Virus record (IMG/VR): IMGVR_UViG_3300034156_000030
Location: 1-57,263 of that record
DNA: 57,263 nucleotides
Direction: 5' to 3' (one strand)
From: a virus
Taxonomy: Duplodnaviria; Caudoviricetes
Part shown: positions 1 to 57,263 of the stretch, piece by piece
How positions within the stretch are numbered: the stretch's first letter is position 1
How the letters are laid out: the number at the start of each line of letters is the position of its first letter
Translations under genes and position numbers: made by a program
The notes under the pieces: model-generated
What the model saw: only the letters and a program-made list of their open reading frames with translations
What the model was told of the DNA's origin: nothing
Databases searched by the model: none

Positions 1-5
1 ATGAA

Positions 6-35
6 GGAGGGGGGCTTATATTGCGAGACCCCTCC
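6..35. other. GC-rich terminal inverted repeat (GGAGGGG...CCCCTCC)
   Basis: ggagggg at 6-12 is complementary to cccctcc at 29-35, directly after the last gene at the window end. Confidence 0.5.
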
Positions 36-275
36 CTATGTCATAACTTTTCTGTAAATTCCTAAGATGTTTTCTTTTATTATCTCATCAATTGCATCTT
101 CAATAGCTATTCGTTCATCTTCTTCTGATAATTCATCACTTGTCTTGGCAATCCTTGCTAAGTATGCACACGAGTTATAACCTTTTGATTCATCAAATGT
201 TTTCCACTTGTCAAACTCAGTGAAAGGATCATAAGGATTGTCTGTTGTAGTTAACATCACGGTAGTCATAGACAT
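36..275 (-). CDS. Conserved phage hypothetical protein
   Basis: 79 aa ORF with AAAGGAG RBS; motif LTTTDNPYDPF. Confidence 0.7.
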   Translation of the reverse strand: MSMTTVMLTTTDNPYDPFTEFDKWKTFDESKGYNSCAYLARIAKTSDELSEEDERIAIEDAIDEIIKENILGIYRKVMT

Positions 276-348
276 GTCTCCTTTTTAATTATTTAAAAGA
301 ATCTTAAAGTTTTGTTAGACATTATCTAAAAGATTCTATTATATTGAT

Positions 349-2994
349 TTAAGTTTTTAAAGCATTAAATAATGCAGATGTAGAGATGCCTAAAGACTCA
401 GCAACTTCTGATTGAGTATAGCCTGAGGCAAGCATTGCTTTAGCACGACTAACACGAGAAGGTGACATCATAGTAGTTGTTCTAGGTGTTGCAAGTTGTT
501 TAATTCTATCTAAGTTAGTGTTCATTAATATCTGTGTTAATTTAGATGGACTAATAGCACCAGCTTGTATAGCCTCCCATTCTCTATCAGTAAGAGGAAT
601 TGGATCTTTCTTTGCTCCTGTTCTAACTCTAGATTCTGCTAATGCTTGATTGCGAACCTTCTTTAGATCATCAGACTCCATACCTGGATTAGCCTGTTTC
701 TTTCTATCTATAATGGAATTGGCTATAACATGTGCCTGTCTTTCTAAAGGTTTATTTTTAAGAGCATTATTCAACTTAGCATTTAATACATCTACTTCTT
801 TAGCATAAGCAAGTCTTGCTGATGGATTATATGGTGTGGGTATTGTTTCGGCAGCGTTCTTTCTAGATGCATTACCTAAAGACTTCAAATTATTAGCATA
901 GGCGGCATAAACTTCTTCTATTGGTCTTCCAGATGATAATGTAAAAGCATTAGAAGTTTCAGCTATTTTTGTAGATTTTATTTGTCTTACTATTGTTTTA
1001 CCATTCTTATCTACATAAGATTCTCCAGTTTTACTATATACTTTTTTTCCAGTATTAACATCAATTGGTCCACCTTCTGCAGCACTTCTAGGTTTTCTAG
1101 CATCTACTCTTGCCTGTGATGATGCTTTAGATATTAATGTTGATGCTCCACCGCTTGAACTATTCTGATATTTGGCTGATAATGAAGCAATTTTATGGTC
1201 TTTAAAAGATTGTCTATAATCCAAGTTATGCTTCTCACTATCTATAACTACCATAGAATGTCTAACAGCCATACATATCTCATCTAAACTAGCACCTTTA
1301 ATAGTCATATCTGTAATGAGATTACTTGCTTCACCCATTTTTGTCTGTTTAGTTTGTGGTTTAATTGGTTTAATATTAGAACCTTCTGGTATTTTATATG
1401 ATGTAATAGGATCAAAATCTTGTAAATTCTTTAATGATGCTGAAGATTTTATTAAACCTTTACTATTAGGTATTACTATTACGGCATCACCATCAAAGTC
1501 TGCTCCAGAAAGTTTTTGTGCTACTTTGGGATGCATACCTATAGCATCTGGTGCTCCTCCCATAACAGCTATTGCATCTTTATTTTTATTATTTACTATA
1601 ACTTGAGGTATTTCAAATGTTCCACCATGAGGATGTCTAATTAGTACAACTGGTTCACCATTATTAAATGTTGGCGCATATATTTCATTTTCTTTCATAC
1701 CTGGAATTGGTAATATAACTTTTGATGCTTGTCTAGGTAAAGCTGCAGCTTTTAAATGGACAGCTGAACTATCACAATCATCTGCAAATGCTTGTAAAAG
1801 TTGTCTTTTTACAACTGGATTGGTTAATTTATTTATTTCATCAAATTCTTCTTGTTTTAATTTTAGTGATAAATCAAGTTGTCTTTTAGCCAAAGGTACT
1901 GATTGTTTTGATAGGATTTGTGATGATATACTTTTAGACCAAGAGCTCCAATCGCCTTCTTCATTAACGATATTAAGTGCACCACTCTTACGTTTAATGG
2001 TTGCTCCAAACGGACTATCAGAATCGATGTTTGTTTGACCATTTTCATCAGTAGTAGTTTTAAGTTTTTTCATAGCACCTAATTTACCAACATCTTTAGA
2101 TTTATTAGTGTTAAACATAATATCCACACCAATAGGCATTTTATCATTATAAATGGCCATACCTTTTAAATAGTGTGTACCATCAACGCTAATACGAACT
2201 TGAGCATATTGTGAACCGCCCAAATCCAAATCTTTAACGCCTCTTCGAAGTTCTATAACGCCATCTTTCTGTGTTCCACCATCTTCGGAAAAATTAATTT
2301 TAATTCTATTAGAGTCAATGCTATGAATAGTTTTATCTATCTCATTAAATGTTCTTCCAAAATCATTAGAATATGCGTTAATTGCTTTTATTTTTCCTAC
2401 ATCTTTTACGACTTCTGACCAACTAGTATCTGGAGCGCCTAAAACTTTCATAATTGTAAATTGTCCAGGTAATCCAACTTGTTCAACGTTAACTCTATGT
2501 ACTTTATATCCTTGTTCTTGTAACTCAGCAACTGCATTATTTAATTTTGTACGGGTTACGCCAAGATATGTTTCAACACCTGCTCCAACATCAATAAATC
2601 TTTTTTGATCTACATTTTCTTTTAGTATACCAGCAGTTACTTTAGTAATAGATGCTCTTTCCGCTAATATGGGATTAAGTATAGAACGAACAGATGATTC
2701 ATTCATTCCCATTCTTCTGCCAATCTCCATATTAGAATAACCTTTATCTTTAAGTTTTAAAATTTCTGTTCTATCTCCTGCTCTTTTTTCTGATTTAACA
2801 AGTGACATTCTAGCTAATAATACAGTTGTAGTTATGCCTTCTCTTTTCGCTATTTCTAAATTACTTAAACCTTCATCACGAAGTTTTTGAATATGAGCTT
2901 TAAAATCAATAGCTCTTTCATAACCGTCTTTTCCGGAGCCCCATGGATACCTTCCAGATTTTCTAGGCATACCATAATGTTTTATCTCACTCAT
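349..2994 (-). CDS. Single-chain phage RNA polymerase (YonO/RdRP-like double-psi barrel) with HTH domains
   Basis: Catalytic GADFDGD motif preceded by RHPH...E; HTH-like segments near both termini (SNMEIGRRMGMNESSVRSI, TQSEVAESLGISTSAL). Confidence 0.8.
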   Translation of the reverse strand: MSEIKHYGMPRKSGRYPWGSGKDGYERAIDFKAHIQKLRDEGLSNLEIAKREGITTTVLLARMSLVKSEKRAGDRTEILKLKDKGYSNMEIGRRMGMNESSVRSILNPILAERASITKVTAGILKENVDQKRFIDVGAGVETYLGVTRTKLNNAVAELQEQGYKVHRVNVEQVGLPGQFTIMKVLGAPDTSWSEVVKDVGKIKAINAYSNDFGRTFNEIDKTIHSIDSNRIKINFSEDGGTQKDGVIELRRGVKDLDLGGSQYAQVRISVDGTHYLKGMAIYNDKMPIGVDIMFNTNKSKDVGKLGAMKKLKTTTDENGQTNIDSDSPFGATIKRKSGALNIVNEEGDWSSWSKSISSQILSKQSVPLAKRQLDLSLKLKQEEFDEINKLTNPVVKRQLLQAFADDCDSSAVHLKAAALPRQASKVILPIPGMKENEIYAPTFNNGEPVVLIRHPHGGTFEIPQVIVNNKNKDAIAVMGGAPDAIGMHPKVAQKLSGADFDGDAVIVIPNSKGLIKSSASLKNLQDFDPITSYKIPEGSNIKPIKPQTKQTKMGEASNLITDMTIKGASLDEICMAVRHSMVVIDSEKHNLDYRQSFKDHKIASLSAKYQNSSSGGASTLISKASSQARVDARKPRSAAEGGPIDVNTGKKVYSKTGESYVDKNGKTIVRQIKSTKIAETSNAFTLSSGRPIEEVYAAYANNLKSLGNASRKNAAETIPTPYNPSARLAYAKEVDVLNAKLNNALKNKPLERQAHVIANSIIDRKKQANPGMESDDLKKVRNQALAESRVRTGAKKDPIPLTDREWEAIQAGAISPSKLTQILMNTNLDRIKQLATPRTTTMMSPSRVSRAKAMLASGYTQSEVAESLGISTSALFNALKT

Positions 2995-3000
2995 AAAAAG

Positions 3001-3555
3001 TTAACCTCCTATCTTTAATTGTTCTATCCTTTTATCAAATTCGATAATTTTAATCATAATATTCCATATTTCTTCCGGTTCTGGAATATGAATTAAAACT
3101 TCATCCGATTGATATATTCTTAGTTCGGTTTCAATTTCAATAGGTTTAATATTATACTCTAAACAGAATAAAGCATTATAAACCAATAATTGTTTTATAG
3201 ATGCTGGTGTTTCTCCTGTTTTTAAATCATGTATTCTTAAAAAGTTTTTTTTGAAAGATATAGCATCTGCTGTGCCAAAACAATTATCCGAAAAATAGAG
3301 AGGTTGTTCTGTTTGCATTTTAAAACCTATAGCATCATTAACATAAATATTAAATGAATTTCTTGTTTTTGGTAATCTAACTCCAAGTTTTATACATTGT
3401 TTAGCAAGTTCATGTAATTCAGTTCCTTTGGCTGCTGCTAAGTATTTAGAAAATGTAGAAACAAGTTTTTCATCATCATAATTTATCCAATGATATTTAC
3501 TTGCACTTAGAAACGCGTGTAATCCGTCTAATCGAGAATGCTTGTTGAAGTTCAT
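3001..3555 (-). CDS. PD-(D/E)XK (Cas4/lambda-exonuclease-like) nuclease
   Basis: GTELH...E...GTADAI...IHDLKTG...QL..Y motifs. Confidence 0.75.
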   Translation of the reverse strand: MNFNKHSRLDGLHAFLSASKYHWINYDDEKLVSTFSKYLAAAKGTELHELAKQCIKLGVRLPKTRNSFNIYVNDAIGFKMQTEQPLYFSDNCFGTADAISFKKNFLRIHDLKTGETPASIKQLLVYNALFCLEYNIKPIEIETELRIYQSDEVLIHIPEPEEIWNIMIKIIEFDKRIEQLKIGG

Positions 3556-3820
3556 ATAAAACCTCCTCTTTATTTTGAGGACATATCATAGATGCAAAAG
3601 ACATATCATCCATTTTATTTATGTAATATTCTTGGTTTGGTTGATATGGTTCGTTAAGACTTCTTTTACATTCTAATGCTGCCCAATGTTTTTTATATAA
3701 AATTAAAAGGTCAGGAATTCCTTGAACGTATTGTGAATCATTTTTTAAGACTATACATCCAGGAAATATATCTTTAAGCTCTTCAATTAAATCAGCTTGA
3801 AATTTATTTTCTCTAGTCAT
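3497..3820 (-). CDS. VRR-Nuc-like endonuclease (possible Holliday junction resolvase)
   Basis: E..FQ...GIPDL...LECK...PNQ motifs. Confidence 0.8.
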   Translation of the reverse strand: MTRENKFQADLIEELKDIFPGCIVLKNDSQYVQGIPDLLILYKKHWAALECKRSLNEPYQPNQEYYINKMDDMSFASMICPQNKEEVLYELQQAFSIRRITRVSKCK

Positions 3821-3894
3821 ATGATCTCCTTTCTAAAAAAATAAGAATCCAATTCTTAAATTAATTCCTATTAAAGGGACATTTTTTATTCCCC

Positions 3895-3922
3895 TCTATT
3901 ATAGGCCATGTTTTTCACGCGA
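3895..3922 (-). promoter_or_regulatory. Phage promoter motif, copy 1
   Basis: TCGC GTGAAAA AC ATGGCC TATAAT AGA, upstream of the VRR-Nuc, exonuclease and RNAP genes. Confidence 0.75.
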
Positions 3923-3930
3923 GTTTGATA

Positions 3931-5109
3931 TTATGATATAAATCTTTTTTCATTAAAATTCTTTTTACCATTAAATGCTTTTCTAATAGCTAAATCGATT
4001 TCTGATGTAGAATATAAATGATAATAATAAAGATTTGTAAATGGTGAGTTTAATCTATCTATTCTACCAGCTGCTTGAATGACTGCTTTATATGAATAAT
4101 TTTGAGAATAGAAAATTACAGTATCTGTTAATATACAATTCCATCCTTCTGCACCTGCAGCATATTGAACTATGTACATCCATTCATTAGTATCAGGAAT
4201 TAATTGATGATTATGACCATTCCATTCTGTTGTTGATATTTTAAGTTTATTACCTAATTCTAAAAGTAATTCTCTCTCATAATTAAAATTATAAAATACT
4301 ATAACTTTAGGATGTTTTTTTATAAGTTGAGCAACTGTATCAACTCTTCTTGGATCACTATTCACAACTCTGCGCATTAAATAACAAAGTTGAGCTACAT
4401 CTCTAACTGGTTCTTTTTCATAAACATTCCAACGTTTAATCATAACTGTATTAAATATTTCTCTATCAAAACCAACTTTAATCAATTTATCATTAGATAT
4501 TGTTCGCTTATTATAATGCATATTAATTATAATTTCATCTCTAAGACGGACTAATCTATTAATCTCTATATAGTGATCTATCTTTGGAAATTTTGAAAAA
4601 TTATTAAATACTACATGTCTACGAATAAATTCGGTACGGTTCTTATAATATCCGTTGGCTACAAATACTGGAATGTAATCAGACCATGTATCACCTGGAG
4701 TTGCACTTAATAAAATCCAGTTATTATTTTTAGTTACTTTAATAAAAGATTTTACCCATGTACCATTTCCTATAACTCGCTGTTCATCTAGTATGAAAAA
4801 TGCATTTTTAACATTAACATATTTTCTTATATTATTCCAAGAATCAACAGTAACTTTAATAGAAAACTTAAATAAACTACATTCTTTTTCCCATTCTAAA
4901 GTATCTCTTTTTCTTGCTGTTGTTATAATATATAAATCTTTTGGTTTCTTCATTTGTAATTTATTGTTATTAAAATCGCCACCACATTCTTTTAAATAAT
5001 ATGCAAGCGAAGTTAATGATTTGCCCGAACCAACACCACCAACTAAAATATTTCCATTTCGAAGTTTTTCTATAGCATCTTTTTGATATGGATATAGTTG
5101 TACAGCCAT
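3931..5109 (-). CDS. SF2 (SNF2/Res-like) DNA helicase
   Basis: LYPYQ, GSGKS Walker A, ILDE, SATP, QAAGRIDR motifs. Confidence 0.88.
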   Translation of the reverse strand: MAVQLYPYQKDAIEKLRNGNILVGGVGSGKSLTSLAYYLKECGGDFNNNKLQMKKPKDLYIITTARKRDTLEWEKECSLFKFSIKVTVDSWNNIRKYVNVKNAFFILDEQRVIGNGTWVKSFIKVTKNNNWILLSATPGDTWSDYIPVFVANGYYKNRTEFIRRHVVFNNFSKFPKIDHYIEINRLVRLRDEIIINMHYNKRTISNDKLIKVGFDREIFNTVMIKRWNVYEKEPVRDVAQLCYLMRRVVNSDPRRVDTVAQLIKKHPKVIVFYNFNYERELLLELGNKLKISTTEWNGHNHQLIPDTNEWMYIVQYAAGAEGWNCILTDTVIFYSQNYSYKAVIQAAGRIDRLNSPFTNLYYYHLYSTSEIDLAIRKAFNGKKNFNEKRFIS

Positions 5110-5169
5110 AGAACAATCCTCCTTAAAATATATGCCCGTCTAGCCGATAGCACAGCTTTATTTTTTTAA

Positions 5170-5706
5170 TTAATCATGATGTTTACAACTACCATCACAT
5201 GCTTCACAATTGCCACAACCACCAATAGAATCAACAGCACTATCTGGGGCGTCATAATATTGTTTTTCAAATTCATCTTCTGCTATTGTTATATACATGG
5301 CTTTAACATATGCTTTAACGCCGCTTTTTTCATTTGGAGTGCCTTTATGCATTGTCCAGTTATATGGACAAATAACTAGATCTATTTTAGCTATATCAGC
5401 CCAATCAATAATGGAAACTGATTCTTCGTCCATTAATGTTTTTCCTTTACTTGAGATTATTAATATTTTTGGCGGTGTATTATCATAAGCTACTTTTACT
5501 TGAAGATATCCTTGTTTCGGGGCACCATCATCTTTTGGAGTTAGCCACCTAACATTCCAGCCATCATCTTCTAACTTGGCTGACAAATTATCATCAAGAA
5601 ATACACAAAAATTTCGTTGTCCTTCTGGATTGAATCTACCTAACTTACCACTAAAATTACGGAAACCTATATCAGCATTAGCGATAGATATATTACTTTT
5701 AATCAT
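5170..5706 (-). CDS. Single-stranded DNA-binding protein (T7 gp2.5-like) with Cys-rich tail
   Basis: FRNFSG...RNF, GVKAYVK motifs; located between polymerase and helicase. Confidence 0.65.
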   Translation of the reverse strand: MIKSNISIANADIGFRNFSGKLGRFNPEGQRNFCVFLDDNLSAKLEDDGWNVRWLTPKDDGAPKQGYLQVKVAYDNTPPKILIISSKGKTLMDEESVSIIDWADIAKIDLVICPYNWTMHKGTPNEKSGVKAYVKAMYITIAEDEFEKQYYDAPDSAVDSIGGCGNCEACDGSCKHHD

Positions 5707-5721
5707 TTAGTTATTCCCCTT

Positions 5722-8700
5722 TCAAAATGGCATACAATCGTAGCCTAATTTACATGAATTTGGTCCTGTACTATCTGTTGTCCAATTGATGCAGTTAACA
5801 CAATCAGTCTTTTTAGGACATTCCGGTAACCAAGGTGGAATATCATCAAAACCTATTGGCGCTAATTCTTGTTGCATTCTTTCTGGGTCATCAGATACAA
5901 ACCAATCAAAATCACCATATTTAGAAATATCTTCGACTGCACTATCAACTAATGTTTCATAATACGATAAATCTATATCAGAATTTCTATCTAATGATTT
6001 TACCATTTCTGCTTCTAACCATTTAAATCCTTTAGTTCCAGTAGCAGAATAATATTTATCATCTTTCATGCGATATAATGTTCCGCCACCACAACCAACT
6101 TTAATAGGACAAAATGCTCCAACTTTTCCGACGAAATGATATTCATGTTGTCCCTCTATAGTTTCATCCATGTCAATATATAAAGCGCCTTGACTCACAG
6201 ATTTAGTTTCACGCATATCTTCAAAACATAATTCTTCTTTAGAGAACAATGTTTTAAATACATAAGGCTGAGCAAATTGTGTTCCAGTAGCAGTCCAACC
6301 TCTTGATTCTATTAAATCTTTTGATTTAGATTCTTCCCAACCTTTAACCCGTGCAATATATACTGCATCGTTAACAAGACAGAATCTAGAATATGTGTCT
6401 TCCAATTCAAATTCATAACCATATTTTTTACCAAAAGCAAATATAAAGTCTATAATATCTGGGTCAGCATCTGGAATGGCTAATTTAATAGAATCTGTTT
6501 TGATGTGAATAGCTGCATAACCTTTCTCTTCAACTGCATATTTTAAGTCTATCATAAATAATGCACCACGTTTTGCAACTATGTTGTCTTTATTTCTAGG
6601 GTCTCTAAATGGATTTTCAAAAGAAGCTGATGTTAAACCATAAGCTGAATTAAGAGCAGTCTTTAATCCATTAGACACATCCTTTAAAGTAAACAAAGGT
6701 TTATCACTGAGTGCATTTTCAATAAATGGCCATATTTTACCATCAAGTAGAACTTTTAATGTATCAAAGTCTTTATGTTTAATTGCTATCCTACCTTTCT
6801 TTAAATCGGAATAATTTTTTGTATATGGGCCAAATAGATTTAATTCCTCTATACTGGTTGGGTGCATAGATGCTACATCAATAACAACTACATTAGAATA
6901 CATTCCAGGAATTGATTCTACATATCCACCCTCTCCAACTTCTATGCCTCGATAAGTACTTTTACCATTCTCAAATTTATATCCTGGAAACATAATACTT
7001 AAATCTGTATACACTAATTTATCTTGGGTCTTTCTATCCTTACCAAATACAATTCTAGTTGAGTGAGTGTTAGTTGTATCGTTAACTGTTAATCCACTTA
7101 ATGCAGCAAGAATTTGTCTAGCTGCCCAATCACCTGCTGTATAATTAAATACAGCTTCTGTAGCATCAACATCATTACCACAATAATCTGCAACTAAGTC
7201 CCACATATGTTCGGGTACTTCTTGGTCCCATGGTAAACCTAATTCTTGATGATGAATACCCAGTTTAATCTCCCACTTTTTAAGACTCATTTTATTACCA
7301 GCACTTAGATAATCATAAGCATCTGTATAAGATATATTATATGCTTCACCAAATAAACAATTTTTACTATCGCCAATAATCTTTTGAGATAGTAAATATA
7401 ATTGCTCATTCGAATATCCAATATATCTGGCATATAATATGTGATTATCATATCTCCGACAATTAAATCCTATTAATTTAAATTTCATTAACGCTTCAAC
7501 ATCTTTCGAAGAAGGGTTAATCATTTTAACTTTATTACCGCCTTTCTTTTTCCAAACAATTATAAATAGATTAGGAAATACTTCAACATCAAAAAATATT
7601 AAATCATCATTAATATATTCTTCTGTCGAATTGCTTATTTCTTCAGAAGCAAACTGCATTTTACTAATTAACTTAATACAATAGTCTGATTGATTACTTG
7701 AGTTATTAGCAAATGCTAAAATCTTCGGACGCATATCAGTCACATCATATTTTATACCTGATTTATAAGCATCCTCTAATATCTTTTGAATAAAGTCTAT
7801 AGATGGTTTTGTTCCTGGGTGTATTTCTTTGTGAAGATTTCGAGCAATTAAATCTCTTAAACCTTTTTCACTTTGAACAGCATTAAAATTTATCAATTTA
7901 CTATCTCCTTTCAAGGGTAGCCCACTATTGATAGTTGCAACTGGTGAGTTGTTGCACTTAGATAATTTTCTTCTCAACGAGGCTTGCCCGGTAAATATTT
8001 TTACTTCAATCCCTTCTGAATATACTCTACTTAATCTTTGTACATCACCATCATAAATATAATGAAGGTGTATGCCACCACCACTCTTACTAAATTCAGC
8101 ATAAGTTAGTGGCCATTTGCTAGCTTCTTCAATATTTAATTCAACTGATTTTTTACCAGAAGAATCTTTTAAGTCAAAATCTATTACTATGTGATTTTCT
8201 GGTGGTCTAACATAATGAATCTTTTTAGTATCAATACTTTTTAGTTTAATTTTTACTTTCTCCCATTTATTTTTAGGTATCTCTTCTTCTGTAGCATATT
8301 GTGCTTGACATTCAGATAATATTTCATCAATTATAGAATTAGTTTCTTCTAGAACAAAAGAAGCTTTTTTAATTATTTCAGATTTTTTATAAGTTTTATC
8401 ATGTAAAGCTTTACCTATAAAATCTTTATATACACTTCTTACTTGCTTATCGTCTATTCTAGTTACGTCATAAAATTCAAAGAAGTATGATTTTAACTCT
8501 TCTCTAAACTTATGCTTTTGCAGTTTATAAGTTATTAATGCTTCATCACAATATATTTTATACATAGAATATGCCTGTGATAATGTGGTCCATTCTTGTG
8601 ATTTAAAAACCTCATAACTATCTTCTACAAAATTGAAGAATATATCTGTTTGCATCATCATGTCTATTGGCTTATAATTAGAATAATATTTACTACCCAT

Positions 8701-9690
8701 AGATTGATATACAGTTAAACAATGATGGGCTATTGCACCTAATTCAAAATTTATTTTATTTACTAGTATATCATATCTTTCTGGTAATAAAAGTTTTCCA
8801 CTGGGTCTAACATCTATTAGTCGTCTAATAATACCAGACTTAGCATCTGTTATATGTATTGGTTTATTAGTTCCAATAAATAACATAGCATGTGATCTCG
8901 CACTATATGATGGTTTATATTTCTCAGTTATTATTATTTCTTCATGAGAAACTATTGAGTTTAATTTTGTATTATCTTCTATCCTTGATAAATCACCATC
9001 GTGTTCTATGGCTATTAAAGGATTAGTCTTAAATGCTTCCGTAGCAAATGATGTATTACTAGTTAATGTTTTAGCTACAAACATTCCATAATATCCTTCA
9101 AATAACTTTTGTAATATATTTAGAAATGTAGATTTACCAGCACCAGAGTCACCATATATCACTATAAATTTTTGTATGAACTTAGAATCACCAGATATTA
9201 TTGAACCAATAGCCCATTCTAACTTAGCTCTTTCTTCTGGAATGTATAATGTACTCATTAATTCTTCATATGCAGATATTGGTCCGGACTCTAGAGGATA
9301 TGATAATTTTCTACTAACATAATCAGTCCTTTTTATATCTGTATTGGAGAAAACTATCTTTGTATCTAGAGTAGTTGCATTATCTGATAATTCTTTCATA
9401 AATAGTTTATAATTCTTCCACATGTTTGATGATGAGCTCATCATATATTTAGTATCTATTTTTCCGTCATAATGTTTTTCTTTTTCTTTTGTGTATTCTT
9501 TTAATTCCATATCCACTAAAGTTTGTACATCATATTCATCATTAGACCATAACTGTTTATCATCATCCCATACAGCATAGAATGATTTTCCACGAATCAT
9601 TAAATCTTTAGAACGACATACTCTAAAGTCAGGAAATATTTCTAAAACTTTATTTTTACTTGTACGCTCTACTATCTTATAGAAATCCAC
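5722..9690 (-). CDS. Fused SF3 helicase / primase / family B DNA polymerase
   Basis: GDSGAGKS P-loop; primase-like IDFD...SKSGGGIHLHY; exonuclease FFDVEVF, GFN..YD, YC.NDV; PolB DVASMHP, K...NSAYG, KTDS. GTG start with AAAGGAG RBS. Confidence 0.88.
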   Translation of the reverse strand: MDFYKIVERTSKNKVLEIFPDFRVCRSKDLMIRGKSFYAVWDDDKQLWSNDEYDVQTLVDMELKEYTKEKEKHYDGKIDTKYMMSSSSNMWKNYKLFMKELSDNATTLDTKIVFSNTDIKRTDYVSRKLSYPLESGPISAYEELMSTLYIPEERAKLEWAIGSIISGDSKFIQKFIVIYGDSGAGKSTFLNILQKLFEGYYGMFVAKTLTSNTSFATEAFKTNPLIAIEHDGDLSRIEDNTKLNSIVSHEEIIITEKYKPSYSARSHAMLFIGTNKPIHITDAKSGIIRRLIDVRPSGKLLLPERYDILVNKINFELGAIAHHCLTVYQSMGSKYYSNYKPIDMMMQTDIFFNFVEDSYEVFKSQEWTTLSQAYSMYKIYCDEALITYKLQKHKFREELKSYFFEFYDVTRIDDKQVRSVYKDFIGKALHDKTYKKSEIIKKASFVLEETNSIIDEILSECQAQYATEEEIPKNKWEKVKIKLKSIDTKKIHYVRPPENHIVIDFDLKDSSGKKSVELNIEEASKWPLTYAEFSKSGGGIHLHYIYDGDVQRLSRVYSEGIEVKIFTGQASLRRKLSKCNNSPVATINSGLPLKGDSKLINFNAVQSEKGLRDLIARNLHKEIHPGTKPSIDFIQKILEDAYKSGIKYDVTDMRPKILAFANNSSNQSDYCIKLISKMQFASEEISNSTEEYINDDLIFFDVEVFPNLFIIVWKKKGGNKVKMINPSSKDVEALMKFKLIGFNCRRYDNHILYARYIGYSNEQLYLLSQKIIGDSKNCLFGEAYNISYTDAYDYLSAGNKMSLKKWEIKLGIHHQELGLPWDQEVPEHMWDLVADYCGNDVDATEAVFNYTAGDWAARQILAALSGLTVNDTTNTHSTRIVFGKDRKTQDKLVYTDLSIMFPGYKFENGKSTYRGIEVGEGGYVESIPGMYSNVVVIDVASMHPTSIEELNLFGPYTKNYSDLKKGRIAIKHKDFDTLKVLLDGKIWPFIENALSDKPLFTLKDVSNGLKTALNSAYGLTSASFENPFRDPRNKDNIVAKRGALFMIDLKYAVEEKGYAAIHIKTDSIKLAIPDADPDIIDFIFAFGKKYGYEFELEDTYSRFCLVNDAVYIARVKGWEESKSKDLIESRGWTATGTQFAQPYVFKTLFSKEELCFEDMRETKSVSQGALYIDMDETIEGQHEYHFVGKVGAFCPIKVGCGGGTLYRMKDDKYYSATGTKGFKWLEAEMVKSLDRNSDIDLSYYETLVDSAVEDISKYGDFDWFVSDDPERMQQELAPIGFDDIPPWLPECPKKTDCVNCINWTTDSTGPNSCKLGYDCMPF

Positions 9691-9713
9691 ATGTTGTCTC
9701 CTTTCTACTATTT

Positions 9714-9907
9714 TGTTACTGTTACACTTTTATTTTAAACTATATTATATATATACTTTTTTCTCACGTGTAAAGGTAAGAAAAAAAGTGTAACAATGTA
9801 ACAAAAAAGCACTAAAATAGACATTTTTTAACAAAAAAGCACTAAAATATCATAATTATACAAAAACACAAAAAACTCGAAAATAAAAGTGTAACAGAAA
9901 GTGTAAC
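9714..9907. repeat. Candidate replication origin (iterons, inverted repeat, AT-rich core)
   Basis: 18-bp perfect inverted repeat (9719-9736 / 9880-9897); 21-bp direct repeat (9799-9819 / 9829-9849); six TGTTAC/GTAACA units; directly upstream of the replicase gene. Confidence 0.65.
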
Positions 9908-9908
9908 A

Positions 9909-10478
9909 TTATATTGGATAATTTTCCAGCATATAAGCACTCATTTGATACCAAATCTCAACTTTTCGTTGGTCTTTTCTCGGATTCTTCAATGGAAATA
10001 ATCCACCATATCCATTCTTTTCATATCGTCTGTAGACTAGCACTTCTATTTTATCGTATATTAAATTATCTATACTTCTGTTAGGTCGCATAAATATATC
10101 ATCATATGGCGATAGTGATAAGTTATCTAATAATATAAAAATCCACTCACTTGGCGTCTTTTCCCAAGAGCTATCTATAGTCTCAAACTCAAGTCTATAT
10201 GATAATCCTATTAACATTTCAAGAACTGAACAACAATCCTCATCTAGGTGAGATAAAGAAAAGGCAGGGTTGTACCCAACCTCCTCTTCAAATTTTTGTC
10301 GCCATTGTTTACCATCTTCAATTCTATTATCATCATTCGGAACAAGTGAATAAAATTTTATATCGTGCAAACTGCTTAATAATATACTATATTCCTTTGA
10401 ATTATCCACTAAATTACAAAGGAATCCTAGATAATCAAGCATCTGGTTTATTGCCTTTACGCTTAGCATATCTTTCAC
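9909..10478 (-). CDS. Conserved phage hypothetical protein
   Basis: 189 aa; D.NR..DG...R and GGLFPL...EIWYQM motifs. Confidence 0.7.
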   Translation of the reverse strand: MKDMLSVKAINQMLDYLGFLCNLVDNSKEYSILLSSLHDIKFYSLVPNDDNRIEDGKQWRQKFEEEVGYNPAFSLSHLDEDCCSVLEMLIGLSYRLEFETIDSSWEKTPSEWIFILLDNLSLSPYDDIFMRPNRSIDNLIYDKIEVLVYRRYEKNGYGGLFPLKNPRKDQRKVEIWYQMSAYMLENYPI

Positions 10479-11283
10479 GAGGGCTAAGATTCGCTTTTAT
10501 TTGTACAGGTGCTAAATCAGCAAATGAACCAATAACAGCAATGATTTCGTAGTCTACAGAATTGAATTCATTACGTACGTATAAGGCTTCATTAGGATTA
10601 GCGGCTATTTGAGTTAAGGCATTATACCCAAATACTATATCTGGGTCCTCTATTAATGACTCAGTTTCATCAGACATCTTATTATCAACGGTATGATAAT
10701 AAACAGTCTCTTTATCGTTATGGTCTCCACCCTCAGTAAATTCTAAGTAGTCTATTACGTACGGCTCAGGATTATTAAAGACGTTTCTGGCTATCATACT
10801 TTCTTCAGTTTCACCAGCATCATCTGTCTCTGGACCTTCATCTTCCTCATTATAGGAAATTTTATCTGGTTCTAGGGCAGGCTTTTTACTTGTTAAATTA
10901 TACATTTTTTTTGCCTGCTCATACGGATTAGCATCTAGAGATGAACGAACAAGTGGATTATTATTCGTCCGTTCTACTTGAGATTCACCATATTCTTCAT
11001 CAGTCATCCCGTTATCAACATCTAAAGCACCATTCGTCGCTCTCTTTCCTCGAGTATTTTCTGATATCATTTGTATCTCGGCCAAATCCTCATTATAACT
11101 TTTCATGGCACTTGCATAACCAGTTTGATAAGCCACATTTCGAACACTATCTATCTCCTCTTGTAAAAGGTTTTCATAGAATTCCTCATATTTCTTCTTA
11201 CCTACAAAGAATCCTATAGTTACTCCCAATGAAAATATTATAGCATTTATAAGCATAGTTCCTCTAGTATCAAAATTATTCAT
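10435..11283 (-). CDS. Membrane-anchored acidic hypothetical protein
   Basis: N-terminal hydrophobic helix followed by an acidic region; GAGGAGG RBS. Confidence 0.7.
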   Translation of the reverse strand: MNNFDTRGTMLINAIIFSLGVTIGFFVGKKKYEEFYENLLQEEIDSVRNVAYQTGYASAMKSYNEDLAEIQMISENTRGKRATNGALDVDNGMTDEEYGESQVERTNNNPLVRSSLDANPYEQAKKMYNLTSKKPALEPDKISYNEEDEGPETDDAGETEESMIARNVFNNPEPYVIDYLEFTEGGDHNDKETVYYHTVDNKMSDETESLIEDPDIVFGYNALTQIAANPNEALYVRNEFNSVDYEIIAVIGSFADLAPVQIKANLSPRERYAKRKGNKPDA

Positions 11284-11315
11284 CTTTATTATCCTCCTCT
11301 TATTTTAATCAGAAT

Positions 11316-11570
11316 CTACTTCTTTATCATTTTTCCTAATAAAGTGACTTTATAGTCATCTTTTTCATCTGGATTTTGTGACTCGATAACTGTTAATTTA
11401 AATTCCATTATTATCATACTTAAACTACTACCTCTTACTGGTATAGTGTTTTCAGCATTTTTGGATGCTTCTAAGAATCGCATTGCGGCATCAGCTTCAA
11501 TCTTGTTTTTACCTTGGTATATTACACAAGACGCTACCATGCCTTCTTGAAATTCTAATGAATTACTCAT
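11316..11570 (-). CDS. Hypothetical protein (paralog family B)
   Basis: RBS present; shares DAAM.F...YKV..G pattern with 11907 and 13214. Confidence 0.6.
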   Translation of the reverse strand: MSNSLEFQEGMVASCVIYQGKNKIEADAAMRFLEASKNAENTIPVRGSSLSMIIMEFKLTVIESQNPDEKDDYKVTLLGKMIKK

Positions 11571-11590
11571 TTAATCATCTCCTCTCAGAC

Positions 11591-11845
11591 TTACAATATT
11601 AAATCTTTTAAAGAAATGACTTCTCCATTAATATCAATAATTTTATAATCTTTTCTTGATAAAACATGTACGATCTCTTTAAATTTATCTGGATTCATCA
11701 CGACGAATGATAATTCATAATCAGTTGCATCTTTATCGTGTCTTGGTGTTTTAGTTAATAATGATATCGAACTTTCAGTAATTAGACTTATCATTTTTTC
11801 AGTCAGCATAGACATAATATATTGTTTAAATTCATCTTCTGACAT
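11591..11845 (-). CDS. Hypothetical protein
   Basis: 84 aa ORF in a tightly packed minus-strand run. Confidence 0.55.
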   Translation of the reverse strand: MSEDEFKQYIMSMLTEKMISLITESSISLLTKTPRHDKDATDYELSFVVMNPDKFKEIVHVLSRKDYKIIDINGEVISLKDLIL

Positions 11846-11906
11846 ATATTTCTGATGATTAAGTGTCTCCTCATTATCAATCGATATTCCCCTTTCGAAT
11901 TAAATA

Positions 11907-12194
11907 TTAATGTACAATATCCCAAACCCTTAGTTCAAGTAAAATACCCTTTGCTACTACTTTGTATGTTATTTTATTAGTATTTAAACCATCCAATTCA
12001 ATAACAACTTCTTCTATTTCCAATACAAAGTTACATATTTCATCTGGTACCTCGTCTATATAAGCACCACTCATCGTAATAGGAATAAATAATTTTTCTT
12101 TTCTCATATTTTCTAAAGTATTAAAGAAATGCATAGCTTCAGCAGCATTGGTGTCGTTATACATGATAACACGTGCATCATCACCATCTACCAT
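11907..12194 (-). CDS. Hypothetical protein (paralog family B)
   Basis: GAGGTG RBS; AEAMHFF...YKVVAKG. Confidence 0.6.
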   Translation of the reverse strand: MVDGDDARVIMYNDTNAAEAMHFFNTLENMRKEKLFIPITMSGAYIDEVPDEICNFVLEIEEVVIELDGLNTNKITYKVVAKGILLELRVWDIVH

Positions 12195-12207
12195 ATTAAC
12201 ACCTCAA

Positions 12208-12414
12208 CTATCTTCCAATATCTATTTCTTCTACTCTAGAACCATTTAATAACTTATTTCTTTGACGTTCTAGGGTTTCTAGTGATTTTAGTAATAACTG
12301 TGTTGCTACACTTTCAGGAGTATCTAATTTTGTAATGGCATCTTTAACATTATGTATATCTTTATCTAGTTTTTCAAGAAAATCTAAAGCTTCTTTAAAT
12401 GTTTTAAAGTTCAT
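12208..12414 (-). CDS. Small coiled-coil hypothetical protein
   Basis: AAGGAGG RBS; heptad pattern. Confidence 0.6.
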   Translation of the reverse strand: MNFKTFKEALDFLEKLDKDIHNVKDAITKLDTPESVATQLLLKSLETLERQRNKLLNGSRVEEIDIGR

Positions 12415-12428
12415 AACAAATACCTCCT

Positions 12429-12773
12429 TTAATCAAAACACATTCGCCATTTACCTTTTTCATATCTGTCGGCTCGTTCTCCATCGTCGTTAATATCCAT
12501 AGTTTCATAATCAGAGTCATCATCCAACCAGTATAATTCACAGACAACATTTTTTAATGTTTTATGATTTACTATCATGTAACATTTTTTCTTTTTAAAC
12601 AAGTATAAATCATTTGGGGTAATCATTGTAAATATCTCATAAATAGGAAAACCATCTTCGTCAACAAAGATATTGTTATCTCTATCATAATACATACCGA
12701 TTGAATCACCGTTATATTCCGGAGGTATATCAAATGGTTGCGTATACATAGAATGATACCTTATAATAATCAC
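12429..12773 (-). CDS. Hypothetical protein (paralog family A)
   Basis: YYD..NIF.D.DG..I..IF..ITPNDLYLFKK motif shared with 12770 and 13493. Confidence 0.7.
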   Translation of the reverse strand: MIIIRYHSMYTQPFDIPPEYNGDSIGMYYDRDNNIFVDEDGFPIYEIFTMITPNDLYLFKKKKCYMIVNHKTLKNVVCELYWLDDDSDYETMDINDDGERADRYEKGKWRMCFD

Positions 12774-13024
12774 TCCTTTTTCTCATACATTGTATTATCC
12801 ACATCTATTGTTGGTAAAATATCATACGTCCATTTTAATTCATAAGTTATATTGTCATATTTTTTATGTTGAATTTTTATGTTAGTTTTATTTTTTTTGA
12901 ATAGATATAAGTCATTAGGAGTAATTGCTGTGAATATATCAAATAATATTATTCCATCTGTGTCAATAAATATATTGTTTATTTTGTCATAATACAAAGG
13001 AATATTATATATCACAGTAATCAC
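12770..13024 (-). CDS. Hypothetical protein (paralog family A)
   Basis: YYDKINNIFIDTDG..LFDIF.AITPNDLYLFKK. Confidence 0.7.
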   Translation of the reverse strand: MITVIYNIPLYYDKINNIFIDTDGIILFDIFTAITPNDLYLFKKNKTNIKIQHKKYDNITYELKWTYDILPTIDVDNTMYEKKE

Positions 13025-13034
13025 TCCTTTTAAC

Positions 13035-13217
13035 TTATACTTTAGGATTGTTTAACTGTTTTTCAATTGAATCTATTTGTGCTTGTAACATGTCTACTTT
13101 CGTAGCGTATGTCGCAATTGCTATCCGATGTTGAACTTGAACCTCAGCAAGTTCTAATTTCTTAGATCTTAACTGAAGTTCAAGATATTTACTATCTGAT
13201 GTTATCAAAATAATCAC
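13035..13217 (-). CDS. Small coiled-coil hypothetical protein
   Basis: 60 aa with heptad pattern. Confidence 0.5.
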   Translation of the reverse strand: MIILITSDSKYLELQLRSKKLELAEVQVQHRIAIATYATKVDMLQAQIDSIEKQLNNPKV

Positions 13218-13486
13218 CTCACTTTTAGTATAAATATACCTTTTATGGTTACTTTAAATCTTAAATTAAGTCTGTCCTCTATTTGTTGATCATAAGTTTC
13301 AAATAAGACGTCTGTTACTTTAATCCGAATATTATTTTCAATAAACATAAATGGTTCTTTGGATTCTTTCACAGCTGAAGCAAAATTAAACATATTAGCA
13401 GCGTCATCATGTTTTTCTGTATCTATAATGATCATGGACACGTCAGCATAACAGCACTTATCTAATGTTATTCTCAAAATAATCAC
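13214..13486 (-). CDS. Hypothetical protein (paralog family B)
   Basis: DAANMF...FKVTIKG. Confidence 0.6.
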   Translation of the reverse strand: MIILRITLDKCCYADVSMIIIDTEKHDDAANMFNFASAVKESKEPFMFIENNIRIKVTDVLFETYDQQIEDRLNLRFKVTIKGIFILKVR

Positions 13487-13492
13487 CTCTTT

Positions 13493-13702
13493 CTATTCAT
13501 CATAATAATCTACTAATATCTCACATAATATTTTTCTGTCATATCTATGAGGAAATACACAGTTTCCAGGATCTCTTCTAAATAAGAAAATATCATTGGT
13601 AGTTAGGAAATCAAATATATTGTATATCTCATTATAAAAATCTTCATAAAATATGTTTTTTTCTGTATCGTAAAAGATATACAATATACTATCATATCCC
13701 AT
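13493..13702 (-). CDS. Hypothetical protein (paralog family A)
   Basis: FYDTEKNIF...IYNIF..LTTNDIFLFRR; start moved to the ATG following the GAGGAGG RBS. Confidence 0.65.
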   Translation of the reverse strand: MGYDSILYIFYDTEKNIFYEDFYNEIYNIFDFLTTNDIFLFRRDPGNCVFPHRYDRKILCEILVDYYDE

Positions 13703-13874
13703 TTCTATGCCCTCCTCTAGATTAATCATATTTCTAGTCCTCCTATTTCGGATAATGTGGAATAAAGGTCTAAGAAACATCCATCCTGATCTGTACTCAT
13801 TATACCATTATCAAATAAATACAAATCAGGATAATCAAAGATGTCTCTGTAGAAACTTCCACTACCTACAAAGT

Positions 13875-14825
13875 TTAGACCTTTTGTACTGTGAAAAGAT
13901 CGTAGATAACTCCGTCGACATTAAAGTCAAGTAGGATACTATTTTCATGACCATTTACGAAATCTCTAGCTCTTGGTCTGTCGCCATCAAATATTCCGAA
14001 GTCGATGAAGTCATCACCAGCGCCTAGAACCCAACCAACAACTGCTCCAGCTTGAGACCTAGGAATTCCGAGAGAATCATATACTTCATTTAGGAATACA
14101 TGACCTCTTGCTCTTAACATGTCATTGAAGTAGTTCTGCTGAGCTTTTAAGAACATGAGATTATATTCTGCGGTTTTAGTCCACTGAGAACACATCTGAT
14201 CAAAGAATCTAGCATATGTGCTGAGGCCATTAGGGTCTTGTTCCACGATAGTTTTCTTTTCAGCTTTATGCTTAACACCATCAGTATCTGTGTAGGCGGC
14301 TTGAGTTATTTCATTAGCTCTTAGACCATTTTTATACATGTAGTCAGCTTGTTCTCCATGTTCCTCAACAACTCTCTTACGATATGCTGCAAAGCCCTCT
14401 TCAACCGCTTTAAAGGCTGCTACAAGAGCCAAATTTCTTTTCTTCATGATATTATGCCCACCAATTATACAGGCGATAGACGCGGCTCCTATAGCGATAG
14501 GAAGGCCATACAATTTTAGTAGTTCTGCGCCAGTTTGAAGATATGTTACCGCCAAATCTTTTCTTTTGTCGTTTTCAGTGTACTCATCTCTAGATATGGT
14601 TCCGTCTAATACCATATCCCAGCCCTCATGAACTTTATCAATCTTATCTTTATGTTCGTCTAAAACATACTCAATCTTTAGAGTTGCTTGACAAGCTAAC
14701 ACGGTTGATGTAATTATGCCGATTACACCAACTCCCAATAATAACTCAGGACTATTTTTTTGCAAGGCTAGTCCACTAGTACCCTTTAATTTAGCAAGAC
14801 CGTTCGTAACTTTTTCGAAATTCAT
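13875..14825 (-). CDS. DUF6353-like phage protein (paralog of 24909)
   Basis: KNSPELL.G.G, two hydrophobic helices, GHVFLNEVYDSLG, LDFNVDG motifs. Confidence 0.7.
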   Translation of the reverse strand: MNFEKVTNGLAKLKGTSGLALQKNSPELLLGVGVIGIITSTVLACQATLKIEYVLDEHKDKIDKVHEGWDMVLDGTISRDEYTENDKRKDLAVTYLQTGAELLKLYGLPIAIGAASIACIIGGHNIMKKRNLALVAAFKAVEEGFAAYRKRVVEEHGEQADYMYKNGLRANEITQAAYTDTDGVKHKAEKKTIVEQDPNGLSTYARFFDQMCSQWTKTAEYNLMFLKAQQNYFNDMLRARGHVFLNEVYDSLGIPRSQAGAVVGWVLGAGDDFIDFGIFDGDRPRARDFVNGHENSILLDFNVDGVIYDLFTVQKV

Positions 14826-14863
14826 AATAATATTCTCCTCTCAAAATACGGTTAATGTTGGTG

Positions 14864-14931
14864 AAAAAAGAAGAGTGTTGATTATTTTACTAATCTTGAT
14901 TCCTGTCTGCACATGGGAATCCATACTCTTC
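14864..14931 (-). ncRNA. Candidate structured small RNA A (three-way junction, ~68 nt)
   Basis: Starts immediately after a promoter motif; GAAGAGU/ACUCUUC closing stem, two internal hairpins, then a U6 tract; no RBS or ORF. Confidence 0.6.
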
Positions 14932-14956
14932 ATTAAACACCATGTTATTTCTGCGA
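14929..14956 (-). promoter_or_regulatory. Phage promoter motif, copy 2
   Basis: TCGC AGAAATA AC ATGGTG TTTAAT GAA. Confidence 0.75.
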
Positions 14957-15157
14957 GTTTATTATAGTACTAATTGATTTTAACAATTCACACTTTCTGA
15001 AAAGTCTATTTCCTAAATCTTTTATATTATGTCGAAGTTTTGTTTTTGTTTCGGGTGCATTTGTTTCACCCACATTTGATAACTCGGTTTCTAGACTATC
15101 AATTTGTTTATCCAAATCAATTACATCATTTATTAACATTTCAATTTTATTAGTCAT
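14945..15157 (-). CDS. Small coiled-coil hypothetical protein
   Basis: AAGGAGG RBS. Confidence 0.6.
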   Translation of the reverse strand: MTNKIEMLINDVIDLDKQIDSLETELSNVGETNAPETKTKLRHNIKDLGNRLFRKCELLKSISTIINSQK

Positions 15158-15175
15158 ATTATATGCCTCCTTTTT

Positions 15176-15385
15176 TTATTCATCATTCAAAGCTGTTACT
15201 TCCCAATGCTTAGCAGGCGTACTATAATATATGGTATTATCGTCGCCACGTACATCAAGAAGTATCTCTCCAAAGTCTTCAGGTTTTGGAGATGGAAATT
15301 TAGTAATAACAACACCAGTTGTTTCATTATTTTTGTTTTTTACTGTATCCATCAATGCTGGTTCTAAATCTTTAAAATAAGACAC
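15176..15385 (-). CDS. Small SH3/KOW-like hypothetical protein
   Basis: V.NK...TGVVI...LLDV...Y.TP...W beta-strand pattern. Confidence 0.55.
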   Translation of the reverse strand: MSYFKDLEPALMDTVKNKNNETTGVVITKFPSPKPEDFGEILLDVRGDDNTIYYSTPAKHWEVTALNDE

Positions 15386-15396
15386 ATTACACCTCC

Positions 15397-15591
15397 CTAA
15401 ATCTCATATAAATCAATTTTATTCACAGTTATTTCCACATCAAAATCTCTAAGTTTAATAGTGATTAATCGTTGGTCCTTATAAACAAAAGGATGTATTC
15501 GAAGTACAACTGCTGGTTGAAATGCGTATTCTTTAAAAGATTCTATTTTCTCATTTGAATTAGTAAAGATAACCGCACTACCCATTTTCAT
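15397..15591 (-). CDS. Small SH3/KOW-like hypothetical protein
   Basis: MKMGSAV...AVVLRI...ITI...V....L pattern; AAGGAG RBS. Confidence 0.5.
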   Translation of the reverse strand: MKMGSAVIFTNSNEKIESFKEYAFQPAVVLRIHPFVYKDQRLITIKLRDFDVEITVNKIDLYEI

Positions 15592-15605
15592 TATATATGC
15601 ACTCC

Positions 15606-16214
15606 TTAAGCTTTATTTTTCTGGCTCTCTAAAAATTCTTTTGTAGTAAATTCACCAAATTTTTCTTTCAACCATTTTTCCTGTGATTTGATTATAGCAT
15701 TAGCTAATTTATCGTCCAGTGGTTGTTTGTTCAGAAAATATTCTTCTAAAGGTTTACCATCTAAATAAGAAGTGGGTCTACCCAACTCATCAGCTTTTAA
15801 TCCATTTGTTGGGCAAGTTTGCCATAATCTTTTAGGAGCATCGTACGTATCATCTCCACCAACTTCCTGAATTACTACTATTTCTTCACCAGATGTCGGT
15901 GAGTTGTATATGTATATAACATCACCAATCATATTTTTTTCTTTATGTATTACTCGCTGTCCGATTTCAGTAGGTGTTGTAGTGTCAAGAGTGTTAAAAT
16001 AATTTATAACATCCTGACACATTACCTCTTCTTCAAATATAGTATTTAATGCCTCACCATTAGGAGACAGAATATATTTTCTTTCTATTACCTTTTGGTA
16101 CATATGTCCATCTTTGTAGAAGCATAAAACAAAAACTGCTGGGTTTGGATATTTTGGAGTATAATGTGTCTGCTCAATTTTAATACCCATACCCAATACG
16201 TTTAAAATATTCAT
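15606..16214 (-). CDS. Hypothetical protein with central SH3-like segment
   Basis: IGQRVIHKEKNMIGDVI segment resembles 15176. Confidence 0.6.
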   Translation of the reverse strand: MNILNVLGMGIKIEQTHYTPKYPNPAVFVLCFYKDGHMYQKVIERKYILSPNGEALNTIFEEEVMCQDVINYFNTLDTTTPTEIGQRVIHKEKNMIGDVIYIYNSPTSGEEIVVIQEVGGDDTYDAPKRLWQTCPTNGLKADELGRPTSYLDGKPLEEYFLNKQPLDDKLANAIIKSQEKWLKEKFGEFTTKEFLESQKNKA

Positions 16215-16231
16215 AATAATTCATCTCCTTT

Positions 16232-16483
16232 TTATTTATCCCAATCATCTATTATGATGTCAAAACCACAAGATTGTAATATTTTCGTTGACTCTTCATA
16301 AGTTTTACCATAAAAAGTGTGAGTAGACAAATAGTGATGTCCATTCCAATTTTTAAATTCCAAATCATTTTTAGGATGAATCCAACCACATCCATCTTTG
16401 ATTTCAAGGATATGTGTTTCTGATTCGCACTCAGATAATTCTTCCCAATTATGTATTATTTTAGGCATAATAACCTCTTCCAA
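16232..16483 (-). CDS. Hypothetical protein
   Basis: NWEELS, YLSTHTFYG; true start is probably MPKII. Confidence 0.6.
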   Translation of the reverse strand: MEEVIMPKIIHNWEELSECESETHILEIKDGCGWIHPKNDLEFKNWNGHHYLSTHTFYGKTYEESTKILQSCGFDIIIDDWDK

Positions 16484-16677
16484 AAGCTAGAGCGTTTAAT
16501 ATTAATAGCAGTATCAAAAGTAAACATTCTCGGCTCAATATCAAATTCAACATTATTACCGTTTCTTAATTTAGGATAATCTTTGATGTTAAAATCAAAT
16601 ATGGTACCTTCGATTGTTTGTATATAAGCAAAATCTTTACTCACTATACATACTTTACCATTACTCATATTAAACAC
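16456..16677 (-). CDS. Cold-shock-domain-like OB-fold protein
   Basis: G.V.....FAYI....G..F.F......L..G..VEF.I......A.NI resembles the CSD fold. Confidence 0.5.
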   Translation of the reverse strand: MFNMSNGKVCIVSKDFAYIQTIEGTIFDFNIKDYPKLRNGNNVEFDIEPRMFTFDTAINIKRSSFWKRLLCLK

Positions 16678-16699
16678 TCCATTCTTTTTAATTTAGATA

Positions 16700-17317
16700 T
16701 TAAATATCATCAAAAACTATGGGTATAATACTTCTAAGAAGAGATAAAGCCATATCTGCAACTTCTCTCATTTGAGGATGTGCTGTTTGAGCAGTTCTTA
16801 ATTTAAAGAAATGTCTCCATTCACGAACATTACCAGTAACGATAATCTCAGTTTTAAGACTATTAGGAAGAACAGACCTGGCTTCTTGAGGTGAAGCACC
16901 AGCTTTAAGTAAGGCTAAATATGATTTTTCTGCATCATTCATAGCACTAAGCCAAGTGTAATACATTTGATCGGTTCTAATATTCCAGAACAACGGCTCA
17001 ATAACAGATATCTCATCTTGTTTTCCATAGTTGCAATATCTTGTAGATTCCTGTGCGAAACTGAAAAGACGATGTCTAACAATTTCATGTGATACACCAC
17101 GGTCACAAATGAATTTAATTGATATGCTAGGTGCATGTTCGATCATGGCTTCATGACCTCTATCTATTAATGTCTTAACAAATTTAAGAGCTGAATCATT
17201 TGTTATTTTATCCTCAGATTTGTAACATATGCGACCAGCCTTCTCAATGGCTTTAAGTACATCCATACCATTAAGGTCAGGATTCATCAGTTCAATAGAT
17301 GCTTTAACAATATTCAT
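16700..17317 (-). CDS. thyX: FAD-dependent thymidylate synthase
   Basis: GH...IEH, RHR..SFAQESTRY, EARSVLPN, WRHF..LR motifs. Confidence 0.95.
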   Translation of the reverse strand: MNIVKASIELMNPDLNGMDVLKAIEKAGRICYKSEDKITNDSALKFVKTLIDRGHEAMIEHAPSISIKFICDRGVSHEIVRHRLFSFAQESTRYCNYGKQDEISVIEPLFWNIRTDQMYYTWLSAMNDAEKSYLALLKAGASPQEARSVLPNSLKTEIIVTGNVREWRHFFKLRTAQTAHPQMREVADMALSLLRSIIPIVFDDI

Positions 17318-17390
17318 TATTTATTCCTCCTAAAATTATCAACCTGAATATAATAACTATATCAATTATTGTCAATTTATCTTACTTATG

Positions 17391-17636
17391 TTAACTCTGT
17401 TCAATCACGGCGTCAAGTATTGTTTGTATATCTTTTGATATTATTTTTCTTTTAGTTACAGATATTTTCGCATTAATTTTGTTTAATATATTAATAGTCA
17501 TCAATTTTGCTACCATCTCTGTATCTATTTTACTATCATTTTTTGGAAATCTTATATTCTGTTCGCGATTACACTCTGGGCATAAATCTGTAGTAAATAC
17601 ACATCCACAGACATCACATGTTTTAGTTCGTTCCAT
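17391..17636 (-). CDS. Zinc-ribbon hypothetical protein
   Basis: CDVCG...CPEC. Confidence 0.6.
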   Translation of the reverse strand: MERTKTCDVCGCVFTTDLCPECNREQNIRFPKNDSKIDTEMVAKLMTINILNKINAKISVTKRKIISKDIQTILDAVIEQS

Positions 17637-17686
17637 TATATATTCCTCCTTAAATTAAAATTGTTATCTTTTGTATATTAAATATA

Positions 17687-18355
17687 CTAATCTAATAATT
17701 GAGTCTTAGGTAGATTCAGTAAATATCCAGACCTTACTCTCTGTACGCTGGCGCTACGCAAATCAGTCCATCCGTACTTATTGTCCGTGAAGTCGCTGTT
17801 AATTCCCACTAACTCATACAAATCAGCAACAGTTGCTTGTTGATAATCAATGGTTAAATCTACAAGATGAGCTAATACCTCTTCAGCTTCGCCCCTGTTT
17901 TCAAGTATAATCTCATCAAAGTCATGTTTAGCTCTTCCGCTCCGTGTCATTTCTCTTCCACCACGGTCTCTATCTTTTCTATCTCTGGAATCATAGTAAT
18001 CTCCATAACTAGTACGACTATTACTCATTCCACCTCGTCTAGAAGAATTTCGACCACGTTGAGTCCCATATAAAAGCATTTCAAGTCCGCCACCAATCAT
18101 ATCATTTATTAATGCTTTTGCAGCCGGAACGAGCACATCATGAAAAATATAACTACCAACACTTTGTGTATCGTCGCCTAGAAAGGTCTCAGCCAATCTT
18201 TTACCAAAACCTCTTTTTTGTTTCTTAACAACACCGGTTATAATTTTCTCAACTTTTTTGTCTTCCACTTTTGATTGCGTGGATTCTCTTCTAGATGTCC
18301 TAGAATTAGAAGGGAAATTATTAGTTCTGATTATTTCTTTCTCGCTGTCTCCCAC
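17687..18355 (-). CDS. Conserved phage hypothetical protein
   Basis: C-terminal R.EAE.V...ATVADLY..VG...KYGW..L...GYLL domain, shared with 18614. Confidence 0.7.
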   Translation of the reverse strand: MGDSEKEIIRTNNFPSNSRTSRRESTQSKVEDKKVEKIITGVVKKQKRGFGKRLAETFLGDDTQSVGSYIFHDVLVPAAKALINDMIGGGLEMLLYGTQRGRNSSRRGGMSNSRTSYGDYYDSRDRKDRDRGGREMTRSGRAKHDFDEIILENRGEAEEVLAHLVDLTIDYQQATVADLYELVGINSDFTDNKYGWTDLRSASVQRVRSGYLLNLPKTQLLD

Positions 18356-18357
18356 AA

Positions 18358-18522
18358 TTATTCCCCCTTCTTTTTAGAGTCTTTTTCTTTTCTTGACAAC
18401 CTACAAGAAGCGCATCTTTTGTATAGTTCTAAACCTTTATTAAAAAGCCAATTCGCCTCTTTAGAAGTAGTAGTGAATGCTTGTTTACAATCCTTACATT
18501 TACAACTAATATTTGCATCCAT
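18358..18522 (-). CDS. Zinc-ribbon protein (zf-trcl-like)
   Basis: CKDC...F.....E......KG....KRC..CR; start at the ATG following GAAAGGAG. Confidence 0.7.
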   Translation of the reverse strand: MDANISCKCKDCKQAFTTTSKEANWLFNKGLELYKRCASCRLSRKEKDSKKKGE

Positions 18523-18613
18523 GGTGATTTCTCCTTTCAATTTATGATGTTTAAGATTTAAGCCCTGAAATATACACATTTGTTTTACATTTATTCAATC
18601 AACTGTTAAAACA

Positions 18614-18979
18614 TTATTTAAACCAGTTTGGTTGACCTACCCGAAGTAAATAACCTTCTTTATGATGTGTTATTCTTATATGTAAAATATTAGTCCATCC
18701 ATATTTATGATATTCAAATTTAGTTGAGGTACCAACCATATCTGATAAATCAGCTAATGTTACTACACCATACTCTAATAAACAATTTTGCATTGAGTCT
18801 ATAACTTTTTCGGCATCTGCTCGCTCAGCAAACATTATGTCATAGTTATTATCGGAAGTTTTTACAACAACATCAAGCATTTTCTTCATTTGACATGTTA
18901 TTATTTTACGAGTAACATATATACCAATAAATGTTGATATAAGACAAATAAGAACTAAATTAATAATACTAATAAACAT
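18614..18979 (-). CDS. Membrane protein carrying the same C-terminal domain as 17687
   Basis: N-terminal TM helix; RADAEKV...VTLADL..MVG...KYGW...GYLL. Confidence 0.65.
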   Translation of the reverse strand: MFISIINLVLICLISTFIGIYVTRKIITCQMKKMLDVVVKTSDNNYDIMFAERADAEKVIDSMQNCLLEYGVVTLADLSDMVGTSTKFEYHKYGWTNILHIRITHHKEGYLLRVGQPNWFK

Positions 18980-19007
18980 GGTGATTTCTCCTTTCAACTT
19001 TACGGTG

Positions 19008-19030
19008 AAAAAGAAAGAGACCTAAGCCTC
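19008..19030 (-). terminator. Intrinsic terminator with stop codon in the loop
   Basis: GAGGC TTAG GTCTC TTTCTTTTT. Confidence 0.7.
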
Positions 19031-19360
19031 TTCTTTATATACCATTTCTAATCCACTATCTTTTAAATCTTCTTTGATTTTTTCTTTTGTTTCATCTGAA
19101 AGTTCATCATTATCTTCTGTAAACACACTTAACACTTTAGCTATTCTGTCTATAGTATTTCCAAATTCGTTCTTGGCTGCATTAGCAGCTAAACCCGCCA
19201 CAAAAAAACTTCCTACAGCTACGCATACTTTATTTAATGTCTTTGCGTCTACTGGTGTTGTTGTTTTGATTAAGTTTACTGTTACTGCTCCAATTCCTAC
19301 TGAAATTACTAGTCCTCCAATTAGCTTTACTGCCATTGTTCCTGTTTTTATCTTATCCAT
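19022..19360 (-). CDS. Membrane protein (two TM helices)
   Basis: Start placed downstream of the promoter motif and GAAAGGA RBS. Confidence 0.65.
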   Translation of the reverse strand: MDKIKTGTMAVKLIGGLVISVGIGAVTVNLIKTTTPVDAKTLNKVCVAVGSFFVAGLAANAAKNEFGNTIDRIAKVLSVFTEDNDELSDETKEKIKEDLKDSGLEMVYKEEA

Positions 19361-19384
19361 AATAATCATCCTTTCGATTTTATT

Positions 19385-19412
19385 TTCATTATAGGACAAG
19401 TTATTGGCGCGA
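19385..19412 (-). promoter_or_regulatory. Phage promoter motif, copy 3
   Basis: TCGC GCCAATA AC TTGTCC TATAAT GAA. Confidence 0.78.
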
Positions 19413-19506
19413 GTTATTTATGAGACGAACATAAAAACCAAACAATATACTTATTATTAAAAGAATACAACCTTGTTGATATGACATAAATATGTTCCTT
19501 TCTAAT

Positions 19507-21300
19507 TTATATTTTATAAGTTTTTCTGTCTTTGAATTCTTGTTGTTTACCATCATTCCAATTTTGTACTGGGCGATAGTAACCTGTAATACGGCTGAAT
19601 ATTTCTGTTTTTCTACCACATGTAGGACACACATCTACTTCTCCATTTAAGTATCCGTGCGAAGAGCAAATAGAATATGTAGGTGATAACGTAAAATATG
19701 GTAGTTTATAATTCTCAGCTACCTTTTTTACTATACCTGCTGCAGTTTGCCAATCAGGAAGTTTCTCACCAACAAAACCATGAAATACAGTTCCTGAAGT
19801 ATACAGGATTTGAAGGTCGTCTTGTATTTCAAGAGCATCAAACATGTTGTCTGTATATCCAACTGGAAGATTACTAGAGTTGGTATAATACGGCGTAATT
19901 TCTTCTCTAGCATTGAATATATTATCAGTCACAATATCTGGGTATAATGTCTTGTCTTTTTTGGCAAATCGATAAGCAGTAGATTCGGCAGGGGTAGCTT
20001 CTAGATTATACAAGTCACCATATTGTTCCTGGTAATCACTTAATCTCAAACGAATGTGATTTAGTATATCCTTAGCAAAGTCTTGACTAACCGCATTGTG
20101 TAATGTCTTACCAATCCAATTAGCATTCAAACATGCTTCATTTATCCCAACAACACCTATTGTCGAGAAATGATGGTCAAAAGAGCCAAGATATCTTTTT
20201 GTGTATGGATATAATCCAATATTCAAAAGTTTAGTGATATACTCTCTTTTGAGTTTAAGAGACCTGGCGGAAATATCAAGTAATACATCGAGTCGTCCAT
20301 AGAAGTCTTTTTCGTCTTTAGCCAGATATGCAATTCTTGGAATATTCACAGTTACAACACCAACTGAACCAGTTGATTCACCAGAGCCAAAGAAGCCACC
20401 AGATTTTTTACGCAATTCTCTAAGGTCTAATCTTAATCTACAGCACATCGAACGAACATCACTTGGGTCCATATCTGAGTTGATATAGTTAGAAAAATAT
20501 GGCGTTCCATATTTAGCAGTCATTTCAAAGAGAAGACCGTTATTTTCAGTGTCAGACCAATCAAATTCTTTTGTGATGGAATATGTTGGTATAGGATATT
20601 GAAATCCTCGTCCATTAGCATCGCCCTCTAACATAATTTCAAGGAAGGCTTTATTAACCAAGTTCATTTCTTGCTGACAATCTTTATATTTGAAGTCCAT
20701 TTGGAATCCACCAACCATAGCAGGAAGTTCAGATAAATCTTTTGGTACAACCCAATCTAATGTTATATTACAGAAAGGCGATTGAGTTCCCCAACGAGAT
20801 GGAGTATTTATTCCAAATATGAACGATTGTATGCATTGTTTTACATCTTTATAAGACATATTATCAACCTTAACAAAAGGCGCCAAATATGTATCAAAAG
20901 AAGAGAATGCTTGTGCTCCAGCCCATTCATTTTGCATTATTCCAATAAAGTTAACCATCTGATTACACAAAGTAAAAAGATGTTTAGCAGGTGCGGATGA
21001 TATTTTACAATCTACTCCGCCTACGCCTTCTTGAATAATTTGCATCAAACTCCATCCAGCACAATATCCAGTTAACATTGATAAATCGTGCAAATGAATA
21101 TCAGCCTTTTTATGAGCGTCGGCAATTTCTTTATCATATACTTTAGAGAGCCAGAATTCTTTAGTTATCTCTCCAGAATTTGAGATTATGAGTCCACCTA
21201 TAGAATAGTTGACAGTGCTGTTTTCTTTAACATTCCAACTGCTTCTATCGATGTAATCTTCTATCAACTTAATGTTTCTTATATTCATAGAAACCTCCAA
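19507..21300 (-). CDS. nrdD: Anaerobic (class III) ribonucleoside-triphosphate reductase, no ATP cone
   Basis: HLHDL...YC.G, SMCCRL, TPAES, C..HG...CP.CG, SRITGYYRP glycyl-radical motif. Confidence 0.95.
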   Translation of the reverse strand: MEVSMNIRNIKLIEDYIDRSSWNVKENSTVNYSIGGLIISNSGEITKEFWLSKVYDKEIADAHKKADIHLHDLSMLTGYCAGWSLMQIIQEGVGGVDCKISSAPAKHLFTLCNQMVNFIGIMQNEWAGAQAFSSFDTYLAPFVKVDNMSYKDVKQCIQSFIFGINTPSRWGTQSPFCNITLDWVVPKDLSELPAMVGGFQMDFKYKDCQQEMNLVNKAFLEIMLEGDANGRGFQYPIPTYSITKEFDWSDTENNGLLFEMTAKYGTPYFSNYINSDMDPSDVRSMCCRLRLDLRELRKKSGGFFGSGESTGSVGVVTVNIPRIAYLAKDEKDFYGRLDVLLDISARSLKLKREYITKLLNIGLYPYTKRYLGSFDHHFSTIGVVGINEACLNANWIGKTLHNAVSQDFAKDILNHIRLRLSDYQEQYGDLYNLEATPAESTAYRFAKKDKTLYPDIVTDNIFNAREEITPYYTNSSNLPVGYTDNMFDALEIQDDLQILYTSGTVFHGFVGEKLPDWQTAAGIVKKVAENYKLPYFTLSPTYSICSSHGYLNGEVDVCPTCGRKTEIFSRITGYYRPVQNWNDGKQQEFKDRKTYKI

Positions 21301-21421
21301 TATATAATTTACTTGTTAAAAGTTGTATCATATGCTAAAATCCATTCAGTTTGTGAATCATGATTGATAAACAATCTTTTTGGGATAGTATACCATTTAA
21401 TATATATAAAATATATTGTGT

Positions 21422-21862
21422 TCATATCAATCCTTTCTCTATTTTTATTATTTGTTGGTTGCTACTACCATACATTTTACCAGTTATTATATTATTAATT
21501 TCAAATTTACCATCAACAATATAATCAACCATATTAGCTAATTCTGTATGTTTTATATCTTTATATTTAAAACCTGTATAAATCCATACATTTAAATGTT
21601 TAGGTAGAAGTTTTAAAAGTTCTATACACTTATCTTGCTGAAAGAAAGGATCACCTCCGGATAGAGTTATACCATCTAAGTAAGTATATTTTTTTATGTC
21701 GTCTAGAAGTTCCTGTGTTGATATCTCTTTACCACCATTAAAATTCCATGAGTCTGGATTCTGACACCCGTCACAATGATGTCTACATCCCTGACAAAAT
21801 ATGACATAGCGAGTTCCATAACCATTAATAAATGAGCAATTTAATGTTCCTGCTATTCTCAT
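21422..21862 (-). CDS. nrdG: Class III RNR activase (radical SAM)
   Basis: NG.G.R...F.QGC.H.C.GCQN, LSGGDP, GSSNQ. Confidence 0.95.
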   Translation of the reverse strand: MRIAGTLNCSFINGYGTRYVIFCQGCRHHCDGCQNPDSWNFNGGKEISTQELLDDIKKYTYLDGITLSGGDPFFQQDKCIELLKLLPKHLNVWIYTGFKYKDIKHTELANMVDYIVDGKFEINNIITGKMYGSSNQQIIKIEKGLI

Positions 21863-21864
21863 GA

Positions 21865-22386
21865 TTAACCTAACCTTTTATTTTTTAATTTTTGTTTTAA
21901 TTTCTTTAATTGTTTATCTTTATACATTAAAATATCAGCCTCAAACATAGCAAAGCCAATAGTTTCGTTTGCTGTTTTATGTGTAGTTCCTATTGCAGCT
22001 TCTGAAAATATGTGAAATATCGGTGATACACTGAACACTAAGAATTCATCTCCTCCTAATCTAAATACTAATTCCGAAGTTAATTGTAACGTGTCAGCAA
22101 TGTCTCTTATCAGTATATCACCAGCCTGATGACCTTCTAAATCATTAATTTGCTTTAATCCGTTAATATCAATAATAGAAACATACATATCCATATTATC
22201 ATATTTATTACGGAATTCTTCCAACATATTTCTATTGTATACACCAGTTAATTTATCAGTAAAAGCAAGTTTATAAAGTTCGTCTTTAGTTTTATCAACA
22301 TACGTAGATGTTAAAACAAAAGTTGGCTTGTTAAATAGAACTTTGTAGAGAATACTTTTAAACAATGATAATACAGATTTTAACAT
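21865..22386 (-). CDS. GGDEF-domain diguanylate cyclase
   Basis: D.LTGVYNR, IDINGLKQIND..GH.AGD, RLGGDEF, AD..MY..K. Confidence 0.9.
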   Translation of the reverse strand: MLKSVLSLFKSILYKVLFNKPTFVLTSTYVDKTKDELYKLAFTDKLTGVYNRNMLEEFRNKYDNMDMYVSIIDINGLKQINDLEGHQAGDILIRDIADTLQLTSELVFRLGGDEFLVFSVSPIFHIFSEAAIGTTHKTANETIGFAMFEADILMYKDKQLKKLKQKLKNKRLG

Positions 22387-22406
22387 TATAATCTCCCCTT
22401 TTTTGT

Positions 22407-22445
22407 AAAAAAGAGAAGATGCTTAAATCTCTTTAAACATCTTTC
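22407..22445 (-). terminator. Terminator hairpin (duplicate 1)
   Basis: AAGATGTTTAAA GAGA TTTAAGCATCTT CTCTTTTTT; differs from the 22653 copy by one loop base. Confidence 0.7.
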
Positions 22446-22459
22446 TTGGTTAATGGTTA

Positions 22460-22642
22460 CTACAGTGAATACATATTTTTGCAATAGCAACGATGTGAAT
22501 AATTTGCTTCCTTTATTTTTTGTCTGGCCTCTGCTCTTTTAACTTGCCTAGATTTGGGTCTCAAGAAAACCACAACAGGATGAAATAGGAATTTAAAATA
22601 CTTAATAAACCTTTTAATCAATTCAATCATTAGGATTACCAC
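22460..22642 (-). CDS. Small basic hypothetical protein
   Basis: GAAAGGTG RBS; followed by a terminator. Confidence 0.55.
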   Translation of the reverse strand: MVILMIELIKRFIKYFKFLFHPVVVFLRPKSRQVKRAEARQKIKEANYSHRCYCKNMYSL

Positions 22643-22652
22643 CTTTCAACTT

Positions 22653-22690
22653 AAAAAGAGAAGATGCTTAAATTTCTTTAAACATCTTTC
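22653..22690 (-). terminator. Terminator hairpin (duplicate 2)
   Basis: AAGATGTTTAAA GAAA TTTAAGCATCTT CTCTTTTT. Confidence 0.7.
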
Positions 22691-22706
22691 TGATTGATAG
22701 TTTCAA

Positions 22707-22922
22707 TTATGGATTTACTACATCACTTATGGTTTTCAAGCCATCTGTTAATTCTTCCGGATTTAAATCTTCAACCAATTCAAGGAGCTGTTCTTTACTG
22801 TTGTTTCTCAGGGTTACTATTACCGCTATTCCTGCTACCACACCAGCAACTATTAAAGTTCCTTTGATGATTGTTGATTTATTATCTCCTACAAATTTAC
22901 CAAACATGCTTTTTTCTTTCAT
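22707..22922 (-). CDS. Small single-TM membrane protein
   Basis: Downstream of a promoter motif; GTLIVAGVVAGIAVIV helix. Confidence 0.65.
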   Translation of the reverse strand: MKEKSMFGKFVGDNKSTIIKGTLIVAGVVAGIAVIVTLRNNSKEQLLELVEDLNPEELTDGLKTISDVVNP

Positions 22923-22950
22923 GATGATCATCCTTTCAATTTTTATTATC

Positions 22951-22978
22951 TTCATTATAGTCCTTGTATTTTTTGCGA
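22951..22978 (-). promoter_or_regulatory. Phage promoter motif, copy 4
   Basis: TCGC AAAAAAT AC AAGGAC TATAAT GAA. Confidence 0.78.
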
Positions 22979-22983
22979 GTTAA

Positions 22984-23622
22984 TTAAGGTTCCATGTAGA
23001 TAATACCTTTACCTAGCTTTTTAGCATAAAGAATCTCGCTAGCAGTACCATCACCTATATACTTATTTTTGTTAACTACATAGATAAAATCAGACATATC
23101 TATTTTTTGAAGATGTAAATCAACAAGCATAGCTATTTGAAAGTCTGACATATCTAGATTATCTGCATGATCAAAGAAAGGTAATGATAATACCACGTGT
23201 CCAGCTAATGTTAGATTATACTGCACCTCAAGTATATCTTTTTTAAAACTTGTACCGCCACAAATTGTAATTACTAATGATTTTTCTTTTTCACTTCGTA
23301 ATACCGATTTATCATCCCAATATTCGTCAGCCATTATCTTTCTTGAATCACCTTGATATTTATCTATGATTTCTGGCAGATTCTCGTTAATACCTGACAG
23401 TTTAATATCAAAATGTTCACAGAAAGCCACTGCTTGTTCTAAAGCCTCACCCGTACGACAAGTCCATAAAACAATTTTTGCTCCTCTTTTTATTTCTTCT
23501 TTAACTTTATTAATATTATGTATAATTGGCTCACCAAGTTTTGGCCATTTATCAGTCATTAAACATCCGTCGAAATCAAGAGCAATAATTTTTGATTTTT
23601 TCTTTTCCATTAAAATCATCAA
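22984..23622 (-). CDS. HAD-family phosphatase fused to a nucleoside-deoxyribosyltransferase-like domain
   Basis: ALDFDG, WTCR, K..AD.Y.DD in the N-terminal half; ITICG...L...GH.VL...H..KID.SD...YIG..T..EI.YA in the C-terminal half. Confidence 0.7.
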   Translation of the reverse strand: MMILMEKKKSKIIALDFDGCLMTDKWPKLGEPIIHNINKVKEEIKRGAKIVLWTCRTGEALEQAVAFCEHFDIKLSGINENLPEIIDKYQGDSRKIMADEYWDDKSVLRSEKEKSLVITICGGTSFKKDILEVQYNLTLAGHVVLSLPFFDHADNLDMSDFQIAMLVDLHLQKIDMSDFIYVVNKNKYIGDGTASEILYAKKLGKGIIYMEP

Positions 23623-23628
23623 CCTTTC

Positions 23629-24126
23629 TTAATTAGACGTTGAACCAAGCCCACCAATTCTTTCTTCACATAGCGGTATATCATCATCAGCCAGTAGGTA
23701 GTTATAGAATGTTCCTTGTGCAATAGCATCTCCAGCTTTTACATCAAATATTTTATTACCAGTATTTACTAGTTTTAGGAAAATATGACCTTCATTTTTT
23801 ATATTGTTATAATAGTCTGAATCAACTTTTCCTATGGTGTTAGCGATTTGAATTCCATATTTGAAACTTATGCCACTTTTTGGGAATATTAATAATTCCT
23901 CATCATCCAGCATATAAGCCTTTATTCCAAGAGGTATAACAATATCTTCTCCTGGTAATAGTGTAAAACTGCAAGGGGCATATAAATCATATCCAGAACT
24001 TCTTCTTGTTGCTCTTTTTGGTGTTTTTATATTGCAATAATCATGATTTTTATCCATACCAACATCTTTTAAATATTGAAGCATTGAAATTACTTCAAAT
24101 CCGCGTGTTTTGATCATAATAATCAT
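23629..24126 (-). CDS. dut: Trimeric dUTPase
   Basis: S.GYDL, PKSG, G.VDSDYY, IAQG, R.GG.GST. Confidence 0.92.
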   Translation of the reverse strand: MIIMIKTRGFEVISMLQYLKDVGMDKNHDYCNIKTPKRATRRSSGYDLYAPCSFTLLPGEDIVIPLGIKAYMLDDEELLIFPKSGISFKYGIQIANTIGKVDSDYYNNIKNEGHIFLKLVNTGNKIFDVKAGDAIAQGTFYNYLLADDDIPLCEERIGGLGSTSN

Positions 24127-24141
24127 CCTTTCAATTTTTAT

Positions 24142-24321
24142 TTAATTTTTAAGTTTCGCGTAATAACTTGCTGCAGACACGAATTCTGATGTTGTTATAA
24201 TGCCATCACGTAGACCATTACTATAAAGTCTAGTATAACATTTTTCATCGTTCGGGTATAAATCTTTTAGAATTTTAGTTGTATTTTCTATATTTTGTAC
24301 GACTAAAAGATATTCGTGCAT
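24142..24321 (-). CDS. Hypothetical protein (59 aa, below the ORF-track cutoff)
   Basis: MHEYLLVV...YYAKLKN, translated by hand; fills the gap, with AGGT RBS. Confidence 0.5.
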   Translation of the reverse strand: MHEYLLVVQNIENTTKILKDLYPNDEKCYTRLYSNGLRDGIITTSEFVSAASYYAKLKN

Positions 24322-24353
24322 AAAATCAACCTACCTTTTTTAATTTACAACAA

Positions 24354-24611
24354 TTAAACCTCTGTTGTTAATTCTTTAAAAAGTTCCAAGTAGTATTCAA
24401 AGTTATGAAATCTAGTTAACATCCTTTTTATATTAGCATCTTTAATTGCTTCTTCTGCCAATTTTATTTCTTTTTCTAGGTCTAATATAAGATCTAGAAT
24501 TTGAAATTGTTTAGTGTAATGTTTGTTCTCGTCAATTATTTCTCTTTCGTATTTTTCAATAGTTTTCTTCATAATTTCAATTTGTATAGGTAAATATTCT
24601 TGTACAGTCAT
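24354..24611 (-). CDS. Coiled-coil hypothetical protein
   Basis: AAAGGAG RBS. Confidence 0.6.
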   Translation of the reverse strand: MTVQEYLPIQIEIMKKTIEKYEREIIDENKHYTKQFQILDLILDLEKEIKLAEEAIKDANIKRMLTRFHNFEYYLELFKELTTEV

Positions 24612-24626
24612 GATATCTCCTTTATT

Positions 24627-24896
24627 TTAATCAGGAATTCTCATCCAATGTGTTATTTTTACTCCTCTATTGATTTCTATTGTTGTTCCGCCATAATGTT
24701 CAATAGAACGACCATTGTTTATTACTCGTGAACTTCTACTATGTTGTTCATACCATTCGCCGTCTACTAATTCAGCAATAAGTGGTAGAGAATACGCATT
24801 TGCCAGCGCATATCTTACTAAAAACCATTCCTCTGTATCAGAATCAGGTAAGCGCTCATCAACAGAAATACATACACCGAATGTAATACCACTCAT
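24627..24896 (-). CDS. DUF551-like phage protein
   Basis: ISV.ERLP...ITHWM.IP signature. Confidence 0.7.
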   Translation of the reverse strand: MSGITFGVCISVDERLPDSDTEEWFLVRYALANAYSLPLIAELVDGEWYEQHSRSSRVINNGRSIEHYGGTTIEINRGVKITHWMRIPD

Positions 24897-24908
24897 ATTA
24901 ACTCTCCT

Positions 24909-25748
24909 TTATTTTGGATATTTGGGCGTTACAGTATAATTAAGGACTAAACAAGGTTCTCCATCTTGTGATAATTGAGTACTGAATGTGATTTCAATCA
25001 TACCTTTTTCTACATCCCAACCCATCTGTTCACCAAGTTGTATATCTGGCAATCCGAGTTTGTAATACAACTCATTTATTGAAAGGAACATAGAACTCAT
25101 CAAAGTATAATTCAACTCGTTTACCGTTCTACGAATCTTTTCTATATCACTACGGAAATATCGTCCACTTAAGCTGTCATAACACATAACTGAACCATTA
25201 CCTGTAATTAATACTTCGTTCGTAGAAACTGGATTCTTTTTTATTCTGTCTGCTGATATTTCATCACGGATTTTAGTTTCTTTGTTGGCTCCGATAGTTT
25301 CAATAACTTTAGTCTGATATTCCTTAAATGCTGCCTCTGTGATGCCATATATGCTCGCTAGGGCTGCATTACGACGAAGAGAAATATGATTAGCACCAAT
25401 TATACAGCCTATAGTTACTAAGCCTAATACGGTCGCTGGTACGTATTCTCTCCATGTAAGTTGTATGATTTCTTTTTTTGTTAACATATGAGTAGTATCA
25501 CTCCACGTATAACCTTCTTCAACTCCTAGCCATTCTTCAAAAGTAAGATGACTACTAATACTATCTTCTTCATACATATCATATATATGATTATCTACGA
25601 TAGATAAAGCTTTTGGTGTTGCTCGAATAGCCATTATAGTCGTACTTACAAGTCCAGCAACTGCCACACCTGTAAGAATAGTTGGACTATTTTTAGAAAT
25701 GACTCCACCGAGATTTTTTATCATTAGTGAAATATTTGTTAACTCCAT
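24909..25748 (-). CDS. DUF6353-like phage protein (paralog of 13875)
   Basis: KNSPTILTG, RATPKA, CYDSLSGRYF, SINELY..LGL. Confidence 0.7.
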   Translation of the reverse strand: MELTNISLMIKNLGGVISKNSPTILTGVAVAGLVSTTIMAIRATPKALSIVDNHIYDMYEEDSISSHLTFEEWLGVEEGYTWSDTTHMLTKKEIIQLTWREYVPATVLGLVTIGCIIGANHISLRRNAALASIYGITEAAFKEYQTKVIETIGANKETKIRDEISADRIKKNPVSTNEVLITGNGSVMCYDSLSGRYFRSDIEKIRRTVNELNYTLMSSMFLSINELYYKLGLPDIQLGEQMGWDVEKGMIEITFSTQLSQDGEPCLVLNYTVTPKYPK

Positions 25749-25767
25749 AGTGAGGATCTCCTTTCTA

Positions 25768-25896
25768 TTAACAGAATAACCAAGTTACAAGTTTAACGGT
25801 GATAGCAATAATCGACACTACAGCACAAACTAATATTGTTATGCAAAAAAGACTAACTGCAGAATCAACACCTTTATTATTTTCACTATATTTCAT
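25768..25896 (-). CDS. Small TM protein (42 aa)
   Basis: MKYSEN...SLFCITILVCAVVSIIAITV..., AAAGGAG RBS; translated by hand. Confidence 0.5.
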   Translation of the reverse strand: MKYSENNKGVDSAVSLFCITILVCAVVSIIAITVKLVTWLFC

Positions 25897-26065
25897 TTTT
25901 AATATCTCCTTTCTCTACTTTAATGCTCATATTATCACATTTGAAATTTATCTTTATTCCACCTTCTGTTCCATTAGGAATAGTAATATCAGTATTAACA
26001 TTTTTTGCTTCATACATAATGCCTTTTTTAAGAAGTGCAGATATAATCATATCAGTGATTGTCAT
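25886..26065 (-). CDS. Hypothetical protein (59 aa)
   Basis: MTITDMIISALLKKG..., AAGGGG RBS; translated by hand. Confidence 0.5.
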   Translation of the reverse strand: MTITDMIISALLKKGIMYEAKNVNTDITIPNGTEGGIKINFKCDNMSIKVEKGDIKNEI

Positions 26066-26090
26066 ATGGTTATTCCCCTTTCAAGTTATA

Positions 26091-26186
26091 TTATTTGTGC
26101 TTATTTAGACATTTAACGTATACAACTAAACCAACTATGGTTGAAAATAATAAGCAATTTAATATAATAGTATCTACAATTTTCAT
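26091..26186 (-). CDS. Small TM protein (31 aa)
   Basis: MKIVDTIILNCLLFSTIVGLVVYV..., AGAGG RBS. Confidence 0.45.
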   Translation of the reverse strand: MKIVDTIILNCLLFSTIVGLVVYVKCLNKHK

Positions 26187-26207
26187 AGTATACCTCTTTT
26201 CTGTACA

Positions 26208-26318
26208 TCAATGTGTCCTCATAAATCGGATAGCGACCCACATTAACCAAAATCCTCCTGTACAGCATACCATGATAAAATCAAATACTAGACTACAAAA
26301 TCCATATTTCTTTTTCAT
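26208..26318 (-). CDS. Small TM protein (36 aa)
   Basis: MKKKYGF..LVFDFIMV..TGGFWLMWVAIRFMR, AAGGGATG RBS. Confidence 0.55.
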   Translation of the reverse strand: MKKKYGFCSLVFDFIMVCCTGGFWLMWVAIRFMRTH

Positions 26319-26345
26319 AGTAATCATCCCTTCAAGTTTTACTTG

Positions 26346-27119
26346 TTATTCTTTATTATTGATATGTATATCAGCAAGTGATTTATATTCAACTTTACCT
26401 ATAGCTTTTAAATTGTCGGAAAGTGTGTCATATTTAACATTTGGAAATTCAATACCTTTAAGAATATCATCTAACTCGGGTTTAGTATCATATGTCCAAT
26501 AAGCACAAAGCATATTCCAGACGAATGCTCTATCATGTGGTTCGTCCGTATCGCCCCTTAGATGTTTGAGAAAATGCCTAACACCAGAATCAATGTAACA
26601 ATGTAGTGGCATTCCTTTCATCCAATTATTTTCACAATATTTTTTAGCACCATCTTCAAAGTGTATTGATACTTCCAACATCAAAGTTGTTAAATTCGTT
26701 TTTTCATTATCCGCAAAAATACAAAGTGCCTGATTCAAAAATGCTGTATTTTTTGTTCTTTTGAAATGCTCAATAGAGTTTAATTCATCCCTCATAAGAA
26801 TTCTTGATAGTACACTTAATGGTAATAAATCACATCTACCTTTTCCATCACTGATATCTCTTACTGCACCTGTACCAAAATCTCTTCTTTCGCCATTGTC
26901 TTTTAAATCCATAGTTAATACCTCTCCTTCTTTATTTGTAAAGAATACTGTGTTACCAATATCATCTTGTAAGAAGTCTATGTGTCGACACGATTCATAT
27001 CTAACTCTAAATGTTGAAAAAGTGACTGCGATAACTTCCCCAAATATGGTAGTAGTATGTCCATTATAAGGTCTATATACTGTCGCCTTAATAAAATCTC
27101 CAATTTTAGCACTAATCAT
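26346..27119 (-). CDS. dATP/dGTP diphosphohydrolase (DUF5664-like) with N-terminal SH3-like domain
   Basis: F.TGAVRD...GKGR.DLLP, GAKKY..NNW.KG, S..RH...D.DE.H...WN; internal RBS and ATG at 26912. Confidence 0.8.
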   Translation of the reverse strand: MISAKIGDFIKATVYRPYNGHTTTIFGEVIAVTFSTFRVRYESCRHIDFLQDDIGNTVFFTNKEGEVLTMDLKDNGERRDFGTGAVRDISDGKGRCDLLPLSVLSRILMRDELNSIEHFKRTKNTAFLNQALCIFADNEKTNLTTLMLEVSIHFEDGAKKYCENNWMKGMPLHCYIDSGVRHFLKHLRGDTDEPHDRAFVWNMLCAYWTYDTKPELDDILKGIEFPNVKYDTLSDNLKAIGKVEYKSLADIHINNKE

Positions 27120-27217
27120 TATTTCACCTCCATTATTATGATTTATATATTAAATATAACCTTATTTTGACCTTAAAATAGGTTAAAAATGACCAAATTA
27201 ACAATAGGGCATATAGA

Positions 27218-27328
27218 AGCCATTTTAAGCGTTTTTACCCTTTACAGGTCATATTATATTACCTACTAATCAAAAGTGTCTTAGAATCAATCCTCAGAGG
27301 TCGTTTTTTCTAAAAGTGCGAAAAAAAT
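27218..27328. repeat. 111-bp direct repeat, copy 1 (palindromic core)
   Basis: Matches 30637-30747 with 3 mismatches by eye. Confidence 0.9.
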
Positions 27329-27338
27329 TAAAAATTAT

Positions 27339-27397
27339 AGAAATAGTACGAAGTGCAGTCCTTTATTTTCGGATATGCACTCCCATATACTATTCTT
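27339..27397 (-). other. Long interrupted hairpin
   Basis: AAUAGUA/UACUAUU, GGAGUGCA/UGCACUUC and UCC/GGA stacked stems. Confidence 0.55.
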
Positions 27398-27454
27398 GTT
27401 AAATTCACATGATACTCACTCCTTTAATTACTTATGTGTGATATTAGAAAATAT

Positions 27455-27515
27455 AAAAAGTAAGTATAGATATTTAACTATCTAATTACGCACCTTACAT
27501 ACGTACTTACCTCTC
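27455..27515 (-). ncRNA. Candidate structured small RNA B (three-way junction, ~61 nt)
   Basis: Follows a promoter motif; GUAAGUA/UACUUAC closing stem, CGUAU/GUGCG and UAGAUA/UAUCUA hairpins, then a U tract. Confidence 0.6.
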
Positions 27516-27540
27516 ATTAGAGGATGTGTTTTTATCGCGA
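27513..27540 (-). promoter_or_regulatory. Phage promoter motif, copy 5
   Basis: TCGC GATAAAA AC ACATCC TCTAAT GAG. Confidence 0.75.
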
Positions 27541-27662
27541 GAATATTAAAAGTAATATGGAAAACATCATCAATGTTAATGCTAATGCTAATGCTATTAG
27601 AACTAATATAATTCCTTTAATAATATTATCAAAGAAGTTTTTAATATAATCATCTCCTTGTG

Positions 27663-27742
27663 AAAAAAAGAGTCTTCGGATTCGAACCGATTTCGCCATT
27701 ATTGCTAATGGTGTTTTACTTTTTTAAACTAGCTCACTCTTC
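27663..27742 (-). ncRNA. tRNA-like RNA with non-canonical anticodon arm and acceptor stem
   Basis: UA-GUUU...AAAC D arm, CCAUUA-GCAA-UAAUGG arm, UCGG-UUCGAAU-CCGA T arm, AAGAGU/ACUCUU end stem, U7 tract; no encoded CCA. Confidence 0.7.
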
Positions 27743-28228
27743 ACTATAGACTGTGTTATTCTTGCGATCTTGTATGAATACCCATTTACCAATATCTTGA
27801 AAATTAAAAGTTTCATAATGTCTTTCTCCCACATATGTAACTATAAAGGTATATTCATCCATTTGTGTGATTTTACCAAATCTCATTTTACTACCATTAT
27901 GAGGTTTCACACTAACTGAATCTCCAATAGAACAGACAGCCACTGCAAAGTGCATAAGATTTAATACTTTATCTTTTTTCTTCTGTATCATTTCTTTAAT
28001 AGAAACTGAATCACAATCCGTTACATATACGTCTTGTTTATCGCATTCCTCTTTAACTAGTTCATAGACAGCCCTAACGTCTATAAATTCTTGTTGCATT
28101 TTATCAACACTAGAGGGCTCTCGATTCCATTTGTTATCTATTCCAAAGCGTATAGCTTTAGAAGCTTCTTTTTGTAACTCACTACACTCTTCCATTAAAC
28201 AAACTAATAAATATTCTACTTTAGTCAT
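27734..28228 (-). CDS. MazG-like NTP pyrophosphohydrolase with C-terminal SH3-like domain
   Basis: LMEECSELQKEASKAIRFG...EFIDV (EExxE...ExxD). Confidence 0.7.
   Translation of the reverse strand: MTKVEYLLVCLMEECSELQKEASKAIRFGIDNKWNREPSSVDKMQQEFIDVRAVYELVKEECDKQDVYVTDCDSVSIKEMIQKKKDKVLNLMHFAVAVCSIGDSVSVKPHNGSKMRFGKITQMDEYTFIVTYVGERHYETFNFQDIGKWVFIQDRKNNTVYSEE
27740..27767 (-). promoter_or_regulatory. Phage promoter motif, copy 6 (drives the tRNA-like RNA)
   Basis: TCGC AAGAATA AC ACAGTC TATAGT GAA, embedded in the 3' end of the MazG-like ORF. Confidence 0.72.
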
Positions 28229-28241
28229 GTTTTATTCTCCT

Positions 28242-28757
28242 TTAAAAACGATATTTAATAGTAAACTGTATTTCTGGTAAATCAATTATTTTTTGTTTTG
28301 ATATATGAAACCAATCCTTGTCACAAATATCGGGTGTTAAGCCATATTCAGGGTTACTTCTAATTTCTTTTAATTCACCAGAAAGTCTTGCTCTTAGTAA
28401 ATAAAACCAACACGGTTCAAACGCAAAACTTAATTTATCAGCCCAGCATAATTTACTAATATCCACATGTACTAATTTAGCATAAGACCTCGAATGACCT
28501 GCACATAATAAATATTCTTTGTGAGAGAATAACATACCTGCTATTTTGGCGCCTAATGCTGGATGATATTTACCTTCATCCATTCGTTCACCATCTAAAT
28601 TAGGTTTACCAAAATATCCCCAATCATGTATGAATATACATATAAGTTCTTTAAAGGATGGTCGTCCGTATAAATATAACCAAGCTCTGCAGACTACAAA
28701 TGGATGCCAGAATATTTGGTGTATTCCAAATAACAAACTTTTTGTACCAATTTTCAT
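28242..28757 (-). CDS. HD-domain phosphohydrolase-like protein
   Basis: H...IHDWG...HP..GA...H....ADK metal-ligand pattern. Confidence 0.65.
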   Translation of the reverse strand: MKIGTKSLLFGIHQIFWHPFVVCRAWLYLYGRPSFKELICIFIHDWGYFGKPNLDGERMDEGKYHPALGAKIAGMLFSHKEYLLCAGHSRSYAKLVHVDISKLCWADKLSFAFEPCWFYLLRARLSGELKEIRSNPEYGLTPDICDKDWFHISKQKIIDLPEIQFTIKYRF

Positions 28758-28775
28758 AATTATTTCTCCTTTCAA

Positions 28776-29012
28776 TTAACATTGCCAATTTAATAGCTCG
28801 ATATGAATATCTAACTTTGTTAAAAATATTAAATCTTTTTTAAATTTAGCCCATTTATTAGTCTTTCCATAAATGTTTATTTGCACATAATCATCAGTTA
28901 ACATAAAATATGATACTGAAAAATCATATGTTTTAGCTAAATTAATAATCTTTAAATAGTCTTCATTTTTTAATCTAGTTTTTATGTCTGATATAAATGT
29001 TTTCATAAACAT
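28776..29012 (-). CDS. Hypothetical protein
   Basis: 78 aa with GGAAGGA RBS. Confidence 0.55.
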   Translation of the reverse strand: MFMKTFISDIKTRLKNEDYLKIINLAKTYDFSVSYFMLTDDYVQINIYGKTNKWAKFKKDLIFLTKLDIHIELLNWQC

Positions 29013-29332
29013 ATCCTTCCTCTTATTAAATTACATTTATTTCTTTGGTTTACCAATAGTTAGACTAGTGTCAATATTAGTAGTAATACTAAATGCTATT
29101 TTGTTACTAATGGACAGTCCTATACAAATACCACCGATAATAGAACCTCCAATGATTATCATATTTACCATAATAATAGTTTTAATCATATATAAACCCC
29201 CTTATCCATAATAATTTCGTCTGTATATAATCTTTGCTTTATAACCGTTAATACGTAATAACCAATAAGTAAAACGTGCATCTTCTGATATTGAATATCC
29301 TTCTATTCCATAATCCCAAATTACAATCCACA

Positions 29333-29518
29333 TTATGTATTAGGTTTGATTTCTACGAACAATTTACAACAACATTGATTGTTTTCTCTCTTCTTTTTGC
29401 ATGGGCAAATAGTGTCTACTGACCACTCATGTGCCGGTACACATGGACATTGACCGTCTGTAATTCTTAATCGATCTTCTATTGCACTCACTATTTTCTT
29501 ATCTGGATTTAATTTCAT
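29333..29518 (-). CDS. Ferredoxin:thioredoxin reductase catalytic-subunit-like Fe-S protein
   Basis: CPC-x10-CPC-x8-CCC.LF matches the FTR CPC/CPC/CxC pattern; AGGAGG RBS. Confidence 0.8.
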   Translation of the reverse strand: MKLNPDKKIVSAIEDRLRITDGQCPCVPAHEWSVDTICPCKKKRENNQCCCKLFVEIKPNT

Positions 29519-29530
29519 TATATTTCCTCC

Positions 29531-29815
29531 TTAAAATTTTACTTTAATTAATTTCTCTGGATTTAATGCTGACCAATTTTCGTAAAGTTCTTTCAATTTT
29601 ATGTCAGGAAATTCTTGGTTACACCATTTCATTGTCTCTTCAAAACTGATTATCGCGCCTACTCTAACACCTTTCATAAATATTTTTTTACACATATAGA
29701 AAGTACCTAAAGTTAAAACCCCACAACCAGCCATTAATGCAATTATTTGTAACTCTCTTTTGTTTTTCTTTAAAAAATCAATTTTGTGATCTTTCATATT
29801 TATTACTTTTCCCAT
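29531..29815 (-). CDS. Single-TM membrane protein
   Basis: Start moved to MGKVIN after the GAAAGGG RBS. Confidence 0.6.
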   Translation of the reverse strand: MGKVINMKDHKIDFLKKNKRELQIIALMAGCGVLTLGTFYMCKKIFMKGVRVGAIISFEETMKWCNQEFPDIKLKELYENWSALNPEKLIKVKF

Positions 29816-29852
29816 TATAATCACCCTTTCAAAATATTTATATATTAGCGAC

Positions 29853-30005
29853 AAAAAAAGAATCCGTAATCGCATCGAACGATTTTGCTGCCCAACTAAT
29901 TGTTTGGCTACCTATGACAGTGCCAAGACAGTCCGTATTTGAGTTCTAGTGCTACCTAGTCTTTATTCTATGGACATTTACATTCCATACAACTCTATTC
30001 TTTTC
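29853..30005 (-). ncRNA. Candidate structured RNA C (~153 nt, multi-domain, with a T-arm-like hairpin)
   Basis: Follows a promoter motif; AAAAGAAU/AUUCUUUU end stem, three-way junction, second helical domain, AAUCG-UUCGAUG-CGAUU hairpin, U7 tract. Confidence 0.65.
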
Positions 30006-30030
30006 ATTATAGTAAATGTAATTTTCGCGA
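30003..30030 (-). promoter_or_regulatory. Phage promoter motif, copy 7
   Basis: TCGC GAAAATT AC ATTTAC TATAAT GAA. Confidence 0.78.
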
Positions 30031-30033
30031 GCC

Positions 30034-30054
30034 AAAGAAAGAGACTTATGTCTC
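30034..30054 (-). terminator. Intrinsic terminator with stop codon in the loop
   Basis: GAGAC ATAA GTCTC TTTCTTT. Confidence 0.7.
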
Positions 30055-30273
30055 ATTTTCTTTTGATTCTAATTTCTTTTTTAATACTTCATTTTCTTTT
30101 GATGTTTTTATTAATTCTTTTTTAAATGCCTCTGCAACGATAGCCCAGGTTACTTCACTTTCTTTAGATTTGTTATTGGTTTTACTTATTATAACACATC
30201 CTATGAAAACTCCAAGTCCTAGACCCACTAATGCAACATTTAAACTTAATTTTGATAATAATTTATCATTCAT
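30046..30273 (-). CDS. Small TM plus coiled-coil protein
   Basis: Own promoter, AGGAGG RBS and terminator. Confidence 0.7.
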   Translation of the reverse strand: MNDKLLSKLSLNVALVGLGLGVFIGCVIISKTNNKSKESEVTWAIVAEAFKKELIKTSKENEVLKKKLESKENET

Positions 30274-30300
30274 AAAATATCCTCCTAAAATTTATTTATC

Positions 30301-30328
30301 TTCATTATAAGCTAAGTTTTTTGTGCGA
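30301..30328 (-). promoter_or_regulatory. Phage promoter motif, copy 8
   Basis: TCGC ACAAAAA AC TTAGCT TATAAT GAA. Confidence 0.78.
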
Positions 30329-30347
30329 AAGAAGAAGCCTAAGCTTC
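30328..30347 (-). terminator. Intrinsic terminator with stop codon in the loop
   Basis: GAAGC TTAG GCTTC TTCTTT, abutting the next TCGC. Confidence 0.7.
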
Positions 30348-30512
30348 CACTACTTTTCTTTTTAATTTTTCCAGTTTCTTTTGTTGAACTTTTTGTTCTG
30401 TTTCTAAGAACTTGTTGTAAGCGTCAATACCATATTTACACGATGTGTTATTATAGCAATATCTGCATTTACTTCCATTAGTTTCTTTAAAACATATATC
30501 ATATTTTTCCAT
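30339..30512 (-). CDS. 57-aa Cys4 protein (not in the ORF track)
   Basis: MEKYDICFKETNGSKCRYCYNNTSCKYG...VVEA; own promoter, AGGAGG RBS and terminator. Confidence 0.7.
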   Translation of the reverse strand: MEKYDICFKETNGSKCRYCYNNTSCKYGIDAYNKFLETEQKVQQKKLEKLKRKVVEA

Positions 30513-30534
30513 ATAAAATTCCTCCTAAATTTAT

Positions 30535-30562
30535 TTCATTATAATATATGTTTTATATGCGA
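30535..30562 (-). promoter_or_regulatory. Phage promoter motif, copy 9
   Basis: TCGC ATATAAA AC ATATAT TATAAT GAA. Confidence 0.78.
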
Positions 30563-30636
30563 AATACATCAAATTAAGCCCTAAAAGACCCCTATTTTGA
30601 CCTAAAATAGACCAAATCAACGCTAAGGCCAATAGG

Positions 30637-30747
30637 AGCCATTTTAAGCGTTTTTACCCTTTACAGGTCATATTATATTACCTACTGATCAAAAGTGTCT
30701 TAGAATCAATCCTATGAGGTCGTTTTTTCTAAAAGTGCGAAAAAAAT
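30637..30747. repeat. 111-bp direct repeat, copy 2
   Basis: Matches 27218-27328 with 3 mismatches. Confidence 0.9.
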
Positions 30748-30760
30748 AAGATAAATAGAG

Positions 30761-30790
30761 AAAAAAGGAAAAGCGTGTTATTACACACGC
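30761..30790 (-). terminator. Intrinsic terminator with stop codon in the loop
   Basis: GCGTGT GTAATA ACACGC TTTTCCTTTTTT. Confidence 0.7.
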
Positions 30791-31065
30791 AATTTAAGTA
30801 ACGTACTCATAGCCTTAGTAGTGATTATATCTATTTGCTCATGTTTCAGTATTAAAACTGTCTGAACTATTGTTCCAACTATTAACATCACTGTATTAAG
30901 ATCTATACTTTTATCTTTCTGATAGCTATTCGCTTTCATTAGTATATCCAAATTTTGTGACATATTGTTGTATTCAACAGAATCAGGTTTTACCTCACTC
31001 ATGCTAGCTATTAAATTGCTAATTACTTTGTCTATTTTATTGTCTTTCTTAAATGGGTTTTTCAT
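30781..31065 (-). CDS. Conserved phage protein with C-terminal hydrophobic helix
   Basis: SVEY..M..NL..L...I..HEQ..IITTKA motif. Confidence 0.7.
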   Translation of the reverse strand: MKNPFKKDNKIDKVISNLIASMSEVKPDSVEYNNMSQNLDILMKANSYQKDKSIDLNTVMLIVGTIVQTVLILKHEQIDIITTKAMSTLLKLRV

Positions 31066-31093
31066 ATTCGCTCATCCTTTCTATTTTTTATTC

Positions 31094-31121
31094 TTCATTA
31101 AAGGATAAGTTTCTGACGCGA
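31094..31121 (-). promoter_or_regulatory. Phage promoter motif, copy 10
   Basis: TCGC GTCAGAA AC TTATCC TTTAAT GAA. Confidence 0.78.
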
Positions 31122-31140
31122 AAAAAGAAGCCTAAGCTTC
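31121..31140 (-). terminator. Intrinsic terminator with stop codon in the loop
   Basis: GAAGC TTAG GCTTC TTTTTT, abutting the next TCGC. Confidence 0.72.
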
Positions 31141-31311
31141 CTTGTGATTGAGTTTCTTTAAATTATCGTTCTCGATAAATACTTCATTTTCAAATTGTGC
31201 AATGTAGTACTGGTCAATTTCTTGAATTGTACGTATAGCCGCATTTAAAGATGCTACCGTATCATTTTTATTATTGGTCATTACTGCAACTACAGTTCTT
31301 TTTGTTTTCAT
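31132..31311 (-). CDS. Small hypothetical protein, first gene of the early region
   Basis: Start MKTKRT after AAAGGAG; own promoter and terminator. Confidence 0.65.
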   Translation of the reverse strand: MKTKRTVVAVMTNNKNDTVASLNAAIRTIQEIDQYYIAQFENEVFIENDNLKKLNHKEA

Positions 31312-31339
31312 ATAAATCGTCTCCTTTAATTTAATGTAT

Positions 31340-31367
31340 CTCACTAAAGGGCAAGTTTATTACGCGA
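31340..31367 (-). promoter_or_regulatory. Phage promoter motif, copy 11 (late/early boundary)
   Basis: TCGC GTAATAA AC TTGCCC TTTAGT GAG. Confidence 0.75.
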
Positions 31368-31399
31368 ACAGAAATCTCAATTTTCCCACCCGGGAATTT

Positions 31400-31747
31400 T
31401 TAAGAAAGCTTTGCGTCCTTATCAACTGCAAATACTACTCTATTTTTATCAGCCAAAGTACTCACATCATCTTTTACTTGTAATCTATAAATATCTTTAT
31501 TTGGGTCACTTGTATCTATTTGTAATGTGCCATGAGTGTCTGCCCCACTACTCTTATATGCAGACGAGCTTATTGCTAAGATTACATTTAAGAATATTGT
31601 CAATGCAGATATAGTACCTAATGTTTCCTGTCCATATGGTAGTCCCCAAATAGATGTCAATGTAAAATAAAAAGTGCCTGATGCTGGTAAAATATAAGCT
31701 ACAAACAATTTTAGAAAACTATAAACTTTATCATTAAATATCATCAT
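31400..31747 (-). CDS. Holin (Dp-1 family-like)
   Basis: N.KVY..LK.....LPA.GT.Y..L..IWGLPY.....GTI.A...FL...L.ISS..Y. Confidence 0.85.
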   Translation of the reverse strand: MMIFNDKVYSFLKLFVAYILPASGTFYFTLTSIWGLPYGQETLGTISALTIFLNVILAISSSAYKSSGADTHGTLQIDTSDPNKDIYRLQVKDDVSTLADKNRVVFAVDKDAKLS

Positions 31748-32048
31748 GACTACCCCTTATCGGTAATTTATTTACTTCGCGCATTATTCTATCTGCAGAA
31801 CCGTTACCACCCATTTGTTTATATGGTTTAAATAGATAATGATTTAAATTTTCGTATTCGTCTTCAGTAACCCAACCTTTTTCTATAAATTTTAATCCAA
31901 GTCGTATTATTCTATCATGACCTAAACCTATTAACATTAGTGTTTTAGCATCTTTATTTTGCATACGTTTTTGTAGGAATATCCAGAAACCAGAAGAGGC
32001 CATCGCTGATAACAATCCCGTAATAATAAGTTTAACAATATCATCCAT
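31734..32048 (-). CDS. Lysis-associated membrane protein
   Basis: N-terminal TM helix; GL.HDRI...G..T.DEYENL..YL..PY..MGGNG. Confidence 0.65.
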   Translation of the reverse strand: MDDIVKLIITGLLSAMASSGFWIFLQKRMQNKDAKTLMLIGLGHDRIIRLGLKFIEKGWVTEDEYENLNHYLFKPYKQMGGNGSADRIMREVNKLPIRGSHDDI

Positions 32049-32070
32049 AGGATCTACCTCCAGAATAACT

Positions 32071-33315
32071 TTACGTTAAGTGATATTCTAGTTCATAACT
32101 AACACTCATACCATATCCAGCTGGTCTTACAGGTGCATCGCCTGGTAGATGATACATACAGAATATTCCTGGAATCATAATATTAGCAGTGGCTGTATCT
32201 GTTTGAGCAAAGGCTAAAAAGAATGTGTCATAGGCATATCTTGATATTTGTAAATTAGAAGTAGATGAACCAGTCCCTAAATAACCAACTACTGTTTCCG
32301 TTAGCAAATCAAATATGTAACCAACACTATTCATACCAAATGCTAAAATGAAGTTGTCGTAGTTGATACATTTAACATTACTTGGATTTATGGCTCCTTT
32401 ATCATATCCAGTTGCAGGTGCCATCGTCATATCTACTCCAGCAATATTATTTACAAAATCGTATCTTGTCATTGTGGTAAATATTCTATATGCTTTCCCT
32501 CCATGAACATAGAAAGGACTTTGAAAGTTAACAAGATTTGAAGGGGACCATGTATTTACTACAGTAGTAAATGTAGCATCAGAGAATTCTCTCATACGTC
32601 TATTACCAGCTGTACCATGATATGTCCATACAAAGAAATGACCTGTATCTGGCTCAAATCCCAAATATGTAGAATATCCACCACCCGGATAAGTTATAGC
32701 TGCTGTATTTATAGTAATATCTGAACCACTATATAAGTCACATATTCTAACTATACCAAGAGTATCTATGTTATATATTTTAGTACCAACGGCTATACAT
32801 TGAGTTGATGGATTTGATGCGAAAGGTCCATAATTAGGTATCATACCCATGGGGAACAAATTTACTTCTGGTGATGAACCGAATTGATGACCCATAGCAA
32901 CTTTTTTAACCACACCCAATGCTTGATATGGGAAAAAATCATACACATGTTTTGAGTAATATCCGTACGTAGTTCTTAGAAAACGTGTACTTAATCCCGC
33001 ATTCCAACCACCCTTATAATTACCACTTGCTGTTGCTAGAGGCATACCATATCCTATTGGTGTACCAGTAATATAAGGAAAGCTATTATCTAATGTATCT
33101 TTACCACCTGCGCCAGCCAAATATAAAGTGGCTGCAGCATTATAACTTGTGTCGTAAAAATATCTGTTAAATAACATCTTCTCATATATATGATTATTAC
33201 CTTTTACTTGTTCTTTTATTTTACCAGTAATAGGATCTGTATAATCAATACAAACTCGACCTATTCCAGTATTAGTTAATATTTTGTCTTTTGGTAGTAT
33301 CGCAATCTCTTTCAT
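32071..33315 (-). CDS. Putative receptor-binding / baseplate protein
   Basis: Beta-rich and G/T/Y-rich; last gene of the tail module. Confidence 0.55.
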   Translation of the reverse strand: MKEIAILPKDKILTNTGIGRVCIDYTDPITGKIKEQVKGNNHIYEKMLFNRYFYDTSYNAAATLYLAGAGGKDTLDNSFPYITGTPIGYGMPLATASGNYKGGWNAGLSTRFLRTTYGYYSKHVYDFFPYQALGVVKKVAMGHQFGSSPEVNLFPMGMIPNYGPFASNPSTQCIAVGTKIYNIDTLGIVRICDLYSGSDITINTAAITYPGGGYSTYLGFEPDTGHFFVWTYHGTAGNRRMREFSDATFTTVVNTWSPSNLVNFQSPFYVHGGKAYRIFTTMTRYDFVNNIAGVDMTMAPATGYDKGAINPSNVKCINYDNFILAFGMNSVGYIFDLLTETVVGYLGTGSSTSNLQISRYAYDTFFLAFAQTDTATANIMIPGIFCMYHLPGDAPVRPAGYGMSVSYELEYHLT

Positions 33316-33327
33316 ATATTAACCTCC

Positions 33328-33960
33328 TTATGGATTATAAGTTACAGTAACATTCTCAATACCACTCAGATGAGTAAATACATCATTAACTATTGATGCA
33401 CCACCATAAGCTAATTCAGAGATTACAATAGATGTATCAAATTGTGTGTATGATAATGACACACTATAAGCATTACCTGTAAATGATGGTATAATGCCCA
33501 TATTAAATGTTGTGGATTCAAATATATATGCTTGTTTGATGTAGGAACTCAATCCAGCAACAAAGAAAGATACTGAGAATACTGGTAATTTAGCACCAGA
33601 TGCCAACTTAAGTAATGTTTCTGATTTATTGATGACTGTTATTCCAAATACCTGAGTTGAAATATCGACATATATCTTGTATGTGATACCATCTACAGAC
33701 TCTACTGCAGTTGGGGTTAAATAGGCATTATTACTGGTTATAATTATGCTTTCTCTAAACATCCCAAGACTAAACGATTGTACTGCTTGTTGGAAGTTGA
33801 TATAGAAGAAAGAATATACCCCAGAGTCATTATAAACTGTGGGAGTATAAACTATCACGTTTGTTTTGGCATTGATTAATCCTTTAGTTGCCATACCACA
33901 TAAGAAACCATTTTGAAATTCAATTTCTGCTGCACTCATGGCATAACCTCCTCGTGCCAA
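33328..33960 (-). CDS. Putative minor tail protein
   Basis: Follows Tal; F.NGF.CG.A.KG N-terminus; beta-rich. Confidence 0.5.
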   Translation of the reverse strand: MARGGYAMSAAEIEFQNGFLCGMATKGLINAKTNVIVYTPTVYNDSGVYSFFYINFQQAVQSFSLGMFRESIIITSNNAYLTPTAVESVDGITYKIYVDISTQVFGITVINKSETLLKLASGAKLPVFSVSFFVAGLSSYIKQAYIFESTTFNMGIIPSFTGNAYSVSLSYTQFDTSIVISELAYGGASIVNDVFTHLSGIENVTVTYNP

Positions 33961-35927
33961 GTTACTGGAGTAACAACCATATCTTCAGCAACTAATTGAG
34001 TTATTCGTCCGTCGCCATCTTTAGTCCATGTGAACTTTACAATTTCATCACTATAGACTGCCTTGAATCCATTTGTATAGAAGTCTAGACTATCCAACTT
34101 ATATGGATGTAATATTATACCACCATTAGTTAGAGCTATTCTTCTTAATGTACCGTCCGTAGAAGTGTAGTAATCTAAATATAATCCGTCTGTACCTTTA
34201 TAGATGAACGCTTTTCCATTATCACCTACACCAGTTCCAGCACCTAATGTAAGTTTTGGAATATATGCGCCACTCTCATCATGAAAAGATTGTTCCATTT
34301 TGACGGTTTCGTTGTACTTATAAATATAAACAGGGAAGTCAGTAACAGTACTAGACATTACTTCTTTTTTGTCATTCATCCAATAACAAACTTCACCATT
34401 ATGATTTCTGTATGATTCAAAGTTATCAAAATGATTCGTAACATTCATAACAACATATTTAACTTTATAATCTCTCGCACCACCACTCATTTGGTAATAA
34501 GATGTGGAATTAAGTGCTCTATATTGTCGACCAGCTACAAAAGCATCCCAAGCGTTCATCTCGGCGCCATTTGAGAATATAATTTCACCAGTTGTTTGAT
34601 TGATGGATACACTCATATAATATGTATCAGTGAATGGGTCTAATGTCATATCCCATACGCCAGATATACCTTGTATTGCTGCATATAAAATAGCAATATA
34701 TGCTTGTATGAATTGTATTGTCTGACCTACTATTTTGATATAATTAACATCACTTGTATCACTATTAAGATATTTATGTATCTTAACTGATGTATCTAAC
34801 TGAGAAACTGTAAGTTCTGCTATATTACCATTATCAGCATATAGATTTGGTGTGATAAGTACATTTGGATGTAATATACCATCAAATATAAGTGACATTT
34901 CTGAATGTTCAGGGTCATTAACGTCCTCGTATTCAAAGTACATTCTATCTTTCCATACAGTGCCACTACCATCACCTGATTGAAATTTCATCTCATCTGC
35001 CCGAAAATACGACCGGGCTTTTTTGTCAGCTCGAACATTCTCGAAGCCAAATTCCGGACCTATTCGAGTTCCATTATAAAGTTTATCCTTAACAACAGTA
35101 GATGTTTCTATCCTATACAGATGTTCTGCTAAACCATTCACATATTTAGAAAATTGGAAAGTAACATCACTGATATCATAAACATTTCGATTAATGCTGA
35201 CAACTCTCAGACTCTCTCTAATATGTAATTCGTTTTGTATTAGTATTATTTCATCACCTATATTATAAACATCTCCAGGTAAATATATAGGAGTGCAAGT
35301 ATATGTTATGGTTGGATTACCGTCCTTATCACGTTGTCTTTTATTAATTTCTTTAGATATAATCTTGACATTACGATTTTTAATAGCAGGTTTAACTGAA
35401 GTAGAACCTCTATGATGAACTATTGATACTGTAAATTTATCAAATACAATATCACCTGCAAGATAAGCAACAAACTCCATTAAAGTTGCACGTCTACTTT
35501 TAGTTTCTTCAATAGAATAAGCAGTATTATCTTCAAACTCTACTGTACCAACCGTAAAGGGTGTATCTTCAAGAATCTTACCTAGGATATATGTTGGTGT
35601 TCCCAATTCTGCAAAGTATTCTAAGTTGTATAGTTCCTGATTCAAACGATATGATATATGTTCCGATTGTATTACTACGGAAAAGCTACCATCTTCGTTC
35701 GAATTTTTCTTAATATATGCCGTATCAAACCAATCATTATCAACCTCAAATATAGAATCTTCATTTATTAAATCACTTAATTTTTGATCTAATATTGCAT
35801 CAAAATCAAGAGTATTTTCACCGTTTAGCTCTTCAATACGATTAGAAGAAATGGTGCTTTTTATTATACCCAATCTTTCAAAACTAGTATTAAGTATTCT
35901 AATCATAACACCATTCCTCCTTATCAT
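33936..35927 (-). CDS. Tail-associated (Tal, prophage endopeptidase-like) protein
   Basis: EELNG.NTL.F, EHISY.L, ILE.TPFTVG.V; located downstream of Dit. Confidence 0.75.
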   Translation of the reverse strand: MIRRNGVMIRILNTSFERLGIIKSTISSNRIEELNGENTLDFDAILDQKLSDLINEDSIFEVDNDWFDTAYIKKNSNEDGSFSVVIQSEHISYRLNQELYNLEYFAELGTPTYILGKILEDTPFTVGTVEFEDNTAYSIEETKSRRATLMEFVAYLAGDIVFDKFTVSIVHHRGSTSVKPAIKNRNVKIISKEINKRQRDKDGNPTITYTCTPIYLPGDVYNIGDEIILIQNELHIRESLRVVSINRNVYDISDVTFQFSKYVNGLAEHLYRIETSTVVKDKLYNGTRIGPEFGFENVRADKKARSYFRADEMKFQSGDGSGTVWKDRMYFEYEDVNDPEHSEMSLIFDGILHPNVLITPNLYADNGNIAELTVSQLDTSVKIHKYLNSDTSDVNYIKIVGQTIQFIQAYIAILYAAIQGISGVWDMTLDPFTDTYYMSVSINQTTGEIIFSNGAEMNAWDAFVAGRQYRALNSTSYYQMSGGARDYKVKYVVMNVTNHFDNFESYRNHNGEVCYWMNDKKEVMSSTVTDFPVYIYKYNETVKMEQSFHDESGAYIPKLTLGAGTGVGDNGKAFIYKGTDGLYLDYYTSTDGTLRRIALTNGGIILHPYKLDSLDFYTNGFKAVYSDEIVKFTWTKDGDGRITQLVAEDMVVTPVTWHEEVMP

Positions 35928-35950
35928 CCTTTAATATTTGTTTTGGGTAA

Positions 35951-36307
35951 TTACTCCACCGGGATTTTTTCAGAATCGTCTTTCATGAATTTACGTATTT
36001 CCTCGATATCGCAATTTTCATTAAAGCTACAGAAATTATTTTGGTCACCCATATTTGATAGAAGTTTTTTCTCGTCATCATTCAAGAAAAGTTTCACTGG
36101 TATTTCCGCTGAACTATTGTATGTTTTGTCCCCTATTTTGACCTTTATAGAGATGTCCTTATGATTGAACGTTAATGTCTTGTGTGATGTATTCTCTATA
36201 AATGTCTTAGCACTTGAATTCAAAACAAGTGCTATGGGCGTTTTTACACTGTTAAATTCGTCTGTACCTATTTTTACCTTCATAATACTACCTCCTATCA
36301 CATCCAT
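35951..36307 (-). CDS. Hypothetical protein with internal duplication
   Basis: KVKIG...NS...P..L.LN occurs twice. Confidence 0.6.
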   Translation of the reverse strand: MDVIGGSIMKVKIGTDEFNSVKTPIALVLNSSAKTFIENTSHKTLTFNHKDISIKVKIGDKTYNSSAEIPVKLFLNDDEKKLLSNMGDQNNFCSFNENCDIEEIRKFMKDDSEKIPVE

Positions 36308-37062
36308 AATGGAATATATTCAATTGATATTTCTACAAGGATACTGTCTCCTGATATTAATACTGTGTTTTCTCCAGGAACAATGGGTAAGAATGTATCT
36401 ATATCACCAGTAATAACAGAGAATTTGTTTTCATCATTCAAGATGACTTCCATCTCTATATTATCAATAATAAGTAAACCAGAACCTGATTCACCATAAT
36501 ATAAACTCTTACCATTCATACCTATACCAATGTTTTGCCAACTACCTAATATCTTGATAATAGATTTACTACCTTGAGGACTCTTAAAATTAATTCTACG
36601 AGTTCCAAGGTTAGTAAATGTATCATCAACTCCAGTAACACTAATCCATTGAGGTCGTCTTTCGTTGGAATAAGCAAAAGGTTGACAATCGAATTCAATA
36701 TCAGCAGAACCTGATTCCCACAAATTCTCCAAATCAATTGCGCTTGTAACCTTTGCTAGATAGTATTTATCCTCCTCATCATGCATTTTTAGTTGTGCCC
36801 AACTTTGAGTAGATAACCACGCGGCTATTTGACGAGCTCTCGTACGTAGTTCTTCATAAGATGTGCCAATATACTGTATCTTCATAGTAATCGTACGTAA
36901 TGAATACTCTTGACCGTCATCATCAAAATCATAGGATCCAGAGATGCCAGGCGGATCTATTCTACGTAACTTTGCTGCTGGTAGTAATGGACGTTTAACT
37001 GATTTACAAACCAATTTAAATGTACTACTTTCAACATTATTAAATATGAATGAACCTATCAT
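36298..37062 (-). CDS. Distal tail protein (Dit)
   Basis: F.FN...S, IAAWL, DE.DKYY.A, F.CQPFAY, PGENT; follows the tape measure gene. Confidence 0.85.
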   Translation of the reverse strand: MIGSFIFNNVESSTFKLVCKSVKRPLLPAAKLRRIDPPGISGSYDFDDDGQEYSLRTITMKIQYIGTSYEELRTRARQIAAWLSTQSWAQLKMHDEEDKYYLAKVTSAIDLENLWESGSADIEFDCQPFAYSNERRPQWISVTGVDDTFTNLGTRRINFKSPQGSKSIIKILGSWQNIGIGMNGKSLYYGESGSGLLIIDNIEMEVILNDENKFSVITGDIDTFLPIVPGENTVLISGDSILVEISIEYIPLWM

Positions 37063-40000
37063 TTTACTTGCACCCCTTTCGCTAGATTATATCTATCTAT
37101 GAGATTTCTTTGGTCGTTGCTAATCTTACGTATGTCATTATCGTTACGTACAGTGTAGTAATTAGGTCCGAAACTAATCTTACTGTCATTACTATTATTT
37201 GTTGTATTATTAGTTCCTTCTGAAATGCCCCCATTTTGACCTTGAGTGGCTACCGTTGCAACTTGGTTTGTTGTTGCTGTTACATTAAGACCCTGTTGAT
37301 TAGCAAATGATGATTTAATACCACTTTCTACATCTGTCATATCAACAACAGGTCTGATGGTTGGTTGTAAATCAATGTTTCCATCTAGAAGGTCTTGAAT
37401 ATGACTTAGAGCACTACTCATAGAATCAACGGCAGTTTTACCCATATCTTCAGATGCACTACCTACCTTACCTGATATACCATATAAGCCATTAATCATA
37501 CCTTGACCCATATATACACCCATCTGTTCTGTTACTTTAGATGGTGAATGCATATCTAATAATTTAGCAATAGCTTCAATCGAACTACCAACAACATCTT
37601 TAGTTGCTGCGGCTAATTCTTTACCTGTACTAGCTATACCTTTTATTAATCCTTTTACTATGTTAGCACCAACTTCTGGTAACTTAGTTATAAGGTCAGT
37701 AAGTGATTCTATTATAGCAGTGATTAGATTACTACAAGCATCATAAACTAGATTATGATTCTTACGAATAGCATCAGCTAATCCATTAATTAATGTAATA
37801 ATAATCTTAAATGCCATGTCGATAATATCTGGAAGTTTTTGTCTGACACCATCTAAGAAATTAAGTATAACATCTATTCCAGCCTTAACTATGTCTGCTA
37901 TATTATTAGATATACCTTGGAGGAATCCAATAATAATCTTAGAACCAGTATCAATAAATTGTGGTAAGAATTCAAGAATCTTCTTTAATGTTTGTAATAT
38001 GAATTTCATGATTGTATCTATAAGTGGAGGCATTAAGTCGTTAATAATTTTAATTAATCCAGCAAAGAATACACTAATTGCTTGTACTATTACTGGCATA
38101 CCATCTATTATAACACCGGCAAAAGCTATTATCGCTAATCCCATCTGCTTGAATAAGAATGGTATTAAACCTATTAACCCGGTGACTATACTTATAAAGA
38201 CTGCTACTCCTGCCGCACCAGATACTGCTAATGCAGCTAATCCAGCAGAGAATAACAATAGTCCGCCACCAATTGCTAATATGGCTATGCCAAGAAGTCC
38301 AATAGCAACTCCTAATGCTAATATGACAGGTACTAGTGGTGCTAGAACAAGAGCTGCTACTCCTATTACTACAAACACACCAGCTAGTGCAAGTAACCCA
38401 ATACCAATTTGTATTAGTGACATATCGCCTAACGTTTTTAGAACCTTGGCTAGGATCGTTAATGCAAATGATACTATTAATAATGCGGCTGCTCCGGCTA
38501 AGGATGTTTGCATGAATTTCAGAGCAACACCAATTATAAGTAAAGAGCCAGCTAGAACAACAAGACCTTTTGCTATTTGTTCCCATGACATATTGCCCAT
38601 TTGAGATAGTGCTTTTGATAGAATTAGTAAGGACGCTGATATTGCTAGCATTCCTAGACCAATAGATATCATATTATTAGGCATTAACTTCATGGCAACT
38701 GTTATCGCGATAAGTGCACCAGACAATGTAAGTAGTCCCTTACCAATTTGGTCAAGTGATAAATTACCCATCTTCTCTATGGCAATAGCAAATACAATCA
38801 TTGCTCCACCTAAAATAGCTAGACCAAGTGCTGTAGAGATAACTCTTTTTGTATCTGGCATTACTCGTAAGAATAGACTAATCTCACCTAATAGTATAGC
38901 AATAGCCCCAAGACCTTTAGCTAAAGTTTTAATGTCTATATCGCCTAACTTTTTAACAGCAACAGCTAATATTTCTAATGCTACTGCTAATAATATAATC
39001 CCTACGCCCTTAGTAATACCCATTTGATTGAGGTTAGTTGCTTTCATGAATAATGCAAGTTCTGTCATAAGTATTGCAACGGATAGTAGACCTTTACCTA
39101 ATGTTTTTGTATCGAGTTTACCAAGTTTACCTACCGCTATGGCTAGTATATTAATTGCAATGGCAAATGCAATAATTCCAGCGGAGCCTTTAATCATACT
39201 GGCTGAATTGGTTGACAATAATTTTGCAGTTATAACTAACATCGCCAATAGACCACCAACGGCAGTAAGACCTTTCTTAATTCCGTCCCAATCAAGTTTA
39301 GCCATCTTAGCCATTGCAAAAGATAGCAATAATACTGCAACTGATATTCCCATCATAGATAACGTTAATTTACCCATAGACGTATAACCAGAAGACGACA
39401 TTATCTTAGCAAAGATAGCCATTGACCCAAATAGGTCTACGAACAAAGTAGTTATTGCAGCTAAAGCGCCAGCAAGTCTTTTAGGGTCTATAGCTGCTAA
39501 TACTGCTAAAGAAACTGCTAGTATACCGATTGCAATAGCTATATTTAATAGAACCTTGGCTTTTAAAGACGATTGCCATGCTTCTAGTGAACCTTTAACA
39601 CCATTAAGAATTCCAGCAAATCCACCAGTTACACTAGACATTGAATTAACAAACTTCTTAATACCAACTAAAAGAGCACCAAGTAATCCAGTATTAACAA
39701 TATCAAGTATAGAACTGAAATTACCCTTATTCATTGCATCCATAATTCTTTCTTGCATGTTAATGAGTGCTTCTCCGATTAGACTAGTAAATTTATAGAA
39801 TAATGGCGCTGTCTTTTTAAGTTCATTAACTATACTAGAAAATATACGTCCAATACCATCAAATAATTTAGAGAATGGACTTAAGCTGGCTTGTACTTTT
39901 CCAGTAAAAGTTTCTATTCCACTTGTATTTATTTCTCCGAATTGTTTAAAGAATCCAATCATGGCAGATATTCCACCACCAACAGTCTTTGCAACCTTTT

Positions 40001-42440
40001 CAATAACGTCACCTATTACTTGTATTACCTTGCCAAAGACATCTCCTTTTTTCAAGAAGTTATCAAATGATACAAGTAAGTCTCCAATACCAGCTGAGAA
40101 ATCAAGAATATTAGAAGTCCCCGGAGCCATTATCTTTATTAGTCTAATTATTCCACTAACTATAGCGGAAATAGCCTGCTTACCTATATCCCATACAGCG
40201 AAGAAACCAGCGTACGTACGTTTAATCTTGTCAGCCGTTTCTCCCCCTATTTTGAGGCTTTCAGTGAAACTTAATAGACCTTTAGTTAATGCTACCAGAT
40301 CTTGTCCAGTTGTTGCTGGAAATATTTCTCTAAATGCTTCACTAATAGGTTTAATTATTTTAACAATTGCTTCAAACGCATTTTGTAATGATTGTATTAG
40401 TGCTGCACGTCCGCCATTATCTTTCCAAATTTGTAGCATACCGTTACGAGCTTTTGATGTTTCATTAATAAATCCACCAACCACATCACTAATATTAGTA
40501 AATAATGATTTAGCTTCTTCAAAATTACCTAATAGAATTTCAAAAGTATTTGTCCAACCAGAACCTACAGCTTCTTGTAATGTCTCAATAAGTTGAGAGA
40601 ATGTTTTAACTTTTGTGGCTGCGTCATTTGCTGTTTGTCCTAATTTTAATATACCTTTTATTTGTTCCTCATTATAACCAATAGCTTTAAGTTGATCCGT
40701 TGTCATGTCACCAGTGAATTTGTTTAATGTTTCAAGAAGAATATCAGATGATAGCCAACCTTTGTCTAAAGATTCTCTAAATGATCCTTCTTTAGCTATT
40801 ATCTTATCAACTTCTACACCATGAACTTTGGCAGTTTCCTTCAAAGCATTTTGAAATACTTGACCACCAATTCCAGCATTAACTACTGAATTCCAATCCT
40901 GAAGTTTAACTTTTCCAGATGCTAATGCTTGAGATAATTGATACATTGCTGATGATACTTGGTCTGCATTTGAACCAGATAATGCACCTAGATTAGCAAT
41001 ACCCTTTATGGCTTTTACAGATGTATCTAATCCTACTCCAGCGGCTGTAAATGTACCAATATTTTTAGTCATTTCGGTAAAGTTATATATTGTTTTATCA
41101 GCATATGTATTTAACTGATCTAAAGCTTTATTTACGTCATCTAAAGTAGAACCTTTAGTTTTAACATTAGCAATATCATTGAGTGCTTTTATATCGGCAT
41201 CTCTTTTTTCTGTTATATTACTAAGAGCTGTTTTTTGTGATTGTTTAAAGTATTTTTCTTCAGCATTTTGTTTTTCTGTTAATGCTTCTCTATCACTTGC
41301 GTGTCTAGCATCCATTAATTCTTTTTCTGTTTTATAAGTATAATTTAAACTTTTAACTTTTGCGTTTTCTTGATCTTTAAGATTTTTAGATGTTACTGAG
41401 TATATATCATTTTCATTTTTTACCTTATTATCATAATCAGTTTTTAATTGATCCTTTTTAAGGTCATACTCAGTCTTAACAGTATCTTTCGCAGTTTCAA
41501 GATTACTAATTTGACTATCTCTTTGTTTGAGTAATGCTTTACGACTCATTTGATCTTGAAAATTAGCTACTGCTTGTTCTGCATCTTTTCTTTTTTGAAT
41601 TGTTTTAGCAAATGTAACTTTCTTTTCCAAATCTTCTAGTGTTTTCTTATCTTGAGCTACTGCTAATGAATCATTTTCAGCTTTAGTTAAACCTTTGAGT
41701 CCATTAATTTCATCATCTAAAGCTTTAATTTTATTATATTTTTCTTCATTTATGGCTTTAAGTTTCTGCATATATTCTTCATTATATATATCAAGAATTA
41801 CTTTATGAGCCTTCTGAAGAGCATCATTTTCGTTTTGAATTGCTGTATCTAAATCGTCTTTTTCTTTACTATGTTTATCTTGAATGATTCTGACTTCATC
41901 ATCTGCTGCTTTTTTAGCTTCTCTTACTTTCTTAGACTGAGCATCTCTGAAATCGCTAAGTGCATCTGCATTGGATGTTTTCATTGCTGCTGTTGCCGTT
42001 ACTGCTGATGTTTTAAGAGCATCTATAGTTACTTGATTAACTTTTCCTACGCCTTCTTGCGTATTGGCTAATATTGTTTGAACCGCATTCATCTGTGTCT
42101 CATATTCATGAAAGCCAGCCATTATTGGGTCTATAGTTAGTGAAGATATTAAATTTTTACCAGCTTCTAAAGCTGCATTAGTGATATTTTGAAGAGCGGT
42201 AACACCAATAAGACCAAACGTTGTAAATCTATTAGCTATTGTTTCTACACCATCGGCGATACCAGCAAGTGAGAATCTTTTTCCAGTTTCAGCCAAGTCA
42301 TTTAAACTTCTACTAGATTCATCAAGATTAAGTCCCTTCTTAAGTTTATCGAGACTATCGAGACTATCTTTTACACCAGATTCGAATTGGCTATTGTTAA
42401 ATTGCATATCAACAATTCTTTCATCAACAGACCTACTCAT
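37059..42440 (-). CDS. Tape measure protein
   Basis: 1793 aa; YADKTIYNF.EMT tape-measure domain, hydrophobic repeats, HSPSKV. Confidence 0.93.
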   Translation of the reverse strand: MSRSVDERIVDMQFNNSQFESGVKDSLDSLDKLKKGLNLDESSRSLNDLAETGKRFSLAGIADGVETIANRFTTFGLIGVTALQNITNAALEAGKNLISSLTIDPIMAGFHEYETQMNAVQTILANTQEGVGKVNQVTIDALKTSAVTATAAMKTSNADALSDFRDAQSKKVREAKKAADDEVRIIQDKHSKEKDDLDTAIQNENDALQKAHKVILDIYNEEYMQKLKAINEEKYNKIKALDDEINGLKGLTKAENDSLAVAQDKKTLEDLEKKVTFAKTIQKRKDAEQAVANFQDQMSRKALLKQRDSQISNLETAKDTVKTEYDLKKDQLKTDYDNKVKNENDIYSVTSKNLKDQENAKVKSLNYTYKTEKELMDARHASDREALTEKQNAEEKYFKQSQKTALSNITEKRDADIKALNDIANVKTKGSTLDDVNKALDQLNTYADKTIYNFTEMTKNIGTFTAAGVGLDTSVKAIKGIANLGALSGSNADQVSSAMYQLSQALASGKVKLQDWNSVVNAGIGGQVFQNALKETAKVHGVEVDKIIAKEGSFRESLDKGWLSSDILLETLNKFTGDMTTDQLKAIGYNEEQIKGILKLGQTANDAATKVKTFSQLIETLQEAVGSGWTNTFEILLGNFEEAKSLFTNISDVVGGFINETSKARNGMLQIWKDNGGRAALIQSLQNAFEAIVKIIKPISEAFREIFPATTGQDLVALTKGLLSFTESLKIGGETADKIKRTYAGFFAVWDIGKQAISAIVSGIIRLIKIMAPGTSNILDFSAGIGDLLVSFDNFLKKGDVFGKVIQVIGDVIEKVAKTVGGGISAMIGFFKQFGEINTSGIETFTGKVQASLSPFSKLFDGIGRIFSSIVNELKKTAPLFYKFTSLIGEALINMQERIMDAMNKGNFSSILDIVNTGLLGALLVGIKKFVNSMSSVTGGFAGILNGVKGSLEAWQSSLKAKVLLNIAIAIGILAVSLAVLAAIDPKRLAGALAAITTLFVDLFGSMAIFAKIMSSSGYTSMGKLTLSMMGISVAVLLLSFAMAKMAKLDWDGIKKGLTAVGGLLAMLVITAKLLSTNSASMIKGSAGIIAFAIAINILAIAVGKLGKLDTKTLGKGLLSVAILMTELALFMKATNLNQMGITKGVGIILLAVALEILAVAVKKLGDIDIKTLAKGLGAIAILLGEISLFLRVMPDTKRVISTALGLAILGGAMIVFAIAIEKMGNLSLDQIGKGLLTLSGALIAITVAMKLMPNNMISIGLGMLAISASLLILSKALSQMGNMSWEQIAKGLVVLAGSLLIIGVALKFMQTSLAGAAALLIVSFALTILAKVLKTLGDMSLIQIGIGLLALAGVFVVIGVAALVLAPLVPVILALGVAIGLLGIAILAIGGGLLLFSAGLAALAVSGAAGVAVFISIVTGLIGLIPFLFKQMGLAIIAFAGVIIDGMPVIVQAISVFFAGLIKIINDLMPPLIDTIMKFILQTLKKILEFLPQFIDTGSKIIIGFLQGISNNIADIVKAGIDVILNFLDGVRQKLPDIIDMAFKIIITLINGLADAIRKNHNLVYDACSNLITAIIESLTDLITKLPEVGANIVKGLIKGIASTGKELAAATKDVVGSSIEAIAKLLDMHSPSKVTEQMGVYMGQGMINGLYGISGKVGSASEDMGKTAVDSMSSALSHIQDLLDGNIDLQPTIRPVVDMTDVESGIKSSFANQQGLNVTATTNQVATVATQGQNGGISEGTNNTTNNSNDSKISFGPNYYTVRNDNDIRKISNDQRNLIDRYNLAKGVQVK

Positions 42441-42811
42441 AAGTTAGTTACCTCCCTCCAAATTTCATCTAATAGATTATCTAGTATAGGTTTTAATGCA
42501 GGATTAATATAATCTTGTCCTTGTACGTATCCACCATTTCTAGTGGCATGTCCATATTGTAGAATGATGGCTATGGGAACTCCATCCACAATATTTGAAT
42601 TTGTCCAGGTTATTTTATATGAATATTTAGAAATTTTAATATTATAGTTCCAACATCTAGCAGTTTCACCGGATTCGGAAGGAGTAGCAGCCGATAAAGC
42701 AGTTACCCCTTCTTTTCCATATTTATTTAATATGCTACTGAGGTTATCCATTTTACGATTTAAGAACTTTTCTGTACTATTAAAATTGCCATGATGCTTA
42801 AAAGTAATCAT
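42437..42811 (-). CDS. Tail completion protein (HK97 gp10-like)
   Basis: ATP..SG.TA..W, LQYGH.T.NGG.V.G..YINPA. Confidence 0.75.
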   Translation of the reverse strand: MITFKHHGNFNSTEKFLNRKMDNLSSILNKYGKEGVTALSAATPSESGETARCWNYNIKISKYSYKITWTNSNIVDGVPIAIILQYGHATRNGGYVQGQDYINPALKPILDNLLDEIWREVTNL

Positions 42812-42833
42812 GATATAACCTCCTTATAATGAT

Positions 42834-43655
42834 TTAATATTTTTTATCAAGTAATCCAGCTTTGTTAAGAACTGTCGCTAATTCTTGACGTTTCAAAAAT
42901 GCCTGTGGATTATCAACAAGACCATCTTTATTTCCATCTGAAAATAATCCGCTAGAGATACCTTTAACTGATGAATCTTTTGCATAGTCTGAAACTGGTA
43001 ATGTAGCAAGTCTAGCATTAATTCTATTAACCAATTGGTCAACCTCTTGATCTGTTAAATTTGCAAAATCCATATTTTCAATCTCCTCTCTCCCATTTTG
43101 AAGTTCTTCTTTAAATCTCGCCCACATCTTATTACCAGTTATCCCGTAGCAAGTATTTATATCATCACCCATGAATGGACGAGGACAATACTTGTGTGTA
43201 ACATCATAATGTCGTACAACATTTTCTATAGGGATATTATACTTGGTAATTAATCCTCTAACAAACGTCATAAGATTAATCCAGACTTGTTCGTTGAAAT
43301 ACCAATCCTTATCTTCTGCATAATCTTGACGATTTGGAGTTAATTTAGATGGACGTACTTCAATACCAATACTATTAGTGTTCCTACAATAAGGATGAAA
43401 GTAAGGTCCATTAGCCGCACCAAGTCCACAGTGCCAAGCAATATCAGCATCATCAACACTTTGATATACTATAGGCAGTTCATCTATAGCATAATGAGCT
43501 GAAGCACCAACATATGATCCTGCAAAATATTGTGCCACTGATAAAGCAGTACCAAGATCACCAAAGAAATGGATGACTAAATATTGTATTCTGCTTACAT
43601 CATTATAATCAGAGAAGTTATACGGGGTCAACATCTTTTTTACTGTTAGTTCCAT
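42834..43655 (-). CDS. Endolysin, N-acetylmuramoyl-L-alanine amidase (Amidase_2)
   Basis: YLVIH, SAHY.ID, AWHCG, NSIGIE, RHYDV..K.CP; SLH-like C-terminus. Confidence 0.9.
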   Translation of the reverse strand: MELTVKKMLTPYNFSDYNDVSRIQYLVIHFFGDLGTALSVAQYFAGSYVGASAHYAIDELPIVYQSVDDADIAWHCGLGAANGPYFHPYCRNTNSIGIEVRPSKLTPNRQDYAEDKDWYFNEQVWINLMTFVRGLITKYNIPIENVVRHYDVTHKYCPRPFMGDDINTCYGITGNKMWARFKEELQNGREEIENMDFANLTDQEVDQLVNRINARLATLPVSDYAKDSSVKGISSGLFSDGNKDGLVDNPQAFLKRQELATVLNKAGLLDKKY

Positions 43656-43788
43656 CTGATGTAGTCACCTCCTTACCATTAAACCCCATAAAATTAGGGT
43701 CAAGAGATTTTCTCCACTTTTCAAATTCTACAGGATCAGTTGGAGGTACTAATCCTGCTTTCTCTGCTTCTGACTTTTCTGCCATCAT
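43618..43788 (-). CDS. 56-aa hypothetical protein overlapping the endolysin start (not in the ORF track)
   Basis: MMAEKSEAEKAGLVPP...KDVDPV; GAAAGGA RBS. Confidence 0.5.
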   Translation of the reverse strand: MMAEKSEAEKAGLVPPTDPVEFEKWRKSLDPNFMGFNGKEVTTSDGTNSKKDVDPV

Positions 43789-43790
43789 TA

Positions 43791-44330
43791 TCATCCTTTC
43801 GTATTTAATGTATTTCTACGAGCCGCATTAATAGCAGCATTACGACTCAATTGTTCTTTTTGACTCATCTTTTTTGGTGGATTGTTTTTTATATTAATTA
43901 CATTTACAAGAGTTAGTAGCCTATTTAAATGCCATTTTTGACATTCGAAAGGAATATTTAAAGCTACCATCCAATAATAGATAATTTCCGATGTAATAAT
44001 TTCTCTATTTAAGGGTCCTTTTTCATTGCGGATTATTGTTGCTGTCATAGGAGCTTCTATATATTGTGTTACTTGTCTTATATGATTATAAGTTATACCA
44101 GCATATGCTTCTGAATCAACATTTTGTATTATAGTCATACAACGAATGTAATCAACTGATTCTTCAAAAGTCTTTTCTTCTTTAGACAGAAATGGCTTAC
44201 ACCACTTTGCCTCCCATTTTGATATGGAGAGTAAAGAATGTTCAAGTTGTAATATTTGTTGTTTTGTATTAACAAACTCTTCTTTTATTTCATCGTATAA
44301 TTCGGTCGCCTGTATTATAATCTTAAACAT
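43791..44330 (-). CDS. Tail assembly chaperone (second)
   Basis: LEHSL.SISKWE.KW.KPF, ECQKWHLNRLLTL; located between MTP and TMP. Confidence 0.65.
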   Translation of the reverse strand: MFKIIIQATELYDEIKEEFVNTKQQILQLEHSLLSISKWEAKWCKPFLSKEEKTFEESVDYIRCMTIIQNVDSEAYAGITYNHIRQVTQYIEAPMTATIIRNEKGPLNREIITSEIIYYWMVALNIPFECQKWHLNRLLTLVNVINIKNNPPKKMSQKEQLSRNAAINAARRNTLNTKG

Positions 44331-44365
44331 TCTGTCACCTCTCTTTTATTTGTTATGATTATTGA

Positions 44366-44794
44366 CTATTTAAAATTTGTGTATTCTCCTGATTTTAAAT
44401 TATTCTGTATAGTATTCACGTTGGCTATTGCATCTTTCATATTAGGTATAATACCTCGAACGAAAGTTGCTGCTGCATCTGCATCGCTAGCAAGTTCCAT
44501 GAATAATTCAACATATGCTTCTGTTTGAGAAAATTCATCTCGAAGTTCTTGAGTCTTTTTGAATACTTTACCATCTGCTGATTTAACGCCATATGCTTTA
44601 AGAATCAAATCTTTGAATGTGTCTATCATGCGTTTATTATCTTTTTCACCGATGATTTTCTTTAACATTTCAGATAAACCACCTTTTTCTGACATTTCCA
44701 TTTCAGTTATTTCTGCTTTATTCATATTAAAGTAAAAAACCTCAGTTCGTACATTACCATCATAATCTGTATAGGTGATTTCTTTTTTTAACAT
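44366..44794 (-). CDS. Tail assembly chaperone
   Basis: ITYTDY.G..RTE.FYFN; directly after MTP. Confidence 0.7.
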   Translation of the reverse strand: MLKKEITYTDYDGNVRTEVFYFNMNKAEITEMEMSEKGGLSEMLKKIIGEKDNKRMIDTFKDLILKAYGVKSADGKVFKKTQELRDEFSQTEAYVELFMELASDADAAATFVRGIIPNMKDAIANVNTIQNNLKSGEYTNFK

Positions 44795-44874
44795 AGTAAT
44801 TTCTCCTTTTCAATTTAAAATTAATAAGGCTCCCGAATAGAGAGCCCCATTAAATTATTAATAGTTTTTGTATT

Positions 44875-45846
44875 TTAGCTAATTGTCAAGAAATTCTTAA
44901 CAACAGGTGCTAGACTTTGATTGTAAATATCTGACACTCCACCAACAGTAACAATGTAAACCATATCATTTGCAAGATTTACTGTAGGATCAAATGTGAG
45001 AATCTTACCAGTTACATCAAATGTCTTTGAACCAGCAATAATACCACCATCTGCATCAGCAACAATGATGGATTCTTTACTGATTTTGTTATTGAATGTA
45101 AGAACTATATTAGCTGTTACAGCAACATTAGTAGCATCATCAGCAGGAGTAATAGTAGAAAGTGCTAAAGCACTAGGTGCTGCACCTGCAAATAAAGCGG
45201 CAATTTCATCTGGTAATGGAAGTCTTGGGTCTGCAACATCTGTACCATATAGGATATCAAGTAGCGTTGCAAGATCGCCAGCATCTACTTTTGTTGAATC
45301 GATTGTTAATGATGCAGTTGGTTTAAATCCAGCAACGGCTACAGGAATGGTAGATATTCCCCATGAGAATGTTATTGCTGCTGGACTATCGTTAATTGTA
45401 GCATAAGCTTTTTCTGATGGAGCAGCAGTAGCACCATATATGATGTGTATTTTATATCCATAGTCTTCACCCTCAATGTCATTACCAAGTGCTGTTCTAT
45501 AACAAAGACCAAATGCACTTCTCTTTTGCTGACCAATATTAACACCAGCAGCAATAGCAGCAGAACCATCACAAGCACCAAATTCATCAGGATAGGTATA
45601 TGCTTCGACTGTTGCTGCAAATACTTCAACAGAAATTAGATTGAGATATTTAATATCATCAGCGTAGATAGCAGTTGCTTCTGCCCCAGAAGGACTTTCG
45701 GTAACAGTTGTTAAACCATTCCAGGCGATACCAAGTGGATACAATCCAGTTGACGGATTCTGAGGATATAGAACTCCATGACGAATGCCTGTTTCATACA
45801 AACGTTGTCCTGATAAATCCCAAGCAAGTTTACTCATAATTTTCAT
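44875..45846 (-). CDS. Major tail protein (phi13-like) with C-terminal Ig-like domain
   Basis: WNGLT.VTESPSGAE...YADDIKY; C-terminal P.D.ATNV....NI.LTFN (Big_5-like). Confidence 0.88.
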   Translation of the reverse strand: MKIMSKLAWDLSGQRLYETGIRHGVLYPQNPSTGLYPLGIAWNGLTTVTESPSGAEATAIYADDIKYLNLISVEVFAATVEAYTYPDEFGACDGSAAIAAGVNIGQQKRSAFGLCYRTALGNDIEGEDYGYKIHIIYGATAAPSEKAYATINDSPAAITFSWGISTIPVAVAGFKPTASLTIDSTKVDAGDLATLLDILYGTDVADPRLPLPDEIAALFAGAAPSALALSTITPADDATNVAVTANIVLTFNNKISKESIIVADADGGIIAGSKTFDVTGKILTFDPTVNLANDMVYIVTVGGVSDIYNQSLAPVVKNFLTIS

Positions 45847-45862
45847 TCTCCTTTTCGTTTAA

Positions 45863-46195
45863 TTAGAAATACAAGTTATAAATATCATGATTAAGGTTAT
45901 CTTTTGTAAAGTGTCTATCAAATGCACACTTAGACAGTTTTTCAATTTTATCAGGTATTAAACTATCTGGATTTGCATCGATTACTGTAATTTGATACTG
46001 TTTTGTTGACGAGTATGATATATCATCTGCAAAATTAGTTTTAATATCGTTACGCCTGTATACTATACAAGGATAGTCCATCTTTTTACTTTCTGGAGGT
46101 TGAAAATATACGTTCGCACCCCATAACGGATTAATCCCAGTCATAAGATCTCTGAGGATCTGTGATAATGCTAGGCGTTGGCCCATTATAGACAC
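45863..46195 (-). CDS. Tail terminator
   Basis: NVYFQPP...M.YPCIVY, FDRHF..DNLNH. Confidence 0.75.
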   Translation of the reverse strand: MSIMGQRLALSQILRDLMTGINPLWGANVYFQPPESKKMDYPCIVYRRNDIKTNFADDISYSSTKQYQITVIDANPDSLIPDKIEKLSKCAFDRHFTKDNLNHDIYNLYF

Positions 46196-46502
46196 CCCCT
46201 ATAGTTAAGATGAGACGGGGTCTTTGAACTTCTACATTAGTAATTTTCCAAAGTGCACCCATCCATTCAACATATCTCATTGTAAGAAAGTTTTGGATAG
46301 CAAAGGGGTCGGCTACAATACTGATTAAATTATTAATGTTAATATTATCGTTTAAACCTTCCCCTGCCTCCAAACGACGTGTGTTCTTAACAATATCACC
46401 AAAATAATTTCGTTCGGTAATTACATCAGTCCACACATCCGGCGAAGTTTCAGAAGACTCAGCATAACCGATTTTTCCATAAAACTTTGCCATTATTATC
46501 AC
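46131..46502 (-). CDS. Head-tail stopper
   Basis: MAKFYG.IGY, ISIVADPFA, PRLILTIGGVYNG; follows the capsid gene. Confidence 0.7.
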   Translation of the reverse strand: MIIMAKFYGKIGYAESSETSPDVWTDVITERNYFGDIVKNTRRLEAGEGLNDNININNLISIVADPFAIQNFLTMRYVEWMGALWKITNVEVQRPRLILTIGGVYNGPTPSIITDPQRSYDWD

Positions 46503-46524
46503 CTTCCATTTTGACGTTTTAAGA

Positions 46525-48414
46525 TTAAGGTGCTACTGGTAAACTCTCAACTACGATAGCAGATTTAGGTCTAGTTAAAGCACCTGAAATACGAGTTTCA
46601 ATTAGGTATTTCTGTTGATTGTAGTCAATGTCAAAGTTGTCAAACATGCTAACTTGACCACCTTTGTCAGCACCAATTGTGTAATCTTTAAGATTAACAA
46701 CAATACCAAGAATTTTATGTGCAACATCACCAACCATACGAACAGCCTCATTCATTGGCTCAACTTCAATGATTTCACTAACACGAAGAACTGAAGCCAA
46801 CTCTTGTACTGTGGCATATAGTCTATGGCCAGTTGTATCCTTTAGAAGTAACATTTCAGTGAGTAAATCAGTTGAAATATACAAAGATGGTACACCTGAA
46901 CCTTTATAAAATTTTCTTGCTCTGATAAAATCATCAATAATAGCATCAGTGGTCTCATTACCAGGAACAATTACTCTGACAACAAACATATTATCGTTGT
47001 CAAGGGCGATAGGTCTAACATTCTGTTCATTGATTTTGCTTTCATCAGCAGGGCTACGACCATCACCAAGAAGAACTGCTCTAGCTATTTCCTCATCAAG
47101 CATTCCTCTCATTTCAGCTTTTAGCCAAACGACAACATCGAAGTCGGTAATATCAAGAACATCATCCCTATCAAGTTTCTGTTTCTTGTATATTGTAGTA
47201 GGTGTGGTTACACGTTTTGTTAATGTGATAACTTCCTCCAATTTAAGATTTCCAGTAATATAACCCTTGGCCCTTGCTTCGTCAGGTGTTAAATCGGCAA
47301 TACGAGTTCTTATTCTGGAGAATGGTGTGTGATTTGTGTCTGCAAGAACACTGGCTACCCATGCATTCTTACGACTAAGTGTATCCGGTCCACCAGATAA
47401 AACATCTTTTGCATCAGGGAAAAGGATATCAATTGGATTAAATCCATACTCTTCAGCATGAGCGATGAAACTTTCTTTTAATGAACCGCCATATTTAGAA
47501 ACATCTTTTATGATTGCCGCCATTTGGTCATGTGTTAATACATTTTTCTCATCTTCATTTTTTGTTCCTTTATCAAAAACATTATTTTTCATAATCAAAT
47601 CTCCTTTATTATTTATATTTGTGTGCTTAACTGGTCCAGTTTTACCGGCAGTATCTCCAGTATTAGTAGATGCGGTGTTCTCATCTACAGCGGCGCCTAT
47701 CATGTAATAAACGACCTTTTTCTGATCTTCGCTAAGTGTATCAAATACATCTTTAACTGTTGGCTCAGTTTTTTTAGCAGCATGTTGTAGTTGAAGTGCT
47801 GGTTTAACATCAGTTTGTTTTCCAGTTGATGCATGTGCTAACATAGTGTATAAAACTGCTTTTTGGTCTTCATTGAAAGTATTAAATACATCTTCAATTG
47901 AAGGGATGTCACTATGTGCAGCTGTAGCATCATCATTGAAATTTAATCCAGTATAGATAATTGCTTCTGAATCATCAACCGTAGTAGAACCATCTTCATG
48001 TGCAAAAGCAATATTATCAATCAATGCTCCTGGATTGGCTCCGGAAAGAACTAAACTCACTTCTCTAATTGCACCATGAGAAACCTTTTTAGATTGCTCT
48101 TTAAGGTCATTGGCATAGATAGATAATGCTGAAATATCACCATGAGAAACAAGTTCTTTGGCGGTTTTTCCTTTTTCAGAATCATTAAACTTTCCATAAC
48201 AATATACGCCCTCTGCACGATTCTCAAGAACAGCATGACCAAGAATATTATCTGGCTCATTATGCATATGTCTCCATACTAGAGGTACAGTTGCCCCATC
48301 CTGATGTTTAAAAGCATCTTTAATGATTGTTCTACCGTCAGAGCATTTAAGATCATTTTTAGTGGCATATCCACTAAAGTCATACTGAGTTTTAGTTTTA
48401 TCATTCTTTGGCAT
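46525..48414 (-). CDS. Prohead protease-scaffold-major capsid protein fusion (HK97 fold)
   Basis: FSGYA, W.H.H, LSI, EVSLV..GANP.A protease motifs; C-terminal capsid domain ending YLIETRISGAL. Confidence 0.9.
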   Translation of the reverse strand: MPKNDKTKTQYDFSGYATKNDLKCSDGRTIIKDAFKHQDGATVPLVWRHMHNEPDNILGHAVLENRAEGVYCYGKFNDSEKGKTAKELVSHGDISALSIYANDLKEQSKKVSHGAIREVSLVLSGANPGALIDNIAFAHEDGSTTVDDSEAIIYTGLNFNDDATAAHSDIPSIEDVFNTFNEDQKAVLYTMLAHASTGKQTDVKPALQLQHAAKKTEPTVKDVFDTLSEDQKKVVYYMIGAAVDENTASTNTGDTAGKTGPVKHTNINNKGDLIMKNNVFDKGTKNEDEKNVLTHDQMAAIIKDVSKYGGSLKESFIAHAEEYGFNPIDILFPDAKDVLSGGPDTLSRKNAWVASVLADTNHTPFSRIRTRIADLTPDEARAKGYITGNLKLEEVITLTKRVTTPTTIYKKQKLDRDDVLDITDFDVVVWLKAEMRGMLDEEIARAVLLGDGRSPADESKINEQNVRPIALDNDNMFVVRVIVPGNETTDAIIDDFIRARKFYKGSGVPSLYISTDLLTEMLLLKDTTGHRLYATVQELASVLRVSEIIEVEPMNEAVRMVGDVAHKILGIVVNLKDYTIGADKGGQVSMFDNFDIDYNQQKYLIETRISGALTRPKSAIVVESLPVAP

Positions 48415-48454
48415 ATAGTATGCCCTCCTTCTTTTTAATTTTTAACACATTATG

Positions 48455-49678
48455 TTAAGCGTTTGAATTGTCCGCTGCCGAAGCATTAGGGTCATTGATG
48501 TTCTTATTTCTAAGTTCATCTGCTTTAGGATCTGTTGATGGTTTCCATCCAATTATAGATCTGATATCATTGGATGATAAGATTTCATTTCTTGTAAATT
48601 TATCTGCAATATTAGCGATTTCAGTAGCTGGAACGAAACTAAAGATATCTTTGAAATATTCAATAGATTGGTTTTGAGTTCTTGCTGTTTTAGTTAAGAA
48701 TTTTCGTTTGAACTCAGCTATGATCGCTAATAAAATTGGAACGACTGTTCTGTTATAATAATTAAGCATAGTTTTTTCGTCAGCTGTTCCGTTAAAGACC
48801 GCTTCTGTTAAACCTAATTGACTATATAACATAGATGTTAGATATTGAATTTGTGCCATTAGATTATTTTCAGCTGGTCTATTTAGTTGAGTTATTCTTT
48901 CTGTGCCGTCAGTATAGGCAATACCATATTTAGAACCTGAAAGTTGCATCTCAATATCCTTACGACGTTCTTCTGCTTGTAATCTTCTAGCTGGTGTTTT
49001 AATAACATATGGAAGTTGTATAATTAAATCAAGTTTACCAGATCCACTTTGTTCATCAATAGCATCCAGAATAGATAATTTCTTTAGAAGTCGTTTTAAG
49101 GTGCTATTGGGTTCATTCATAACTGAATATAATGGATTTTCTATGATAGCAACCATACTCTTTGGAAGTATGAGTTCTTCTTGTTTACCTGTTGACTCAT
49201 TATAAATTTTAACACGCACGTGCTTAGGATACCACGAAAGTATCCTAGCTGTACGCATTGTCTGAATATCAAAAGCTCCAGATATGGTTGGATTTATAGT
49301 GGTATCAACTGGAACAACAGCAACAACACCTTCATCAAATAGAGACATTACTACATCTTGTATGAATGCTCTATTAGTTTGATCAAGATTTGCTTCTAGT
49401 GTTAAAACATTATTTAAACCAGATGATATGGTTTCAGAATATTTTCCATTATCATCTAATCTAACATGTTGTATATTAGCCGATGCCACATCTAGGGCTA
49501 TTCTATTATAAACAGAAATAATAACAGATCTATCATTGGTTAGGCTCATTCTAACTCGGTCTTGTCTAGTATACGAACCATAACCAATGTCTCTCTGTTC
49601 TGTTGAGGATTGCGTAGGATCTTTATTCATAAAAGCATTCCATGCATGTTTTATTCTAGCTGTTAATGGTCCTGCCAA
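48455..49678 (-). CDS. Portal protein
   Basis: YNRIA.DVA, FIQD.V.SL.DEG, ILSSN.IR; located between TerL and capsid. Confidence 0.88.
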   Translation of the reverse strand: MAGPLTARIKHAWNAFMNKDPTQSSTEQRDIGYGSYTRQDRVRMSLTNDRSVIISVYNRIALDVASANIQHVRLDDNGKYSETISSGLNNVLTLEANLDQTNRAFIQDVVMSLFDEGVVAVVPVDTTINPTISGAFDIQTMRTARILSWYPKHVRVKIYNESTGKQEELILPKSMVAIIENPLYSVMNEPNSTLKRLLKKLSILDAIDEQSGSGKLDLIIQLPYVIKTPARRLQAEERRKDIEMQLSGSKYGIAYTDGTERITQLNRPAENNLMAQIQYLTSMLYSQLGLTEAVFNGTADEKTMLNYYNRTVVPILLAIIAEFKRKFLTKTARTQNQSIEYFKDIFSFVPATEIANIADKFTRNEILSSNDIRSIIGWKPSTDPKADELRNKNINDPNASAADNSNA

Positions 49679-49712
49679 TCAAATAACCCCCTTTACCAGC
49701 TTAGTTTATTTA

Positions 49713-52487
49713 TTATGGTGTAGTTTCTATTTCAAAATAATCTCCGATGTCTAAAGCTATACTGAAATAACCAGTTGTGGCACTATACCATACAAATTCT
49801 ACGCCTTTTCTTTCTTGTGAACCATTTAATATAACTTTGTATCCTTTTCCATTATTAAATGATGTGCCGTCACCACCAAGATTTATCAAAGATGCATCTC
49901 CAGAAATGGAAGCAACACCATTGGCTAAGCCCAAACCAGTTGTAACATCAAATAACTCAGCTGGTATAAATGCTGTAGTTACTTCATACTTACCTATTAA
50001 TGGAAAAGTTGGAGATGTAGAATGCCAAATATTTGTATGATGTACTCCATTAACATCTACAATGAAATCCATAGTTTTTCCACTATCTAATGTGAATATA
50101 TTGGCACCAGCATCGTTCCAATTTTTAATTAAAACTGGTTTAGACGATAAATTTATTATTATGGTTGTTGTGGCTAATAAAAAATCGAAGAATAAACGAT
50201 ATCCATCATTAGGTATGCCCGATAATGTTATTTGCTGTGCATTTAGTTGACTTGGACTTAATTGTGTATAATCTAAATTTGTTATGTCTATATACACATT
50301 TTTATTTGTTAAGTCGGTGTATGCTCCAGAAAAGAAGGTTTCTGGTAATGTTGGTTTATCTGTTAAAGCATTATAACTACTTAAAGTTAATTTTGTAACT
50401 GTGGTATAATTGAAGAATGATGCAACTTCAGCTAGTCCTAATGTTGATGTTCCACCAGAATTATCATTAGTTATTGTTGCAACGCCATCTGTATTATTAG
50501 CAATGGTGTATAATCTTTCAGTATCGCCACTTGCATTTGGTAAAAATACATTAAATGGTGCTGCAGGCATACCAAATAATATTATATCTGTTACATTTAA
50601 TTGATTGGCTGGTACAATAACATCTCCACCAGCACTACAATCCAATTGGAGAGTTTTTAGTCTTCCAACAGATTCAAGTATGGTAGTTCCGTCACTAAAC
50701 AATTCTCTAACTTCTCCAACTTGTATTGGTTTTGAACTACCTCCCAAATCGGTCCTAAACTGGATGTATCCACTGCTATTATTAAATACAGTAAACTTTT
50801 TTACAGTTCCAGCATAGGGTTTTACGTTAGCATGTGTTCCATAAGAACCTGTAAAGATTAAAGTATTAGCTTTACTTTGTTCTTCCGTCATTTGATAATT
50901 ACCACTGGTTATTTCTATAGTAAGTATATCTACCACAGATGATGGTTTACCAGTTAAGTCATTATATGATCCTGAAATTGCCACAGGTGCTAAGTTATCA
51001 TGGTTTGTAACTAGATTAACATTGCCTCCAGCAGAATCTATTACCAAAGTACCGTTAGTATTAGCGGCTAATGTTGGTAATACCTGTGGTAAATAATTCT
51101 TATTTTTAATTGATATGGCATGATTAGTACGATTATACAATAGAATATGAGTTTCTATAGTCAAATCAAATTCTAAATCAACAACATCATCTGGTGTACC
51201 GTTTATATATAATGTATTCATTTTTTGTTCTGTAGGTGTTAATATTATTGCATCGTGTCCGTTAGGTATATATTTAGTCGCCGAGGTATTGGTAAGATCG
51301 CTATAGTTTCCAGAAAACCTAAATCCTACATGACATGAACCACTCAAATCAATGGCTATATCTATAGCCGAATTAGATGCTAAACTAAACAATTCCACAT
51401 TTCCATTTATTCTTATAGAGATTGTTTTTGATGATTCGTTAATTATAACAGCATTTGTCTGAACCGCAGTGTCTAATATTACTTGAAAATCATCTACAGG
51501 TGTGCCAGTTAATACTATTTTAGATGCACCTTGTTGAATTGCATTTAAACTAGTAGAGCTACCAGATGAAATATCTATTTCAATATTAGCATATATTAGA
51601 TCAACTAATCTTCCTGAGAACAATGATGGCTTATTGGTCAAATCATTATAATTACCCGAAAATCCAGCTTCAACAATACCTGTATGATTATCATAGAGTA
51701 CTGTTTTTACACCCCATGAAGGAATTATAACTGCCGGGCCAGATGGAAAATCAACTGACTTTATTGTAGCCACTTCTGGACCTGCATTTATAAATGTTAC
51801 TGGTGCGTAATTACCATTAGTCATTATAACATCAAATGGATTGGTCATTGCATAACCGTCTAGGTATAAACAGTTATATGATTCATCTTCTGCTGTTAGA
51901 TGTGTTACAGTTTGTGGATTCATGAATTTAGTTTTATTAAATCCACCATTCATAGCAATTATTTCTGTATATGTTGGTGTTAAACCAATATTTCCTTGAG
52001 GACCTGTTTCTCCTTGAATACCCTGAGCGCCCTGAGGACCTGTTTCTCCTTGAATACCCTGAATACCTTGGGCTCCAGTTTCTCCTTGAACGCCTTGAAT
52101 ACCCTGAGCGCCTTGAATACCTATTTCTCCTTGAATACCTTGGGGACCTTGAGTACCTGGTTCGCCTGGAATATCACTACTTGCTCCTTGAATACCTTGA
52201 ATACCTTGAATACCTTGAATACCTTGCGCTCCAGTTTCTCCTTGAGGACCTTGAACCCCCTGAGGACCTATTTCTCCTTGAACTCCCTGTATGCCTTGAG
52301 GACCTATTTCTCCTTGAACTCCCTGTATGCCTTGAGGACCTATTTCTCCTTGAGGTCCAACTGTGCCACCACTTTCATTTAATTCTTCTATTGTTGCTTC
52401 TAATTCATCACCAAGTCTAACCGATGCATTTCTTACTCTTGATAAATCATTCATTGCTTTGATTTCTTTCGGTGTTAATTGTTCCAT
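49713..52487 (-). CDS. Collagen-like fibre protein with repeated SGxYxDL modules
   Basis: Long Gly-X-Y run (GPQGIQGE...) followed by beta domains separated by FSGNYNDLTNKP-like linkers. Confidence 0.8.
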   Translation of the reverse strand: MEQLTPKEIKAMNDLSRVRNASVRLGDELEATIEELNESGGTVGPQGEIGPQGIQGVQGEIGPQGIQGVQGEIGPQGVQGPQGETGAQGIQGIQGIQGIQGASSDIPGEPGTQGPQGIQGEIGIQGAQGIQGVQGETGAQGIQGIQGETGPQGAQGIQGETGPQGNIGLTPTYTEIIAMNGGFNKTKFMNPQTVTHLTAEDESYNCLYLDGYAMTNPFDVIMTNGNYAPVTFINAGPEVATIKSVDFPSGPAVIIPSWGVKTVLYDNHTGIVEAGFSGNYNDLTNKPSLFSGRLVDLIYANIEIDISSGSSTSLNAIQQGASKIVLTGTPVDDFQVILDTAVQTNAVIINESSKTISIRINGNVELFSLASNSAIDIAIDLSGSCHVGFRFSGNYSDLTNTSATKYIPNGHDAIILTPTEQKMNTLYINGTPDDVVDLEFDLTIETHILLYNRTNHAISIKNKNYLPQVLPTLAANTNGTLVIDSAGGNVNLVTNHDNLAPVAISGSYNDLTGKPSSVVDILTIEITSGNYQMTEEQSKANTLIFTGSYGTHANVKPYAGTVKKFTVFNNSSGYIQFRTDLGGSSKPIQVGEVRELFSDGTTILESVGRLKTLQLDCSAGGDVIVPANQLNVTDIILFGMPAAPFNVFLPNASGDTERLYTIANNTDGVATITNDNSGGTSTLGLAEVASFFNYTTVTKLTLSSYNALTDKPTLPETFFSGAYTDLTNKNVYIDITNLDYTQLSPSQLNAQQITLSGIPNDGYRLFFDFLLATTTIIINLSSKPVLIKNWNDAGANIFTLDSGKTMDFIVDVNGVHHTNIWHSTSPTFPLIGKYEVTTAFIPAELFDVTTGLGLANGVASISGDASLINLGGDGTSFNNGKGYKVILNGSQERKGVEFVWYSATTGYFSIALDIGDYFEIETTP
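51990..52360. repeat. Collagen-coding tandem repeats (9/27-bp period)
   Basis: ccttgaata and ccttgaggacctatttct repeats on the plus strand. Confidence 0.9.
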
Positions 52488-52516
52488 AATAACATTCCTC
52501 CTATTAATTTAATATT

Positions 52517-53683
52517 TTATTGCATGACAAACCATTGACCAGTACTACCTTTATATAATTTTAGCATTCCATAATTTGTATTTATGACTTTACTAGTTAC
52601 CCCTTCTATTGTATCCGTGCTACTACGTTGTATTGTTATGTTATTAACAGATGCTAATCCCGATTCATCTTTAATAATTATAACTGAACCTTCATTCATA
52701 AATGATGCAGTGGGTAGAAATACTGTCATTGGTACCGCTGTACTTGTCACGGCAATGATATAATCCAAATTAGTTGCATAATAAGGTGATGTATTTACTG
52801 TTATGCGTGGATTTACTATTCTAAGTGAGGATTCATTTCCACGTGGGTCCATAACAACTGTTGTTGCAATGCTTCTTTCAGCTAATGTTGGTAAACAACC
52901 AAAAGAATAATGTATACCAGACCAACCAGTAACAGTAAATGAACTTCTTATTTGAGTATTCATTAACCACACATCTATATATTCTGTACTTAAAGGATTA
53001 TTTACAGTTAAACCATTGGGTAAATAACTGTTAGAAAATATAGTAGAGCATGATGTTAATGGTAAACTAGAACAAGTTACTAGACCATTATATACACTAC
53101 CCATACCATGAACATATCCACCCATAGTATTTAAAGTACTAAATGTTTCACAGAAAAATGTATAAAATCTACTTGATGCTGCATACGCTTTAAATGTTAT
53201 AGCTTTATTGAACTGACAACCTCTGTTATACATTCTAGCATTAGTTGCAGTAACCGCAAACATATCAACATTTAGAATACCATCAATATAAATATTTATA
53301 AATCCAAATCTGTTATCCAAAGAACCTGCAAATGACGAATCTAATGAATATGTTCCTGAAAACACTACTCGAGTAGTATATGCAAAATCACCCATTACCC
53401 AAACATTTGGTTTATGTACAATATTTTGTGTTTCAGTAAAAAATCCAATACCATATTTTATGACATATCTTTTTGTAGGTGTTGCGTCAACTATTGTATT
53501 CATCGCGTGATATAAAGATGCAAATGGTTTACTAATGCTGCCATCACCAGTAGTATCATTACCTAACACATCTATAAATATAACATTTGTCATTGATAAA
53601 GCGTTAGGTTTATCTGATAGATCGTTATAACTACCAGATATAGCGACTGCTTTTAAATCTCGAATTTGTTTAGGACTCATCAT
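52517..53683 (-). CDS. Fibre/spike protein with beta-helix-like body
   Basis: AISGSYNDLSDKP, G.D.TGDGS..KPFAS, C-terminal IIIKDESG.A..NNITI; start MMSPK after GAGGTGA. Confidence 0.65.
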   Translation of the reverse strand: MMSPKQIRDLKAVAISGSYNDLSDKPNALSMTNVIFIDVLGNDTTGDGSISKPFASLYHAMNTIVDATPTKRYVIKYGIGFFTETQNIVHKPNVWVMGDFAYTTRVVFSGTYSLDSSFAGSLDNRFGFINIYIDGILNVDMFAVTATNARMYNRGCQFNKAITFKAYAASSRFYTFFCETFSTLNTMGGYVHGMGSVYNGLVTCSSLPLTSCSTIFSNSYLPNGLTVNNPLSTEYIDVWLMNTQIRSSFTVTGWSGIHYSFGCLPTLAERSIATTVVMDPRGNESSLRIVNPRITVNTSPYYATNLDYIIAVTSTAVPMTVFLPTASFMNEGSVIIIKDESGLASVNNITIQRSSTDTIEGVTSKVINTNYGMLKLYKGSTGQWFVMQ

Positions 53684-53699
53684 ATATATCACCTCATCC

Positions 53700-55445
53700 T
53701 TAATCAAACATTTCTTTATTTGCTTTATACGCAACCCATGAATCTATTAAAGCGGCAACACTATCAATCTTTTGATCATGTCGTTTCTTAAGTAATTTAC
53801 GATTACCGTTTGTATCTTCCATAGTAATAGCATTTCCCATAGCAAATGACATTAAATCTTGATCGAATACAAGCATCCTTTCTTCTGAGAATGTTTTTAG
53901 TTCACCAAGTGGAACTGATTCTGTTTTAGAACCTTGTATAACTTTTTCTATACCATATTCACCGTTCTCTTTACCCCATCTCTCAACAAATTCTTTAGCA
54001 TTATATGGGTCAAACCCAAAACAACGGACATCATATTCTGAATCTTGTATAAATTTATCAAGATCATCATAAACATCCATCATATCCAGGACGGCACATT
54101 CTAATACCATTAAGGAACCTTCTTCAATAAATTGGTCATATTTAATTCGCATAGATGGCGCCAATTTCATTAAAGTTAGAGAAGAAATATAACATCTGGT
54201 TTTAATACCAAAGTGATCTTTGGGTAAAGGAAATAAAAAAGTGAATGCACAGAAATCGTCACCTTGTGATAGGTCACCACCCATAGCACATGGCATATTC
54301 CAGAATGTACGTTGCTTGTGTGGCAATGTTTCTTCGTAAGTGAAGAAATAAGTAAAACCTTCCATAGGAATACCAAATCTTTTGGCAAGGATATCATTAC
54401 GAGTAGCTGGTGCTTTTTCAGCACGTTCTACATCGAGTTGATAAGCTTCATATGAAACAGTTTTTCCTAGATTAGGTTGAGCTTTCGGCCACATTGACGG
54501 GTCAGCAACTTCGCTAATATCATCCAAACGATAATACCAAATTGAAACATGAGGATTCGGATAATCTCCTCTAAGAATACTCATAAGTTCCATTTTTATA
54601 TTATCACCAGAAGCATTACGAACTGTTCCTTCTGAACTAATTGCTATTATAAGATAATCATCTATTTTAGTAGCACCTTGTTCTATTGCGCCTACAACAT
54701 CTTCTCTAACATCTCCGGATAACCATTCGTCTACTGTAGATATTTTTGGTCTTAAACCTTGAAGTTTATCTATAGTCATTGGTTTGATTGCCAATATAGA
54801 ACCAGTTAAGAAATTTTCTATACCTTGTTTAGTTGAAGTAAGTTTTACTCTATTGGCTCTTGAGCCGGTTGTATTTTGTAGTGAGCCTTCTGTCAGAAAT
54901 TTATATAATGGTCCTCTGGATCTTGTTATGGCAGTTCGAATTGGAGACATAACTTCATCAGCTTGCTTCATAGTTGGCGCAGTTGTTATTTGTTGTGTGG
55001 TAGATGTGTCTACATTCAGAAAATAATTTTGTATACAAGATGCATACATAGATTTGGCTCCGCCACGAGCAACAATTAAATATTGTTTATTGATAAGTCT
55101 TTTTTTAATCATTTTTTTTACATACTTACCACCATGGTTATCTTTATTAGGAACATAAATACTTTTTTCGACAAAATAGTACCACCCAAATATTTGCTCT
55201 GACCAGAGTTTAAAAGTATCAAGTAATATCAAATCAGCTCCATCAGTAAGAGTTAACTCGTGTTCACAATATTCGATGAAACCTTCCACTGCATCTTCAT
55301 AATAGAAAATACCACGATTTTTGATTAAATCATCTATTCGATTCATCTCCATCGAGATCTCTTTGCAGACTGGAATATTTCCTTGAAGAACATCTTCGCG
55401 AAACTGAGCATAATACTTAGGGGTCGCTGTATTTGATAGACCCAT
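53700..55445 (-). CDS. terL: Terminase large subunit
   Basis: VARGGAKS Walker A, VDE Walker B, G.DLS..DD, KID.V.A..D nuclease motifs. Confidence 0.93.
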   Translation of the reverse strand: MGLSNTATPKYYAQFREDVLQGNIPVCKEISMEMNRIDDLIKNRGIFYYEDAVEGFIEYCEHELTLTDGADLILLDTFKLWSEQIFGWYYFVEKSIYVPNKDNHGGKYVKKMIKKRLINKQYLIVARGGAKSMYASCIQNYFLNVDTSTTQQITTAPTMKQADEVMSPIRTAITRSRGPLYKFLTEGSLQNTTGSRANRVKLTSTKQGIENFLTGSILAIKPMTIDKLQGLRPKISTVDEWLSGDVREDVVGAIEQGATKIDDYLIIAISSEGTVRNASGDNIKMELMSILRGDYPNPHVSIWYYRLDDISEVADPSMWPKAQPNLGKTVSYEAYQLDVERAEKAPATRNDILAKRFGIPMEGFTYFFTYEETLPHKQRTFWNMPCAMGGDLSQGDDFCAFTFLFPLPKDHFGIKTRCYISSLTLMKLAPSMRIKYDQFIEEGSLMVLECAVLDMMDVYDDLDKFIQDSEYDVRCFGFDPYNAKEFVERWGKENGEYGIEKVIQGSKTESVPLGELKTFSEERMLVFDQDLMSFAMGNAITMEDTNGNRKLLKKRHDQKIDSVAALIDSWVAYKANKEMFD

Positions 55446-55460
55446 ATAATACCTTCTTTC

Positions 55461-56003
55461 TTAAGCTTTGGTTATTAGCTTCTTTACTGCTTGTCCCATA
55501 GGAGTTGTACTAAGGGCATATATTGAAGTTAATGTTGTACCAATTCCTAATATGGTTTTTGCAACATCTGCACCTCTTGTTACATCAGCGGTTTTTAAAT
55601 CGCGTAATTGTTTTTCGAGTTGTAAACGTTTTGTAAGGTCTCCTAATTCTTTAGTTGATAAATTTTTTGATCCCTTGGCTTGTAACATCCTTGCTTCTGT
55701 ATAGTCTGCTGAGGGACTAGTTTTTGTAGCAGATTTATGTGAGTGCCACTTCATACCAGAAATTCCAAAGTGAGCAAGAACATCTTCAGCTGTATGATAT
55801 AGTTTATTAATTGGTTGTTCAGTACTAACATTAACAGCTGAGTCATAATATCCTCCTCCATTCATCATGTCAGAACTAGACATAGATCTTCTTTTGATAT
55901 CAGCGATTAAACTTTGAAGTTGACTTTCTTTTGATAATCTACTAATCAAATCATTTAGTTCCTGATCAGTTGCATCTTTAATTGTTACTGTTTTATCAGC
56001 CAT
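55461..56003 (-). CDS. Putative virion protein with LAHFG..GMKW motif
   Basis: VLAHFGISGMKW; EL..L..RL..E.QL motif present twice. Confidence 0.65.
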   Translation of the reverse strand: MADKTVTIKDATDQELNDLISRLSKESQLQSLIADIKRRSMSSSDMMNGGGYYDSAVNVSTEQPINKLYHTAEDVLAHFGISGMKWHSHKSATKTSPSADYTEARMLQAKGSKNLSTKELGDLTKRLQLEKQLRDLKTADVTRGADVAKTILGIGTTLTSIYALSTTPMGQAVKKLITKA

Positions 56004-56348
56004 TTAACTTCCTCCTTCTACTTGAACAAGTAATCTAAATTCTAATTCCCTAATCTGAGATTCTATTGATGTTACTAAATACCCCATTTGTGGTGGGTCA
56101 AATGTTAAACGAGTTTTAAGATAGACAAACATTTTTACTCCTTCCAAATCATGTCGTGTACTTATAAAATCCGACCAAGTTGCAGTGGCATCTTGAATAA
56201 TAAAACCAGTTGATGGTCCAACACCAAGTTGATTCAAATGCATTAATGCTCCGTTAATATACATTATAATATCTGAATCAAAGTGAGTGTATGATTCTTC
56301 TATTCCTAAAAGTTTTTTAATAGATGTTAATATACTTGGTATTACCAT
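56004..56348 (-). CDS. Head-tail adaptor
   Basis: SILTSIKKLLG...FD.DII..IN...L.QLGVG, L.FDPP. Confidence 0.7.
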   Translation of the reverse strand: MVIPSILTSIKKLLGIEESYTHFDSDIIMYINGALMHLNQLGVGPSTGFIIQDATATWSDFISTRHDLEGVKMFVYLKTRLTFDPPQMGYLVTSIESQIRELEFRLLVQVEGGS

Positions 56349-56776
56349 AATCTAGTATCTCCTCTCTTTCGTTCTTTTGGAAGTTGTATTAACAAAGACT
56401 CATCTCCATAATGAATTGCATTACTTGTCTGGTGAGATGTACATATTAAATTATTGAGATCAAATACACAATCTTTTCCCAATTCGATATCTTCTACTGT
56501 GATTGGATTTATATGGTGTACAATAATTTTACCAAAAATTTCTCTACCTTTGATTCCAAGATCACAACCGTTATCTCTAACTATAGCATCTCGTCTTAGA
56601 TATTTCCATTCAATAGAATGATAGAAACTTTGATTAATATGTCGCTCGTATCCAAATGTTTCTCTGCCAACTATTCCACCAATCTTTAAATAATTATAAC
56701 GTTCTTCAAAAGTGTTTAGACGAATGAGTTCTCTATAAGATTTAATCATCGTTATCATCTTCTTCATCGTCGTCAC
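56342..56776 (-). CDS. HNH endonuclease (packaging-associated)
   Basis: FY.S.EW...R..RDNGC...VHHINP...NLIC...NAIH. Confidence 0.85.
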   Translation of the reverse strand: MTTMKKMITMIKSYRELIRLNTFEERYNYLKIGGIVGRETFGYERHINQSFYHSIEWKYLRRDAIVRDNGCDLGIKGREIFGKIIVHHINPITVEDIELGKDCVFDLNNLICTSHQTSNAIHYGDESLLIQLPKERKRGDTRLW

Positions 56777-57098
56777 TCCTTTTATTGCCTGAATAAGTTT
56801 TCATAGCATTTAACGCATCTTTATATAATTTTTCTACATTTTTTGCCGATTGTATGGCTTCGGTTTTAGCTTTTAATAATTCGTTTTGTTGTACCATCAT
56901 CTCTTGTTCTAATCTTTCTTTACTAGAACCTAGTTTTAGAAAGTGAGCTATTACTTGTGAGCTTGCTGTTCCCTTTTCTAATTGTTTTTCAGCAAGATCA
57001 ACTGCTAATGCTATTAATTGTTTCTCTCTTGCATCCGGTGTTGTAGCTGGAGGTCTCTTTCTTTTTAAGTTTTCATCTGGTTTCTTTGGTGAGCTCAT
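56742..57098 (-). CDS. Putative terminase small subunit
   Basis: First gene of the packaging module; helical, RE.QLI.LA.DLAE.QL..GTASSQVI.HFLKLG. Confidence 0.55.
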   Translation of the reverse strand: MSSPKKPDENLKRKRPPATTPDAREKQLIALAVDLAEKQLEKGTASSQVIAHFLKLGSSKERLEQEMMVQQNELLKAKTEAIQSAKNVEKLYKDALNAMKTYSGNKRSDDDEEDDNDD

Positions 57099-57104
57099 AA
57101 GTTA

Positions 57105-57238
57105 GGACCTCCTTTCAATGAGTTTTACTATACTTTTAGGAGTTGAAAAGATACTATGTTAATGACCTTGAAAGGAGTCCCGGTCACCACTCCGGAATAA
57201 TACCAATCACCAACGTAGTATCTTCTCAACTCCTAAAA
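57105..57238 (-). promoter_or_regulatory. Structured leader: 27-bp hairpin whose loop is complementary to the downstream RBS
   Basis: Inverted repeat 57134-57160 / 57212-57238 (25/27); loop segment 57168-57180 is complementary to 57105-57118. Confidence 0.6.
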
Positions 57239-57263
57239 ATGTCCCTCCGGAGCTTTTTTGAAG

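Follow-up and report, generated by a model that had tools for sequence, protein, structure and literature searches.

The locus raises the question of which enzyme reads a sequence that recurs on one strand of a phage genome, and whether the RNA polymerase encoded in the same genome is the reader. In the window, which is the whole stretch of 57,263 nucleotides analysed here, a search for the 25-base pattern TCGC-N7-AC-N6-TNTANT recovered the eleven identically spaced minus-strand copies described in the original prediction. The expected number from 100 dinucleotide shuffles is 0.07; the shuffle maximum was one copy and none of the 100 reached 11. All copies are on the coding strand (forward 0, reverse 11), and the reversed-pattern control gave 1/0 matches. 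The coordinates first reported are each 3 lower than the motif ends, because the trailing GAA or GAG had been counted in. As claimed, GA[AG] directly follows the motif in ten sites; the site at 3898 has AGA instead. A 41-column weight matrix made from the eleven sites and scanned on both strands scored them at 30-41 bits and no weaker copy reached 8 bits anywhere in the window. At this threshold, the structural half (31400-57263) contains no site, in line with the predicted absence from the structural module. Across the window, matches of sigma-70 type show no enrichment over shuffles (36 against 42.6, 25 against 34.1 and 109 against 99.9). The sites are intergenic or located at ORF ends (RBS, ribosome-binding site).

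Site 1 (TCGCGTAATAAACTTGCCCTTTAGT), 31343..31367, minus strand: first after the lysis cassette; predicted +1 at G 31342; RBS at +17.
Site 2, 31097..31121, minus strand: predicted +1 at 31096; preceded by a GAAGC..GCTTC hairpin; RBS at +16, then ORF 30781-31065.
Site 3, 30538..30562, minus strand: predicted +1 at 30537; RBS at +12, then ORF 30339-30512.
Site 4, 30304..30328, minus strand: predicted +1 at 30303; preceded by the hairpin of site 2; RBS at +18, then ORF 30046-30273.
Site 5, 30006..30030, minus strand: predicted +1 at 30005; then a non-coding RNA of ~150 nt.
Site 6 (TATAGT), 27743..27767, minus strand: predicted +1 at 27742; overlaps the final codons of ORF 27734-28228.
Site 7 (TCTAAT), 27516..27540, minus strand: predicted +1 at 27515.
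Site 8, 22954..22978, minus strand: predicted +1 at 22953; RBS at +17, then a small membrane-type ORF.
Site 9, 19388..19412, minus strand: predicted +1 at 19387; RBS at +13, then an ORF ending at 19022.
Site 10 (TTTAAT), 14932..14956, minus strand: predicted +1 at 14931.
Site 11 ('A-start' subclass, TATAAT then AGAGG), 3898..3922, minus strand: ahead of the polymerase operon.

An RBS is found 12-18 nt after six sites (31343, 31097, 30538, 30304, 22954 and 19388) and a structured non-coding stretch with a terminal T-run after the other five (30006, 27743, 27516, 14932 and 3898), so that every site has one or the other downstream, as had been proposed. Terminator-like hairpins stand immediately upstream of four sites. 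Some sites are recent duplicates that include the upstream hairpin (families D4 and D6). The operon behind site 11 comprises an endonuclease (3497-3820), an exonuclease (3001-3555), the polymerase (349-2994) and ORF 36-275. In 10 of the 20 related loci listed, a site of the 'A-start' subclass precedes the polymerase gene by ~0.9 kb.

349..2994, minus strand: single-chain two-barrel RNA polymerase, 881 aa (predicted); full-length match to PHROG 4291, E=0.
36..275, minus strand: short conserved ORF (79 aa) that immediately follows the polymerase gene; PHROG 4303, E 1.2e-37.

The DFDGD-containing protein of the original prediction is ORF 349-2994, with the loop at residues 499-503; D499-F-D-G-D503 is invariant in all 11 aligned homologues. 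Tandem helix-turn-helix (HTH) domains occupy the N-terminal region (about residues 30-165), and further HTHs are found at the C terminus (about residues 800-880). Pfam matches to the protein include HTH_23 (2e-10) and Sigma70_r4_2 (2e-6; 27.8 bits vs. a cut-off of 25.7), and its RdRP match (0.0014) is below the cut-off of that family. A Foldseek search with the AF2 model (pLDDT 71) returned QDE-1 (E 3.5e-6), the phage P32 gp64 RNAP (2.9e-3) and then beta-prime-type subunits. The global confidence of the model is low (pTM 0.39), the TM-scores to QDE-1 are ~0.2, and no structural match to a model of the N-terminal domain reaches significance (best E 0.16). Judged from its sequence and predicted fold, the ORF encodes an RNA polymerase of the DFDGD two-barrel kind to which HTH domains are fused; its activity is unmeasured. 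The description as 'YonO-type' stands only at the level of the fold and the catalytic loop, the best structural matches being QDE-1 and the polymerases of Thermus phages. Among characterised proteins, the fold-level relatives YonO, P23-45 gp96 and P23-45 gp64 transcribe phage genes from DNA, and those of P23-45 have promoter motifs of their own, according to the accessible parts of the two reports (PMC5467207, PMC10770324).

The polymerase is a marker protein of a phage lineage that infects Actinobacteria and Firmicutes. SEA-PHAGES records name its homologues 'HTH DNA-binding domain protein', and the accessible part of Koert et al. lists it as the sole DNA-binding protein of the lineage core. 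Among the phage proteins, Pfam detects an HTH domain only in the polymerase; none of 56 early or 23 late ORFs matched a sigma-70 or HTH family (Pfam, E<=0.01). Part of the argument for the polymerase as the reader is that no other HTH or sigma protein is detectable; reading of the motif by the polymerase, and by its HTH domains in particular, is inferred. ORF 36..275 has no Pfam or NCBIfam match. A small gene occupies its position in all annotated relatives, and its counterpart is given as a conserved hypothetical protein in the accessible part of Koert et al. The product, of unknown function, is possibly a cofactor.

Scans of relatives with TCGC-N15-TNTANT gave the following coding/opposite strand counts: D_HF5_2C 4/0, Scap1 5/0, Mudcat 4/0, Kenosha 7/0, ReqiPoco6 11/0, G001 6/0, G002 5/0, G003 7/0, G004 8/0, G005 1/0 and 1706 1/0; reversed-pattern controls gave 0-2 matches. 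Relatives with 4-11 coding-strand copies are phages of Streptomyces, Arthrobacter, Gordonia and Rhodococcus as well as oral and metagenomic phages. The Lactococcus phages have a diverged form of the motif: phage 1706 has three additional diverged sites, and P078 has eight coding-strand copies of the core TACAT[AG]CCCTATAATGA without TCGC (controls 0). Thus, the motif or its diverged form is present on the coding strand in every polymerase-bearing genome examined. The lineage consensus is TCGC-R-N3-AWWW-ACA-N3-CC-TATAAT followed by four purines, with the same spacing as in the window; C13 is fixed in 98% of 40 sites, and positions 8-11 are A/T-rich. In the annotated relatives, the seven Kenosha and four Mudcat sites are all intergenic, with 9-133 nt between each site and the following annotated start codon (24-25 nt in 5/7 Kenosha and 27-35 nt in 3/4 Mudcat sites). 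All Scap1 sites share one identical 11-nt leader. The hosts belong to the Actinobacteria and Firmicutes, and GC content differs between the genomes (0.33-0.60); that the motif is kept in hosts from two phyla speaks against a host-specific factor.

The motif also predicts the polymerase. A search of IMG/VR with the strict pattern TCGCRN6ACAN4CTATAATG found at least 113 stretches. Of 77 records examined, 53 encode the polymerase (E<=1e-5), including all 27 that are at least 90% complete, vs. none of 36 stretches picked with the reversed pattern (0/6 complete), which are all single-copy. The 24 polymerase-negative records are all at most 69% complete, and 11 of them carry the DNA polymerase of the lineage. 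The co-occurrence proposed as a check on the motif therefore holds in both directions and supports the claim that the motif is the promoter of this RNAP, for which there are no start or activity data. Co-occurrence cannot separate the polymerase from other core genes, since the polymerase marks a whole syntenic lineage, and it is also compatible with common descent of promoter-leader cassettes. In the accessible literature, no account of the promoter was found.

The position of the start was inferred from the bases after the hexamer and from the RNAs behind five of the sites.

29852..30005, minus strand: structured non-coding unit, ~150 nt; its 5' end (+1/+2) pairs just before a T7 run. The fold of 29856-30005 (-38.2 kcal/mol, z -3.17, 1/200 shuffles equally good) has a closing helix from +1.
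27663..27742, minus strand: tRNA-like unit, 80 nt; 7-bp closing stem from +1 (GAAGAGU/ACUCUU[U]), T-arm-like GGTTCGAATCC hairpin and a T7 run at the end. The cloverleaf-like fold (-14.6 kcal/mol) has a z of only -1.18; no call by ARAGORN and no Rfam match.
27453..27515, minus strand: structured unit, 63 nt; closing helix of 12-13 bp from +1 and a T-run at the end (-18.0 kcal/mol, z -3.75, 1/200 shuffles equally good).
14863..14931, minus strand: structured unit, 69 nt; three-way junction with GAAGAGU/ACUCUUC closing from +1, then a T6 run (-18.4 kcal/mol, z -3.28, 0/200 shuffles equally good); precedes ORF 13875-14825 (DUF6353).
3835..3897, minus strand: leader that separates site 11 from the RBS of the endonuclease gene and contains two hairpins and a T7 run (-13.7 kcal/mol, z -1.27; weak by itself).

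A hairpin and T-run of differing sequence are found at the position of the last leader in five related loci (L017, L019, L025, L026 and L032); the leader could be an attenuator or a source of small RNA. The end stems of four downstream RNAs had been said to begin right after the hexamer, and the closing stems do begin at +1 or +2. Among non-coding units, the helix ending at the T-run starts at +1 in 18/49 (18/52 in another count) and within -6 to +4 in 39/49, and it reaches -3, inside the hexamer, in 8/49. The purine run of the closing helix pairs readily with any pyrimidine- or T-rich terminator tail. In 40 sites from sequences picked by polymerase and not by motif, purines make up 97-100% at +1 to +4 and 55-65% thereafter. 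The purine run and the closing helices give indirect support to initiation right after the hexamer; the assignment of +1 to the first base after it is inferred from such features, without transcript 5' end data. A G just after a -10 element could also be a discriminator contact and not +1.

The most serious alternative is that host sigma-A uses TATAAT as a normal -10 element with a start 6-9 nt downstream, and that a conserved phage factor bound at TCGC...ACA replaces the -35 contact. T4 middle promoters with MotA/AsiA provide an analogy. In both host phyla, TATAAT is the universal consensus of sigma-A -10 elements. It is the commonest hexamer here (6/11 in the window and 289/523 family-wide), and the downstream half of the motif could be readable by the host holoenzyme. 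A sigma-type start would put TCGC at about -31 to -28, the expected place of a -35 substitute. At the window sites, no TTGACA-like hexamer at 16-18 nt spacing and no TGn extension were found; the upstream element is indeed not a sigma-A -35, and a host enzyme would need an activator. The 881-aa protein might itself supply the factor through its HTH part, with the two-barrel domain serving another purpose; the Sigma70_r4_2 match and the SEA-PHAGES product name fit this alternative. However, the strict conservation of the DFDGD loop and the two-barrel fold would be unexplained in a mere activator. Purines are not preferred 6-8 nt past the hexamer, and with a start 6-9 nt downstream, the closing helices of the RNAs would lack a 5' arm. 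In sigma-70 -10 elements, conservation peaks at the second position, whereas hexamer conservation here is flat (77-85% at all six positions) and the second position is not A in 4/11 window sites. Finally, an activator working with the RNA polymerases of two phyla would need a contact surface conserved on both. We regard this alternative as unlikely, without dismissing it.

Ordinary host sigma-A promoters of the '-10 plus A/T-rich upstream' kind, alike through inherited or duplicated promoter-leader cassettes and without a phage factor, would account for the perfect or near-perfect hexamers, the A/T-rich positions 8-11, the duplicated sites of the window and the common Scap1 leader. However, TCGC and C13 are fixed across 33%-60% GC and two host phyla while their surroundings vary freely, which indicates selection on those bases and not recent copying, and a -10 alone is not expected to give a strong sigma-A promoter (PMC7229825, accessible part). 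The window's one strong canonical candidate, TTGACA-17-TATATT at 17375-17347, looks quite different from the motif. This explanation is very improbable. A third view is that the motif is no promoter at all but an operator set, a recombination boundary or a repeat linked to translation or regulation, as are the start-associated sequences of cluster K mycobacteriophages. This view is suggested by the fixed start-codon distance in Kenosha and by the recurrence of the motif where modules meet, but is hardly tenable given the five sites that precede structured non-coding RNAs instead of genes, the AT-rich melting element with a purine run behind it, the four sites behind terminator-like hairpins and the strict single-strand orientation, which fits transcription.

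On balance, we consider it fairly probable that the phage polymerase uses the eleven sites as its promoters, with the purine immediately 3' of TATAAT as the first transcribed base; that this enzyme is the reader is inferred, without activity data. The polymerase would read the sites without a host sigma factor. With +1 at that purine, TCGC would lie at -25 to -22, ACA at -14 to -12 and TATAAT at -6 to -1. The fused HTH domains would bind duplex DNA at TCGC and ACA, the AT-rich TATAAT would melt, and the RNA would begin with G or A inside the four-purine run (GARA). Carriage of the polymerase in the virion, for early transcription on entry, is possible but doubtful, resting only on the GenBank product name 'structural protein' of the Lactococcus 1706 homologue. 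As the polymerase gene itself is behind a promoter of the motif type, an enzyme that does not enter with the virion would first have to be produced in some other way. With no motif before the 26-kb structural module, the system leaves late transcription unexplained. The promoters would serve the small early genes beyond the lysis cassette, several operons for nucleotide metabolism and replication, the five small structured RNAs and the polymerase gene's own operon, and the polymerase and its signal probably form a self-contained transcription system.

The window comprises an entire viral record (57,263 bp; estimated completeness 96%) in which all genes are encoded on the minus strand. The features used here are as follows.

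57098 down to 31400, minus strand: structural and lysis genes (terminase, portal, protease/capsid, tail genes, holin, amidase)
31367 down to 36, minus strand: second half, with small ORFs and nucleotide-metabolism and replication genes
23632-24126, minus strand: dUTPase gene
21868-22386, minus strand: GGDEF-domain protein gene
21425-21862, minus strand: NrdG-type gene
19507-21300, minus strand: NrdD-type gene
349-2994, minus strand: 881-aa protein, called the polymerase below

The second half ends with a helicase, a VRR-Nuc-type endonuclease, an exonuclease, the 881-aa protein and a 79-aa ORF, in that order. A megablast comparison of 20 kb of the window with deposited phages gave zero matches. 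The GGDEF-domain protein, which is short (173 aa, E 4.6e-16), adjoins the NrdG- and NrdD-type anaerobic ribonucleotide reductase genes and the dUTPase gene in the early/middle region. A terminator-like hairpin AAGATG..CATCTT with CTCTTTTT is found near-unchanged at 22397-22446 and 22642-22691. Minus-strand iteron-like repeats, TGTTACAC(T) and TTTTAGTGCTTTTTTGTTA, lie at 9691-9908 in a 218-nt AT-rich gap ahead of the gene of a 1322-aa DNA primase/polymerase, and the region is a candidate replication origin. Among the late genes, ORF 49713-52487 encodes a 924-aa protein with a collagen-like Gly-X-Y domain, seen as a tandem repeat at 51958-52413 with steps of 9 and 36 nt.

The 25-base signal TCGC-N7-AC-N6-TNTANT is present in 11 copies, all on the minus strand as originally predicted; 0.07 copies would be expected and none of 100 shuffles reached 11, and the reversed pattern matches once. 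The coordinates of the original prediction are 3 lower than ours, which name each site by its lowest base, because the trailing GAA/GAG had been counted in; this trinucleotide does follow 10 of the 11 sites. The sites score 30-41 bits with a weight matrix built from them, and nothing else on either strand of the window reaches 8 bits. Thus, the motif class is sharply bounded and absent from the structural half, as had been proposed. Six sites are located 12-18 nt before an RBS and the other five (30006, 27743, 27516, 14932 and 3898) precede non-coding stretches ending in a T-run. The claim that every site stands before an RBS or a structured RNA is upheld for the placement, with a clear fold in only three of the five non-coding stretches. 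Four sites have a hairpin immediately upstream; one such hairpin, GAAGC-TTAG-GCTTC, occurs near-unchanged at 30334-30347 and 31127-31140, each time next to a site. A conserved motif in multiple copies on the coding strand and upstream of genes is what is expected of a promoter, and the motif satisfies this expectation. Site 3898, behind which the polymerase gene lies, represents a subclass with an A start followed by a hairpin and a T-run, and in 10 of 20 related loci the polymerase gene is preceded, at ~0.9 kb, by a site of this subclass.

No motif lies ahead of the 26-kb structural module, and late transcription is thus not explained by the motif. Transcripts of the last operon might read through into it if the genome ends are joined. 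An inverted repeat of ~20 bp (TAGGAGTTGAGAAGATACTA ... TAGTATCTTTTCAACTCCTA) is located ahead of the first gene (57099-57263, minus strand) and a hairpin GGAGGGG...CCCCTCC at the opposite end of the record (1-35), both possibly genome-end or packaging features.

Whole records of polymerase-bearing relatives were scanned on both strands with the relaxed pattern TCGC-N15-TNTANT, and the matches were confined to the coding strand.

Matches to TCGC-N15-TNTANT in polymerase-bearing relatives (coding strand/opposite strand)
Oral phage D_HF5_2C: 4/0
Streptomyces phage Scap1: 5/0
Arthrobacter phage Mudcat: 4/0
Gordonia phage Kenosha: 7/0
Rhodococcus phage ReqiPoco6: 11/0
Lactococcus phage 1706: 1/0
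Five metagenomic records: 6, 5, 7, 8 and 1 on the coding strand, 0 on the opposite strand

The reversed-pattern controls gave 0-2 matches. The first sites come directly after the tail or lysis genes in the genome of each relative. Every site of Kenosha and Mudcat is intergenic, 9-133 nt from the next annotated start, with distances of 24-25 nt for five of the seven Kenosha sites and 27-35 nt for three of the four Mudcat sites. In Scap1, all five sites are followed by an identical 11 bases, GAGACCCCTAC (locus L011, 2721-6931). Phage 1706 has three extra sites in which the upstream box reads TCAC, TTGC or CCAC and the core TTTTACA-N3-CC/GC/AC-TATAGT is kept. Lactococcus phage P078 lacks TCGC and has eight coding-strand copies of TACAT[AG]CCCTATAATGA with an identical or near-identical core (controls 0). 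A T-rich stretch occupies the place of TCGC in P078 (loci L187 and L009), parallel to its more divergent polymerase (37% identity). Since 1706 and P078 keep the core although the upstream box is changed or missing, the core (ACA, three bases, CC, TATAAT, purines) is, on sequence comparison, universal, and the TCGC box is found everywhere except in the branch with the most divergent polymerase. Conservation was estimated from 40 unique coding-strand sites in 437 kb chosen by polymerase or accession and not by motif, in which the other strand gave four matches. Motif columns C13, A12, A14 and C19 are conserved at 98%, 82%, 80% and 78%, respectively. Larger tallies of 449 and 523 sites showed the same consensus, but they are biased by sequence partly chosen with the motif.

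The association was also analyzed in the reverse direction, from motif to polymerase. Scanning IMG/VR with the strict pattern TCGCRN6ACAN4CTATAATG returned at least 113 stretches, many of them multi-copy, and the 77 records behind 80 listed loci were taken as the sample. The polymerase is encoded in 53 of the 77, including all 27 that are at least 90% complete. The 24 polymerase-negative records are all fragments (at most 69% complete), 11 of which carry the DNA polymerase of the lineage. The pattern read backwards gave 36 stretches, each single-copy, and none of these 36 records encodes the polymerase (0/6 complete ones). The observation that would have refuted the original prediction, a motif equally common in phages without the polymerase, was therefore not made, and the expectation that the motif is present with the polymerase and absent without it holds in both search directions.

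The PHROG 4291 profile ('RNA-dependent RNA polymerase') covers the product of ORF 349-2994 end to end (E=0, residues 3-880 on profile positions 11-906 of 909). Pfam analysis placed several HTH matches at the N terminus, one of which narrowly exceeds the sigma-70 region 4 cut-off. A further HTH was found C-terminally, and RdRP matched below threshold around the DFDGD loop. This metal-binding DxDGD loop is located at residues 499-503 and is unchanged in all 11 aligned homologues. An AlphaFold model (pLDDT 71, pTM 0.39) was compared with the PDB using Foldseek. The best matches were to QDE-1 (7y7t and others; seven chains, E 3.5e-6 to 4.2e-5, probability 1.0), followed by the Thermus-phage polymerases P32 gp64 (2.9e-3), P74 gp62 (7.5e-3) and P23-45 gp96, and further down by largest-subunit chains of cellular polymerases (Pol II, Pol IV and bacterial beta-prime). 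The fold matches are qualified by the low pTM of the model and by TM-scores of ~0.2. Based on the Pfam and PHROG matches, the invariant DFDGD and the Foldseek matches, the product is identified as a predicted single-chain two-barrel (double-psi beta-barrel) RNA polymerase; RNA synthesis itself is inferred. The label 'YonO-type' is justified at the level of the fold and the catalytic loop only, and a tblastn search of 50,697 phage records found no Bacillus among the ten named organism groups (of twelve) of its 250 matches.

Other searches with the polymerase were less informative. A sequence search of the PDB gave only weak, implausible matches (CdiA, E 0.011), and a BFVD fold search gave only short HTH-domain matches. 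A model of the N-terminal domain (pLDDT 83) had no fold match at E<=0.001, the best being the winged-helix proteins TFIIE-alpha and RTP at E>=0.16, and the tandem-HTH protein Cbp1 of NCBIfam matches the N-terminal region weakly, below threshold. The peptide HYGxPRxSGRYPWGSG (residues 6-21) is unchanged in all 11 aligned homologues and predicted to be disordered (pLDDT 31-39); a role as a signal for packaging, ejection or partner binding is possible. One further record, G025, contains two additional ORFs (192 and 204 aa) that are similar to the polymerase over its first 47-81 residues.

Homologues found in the 250 phage records include those of Arthrobacter, Gordonia, Streptomyces, Rhodococcus, Microbacterium and Curtobacterium phages (48-53% identity), of human oral and gut contigs (43-49%) and of Lactococcus 1706-like phages (37-38%). 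In every case the gene is the last large one of its genome, and its synteny is the same in the relatives, after helicase, endonuclease and exonuclease. According to the accessible part of Koert et al. (bioRxiv 10.1101/842583), the family is the 'signature protein' (HTH-RdRP) of the actinophage supercluster AM/AU/AW/DJ/CC/EL/BI together with Lactococcus 1706 and Faecalibacterium FP_oengus, and the only DNA-binding protein of the lineage core. The same text notes the HTH domains and suggests polymerase activity as possible from HHpred and the DxDGD loop. The window polymerase agrees with this signature protein in family, genome position and synteny. The word 'promoter' does not occur in the accessible part of Koert et al., nor in the surveys of Arthrobacter phages (PMC5513430) and Gordonia phages (PMC5559632). 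No description of the motif was found in the accessible literature, and an earlier mention in the older 1706 or ReqiPepy6/Poco6 papers or in supplements is not excluded. Thus, the protein family and its suggested activity are already known; what is added here is the motif, the fact that it co-occurs with the polymerase, and an inferred start site.

The main alternative reader is the host sigma-A holoenzyme together with a phage factor, and the downstream hexamer does resemble a -10 element: T.TA.T is present in 11 of 11 sites and TATAAT in 6 of 11. Four of the 11 window sites, however, have a base other than A at the second hexamer position, and conservation is about equal at all six positions. 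The upstream element is not a sigma-A -35, in line with the original prediction: neither TTGACA nor a TGn at the proper place was found in any of the 11 sites. A loose filter requiring 9 of 12 matches passes three sites, with weak first hexamers only.

30006, minus strand: TTGGCT with its own TATAAT
22954, minus strand: TTAACT with its own TATAAT
30538, minus strand: TTGATG with TATATT at 30548-30543, five bases upstream of its own TATAAT

Matches of the sigma-70 type are not enriched over shuffles in the three regions scanned. The best canonical sigma-A-type candidate on the coding strand, TTGACA-17-TATATT (17375-17347, minus strand) in the gap before thyX (16700-17317), is unlike the motif class. 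A phage-encoded sigma factor was set aside, none being detected by Pfam in 56 other early and 23 late ORFs. A translation-associated repeat was likewise set aside, five sites lying ahead of non-coding RNAs.

TCGC, ACA and the exact spacing are retained in genomes that range from 33 to 60% GC and whose hosts belong to two phyla, which points at the sequence level to a phage-encoded reader. The Pfam search, which left out the tape-measure gene and NrdD and which small regulators can escape, found no sigma or HTH family in the other 56 early and 23 late ORFs. Because a phage-encoded reader is indicated, no other sigma or HTH protein was detected and the polymerase is the sole DNA-binding protein of the lineage core, the simplest account is that the polymerase would bind the sites through its own HTH domains, although this binding is inferred. 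As far as the accessible parts of the sources go, phage enzymes of the two-barrel fold do transcribe phage genes (YonO, PMC5467207; P23-45 gp96 and gp64, PMC10770324). On balance, we consider it rather probable, without being assured, that the polymerase reads these sites.

The RNA start is inferred to be the base right after the hexamer (+1) from three indirect indications; there are no mapped 5' ends. First, a pyrimidine-purine step directly follows the hexamer and leads into four purines (97-100% at +1 to +4, 40 sites), whereas the purine share of 55-65% at 6-9 nt after the hexamer shows no preference. Second, in foldings of 49 non-coding units across the family, with 13 upstream bases left free to pair, the helix ending at the T-run starts at +1 in 18 units and within -6 to +4 in 39; an independent helix scan placed the start at +1 in 18 of 52 units. 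Third, the six hexamer positions are conserved about equally, four window sites lacking A at the second. However, the purine run pairs readily with any T-rich tail, and 8 of the 49 helices extend into the hexamer, which argues against +1.

In three of the five window units the fold is clearly superior to that of shuffles (z -3.2 to -3.75); the tRNA-like unit (z -1.2) and the leader behind site 3898 (z -1.3) show no such advantage. The tRNA-like RNA (27663-27742, minus strand, 80 nt) opens at +1 with a 7-bp acceptor-like stem, includes a GGTTCGAATCC T-arm and ends in a T7 tail in place of CCA; ARAGORN called no tRNA in the window, this RNA included. Rfam gave nothing at gathering scores for the whole window and nothing at E<=1 for 27000-30100. 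On the minus strand, 27184-27328 and 30603-30747 hold two copies (92% identity) of a 145-nt non-coding element. In it, AAGACA-N18-TATAAT runs straight into ATGACC...GGTCAT and then a T-run, so that its closing stem comes right after TATAAT; TCGC and ACA boxes are absent. When the five RNAs and the 145-nt repeat were compared by blastn with 1.35 Mb of sequence from related loci, none had a match, so that no covariation test was possible for the small RNAs.

The closest known systems are the virion (gp96) and non-virion (gp64) polymerases of Thermus phage P23-45, which are, like the window enzyme, single-chain two-barrel proteins with a DFDGD-type loop. As the accessible text describes, each has its own promoter motif, AT-rich or GC-rich, upstream of early genes and only in enzyme-bearing relatives (PMC10770324). 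The window motif is similarly conserved, upstream of early genes and present only in enzyme-carrying relatives. In contrast to those enzymes, to which it has no detectable sequence similarity, the window enzyme carries HTH domains at both its N and C termini within the same chain and lacks a tape-measure fusion. Its motif resembles a sigma-A -10 preceded by TCGC/ACA, and its hosts are mesophilic Gram-positives of two phyla. The P23-45 system is experimentally characterised, whereas the window system is without experimental evidence. YonO of the Bacillus prophage SPbeta is, from the part of the source available, a ~100 kDa single-chain DNA-dependent RNA polymerase, distantly related to multisubunit enzymes, which transcribes phage genes, namely one late operon, from a promoter sequence that is undetermined (PMC5467207). 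Unlike that case, the window motif is multi-copy and lies in the early/middle half. QDE-1 of Neurospora shares the two-barrel catalytic core with the window enzyme, but it is a eukaryotic RNA/DNA-dependent polymerase of RNA silencing without promoter use (identity 11-14%, TM-score ~0.2).

Other phages offer parallels in strategy. T7/SP6-class promoters are compact (~20-25 bp), and their AT-rich element immediately precedes a purine-rich start; the virion polymerases of N4 and crAss-like phages are injected and transcribe early genes. The folds of the T7, SP6 and N4 enzymes are unrelated to that of the window enzyme and the crAss-like gp66 is much larger; virion delivery in the window system is inferred only. 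T4 middle promoters combine a good -10 hexamer with a phage-specific upstream MotA box in place of the -35 and depend on the host polymerase assisted by a pair of small phage proteins. Pfam detected nothing resembling MotA or AsiA in the 56 early and 23 late ORFs of the window. The window system is set apart by the HTH fused to the enzyme, the -10-mimicking promoter and the two-phyla host range.

In the original GenBank record of Lactococcus phage 1706, the polymerase homologue is annotated as 'structural protein', as are two other genes outside the structural module; in the ReqiPoco6 record, the same label was copied by similarity. The labels in the 1706 record reportedly derive from virion mass spectrometry. 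If so, an injected enzyme would remove the bootstrapping problem of a polymerase gene that itself lies behind site 3898. In the fullest form of this reading, a virion-carried two-barrel polymerase of 880 aa would find the 25-bp promoter (TCGC...ACA...TATAAT) via its fused HTH array and start directly after the AT-rich element, independently of sigma. It would function unchanged from Streptomyces to Clostridia-like Firmicutes and, besides early mRNAs, would make short tRNA-like or Y-shaped RNAs with paired 5' and 3' ends. That the module is self-sufficient in all these respects at once seems doubtful to us at present. If it were, the upstream box and the HTH array would represent a natural built-in counterpart of sigma in one polypeptide.

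To our knowledge, few single-chain relatives of cellular RNA polymerases exist. Promoters have been described for the two P23-45 enzymes (PMC10770324) and, judging from the accessible part of the source, that of YonO is still undetermined (PMC5467207). A predicted promoter consensus and start site are now available for a large, easily cultured phage lineage (250 of 50,697 deposited genomes), which includes many student-isolated Arthrobacter, Gordonia and Streptomyces phages as well as dairy Lactococcus, gut and oral phages. With this system, three questions become directly accessible to experiment: the way in which a minimal two-barrel enzyme can recognise and melt DNA in the absence of sigma, the possible action of fused HTH domains as sigma, and the possible injection of the enzyme together with the DNA. 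Should the finding be confirmed, it would correct the widespread annotations 'HTH DNA-binding protein' and 'RNA-dependent RNA polymerase', account for the gene-expression programme of the phages of this lineage, and provide a compact polymerase-promoter pair that may function across Gram-positive phyla.

Follow-up and report, generated by a model that had tools for sequence, protein, structure and literature searches.

In T7-type units a class III promoter is followed by a structured 5′ leader and a hairpin-plus-U terminator, and the initially transcribed sequence is GGGAGA. In the lambda PR′–tR′ '6S' unit a near terminator follows the promoter just upstream of genes, so that a short RNA is made constitutively and read-through, by Q antitermination, is needed. 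The put RNA of HK022, promoter-proximal and about 65–70 nt long, forms two hairpins, is not known to have an enclosing stem or a U tract of its own, and acts through the host polymerase, with the result that downstream terminators are suppressed. Among tRNA-like RNAs and phage-encoded tRNAs, the comparators are mascRNA, YrlA and the T4 stable RNAs. For the YonO polymerase, the consulted parts of the source mention an unannotated non-coding RNA at a YonO-dependent start and describe the YonO promoter as still to be determined (PMC5467207). A preprint describes an 'HTH/RdRP-like' protein of an actinobacteriophage–Lactococcus–Faecalibacterium phage supergroup; by term search the word 'promoter' occurs 0 times in it, and the part consulted gives no promoter sequence (Koert et al., bioRxiv 10.1101/842583). 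Neither source, in the parts consulted, contains a promoter sequence, motif or cassettes of the phage studied here.

We analysed a window of 57,263 nt, which is a nearly complete 57-kb phage with all its genes on the minus strand. A sequence-only reading had proposed that three small RNAs of this phage, units A, B and C, constitute a single RNA motif family. Our results support the existence of promoter-linked, ORF-free, structured units with terminal U tracts, and add two that had been missed, unit D and a partial analogue, unit E. The features common to A, B and C stem, however, from a generic expression cassette and not from one RNA family: the start after a −10-like box, the closing stem and the U tract are explained because the cassette carries them with unrelated cargos. 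On sequence grounds, we favour with moderate confidence a reading in which A, B, C and D would be autonomous units that make small RNAs and terminate themselves and, in addition, leakily attenuate the gene downstream.

A phage-specific promoter motif and its probable reader

Units A, B and C lie on the minus strand within intergenic gaps, and the sequences quoted for them were all found in place. The first base of each is directly preceded by a 25-nt motif, TCGCR-N4-WWAC-N6-TATAAT, which by pattern match occurs 10 times in the window, always on the minus (coding) strand, and not once in 100 shuffles. The spacing of its blocks is not sigma-70-like, and sigma-70-like sites are not enriched in the window (115 in a consensus scan versus 113.9 in shuffles). 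The promoters proposed for the units are thus confirmed, but as copies of a phage-specific motif. The promoter of unit A (TCGCAGAAATAACATGGTGTTTAAT, 14932..14956) would place +1 at the G at 14931. Those of units B (27516..27540), C (30006..30030, directly after a simple terminator hairpin at 30041–30054) and D (27743..27767) also match the full pattern, and all four are on the minus strand. Six other minus-strand copies, spanning 19385..31367 (31340–31367, 31094–31121, 30535–30562, 30301–30328, 22951–22978 and 19385–19412), lead straight into an SD and a gene, and one more, a variant, is found on the same strand at unit E. Beyond the window, the motif is present in at least 100 IMG/VR stretches, with 315 instances across 907 kb. 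Streptomyces phage Scap1 carries three copies and Arthrobacter phage Correa four (read by eye); Lactococcus phage CHPC971 has none in its first 50 kb.

The window encodes a putative two-barrel (YonO-like) RNA polymerase of 881 aa (349..2994, minus strand; phrog_4291, E = 0; HTH Pfam matches). This protein belongs with YonO of SPbeta and the 'HTH/RdRP-like' group, and it has the DFDGD motif, at residues 499–503. Its homologues are found in 250 phage records, and its nearest relative is only 70% identical; the enzymes of Scap1 and Correa are each about 52% identical to it, and that of CHPC971 38%. Since the motif is also present in Streptomyces and Arthrobacter phages with the same polymerase, it is probably the promoter of that enzyme, and the 881-aa protein is probably its reader.

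Folds of the units and the closing stem

The folds of units A and B were run from the first base past the −10-like box to the U tract and compared with 200 shuffles. For the 68-nt unit A RNA (14864..14931, minus strand), the minimum-energy fold is exactly the three-way junction that had been described: GAAGAGU and ACUCUUC form a 7-bp closing stem that begins at nt 1 and encloses two hairpins, one of them with a GUAAAA loop, and U6 comes last (z = −3.12; 3/200 shuffles as good). In the unit B RNA (27447..27515, minus strand) an 11-bp closing stem that begins at nt 1 (GAGAGGUAAGU...) encloses two hairpins and is followed by U5-AUAUUUU. Folded over 64 nt (27452–27515) it also forms a three-way junction as claimed (z = −3.91; 0/200 shuffles as good), the closing helix measuring 9–11 bp. 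The two units have the same architecture and a similar size. The outcome is different for unit C, a 153-nt RNA (29853..30005, minus strand) in which nt 1–9 (GAAAAGAAU) pair with the 3′-end AUUCUUUUU, followed by U7. The whole unit folds with this 9-bp closing helix (z = −3.12; 0/200 shuffles as good), but the three-way junction attributed to its 5′ domain (29941–29995) does not come out as the minimum-energy fold, whether the domain is folded by itself (z = −1.75) or within the 153-nt unit. The CUAG-GUAGCA-CUAG hairpin is the only part of it left in the fold, and the cargo of unit C is predicted to be a long irregular fold.

Unit D (27660..27742, minus strand), 230 nt upstream of unit B, is a tRNA-like cloverleaf by its fold and by covariance model R1, which was built from 12 anticodon-less tRNA-like RNAs of relatives only. 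Its 7-bp closing stem starts at nt 1 (GAAGAGU/ACUCUUU); the D-like arm is weak, the place of the anticodon arm is taken by a CCAUUA-GCAA-UAAUGG hairpin, and the T arm UCGG-UUCGAAU-CCGA and U7 complete the unit. It is the top window match to model R1 (33.9 bits, E 3.8e-6, a rough value; model positions 1–81), a model that scores a true tRNA-Lys at 36.5 bits; its fold alone is not significant against shuffles (z = −1.59). The cargo is thus not one family, as unit D is predicted to be a tRNA-like cloverleaf without anticodon loop while A and B are predicted to be minimal two-hairpin junctions.

What A, B, C and D do have in common is a closing stem in which GARRR, from nt +1, pairs with the last bases ahead of the U tract. 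The closing stems had been thought to differ completely; this does not hold, as their 5′ arms are the conserved GARRR start of the promoter, and A and D share GAAGAGU. By sequence, the closing stem and U tract of the four units qualify as a putative intrinsic (factor-independent) terminator. A stem closed around a multi-branch loop is an unusual form of such a terminator, and a simple terminator scan, whose loop limit was 8 nt, left the units unlisted. On the entire minus strand there are four distinct long-range closing stems followed by T5, three of which (A, B and D) start at most 3 nt from a promoter +1.

The cassette promoter was defined as TCGCR-N4-WWAC-N6-TNTART immediately upstream, a pattern that A, B, C and D match in full and E as a variant. 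The same closing-stem rule is followed in relatives. The script thresholds were set after the data had been inspected. A strict stem at the first base after TATAAT, with a T tract, is present at 40/225 promoter-linked GARRR sites versus 241/18,513 others, a 14-fold enrichment. Of 50 cassettes, 22 have their outermost paired base at position 0 and 21 have it at −1 to −3, whereas just 5 have it downstream of +1; the sharpness of the +1 boundary could be partly due to the upstream bases being fixed as TATAAT. Leader and 3′ arm are matched within each cassette: over 46 cassettes the best Watson–Crick run averages 5.5, versus 4.26 ± 0.12 when the leaders are permuted among them, and 0/500 permutations reach 5.5. 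Within one homologous cargo family the stems compensate each other (GAGAAGA/TCTTCTC versus GAGAAGG/CCTTCTC). Finally, at least four T are found in the 9 nt after 35/36 closing stems, where 2.5 are expected, no T requirement having been imposed.

Recurrence in relatives and a model of the cassette

Dozens of related viral contigs share this cassette design, the cargos they carry being unrelated. In 50 cassettes of relatives, the cargo has one hairpin in 10, two in 13, three in 26 and four in 1, and GNRA accounts for 11/30 tetraloops (about 4% expected), a sign of genuine structure. The cargos of A, B and C had no homologue among the loci compared. The cargo in relatives is often a tRNA-like cloverleaf with a tetraloop instead of the anticodon loop; in those inspected, GNRA, UUCG or another short loop replaces it, and the acceptor-type stem begins with nt +1 or +2. 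The quality of these cloverleaves ranges from good to poor. With D and T arms, they yielded 7 Rfam tRNA (RF00005) matches at gathering score, in 7 of the 14 loci searched, and ARAGORN assigned 'anticodons' of 2 or 4 nt to 5 of 8 genes. In the window itself ARAGORN finds 0 tRNAs and Rfam has 0 matches at gathering score; at E ≤ 10 there is no tRNA match around A, B, C or D, and matches around the units are noise (snoRNA and miRNA models, 13–20 bits), with no riboswitch or leader family that has a three-way junction. The units match no Rfam family, which fits the earlier view of an unrecognised kind of RNA. Compared with phage tRNAs, the relatives' cargo reaches the Rfam tRNA gathering score and unit D has the T loop UUCGAAU; unlike them, the acceptor end is fused to the constant start of the promoter and runs into the U tract, no CCA is seen, and units A, B, C and D are recognized neither by Rfam tRNA nor by ARAGORN.

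The absence of RBS and ORF holds within the units, and genes follow closely. The next gene is about 10–40 nt beyond A, C, D and E and has no promoter of its own; for unit A it is the DUF6353 gene (start 14825), with SD and start 30–40 nt downstream, and only a short candidate ORF comes after unit B. In relatives, an SD and a gene come directly next, without a new promoter, in 34/50 cassettes, and in 8/50 the next element after the T tract is another promoter, which makes tandem units. Because so many cassettes, together with A, C, D and E, lead directly to an SD and a gene, termination must be incomplete, and the units may act purely in cis.

We propose the following model. The phage's own 881-aa two-barrel polymerase most likely reads TCGCR-N4-WWAC-N6-TATAAT, and transcription would begin at or next to the G following TATAAT; each transcript would therefore open with the conserved purine-rich GARRR(N). 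A structured cargo of 50–150 nt would come next, then a 3′ arm complementary to the leader, then the U-rich tract. The leader/3′-arm helix and the U tract would act as an intrinsic terminator and a compact RNA would be released, both ends of which would be paired and so, in our proposal, protected from exonucleases. Termination is probably leaky; as the next gene is promoterless for A, C, D and E, the unit would throttle it.

Such a cassette resembles T7-type units in its polymerase-specific promoter conserved into a purine-rich start (GARRR here), its paired 5′ end and its stem with U's. In contrast with them, the enzyme is a two-barrel YonO-like one with HTH, not a T7-like single-subunit polymerase, the start is a probable one, and leader and terminator are one helix, formed by the two ends of a single short RNA. 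As in the lambda 6S unit, a promoter and a terminator are found at short range ahead of genes; unlike it, there are many copies per genome, the structured cargo is diverse, and some tandem units have no gene behind them. In the present phage we identified neither a Q-like factor nor a pause signal. HK022 put is also a promoter-proximal two-hairpin phage RNA of similar length, which recalls the earlier idea of an RNA polymerase ligand; here, however, the element resembles a terminator in its own right and carries freely varying cargo, and by analogy its enclosing stem and U tract speak against placing it in the put class.

Competing explanations

The units might act only in cis, as insulating terminators and/or 5′-end stabilisers or attenuators of the downstream gene, the small RNA having no function of its own; we regard this as possible, if on balance doubtful. 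In one version the start would lie about 7 nt beyond the −10 box, own transcripts would lack the 5′ arm and read through, and transcripts arriving from upstream would terminate; a sigma-70-type start at this distance past TATAAT would indeed leave the 5′ arm of A and D untranscribed from their own promoter. The near-universal U-rich tail and the prevalence of cassettes in which an SD and start codon come first, with no promoter between, as at A, C, D and E, agree with a cis role, and a stem at the very 5′ end is a known design of Firmicutes 5′ mRNA stabilisers and T7 leaders. On the other hand, tandem promoter–RNA–terminator arrays, with a fresh promoter directly after the cassette, make little sense as 5′ UTRs, and elaborate conserved tRNA-like cloverleaves with D and T arms, together with the GNRA enrichment, exceed what a terminator or stabiliser needs. 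In addition, since the acceptor-type stem of the tRNA-like cargos begins with nt +1 or +2, transcription has to include these bases. A simpler view would be that ordinary intergenic terminators lie beside −10-like boxes by chance: the genome is AT-rich, so that TATAAT-like and T-rich strings are common, and sigma-70-like sites are as frequent as in shuffles. This view is already disfavoured, and we consider it extremely improbable, given the full motif that no shuffle reproduces, the position of three of the four long-range stems at a promoter +1, the 14-fold enrichment in relatives and the leader–arm fit that no permutation attains.

The sequence-only reading placed A, B and the 5′ domain of C in a new motif family, defined by a three-way junction, AUGU in hairpin 1 and a GUNNNA hexaloop in hairpin 2; in this view they would be decoys of a common protein partner. 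Both motifs are indeed in all three units (the loops being GUAAAA in A, GUUAAA in B and GUAGCA in C), A and B are alike in architecture and size, and two-hairpin junctions recur in relatives (13/50 cassettes). Nevertheless GUNNNA accounts for only 2/15 hexaloops overall, one of them that of A itself, and AUGU is found in 11/50 of the relatives' cassettes, both at the level that composition predicts; moreover, the motifs were defined after three cases had been seen. A, B and C share no alignable sequence, an attempted alignment of A, B and the C 5′ domain gave no common register, the C junction is not the favoured fold, and the cassette accounts for the shared closing stem and U tract. A single family therefore appears highly unlikely. 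Somewhat less remote, though still distinctly unlikely in our view, is that A and B are eroded relics of D-like cassettes, with a 7-bp acceptor-like stem and a 5–6-bp hairpin in the T-arm position, kept only as still-working terminators. The degenerate tRNA-like unit D close to B and the range of good to poor cloverleaves in relatives are consistent with such erosion, as is the sum of the unit A closing stem (7 bp) and 3′-proximal hairpin (5 bp), 12 bp, which is the length of a tRNA acceptor/T minihelix. Against it, A, B and C are outside the 19 matches of model R1 and outside Rfam tRNA, both at E ≤ 10, they lack a T-loop motif, and the hairpins of A and B are well formed (z about −3 to −4), which suggests a structure that is maintained rather than decaying.

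If A, B, C and D are self-terminating small-RNA units, as we favour, our guess is that the RNAs mimic tRNAs or other RNAs and thereby tie up host factors for tRNA binding or RNA processing. A broader proposal, which we rate as unlikely, is that a cross-phylum siphophage lineage (infecting Actinobacteria and low-GC Gram-positives) with its own two-barrel polymerase carries a 'plug-in' small-RNA system, whose cargos (D-type anticodon-less tRNA mimics, A/B-type mini-junctions) would act in trans, as decoys or inhibitors, on host enzymes of tRNA-directed defence or RNA processing. Were this true, GARRR would double as the 5′ arm of the terminator helix, and a complementary arm with a U tract would turn whatever cargo precedes them into an end-protected small RNA.

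Unit E (3835..3922, minus strand) is only a partial analogue. It has no 5′–3′ closing stem, its fold is not significant (z = −1.04), and its promoter is the variant copy, in which TATAAT is followed by AGAGGGG and +1 would be at 3897. A 5′ hairpin is followed by a second hairpin with U7, immediately upstream of the exonuclease and RNA polymerase genes.

A candidate promoter and its probable polymerase

The window is an entire IMG/VR virus record of 57,263 bp, with an estimated completeness of 96% and a GC content of about 31%. All its large ORFs lie on the minus strand, in an order that runs from the terminase and structural genes (57–32 kb) through a block of small genes (32–11 kb) to the replication genes (11–0.3 kb), the last of which (349–2994) encodes an 881-amino-acid protein. 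This protein matches phrog_4291 ('RNA-dependent RNA polymerase') with E=0, carries HTH domains and a DFDGD motif (residues 499–503), shares about 52% identity with proteins from phages of Streptomyces, Arthrobacter and Gordonia and 37–38% with Lactococcus phage proteins, and is also matched by Faecalibacterium phage records. In a preprint, it is proposed from HHpred and the DxDGD motif to be a YonO-like two-barrel RNA polymerase and a signature of this phage supergroup (bioRxiv 10.1101/842583). A homologue carried by Rhodococcus phage ReqiPoco6 bears the label 'structural protein', a tentative lead and the sole hint that the polymerase might be carried in the virion, which would imply the early expression proposed by the sequence-only reading; literature searches returned nothing specific on virion proteomics of the polymerase.

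A recurring motif was noticed when the intergenic gaps of the window were listed. TCGCR-N4-WWAC-N6-TNTARTGAR has 10 matches in the window, each of them on the coding strand, against zero in 100 shuffles. These copies span 31367–14929 (minus), and an eleventh, variant copy lies at about 3898–3922 (minus); the motif is thus limited to the small-gene block and to the region before the exonuclease and RNAP genes, with no copy in the structural module. Units A (14864–14931), B (27447–27515) and C (29853–30005; all minus), which the sequence-only reading had put forward as members of one small-RNA family, alike start at the first base after the TATAAT-like block. A stricter version of the motif is present in at least 100 IMG/VR stretches, which together with the window provide 315 instances, 292 of them unique, and most of these lead straight into a Shine–Dalgarno (SD) sequence and a gene (SD within 30 nt in 204 of the 292). 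Streptomyces phage Scap1 has three copies of an almost identical motif (at 23101, 23769 and 24061) and Arthrobacter phage Correa, by eye, has four (at 4926, 5888, 6743 and 7762); in Lactococcus phage CHPC971, the polymerase of which is more distant, the initial 50 kb lack it.

It is improbable that the motif serves as a host sigma-70 promoter, since it is common to high-GC actinobacterial phages and to this low-GC phage, since it tracks the shared polymerase, and since WWAC lies only 6 nt from the TATAAT block. We infer from these sequence comparisons that TCGCR-N4-WWAC-N6-TATAAT-GARRR is a candidate promoter of the phage two-barrel RNA polymerase, which would give a concrete consensus and a probable start site to a widespread polymerase family. 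The accessible text on YonO states that its promoter was still to be determined (PMC5467207), a term search of the preprint text returned 'promoter' 0 times (bioRxiv 10.1101/842583), and as far as their texts were available neither source gives a promoter sequence for this polymerase group. Literature searches found no paper that gives this motif or describes the RNAs discussed below. Leaderless translation from the ATG inside TATAATGAA was rejected by eye, because in promoters with a short leader its reading frame ends within a few codons and because this ATG straddles the probable start.

Two pairs of near-identical terminator hairpins were found in the window, one (GGAAGCUUAGGCUUC) at 31131–31066 and 30338–30274, the other (AGAUGUUUAAAGARAUUUAAGCAUCU) at 22706–22643 and 22459–22387; each hairpin of the first pair is fused to a promoter copy downstream, suggesting duplicated terminator–promoter modules. 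Separately, a near-identical repeat of about 140 nt (82% identity over the whole alignment, close to 100% in the core) occupies two intergenic gaps (30513–30790 and 27120–27345, minus). It holds a sigma-70-like AAGACA-18-TATAAT and a conserved transcribed stretch in which the only ORF has 5 codons; a promoter for the host polymerase, with a leader or small RNA of another type, is a possible reading of it.

Pairing of the predicted transcript start with its own 3' end

At a minority of promoters a structured stretch and a T tract come next, instead of an SD and a gene. In such cassettes the sequence right after TATAAT, GAAGAG or a variant of it, is complementary to that directly ahead of the T tract. 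Stems starting at the exact first base, strictly scored, were found at 40 of 225 promoter-linked sites, compared with 241 of 18,513 other GARRR sites. The 328 unique promoters yielded 50 cassettes, of which 22 have the outermost paired base at position 0, 21 have it at −1 to −3 and 2 still further upstream; in the other 5 it lies downstream of +1. When leaders were permuted among 46 cassette candidates the mean best Watson–Crick run was 4.26 ± 0.12, compared with 5.5 observed, a value reached in 0 of 500 permutations. Closing stems of at least 7 bp, scored with no requirement for T residues, were present at 36 of 312 promoters, and 35 of these 36 are followed by at least four T in the next 9 nt (2.5 expected). 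Compensating changes between closing stems were seen in one cargo family of several contigs. Finally, the coding strand of the window has only four distinct long-range stems followed by T5, three of which are units A, B and D (27660–27742, minus; overlooked by the sequence-only reading) at the promoter +1. An initial loose count of closing stems (64 of 292, with 29–47 in controls) was without discrimination because G–U pairs with T-rich sequence inflate the controls, and was replaced by the stricter tests.

Given the results on stems at the first base, leader permutation, T tracts and stems within the window, the closing stem and U tract that had been taken as features of one RNA family are properties of a general expression cassette. 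In many cassettes (for instance in the related viral contigs L046, L064, L066, L067, L082 and L113, and in unit B) the 3' arm is followed by UUUAUAUUUUU or CAUUUUU rather than by a plain U run, and such a string could form a sequence-specific element of the terminator.

Units A, B and C and the cargo of other cassettes

Unit A lies in the gap 14944–14826, unit B in the gap 27531–27120 and unit C in the gap 30045–about 29815 (all minus). Folding reproduced for A and B the closing stem, two hairpins and U tract originally described, with z scores of −3.1 and −3.9 from the base after the −10-like box, and of −3.5 and −3.2 with more flank. Folded over its full 153 nt, C has significant structure (z −3.12; 0 of 200 shuffles), with nine bases at the 5' end pairing with those that directly precede U7; another fold is favoured over the three-way junction drawn in its 5' domain (29941–29995), both for that domain by itself (z −1.75) and for the whole unit. 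The window has no Rfam match at gathering score, and searches around the units at E≤10 gave nothing above noise; ARAGORN found no tRNA in the window. The observation is largely real, but a single motif family is not supported: MAFFT found no common register for A, B and the 5' domain of C. The two signatures ascribed to it are not general either, GUNNNA accounting for 2 of 15 hexaloops in cassettes and AUGU being present in 11 of 50 cassettes. A riboswitch reading of A and B was rejected because there is no Rfam match, because the junction strands are only 2–3 nt long, and because the cargo varies freely across cassettes.

No relative found was close enough for the inner hairpins of A, B and C to be compared for covariation. 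Nothing resembling unit A lies upstream of the DUF6353 gene in 31 loci, a search with the neighbouring 257-amino-acid protein gave no relatives, and RNAP relatives are at most 70% identical and on short contigs. A metagenome search with NrdD gave 80 loci at about 75% identity, which are probably cellular or unrelated since none has the promoter. Short-word BLAST of the A–E cargos (E, 3835–3922, minus, is a partial analogue) against the collected loci gave only chance matches of 14–23 nt, and no useful hit was obtained when phage records were queried with the A region by megablast and blastn. The window has two DUF6353 paralogues (PF19880, E about 1e-75; 13875–14825 and 24909–25748, minus), of which only the former has a cassette, unit A, upstream.

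The 50 folded cassettes have three hairpins in 26 cases, two in 13 (the class of A and B), one in 10 and four in 1. A T-arm motif is present in 16 of the 50, and 11 of 30 tetraloops are GNRA (about 4% expected). The Rfam tRNA model matches 7 cassette or near-cassette RNAs in 14 loci, and ARAGORN called 8 genes in 31 loci, 5 of them 'tRNA-???' with 2- or 4-nt anticodons, because a short stable loop replaces the anticodon loop. R1, a covariance model made from 12 anticodon-less tRNA-like cassette RNAs of relatives, found 10 further members in 849 kb. The starts of four of these coincide with the end of a recognisable promoter, and those of two others lie 13–14 nt beyond one; a bona fide tRNA-Lys also matches the model, at 36.5 bits. 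R1 does not match A, B or C, and its best match in the window is unit D (27663–27744; 33.9 bits, E 3.8e-6, full length), in which a GCAA-capped hairpin takes the place of the anticodon arm and the T loop is UUCGAAU.

A 55-amino-acid ORF (27532–27699, minus) begins at an ATG without SD inside the GCAA hairpin of unit D; beyond the U tract of D come AAGGAG and a hydrophobic tail in the same frame (...ILVLIALALALTLMMFSILLLIFSR), for which an ordinary start codon at SD distance is lacking. This suggests a candidate small membrane peptide of uncertain start. Two other cassette RNAs are conserved among related contigs. One, of about 95–115 nt with the motifs AAGACACGA ... UUUUCGUUGGA, occurs at L038:3229, L068:3816, L126:654 and L090:12212 and in L073/L105, and has no Rfam match at gathering score in L038, L068 and L126, which were searched; the other (ACGUAGUGAURCGAAUGUAGGUAC...) is in L113 and L064. 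L126 also carries a Pistol ribozyme (RF02679, 55.8 bits; 2338–2400); a true tRNA-Lys, outside any cassette, lies about 300 nt upstream of it.

Proposed small-RNA units and attenuation

T7 polymerase starts at G residues after TATA, and the probable start proposed here, a G after TATAAT, resembles this arrangement. The phage polymerase would start at or next to this G and transcribe the cargo, the emerging 3' arm would pair with the constant 5' leader, and this helix together with the U tract would end transcription and release a compact RNA that is paired at both ends. A look-up of RNA runs over 26900–31500 of the window listed none. In 8 of 50 cassettes the T tract leads directly into another promoter, and such tandem arrays argue for autonomous units. 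A gene without its own promoter comes next after 34 of the 50 cassettes, and likewise after A, C, D and E, so that read-through must occur and the units would also behave as attenuators or leaders. The main rival is a role in cis only, one version of which holds that the promoter's own transcripts start downstream of the 5' arm and escape termination; this version fits poorly with the tRNA-like cargos, the acceptor-type stems of which use bases from +1 or +2 onward. Judging from these arrangements, we lean towards the combined reading, in which the cassettes would be self-terminating small-RNA units and also attenuators or leaders of the downstream gene.

Small-RNA and tRNA-like genes that bring a promoter and terminator of their own are known from phages, and the cassette is a variant of these; what literature searches did not turn up is this cassette design, in which small structured RNAs are coupled to a phage-specific promoter. 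Many phage small RNAs that are overlooked or mislabelled in tRNA and Rfam scans are picked out by the rule that a constant transcript start pairs with the 3' end of the same RNA. Should the RNAs be made as proposed, phages that infect bacteria of gut, rumen and soil would make varied anticodon-less tRNA mimics, and these putative mimics bear on how phages deal with tRNA-directed host defences; a decoy function, as suggested in the sequence-only reading, is possible. The promoter, polymerase and self-terminating design might also be used as an orthogonal expression part.

Two further features of the window lie upstream of genes. Several GTTACAC/GTTACA repeats and their inverse (GTGTAACAGTAAC) are found at about 9700–9990 (minus, in the gap 10434–9691), upstream of the gene for a 1322-amino-acid primase-polymerase; they are iteron-like, and possibly an origin or operator. 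The end of the record (57099–57263, minus), upstream of the first gene, is a long near-perfect inverted repeat, and a 180-nt stretch comprising it folds at −66.6 kcal/mol.

What the first reader, a model, noticed from the sequence alone, without database searches (positions are those of the whole stretch)
27663..27767. tRNA mimic with a GCAA tetraloop in place of the anticodon loop, with its own phage promoter
Seen: GAAGAGUGAGC UA GUUU AAAAAAGUA AAAC A CCAUUA GCAA UAAUGG CGAAA UCGG UUCGAAU CCGA AG ACUCUUUUUUU. The D and T arms are tRNA-like, although the D-loop GG is replaced by AG. The anticodon arm is a perfect 6-bp stem capped by a GNRA loop, the acceptor stem is irregular and there is no CCA. 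It retains an intact promoter and U tract. Inference: a non-decoding tRNA-shaped RNA rather than a decayed tRNA-Cys(GCA), for example a decoy for anticodon nucleases, T-box riboswitches or tRNA-processing enzymes.
Basis: partly seen in the sequence, partly recalled or inferred. Interest (0 to 1): 0.75.

Follow-up and report, generated by a model that had tools for sequence, protein, structure and literature searches.

The report
Phage tRNA-shaped RNA without an anticodon
This phage carries a small gene for an RNA folded like a tRNA but with the anticodon loop closed off by a four-base cap, and related phages of Gordonia, Rhodococcus, Lactococcus and the mouth carry the same kind of gene, so it is a conserved non-decoding tRNA look-alike whose job is still unknown.

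Summary
On the minus strand, 27738-27666 folds as a cloverleaf. Its T arm is canonical and its 6-bp "anticodon" stem is capped by GCAA. A phage promoter precedes it (27767-27739) and a run of seven U follows it. ARAGORN and Rfam call no tRNA.

It is not a one-off decay product. A covariance model built only from the ReqiPoco6 element finds it (23.7 bits, E 1.6e-4). Promoter / tRNA-like / U-run units lie in 5 of 18 named phages of the same polymerase clade: Kenosha, ReqiPoco6, P078, CHPC971 and D_HF5_2C. One further metagenomic relative has two looser units. By my parse of the aligned sequences, none of these has a standard 5-bp stem with a 7-nt loop. Three share GCAA.

Stems covary strongly. 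Among 8 Gordonia variants the cap stays GNRA in 7, and one closing-pair change is compensated. The acceptor is the least conserved part.

Function is inferred. The most likely role is a trans-acting mimic of the tRNA body, made from the phage promoter, that engages a host tRNA-binding factor. A cis leader or attenuator role is the main rival. My literature searches found no description of the family.

The parts
27739..27767 (-). Clade-specific promoter copy. TCGCA is at 27767-27763, the -10-like TATAGT at 27748-27743 and the conserved GAAG at 27742-27739. It lies inside the last 12 codons of the upstream ORF.
   Evidence: The regex found 10 copies on the minus strand and 0 on the plus strand in the window. 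The same motif was found in relatives G001-G005. The 18-mer around the -10 recurs at 34061-34044 with 3 mismatches, where 0.06 matches are expected by chance. Use as a promoter is inferred, not shown.
27666..27738 (-). tRNA-shaped RNA without an anticodon loop (73 nt as aligned to the model).
   Evidence: Model R1, built from the ReqiPoco6 element alone, scores it 23.7 bits, E 1.6e-4, over 74 kb with filters off. The next window hit scores 7.4 bits, E 8.2. The MFE fold is the same cloverleaf.
27732..27738 (-). Acceptor 5' strand AGUGAGC. U8 A9 follow at 27731-27730.
   Evidence: CM alignment. It contains the TGA stop of the 164-aa ORF.
27713..27729 (-). D arm: GUUU / AAAAAAGUA / AAAC. The 9-nt loop has one G only, with no GG.
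   Evidence: CM alignment to the ReqiPoco6 D arm, which has the same loop length. It is also in the MFE fold.
27696..27711 (-). Closed 'anticodon' arm: CCAUUA / GCAA (27705-27702) / UAAUGG.
   Evidence: Sequence and folds. It has the same 6 bp + GCAA geometry as ReqiPoco6.
27676..27695 (-). Variable region CGAAA (27695-27691) and T arm UCGG / UUCGAAU / CCGA (27690-27676). A fifth T-stem position would be an A-A mismatch.
   Evidence: The exact 11-mer is unique in the window, 0 of 100 shuffles. CM alignment.
27663..27674 (-). Acceptor 3' strand G[A]CUCUUU (27674-27667), running into the seven-U run (27669-27663). No CCA.
   Evidence: The same arrangement, acceptor then U run, is seen in the 5 named homologues. 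Termination here is inferred.
27734..28228 (-). Upstream 164-aa ORF. Residues 1-65 resemble NTP pyrophosphohydrolases. Its 3' end carries the promoter, and its stop codon lies in the RNA.
   Evidence: phrog_4856, E 1.9e-9.
27532..27659 (-). Downstream unit: AAGGAG (27659-27654), then a small membrane-protein frame. The in-frame ATT is at 27645-27643, 8 nt after the Shine-Dalgarno sequence. The listed ORF's ATG at 27699 lies inside the RNA. No second promoter lies between the U run and this gene.
   Evidence: The start codon is not settled.

Best explanation
The element is a real, separately promoted small-RNA gene. It belongs to a conserved family of tRNA-shaped RNAs in siphophages that carry an RdRP-like, HTH-bearing polymerase gene at the genome end.

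How it is made (inferred): the clade's own promoter starts the RNA a few bases before the acceptor strand. The acceptor helix followed by a U run ends it.

What it is (shown): the RNA keeps the tRNA body, namely D arm, variable region and canonical T arm. The anticodon arm is a closed hairpin capped by a GNRA tetraloop, so it cannot decode.

How it most likely works (inferred): it acts in trans as a mimic of the tRNA body. It would occupy or divert a host factor that recognises tRNA shape rather than the anticodon, for example a processing or modifying enzyme or a tRNA-directed defence protein. Having no anticodon loop, it would stay out of translation and offer no anticodon loop to cut.

Shown: sequence, fold, family membership, covariation and the promoter motif. 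Inferred: transcription, termination, trans action and the target.

The confidence given (0.55) is for the whole statement including trans action. That it is a genuine member of a conserved structured-RNA family I put at about 0.85-0.9.
For: (1) Fold and motif. The cloverleaf is the MFE structure. The T-arm 11-mer is unique, 0 of 100 shuffles.

(2) Homology without circularity. The model built from ReqiPoco6 alone finds the window element at E 1.6e-4 as the only significant window hit.

(3) Recurrence.
- RF00005 gives exactly one match at E up to 0.1 (28.9-42.6 bits; 4 of the 5 over the 29-bit cut-off) in 5 of 10 named clade phages.
- Each match sits directly after a copy of the clade promoter and before a U run.
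- Relative G005 has two more such units, found by RF00005 at 31.9 and 22.7 bits. One has the arm CUC-GAAA-GAG.

(4) Anticodon arms, as I parsed them from the aligned letters:
- Window: 6 bp + GCAA.
- ReqiPoco6: 6 bp + GCAA.
- Kenosha: 4 bp + GCAA.
- P078: 4 bp + UUAU.
- CHPC971: 3 bp + 6 nt.
- D_HF5_2C: a long closed arm.
None is 5 bp + 7 nt.

(5) Covariation in 6 divergent members:
- 94.3% of cells are paired.
- 18 of 22 pairs show changes on both sides.
- 0 of 500 shuffles reach this.
- Slid registers give 36-51% paired.
- All 6 anticodon-stem pairs covary.

(6) Eight Gordonia DJ variants:
- The loop is GCAA in 5, GAAA in 2 and ACAA in 1.
- The closing pair changes from C-G to U-A in a compensated way.
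- The D stem, anticodon stem and T stem are 100% paired.
- The acceptor is 78% paired, with indels.

(7) The region is kept at 85-100% identity over at least 80% of the query in 33 of 39 matching Gordonia records, and none of them annotates it.

(8) The same promoter motif is strand-specific in G000-G005, whose GC ranges from 32 to 53%. The 881-aa protein has a sigma-70 region-4-like HTH.
Against: - No transcription data exist for this element. No RNA run holds it, so this could not be tested.
- No close relative of this phage was found, so conservation of this particular copy cannot be judged.
- The window copy is the most divergent member. It has no GG in the D loop, an A/U-only D stem, a 4-bp T stem and a bulged acceptor. 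It could be a decaying copy of a functional family.
- The family is patchy. 13 of 18 named clade phages sampled show no significant hit, nor do G001, G002 and G004.
- The covariation alignments were fitted to the model, which favours pairing.
- ARAGORN reads the ReqiPoco6 element as tRNA-Ala(AGC). By my count that needs a slid register with a 7-nt loop and C at position 33, so for that member 'no anticodon loop' is not beyond dispute.
- By my reading of the flanks, in the window and in 2 of the 5 named homologues no second promoter separates the U run from the next gene. That fits a cis role as well.
- The target of any mimicry is unknown.
Confidence: 0.55

Rival explanations
1. Cis-acting leader. 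The structured RNA plus U run is an attenuator or terminator placed after a phage promoter. It may also be a tRNA-like cleavage signal for RNase P or RNase Z. Either way it would set the amount or the 5' end of the downstream small-membrane-protein mRNA.
For: - In the window, and by my reading of the flanks in CHPC971 and D_HF5_2C, the next gene's Shine-Dalgarno sequence follows the U run with no new promoter.
- Other promoter copies in the window are also followed by a branched structure closed by a stem plus a U run: 14931-14864 (MFE frequency 0.55, z -3.3) and about 27517-27450 (z -3.5). Related genomes show similar cases.
- The unit at 14931 even shares the GAAGAGU...ACUCUUCUUUUUUCAC frame.
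Against: - A plain hairpin would do for attenuation. That does not explain the canonical T loop, the D arm and the GNRA-capped arm being kept across phages of different bacterial phyla.
- In Kenosha, ReqiPoco6, P078 and both G005 units, a fresh promoter copy follows the U run. There the RNA is a stand-alone unit.
- The other leaders in the window are not tRNA-like. R2 finds only one hit in the window.
Confidence: 0.2
2. Decaying tRNA pseudogene. A former phage tRNA, for example tRNA-Cys(GCA) that lost U33, still has its promoter and terminator but no function.
For: - 6 bp + GCAA is one base shorter than 5 bp + a 7-nt loop containing GCA-A. A single deletion could make it (reasoned from the sequence).
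- The window copy has a degraded D arm and T stem.
- Relative G003 carries true tRNAs scoring 70.8 and 55.7 bits.
Against: - The closed arm recurs with different stems and lengths in distant phages.
- It is maintained with a compensatory change and GNRA loops within cluster DJ.
- Stems covary rather than erode.
- In two viral tRNA arrays, the tetraloop member is no closer to the local tRNA-Cys or any other local tRNA than 0.68-0.69 identity.
Confidence: 0.1
3. Matured acceptor-end substrate. The RNA is trimmed by RNase P and RNase Z, receives CCA, and is perhaps aminoacylated. It would then serve or block a process that uses the tRNA 3' end outside decoding.
For: - The U-rich trailer directly after position 73 and the very short leader resemble CCA-less precursors. 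The processing rule is general knowledge, not tested here.
- In unrelated viral contigs, tetraloop-capped tRNA-likes sit in tRNA arrays with acceptor stems that I read as fully paired and with encoded CCA (L106, L118, L168).
Against: - In the polymerase clade the acceptor is the least conserved part. It is 78-87% paired, with bulges and indels, and has no CCA.
- The window acceptor has a bulge and a U-U mismatch.
- The phage encodes no CCA-adding enzyme.
Confidence: 0.1
4. Chance resemblance inside coding or intergenic sequence, or the phage half of a tRNA integration site (attP).
For: - The listed 55-aa ORF (27699-27532) and the end of the 164-aa ORF overlap the element.
- Phage attachment sites often copy tRNA 3' halves (general knowledge).
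Against: - E 1.6e-4 with a foreign single-sequence model, and a unique T-arm 11-mer.
- No integrase in the record, and all genes lie on one strand.
- Both halves of the cloverleaf are present, not only the 3' half.
Confidence: 0.02

Closest known systems
Canonical phage-encoded tRNAs (Rfam RF00005)
   Same: Cloverleaf with U8 A9, a D arm, a 5-nt variable region and a T arm carrying UUCGAAU. It is a small gene inside a phage genome. Homologues score 28.9-42.6 bits on the tRNA model.
   Different: No 7-nt anticodon loop, no U33 and no CCA. The acceptor is bulged. The window copy is not detected by RF00005 or ARAGORN. It cannot decode.
tRNA-like domain of tmRNA
   Same: An RNA that keeps the acceptor/T-arm half of a tRNA and has no anticodon (general knowledge).
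   Different: No tag reading frame and no pseudoknots. ARAGORN finds no tmRNA in the window. Position 3-70 is a U-U mismatch in the window copy, not the G-U alanine mark. A full D arm and an anticodon-stem stump are present.
Bacterial Y RNA-like YrlA (tRNA mimic bound to Ro60/Rsr)
   Same: A non-coding RNA that mimics the tRNA body with conserved D and T arms and lacks a usable CCA end (recalled from the literature, not read here).
   Different: - The topology is opposite. Here the 5' and 3' ends form the acceptor helix and the anticodon arm is closed. In YrlA, as I recall it, the ends lie on the anticodon-stem side.
- No Rfam match.
- No TROVE/Ro60 gene in the phage.
tRNA-Other of Bacillus cereus (a pseudo-tRNA with a non-decoding role)
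   Same: A tRNA-like small RNA thought to act outside normal decoding. I saw it only as a passage in PMC5389517, which says it is charged by a LysRS1:LysRS2 complex.
   Different: It is chromosomal, not a phage gene. I did not compare sequences, and its anticodon arm is not known to me. No evidence of charging here.
t-elements and tRNA-like structures used as RNase P/Z processing signals (plant mitochondria, viral TLS, mascRNA)
   Same: A tRNA-shaped fold without a decoding function placed next to an mRNA (general knowledge).
   Different: Those lie at mRNA or genome ends and are not separate promoter-terminator units. Here 3 of the 5 named homologues, and both G005 units, are followed by a fresh promoter.
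The 50-bp intergenic motif of Gordonia cluster DJ phages (Vardy announcement, PMC9671010, passages read)
   Same: By its description it is the same repeated TATAAT-containing promoter-like motif in the middle of the genome. The paper reports 5 copies between genes 39 and 55 and reads it as a sigma-70 -10.
   Different: That paper states 'No tRNAs were identified' and does not mention the RNA. The Vardy record nevertheless holds the element region at 96.9% identity to Kenosha.

Membership tests
Canonical tRNA (RF00005 / ARAGORN) | Scores at or above the Rfam gathering threshold (29 bits) or is called by ARAGORN | tested here: not met
   ARAGORN finds 0 genes. There is no tRNA match at E up to 10 in 27400-28000. 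RF00005 gives 0 matches in the record with 3 candidates scored.
Canonical tRNA (RF00005 / ARAGORN) | 5-bp anticodon stem with a 7-nt loop and U33 | tested here: not met
   The arm is 6 bp + GCAA. I found no alternative 5+7 register by hand, and ARAGORN found none.
Canonical tRNA (RF00005 / ARAGORN) | T arm with the T-loop consensus and G53-C61 | tested here: met
   UCGG-UUCGAAU-CCGA. The 11-mer is unique in the window. The stem has 4 pairs plus an A-A.
Canonical tRNA (RF00005 / ARAGORN) | 7-bp acceptor stem with a free NCCA end, or a site where one can be added | tested here: inconclusive
   AGUGAGC / G[A]CUCUUU has 6 standard pairs (two of them G-U or A-U at the end), one bulge and one U-U. 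There is no CCA. Whether CCA is added cannot be tested here.
Anticodon-less tRNA-like RNA of the RdRP-like-polymerase siphophage clade (family proposed here) | Alignable to another member's cloverleaf by a model not trained on the window | tested here: met
   R1, built from ReqiPoco6 only, gives 23.7 bits, E 1.6e-4.
Anticodon-less tRNA-like RNA of the RdRP-like-polymerase siphophage clade (family proposed here) | Closed or shortened anticodon arm, usually with a GNRA cap | tested here: met
   GCAA on 6 bp, as in ReqiPoco6. Kenosha has GCAA on 4 bp.
Anticodon-less tRNA-like RNA of the RdRP-like-polymerase siphophage clade (family proposed here) | Clade promoter motif within about 3-22 nt upstream and a U run right after the acceptor | tested here: met
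   TATAGT ends 4 nt before position 1, and U7 follows.
Anticodon-less tRNA-like RNA of the RdRP-like-polymerase siphophage clade (family proposed here) | Host genome belongs to the clade (881-aa polymerase at the genome end, primase-polymerase, all genes on one strand) | tested here: met
   phrog_4291 at 1207.9 bits and phrog_4210 at 1895.9 bits. 250 phage records hold the homologue at under 60% identity. ORF map.
Anticodon-less tRNA-like RNA of the RdRP-like-polymerase siphophage clade (family proposed here) | Is transcribed as a discrete small RNA | not testable with these tools
   No RNA run holding the stretch was listed. Only DNA contigs could be laid.
tmRNA | Tag reading frame, pseudoknots, G3-U70 | tested here: not met
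   ARAGORN finds no tmRNA. Rfam finds none. Position 3-70 is U-U.
YrlA / Y RNA | Rfam match; Ro60 (TROVE) partner; ends on the anticodon-stem side | tested here: not met
   No Rfam match. PF05731 gives 0 matches. The ends form the acceptor helix. The YrlA topology is recalled, not checked.
Intrinsic terminator | G+C-rich simple hairpin with a 3-8-nt loop directly followed by a U run | tested here: inconclusive
   The consensus scan lists no minus-strand site here. The acceptor helix closing a branched fold is followed by U7. Whether this stops the polymerase is unknown.
Phage attachment site in a tRNA gene | Integrase in the genome; only the 3' part of a tRNA present | tested here: not met
   PF00589 gives 0 matches. 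A full cloverleaf is present.

The most novel reading that the evidence does not exclude
A widespread, so far unannotated class of phage small RNAs: tRNA bodies whose anticodon loop has been replaced by a GNRA-capped stump.
- In this clade they would be made from the phage's own promoters, perhaps early and by a virion-borne polymerase.
- They would work as counter-defence or takeover decoys, soaking up a host protein that recognises tRNA shape. Candidates are a tRNA-directed abortive-infection toxin, RNase P/Z, or a modification enzyme.
- The same design appears independently in tRNA arrays of large phages, there with acceptor stems that I read as fully paired and with CCA ends (L106, L118, L168).
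Probability: 0.3. Interest if true: 0.85.

Novelty: new variant of a known kind. Interest (0 to 1): 0.72.

Why it matters
tRNA mimicry by non-coding RNAs is known from tmRNA, Y RNA-like RNAs and viral tRNA-like structures. A conserved phage gene for a tRNA body with the anticodon deliberately closed off has not been described, as far as my searches show.

Published announcements for phages that carry it say no tRNAs were found. GenBank labels the ReqiPoco6 copy only 'tRNA-OTHER'.

The family occurs in phages that can be grown and engineered, on Gordonia and Lactococcus. The question 'what does a tRNA shape do when it cannot decode?' is therefore directly testable.

If it is a decoy for tRNA-directed immunity, it adds an RNA-based counter-defence. 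If it is a cis signal, it shows how this clade's unusual polymerase is punctuated.

It also marks a blind spot of tRNA finders in phage annotation.

Tried and rejected
Close relatives of this phage were not found.
- blastn and tblastn against the phage collection gave no match for the region or for the 164-aa protein.
- IMG/VR scans with the 164-aa, 257-aa and 177-aa proteins gave only one N-terminal match, none, and 11 loci at 43-55% identity. Those 11 loci had no tRNA by ARAGORN and no T-arm 11-mer.
- The metagenome scan with the 164-aa protein gave 5 distant N-terminal matches only.
- The polymerase's nearest IMG/VR relatives (65-70% identity) are short contigs of 4-10 kb.

A gapped DNA pattern taken from the element found only two unrelated true tRNAs.

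RF00005 on the 13 records reached through the 164-aa and 177-aa proteins and the two nearest polymerase contigs found ordinary tRNAs only, in 5 of 13. It is not informative for this family.

Sequencing runs:
- No RNA holder was listed.
- Laid DNA contigs show the source sample, plus one 239-nt contig identical over 27578-27816 in a second peat-metagenome sample, so there is no variation to read.

MAFFT alignments of the elements (A1, A2) misplace the 5' halves, so I used model-based alignments instead.

The two G005 units were not found by R1 or by R2, only by RF00005. I do not count them as proven homologues.

'Relatives' cannot be drawn for a virus record.

Ideas rejected:
- attP (no integrase).
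- A Ro60 partner.
- A phage CCA-adding enzyme.
- Origin of the tetraloop members from the neighbouring tRNA-Cys in viral arrays.

Supplementary files of papers were not consulted.
Full report
WHAT IS THERE

The window is a whole IMG/VR virus record: 57,263 nt, about 96% complete, GC about 32%. All long ORFs lie on the minus strand.

Neither detector calls a tRNA:
- ARAGORN finds none in the window.
- Rfam finds nothing at gathering score.
- There is no tRNA match at E up to 10 in 27400-28000, where the 4 listed matches are miRNA/snoRNA noise.
- RF00005 finds no match in the whole record.

The resemblance is still not chance:
- GGTTCGAATCC occurs once, and in 0 of 100 shuffles.
- The unconstrained minimum-energy fold of the stretch is a four-arm cloverleaf: -19.4 kcal/mol, z -2.1 to -2.6.

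THE PROMOTER

A motif TCGC[A/G]..AAC/ACA..TATAATGAR recurs on the coding strand only. My regex found 10 copies on the minus strand and 0 on the plus strand (first seen as repeat families D2, D4 and D6).

Most copies sit 15-25 nt before a Shine-Dalgarno sequence and an ATG. One copy is at 27767-27739, inside the last 12 codons of the 164-aa ORF. Its -10-like TATAGT ends 4 nt before the RNA.

The same motif, again strand-specific, is in five relatives found through the polymerase (G001-G005, GC 35-53%).

A published note on Gordonia phage Vardy describes what, by its description, is this motif: a 50-bp intergenic repeat with a TATAAT, in 5 copies (PMC9671010, passages read).

The 881-aa protein at 349-2994 matches phrog_4291 ('RNA-dependent RNA polymerase', 1207.9 bits). 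It has a sigma-70 region-4-like HTH at residues 74-106 and a weak RdRP match (17.9 bits, below the cut-off).

It is my inference that this protein reads the motif. The inference rests on conservation of the motif across phages of hosts with very different GC. The Vardy authors read the motif as a host sigma-70 site.

The ReqiPoco6 homologue is annotated 'structural protein'. That would fit a virion-borne polymerase and early use, but this is a label, not a test.

RELATIVES

No close relative of this phage exists in the collections. A second peat-metagenome sample holds an identical 239-nt contig over the element.

The polymerase places the phage in a broad clade. 250 phage records hold the homologue, all under 60% identity: Arthrobacter, Gordonia, Streptomyces, Lactococcus, Rhodococcus and oral siphoviruses.

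Scanning 10 named members with RF00005 at E up to 0.1 gave exactly one match of 28.9-42.6 bits in 5 of them:
- Gordonia phage Kenosha.
- Rhodococcus phage ReqiPoco6.
- Lactococcus phage P078.
- Lactococcus phage CHPC971.
- Oral Caudovirus D_HF5_2C.

Each match lies mid-genome, 3-22 nt after a copy of the clade promoter, and is followed by a U run. By my reading of the flanks, in Kenosha, ReqiPoco6 and P078 a second promoter copy with a Shine-Dalgarno sequence and ATG comes next.

Eight further named members gave no significant hit with model R2: Qui, GantcherGoblin, Correa, Scarif, Bing, Yotsuba, FrodoSwaggins and DoctorPepper. The best E-values were 0.027 and 0.085. The element is therefore seen in 5 of 18 named records.

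Among the metagenomic relatives:
- G005 has two promoter / tRNA-like / U-run units, scoring 31.9 and 22.7 bits on RF00005. One has the arm CUC-GAAA-GAG and an extra UCCA-GAGA-UGGA hairpin.
- G003 has two ordinary tRNAs at its contig start.
- G001, G002 and G004 have none.

IS THE WINDOW ELEMENT A HOMOLOGUE?

A covariance model built from the ReqiPoco6 element alone (R1) was run without filters over the window and six loci (74 kb). It finds the window element at 27738-27666 with 23.7 bits, E 1.6e-4. The next window hit is 7.4 bits, E 8.2.

The alignment fixes the register as follows:

| Part | Sequence |
|---|---|
| Acceptor | AGUGAGC / G[A]CUCUUU |
| Positions 8-9 | U8 A9 |
| D stem | GUUU/AAAC, with a 9-nt loop of the same length as in ReqiPoco6 |
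| Position 26 | A26 |
| Anticodon arm | 6 bp + GCAA + 6 bp, as in ReqiPoco6 |
| Variable region | CGAAA |
| T arm | UCGG-UUCGAAU-CCGA |

This equals the MFE fold.

The window copy is still the most divergent member. It has no GG in the D loop, a 4-bp T stem, and a bulge and a U-U in the acceptor.

IS THE CLOSED ARM KEPT ON PURPOSE?

Anticodon arms, as I parsed them from the aligned letters:

| Member | Anticodon arm |
|---|---|
| Window | 6 bp + GCAA |
| ReqiPoco6 | 6 bp + GCAA |
| Kenosha | 4 bp + GCAA |
| P078 | 4 bp + UUAU |
| CHPC971 | 3 bp + 6 nt |
| D_HF5_2C | long closed arm |

None is 5 bp + 7 nt.

On the 6-member alignment:
- 94.3% of cells pair.
- 18 of 22 pairs change on both sides.
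- 0 of 500 shuffles reach this.
- Slid registers pair 36-51%.
- All six anticodon-stem pairs covary.

The alignment was fitted to the model, which favours pairing.

Within Gordonia cluster DJ the region is held at 85-100% identity over at least 80% of the query in 33 of 39 matching records. No record annotates it.

Eight DJ variants show:
- Loops GCAA in 5, GAAA in 2 and ACAA in 1.
- A compensated C-G to U-A closing pair.
- Three covarying T-stem pairs.
- 100% pairing in the D, anticodon and T stems.
- Only 78% pairing, with indels, in the acceptor.

Selection therefore appears to act on the body and the capped stump, not on the 3' end.

One point against: ARAGORN reads the ReqiPoco6 element as tRNA-Ala(AGC). 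By my count that needs a slid register with a 7-nt loop and C33. GenBank calls the same element 'tRNA-OTHER'.

BEYOND THE CLADE

The pattern GTAGCTCAG-N4-9-GAGC-N5-7-GCAA excludes normal tRNAs, because position 33 would have to be U. It hit at least 120 stretches in IMG/VR.

In the 80 loci returned, my script passed 8 matches that have a stem of 3 bp or more closing the GCAA and a T-loop motif downstream. Two adjustments follow from reading the sequences:
- One of the 8 (L162) has the T motif too far away.
- One that I added by eye (L106) has a T loop the regex missed.

That leaves 8 convincing cases: L106, L116, L118, L141, L144, L168, L170 and L157. L157 is ReqiPoco6 itself.

Several of them sit in tRNA arrays. 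By my reading, L106, L118 and L168 have fully paired acceptors and an encoded CCA. ARAGORN labels four of them 'tRNA-???' with 2- or 4-base 'anticodons'.

The same pattern in bacterial and archaeal genomes gave 2 such cases among 90 matches in 80 loci.

WHAT IT DOES

Nothing here measures function.
- The phage has no integrase, no CCA-adding enzyme and no Ro60.
- The neighbours are small membrane proteins and nucleotide-metabolism genes: an NTP pyrophosphohydrolase-like protein, a dATP/dGTP pyrophosphohydrolase, dUTPase and NrdD/G. A holin lies upstream at 31400-31747.

My best reading (confidence 0.55) is a trans-acting mimic of the tRNA body. It would be made from the phage promoter and would engage a host factor that reads tRNA shape.
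- For this reading: conservation of the D and T arms and the stump, free variation of the acceptor, and stand-alone promoter-terminator units in most members.
- Main rival: a cis leader or attenuator. This is favoured by the lack of a second promoter in the window and by two other promoter-proximal branched structures with U runs in the window (14931-14864 and about 27517-27450).
- Less likely: pseudogene decay, or an acceptor-end role.

NOVELTY

My searches found no description of such a family:
- Searches were seen as listings.
- Passages were read in PMC5389517, PMC7824862, PMC9671010 and PMC12859696.

Two cluster DJ announcements state that no tRNA genes were found.

I class it as a new variant of a known kind (tRNA mimics).

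Noticed in passing
window 14971-14864 (-): A second promoter copy is followed by a 3-way-junction RNA that shares the frame of the finding. It starts GAAGAGU and ends ACUCUUCUUUUUUCAC (MFE -18.4 kcal/mol, ensemble frequency 0.55, z -3.3). It lies before the phrog_2152 gene at 13875-14825. The models do not find it tRNA-like.
   Followed up: partly
window 27540-27450 (-): A weaker promoter-like copy (TCGCG...CTAATGAGA) overlaps the end of the small ORF. It is followed by a branched RNA closed by GGUAAGUA/UACUUAC plus a U-rich run (z -3.5).
   Followed up: partly
window 27184-27328 and 30603-30747: A 145-nt direct repeat at 92% identity lies in two non-coding stretches. The first sits in the 410-nt gap between the small ORF and the 257-aa gene. 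Assembly contigs of the source sample break or join at it. Its function is unknown.
   Followed up: no
window 349-2994 (-), with promoter copies at 31366, 31120, 30561, 30327, 30029, 27766, 22977, 19411, 14955 and 3921 (-): An 881-aa RdRP-like polymerase has a sigma-70 region-4-like HTH. A strand-specific promoter motif is shared with relatives spanning 32-53% GC. This is a candidate polymerase/promoter pair for a whole phage clade. In Gordonia DJ phages the motif is published only as a '50-bp motif'.
   Followed up: partly
loci L106, L118, L141, L168, L170, L116, L144 (IMG/VR): These are tetraloop-capped (GCAA) tRNA-likes in unrelated viral contigs. Several lie inside tRNA arrays of very large contigs (332 and 424 kb). 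Three have acceptor stems that I read as fully paired and an encoded CCA. ARAGORN calls four of them 'tRNA-???'.
   Followed up: partly
L106 2638-2988, 7297-7373 and 7508-7583: The same large viral contig carries a tmRNA-like gene and two tRNAs with anticodon CTA (amber suppressor-type), according to ARAGORN.
   Followed up: no
window 13875-14825 and 24909-25748 (-): Two paralogous genes of the unknown-function family phrog_2152 (E 5e-80 and 1.5e-81). One lies directly behind the structured leader at 14931-14864.
   Followed up: no
window 51958-52413: An array with 9/27/36-nt periodicity (12 copies of a 120-nt register) lies inside the 924-aa tail-fibre gene, which has collagen-like matches.
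   Followed up: no
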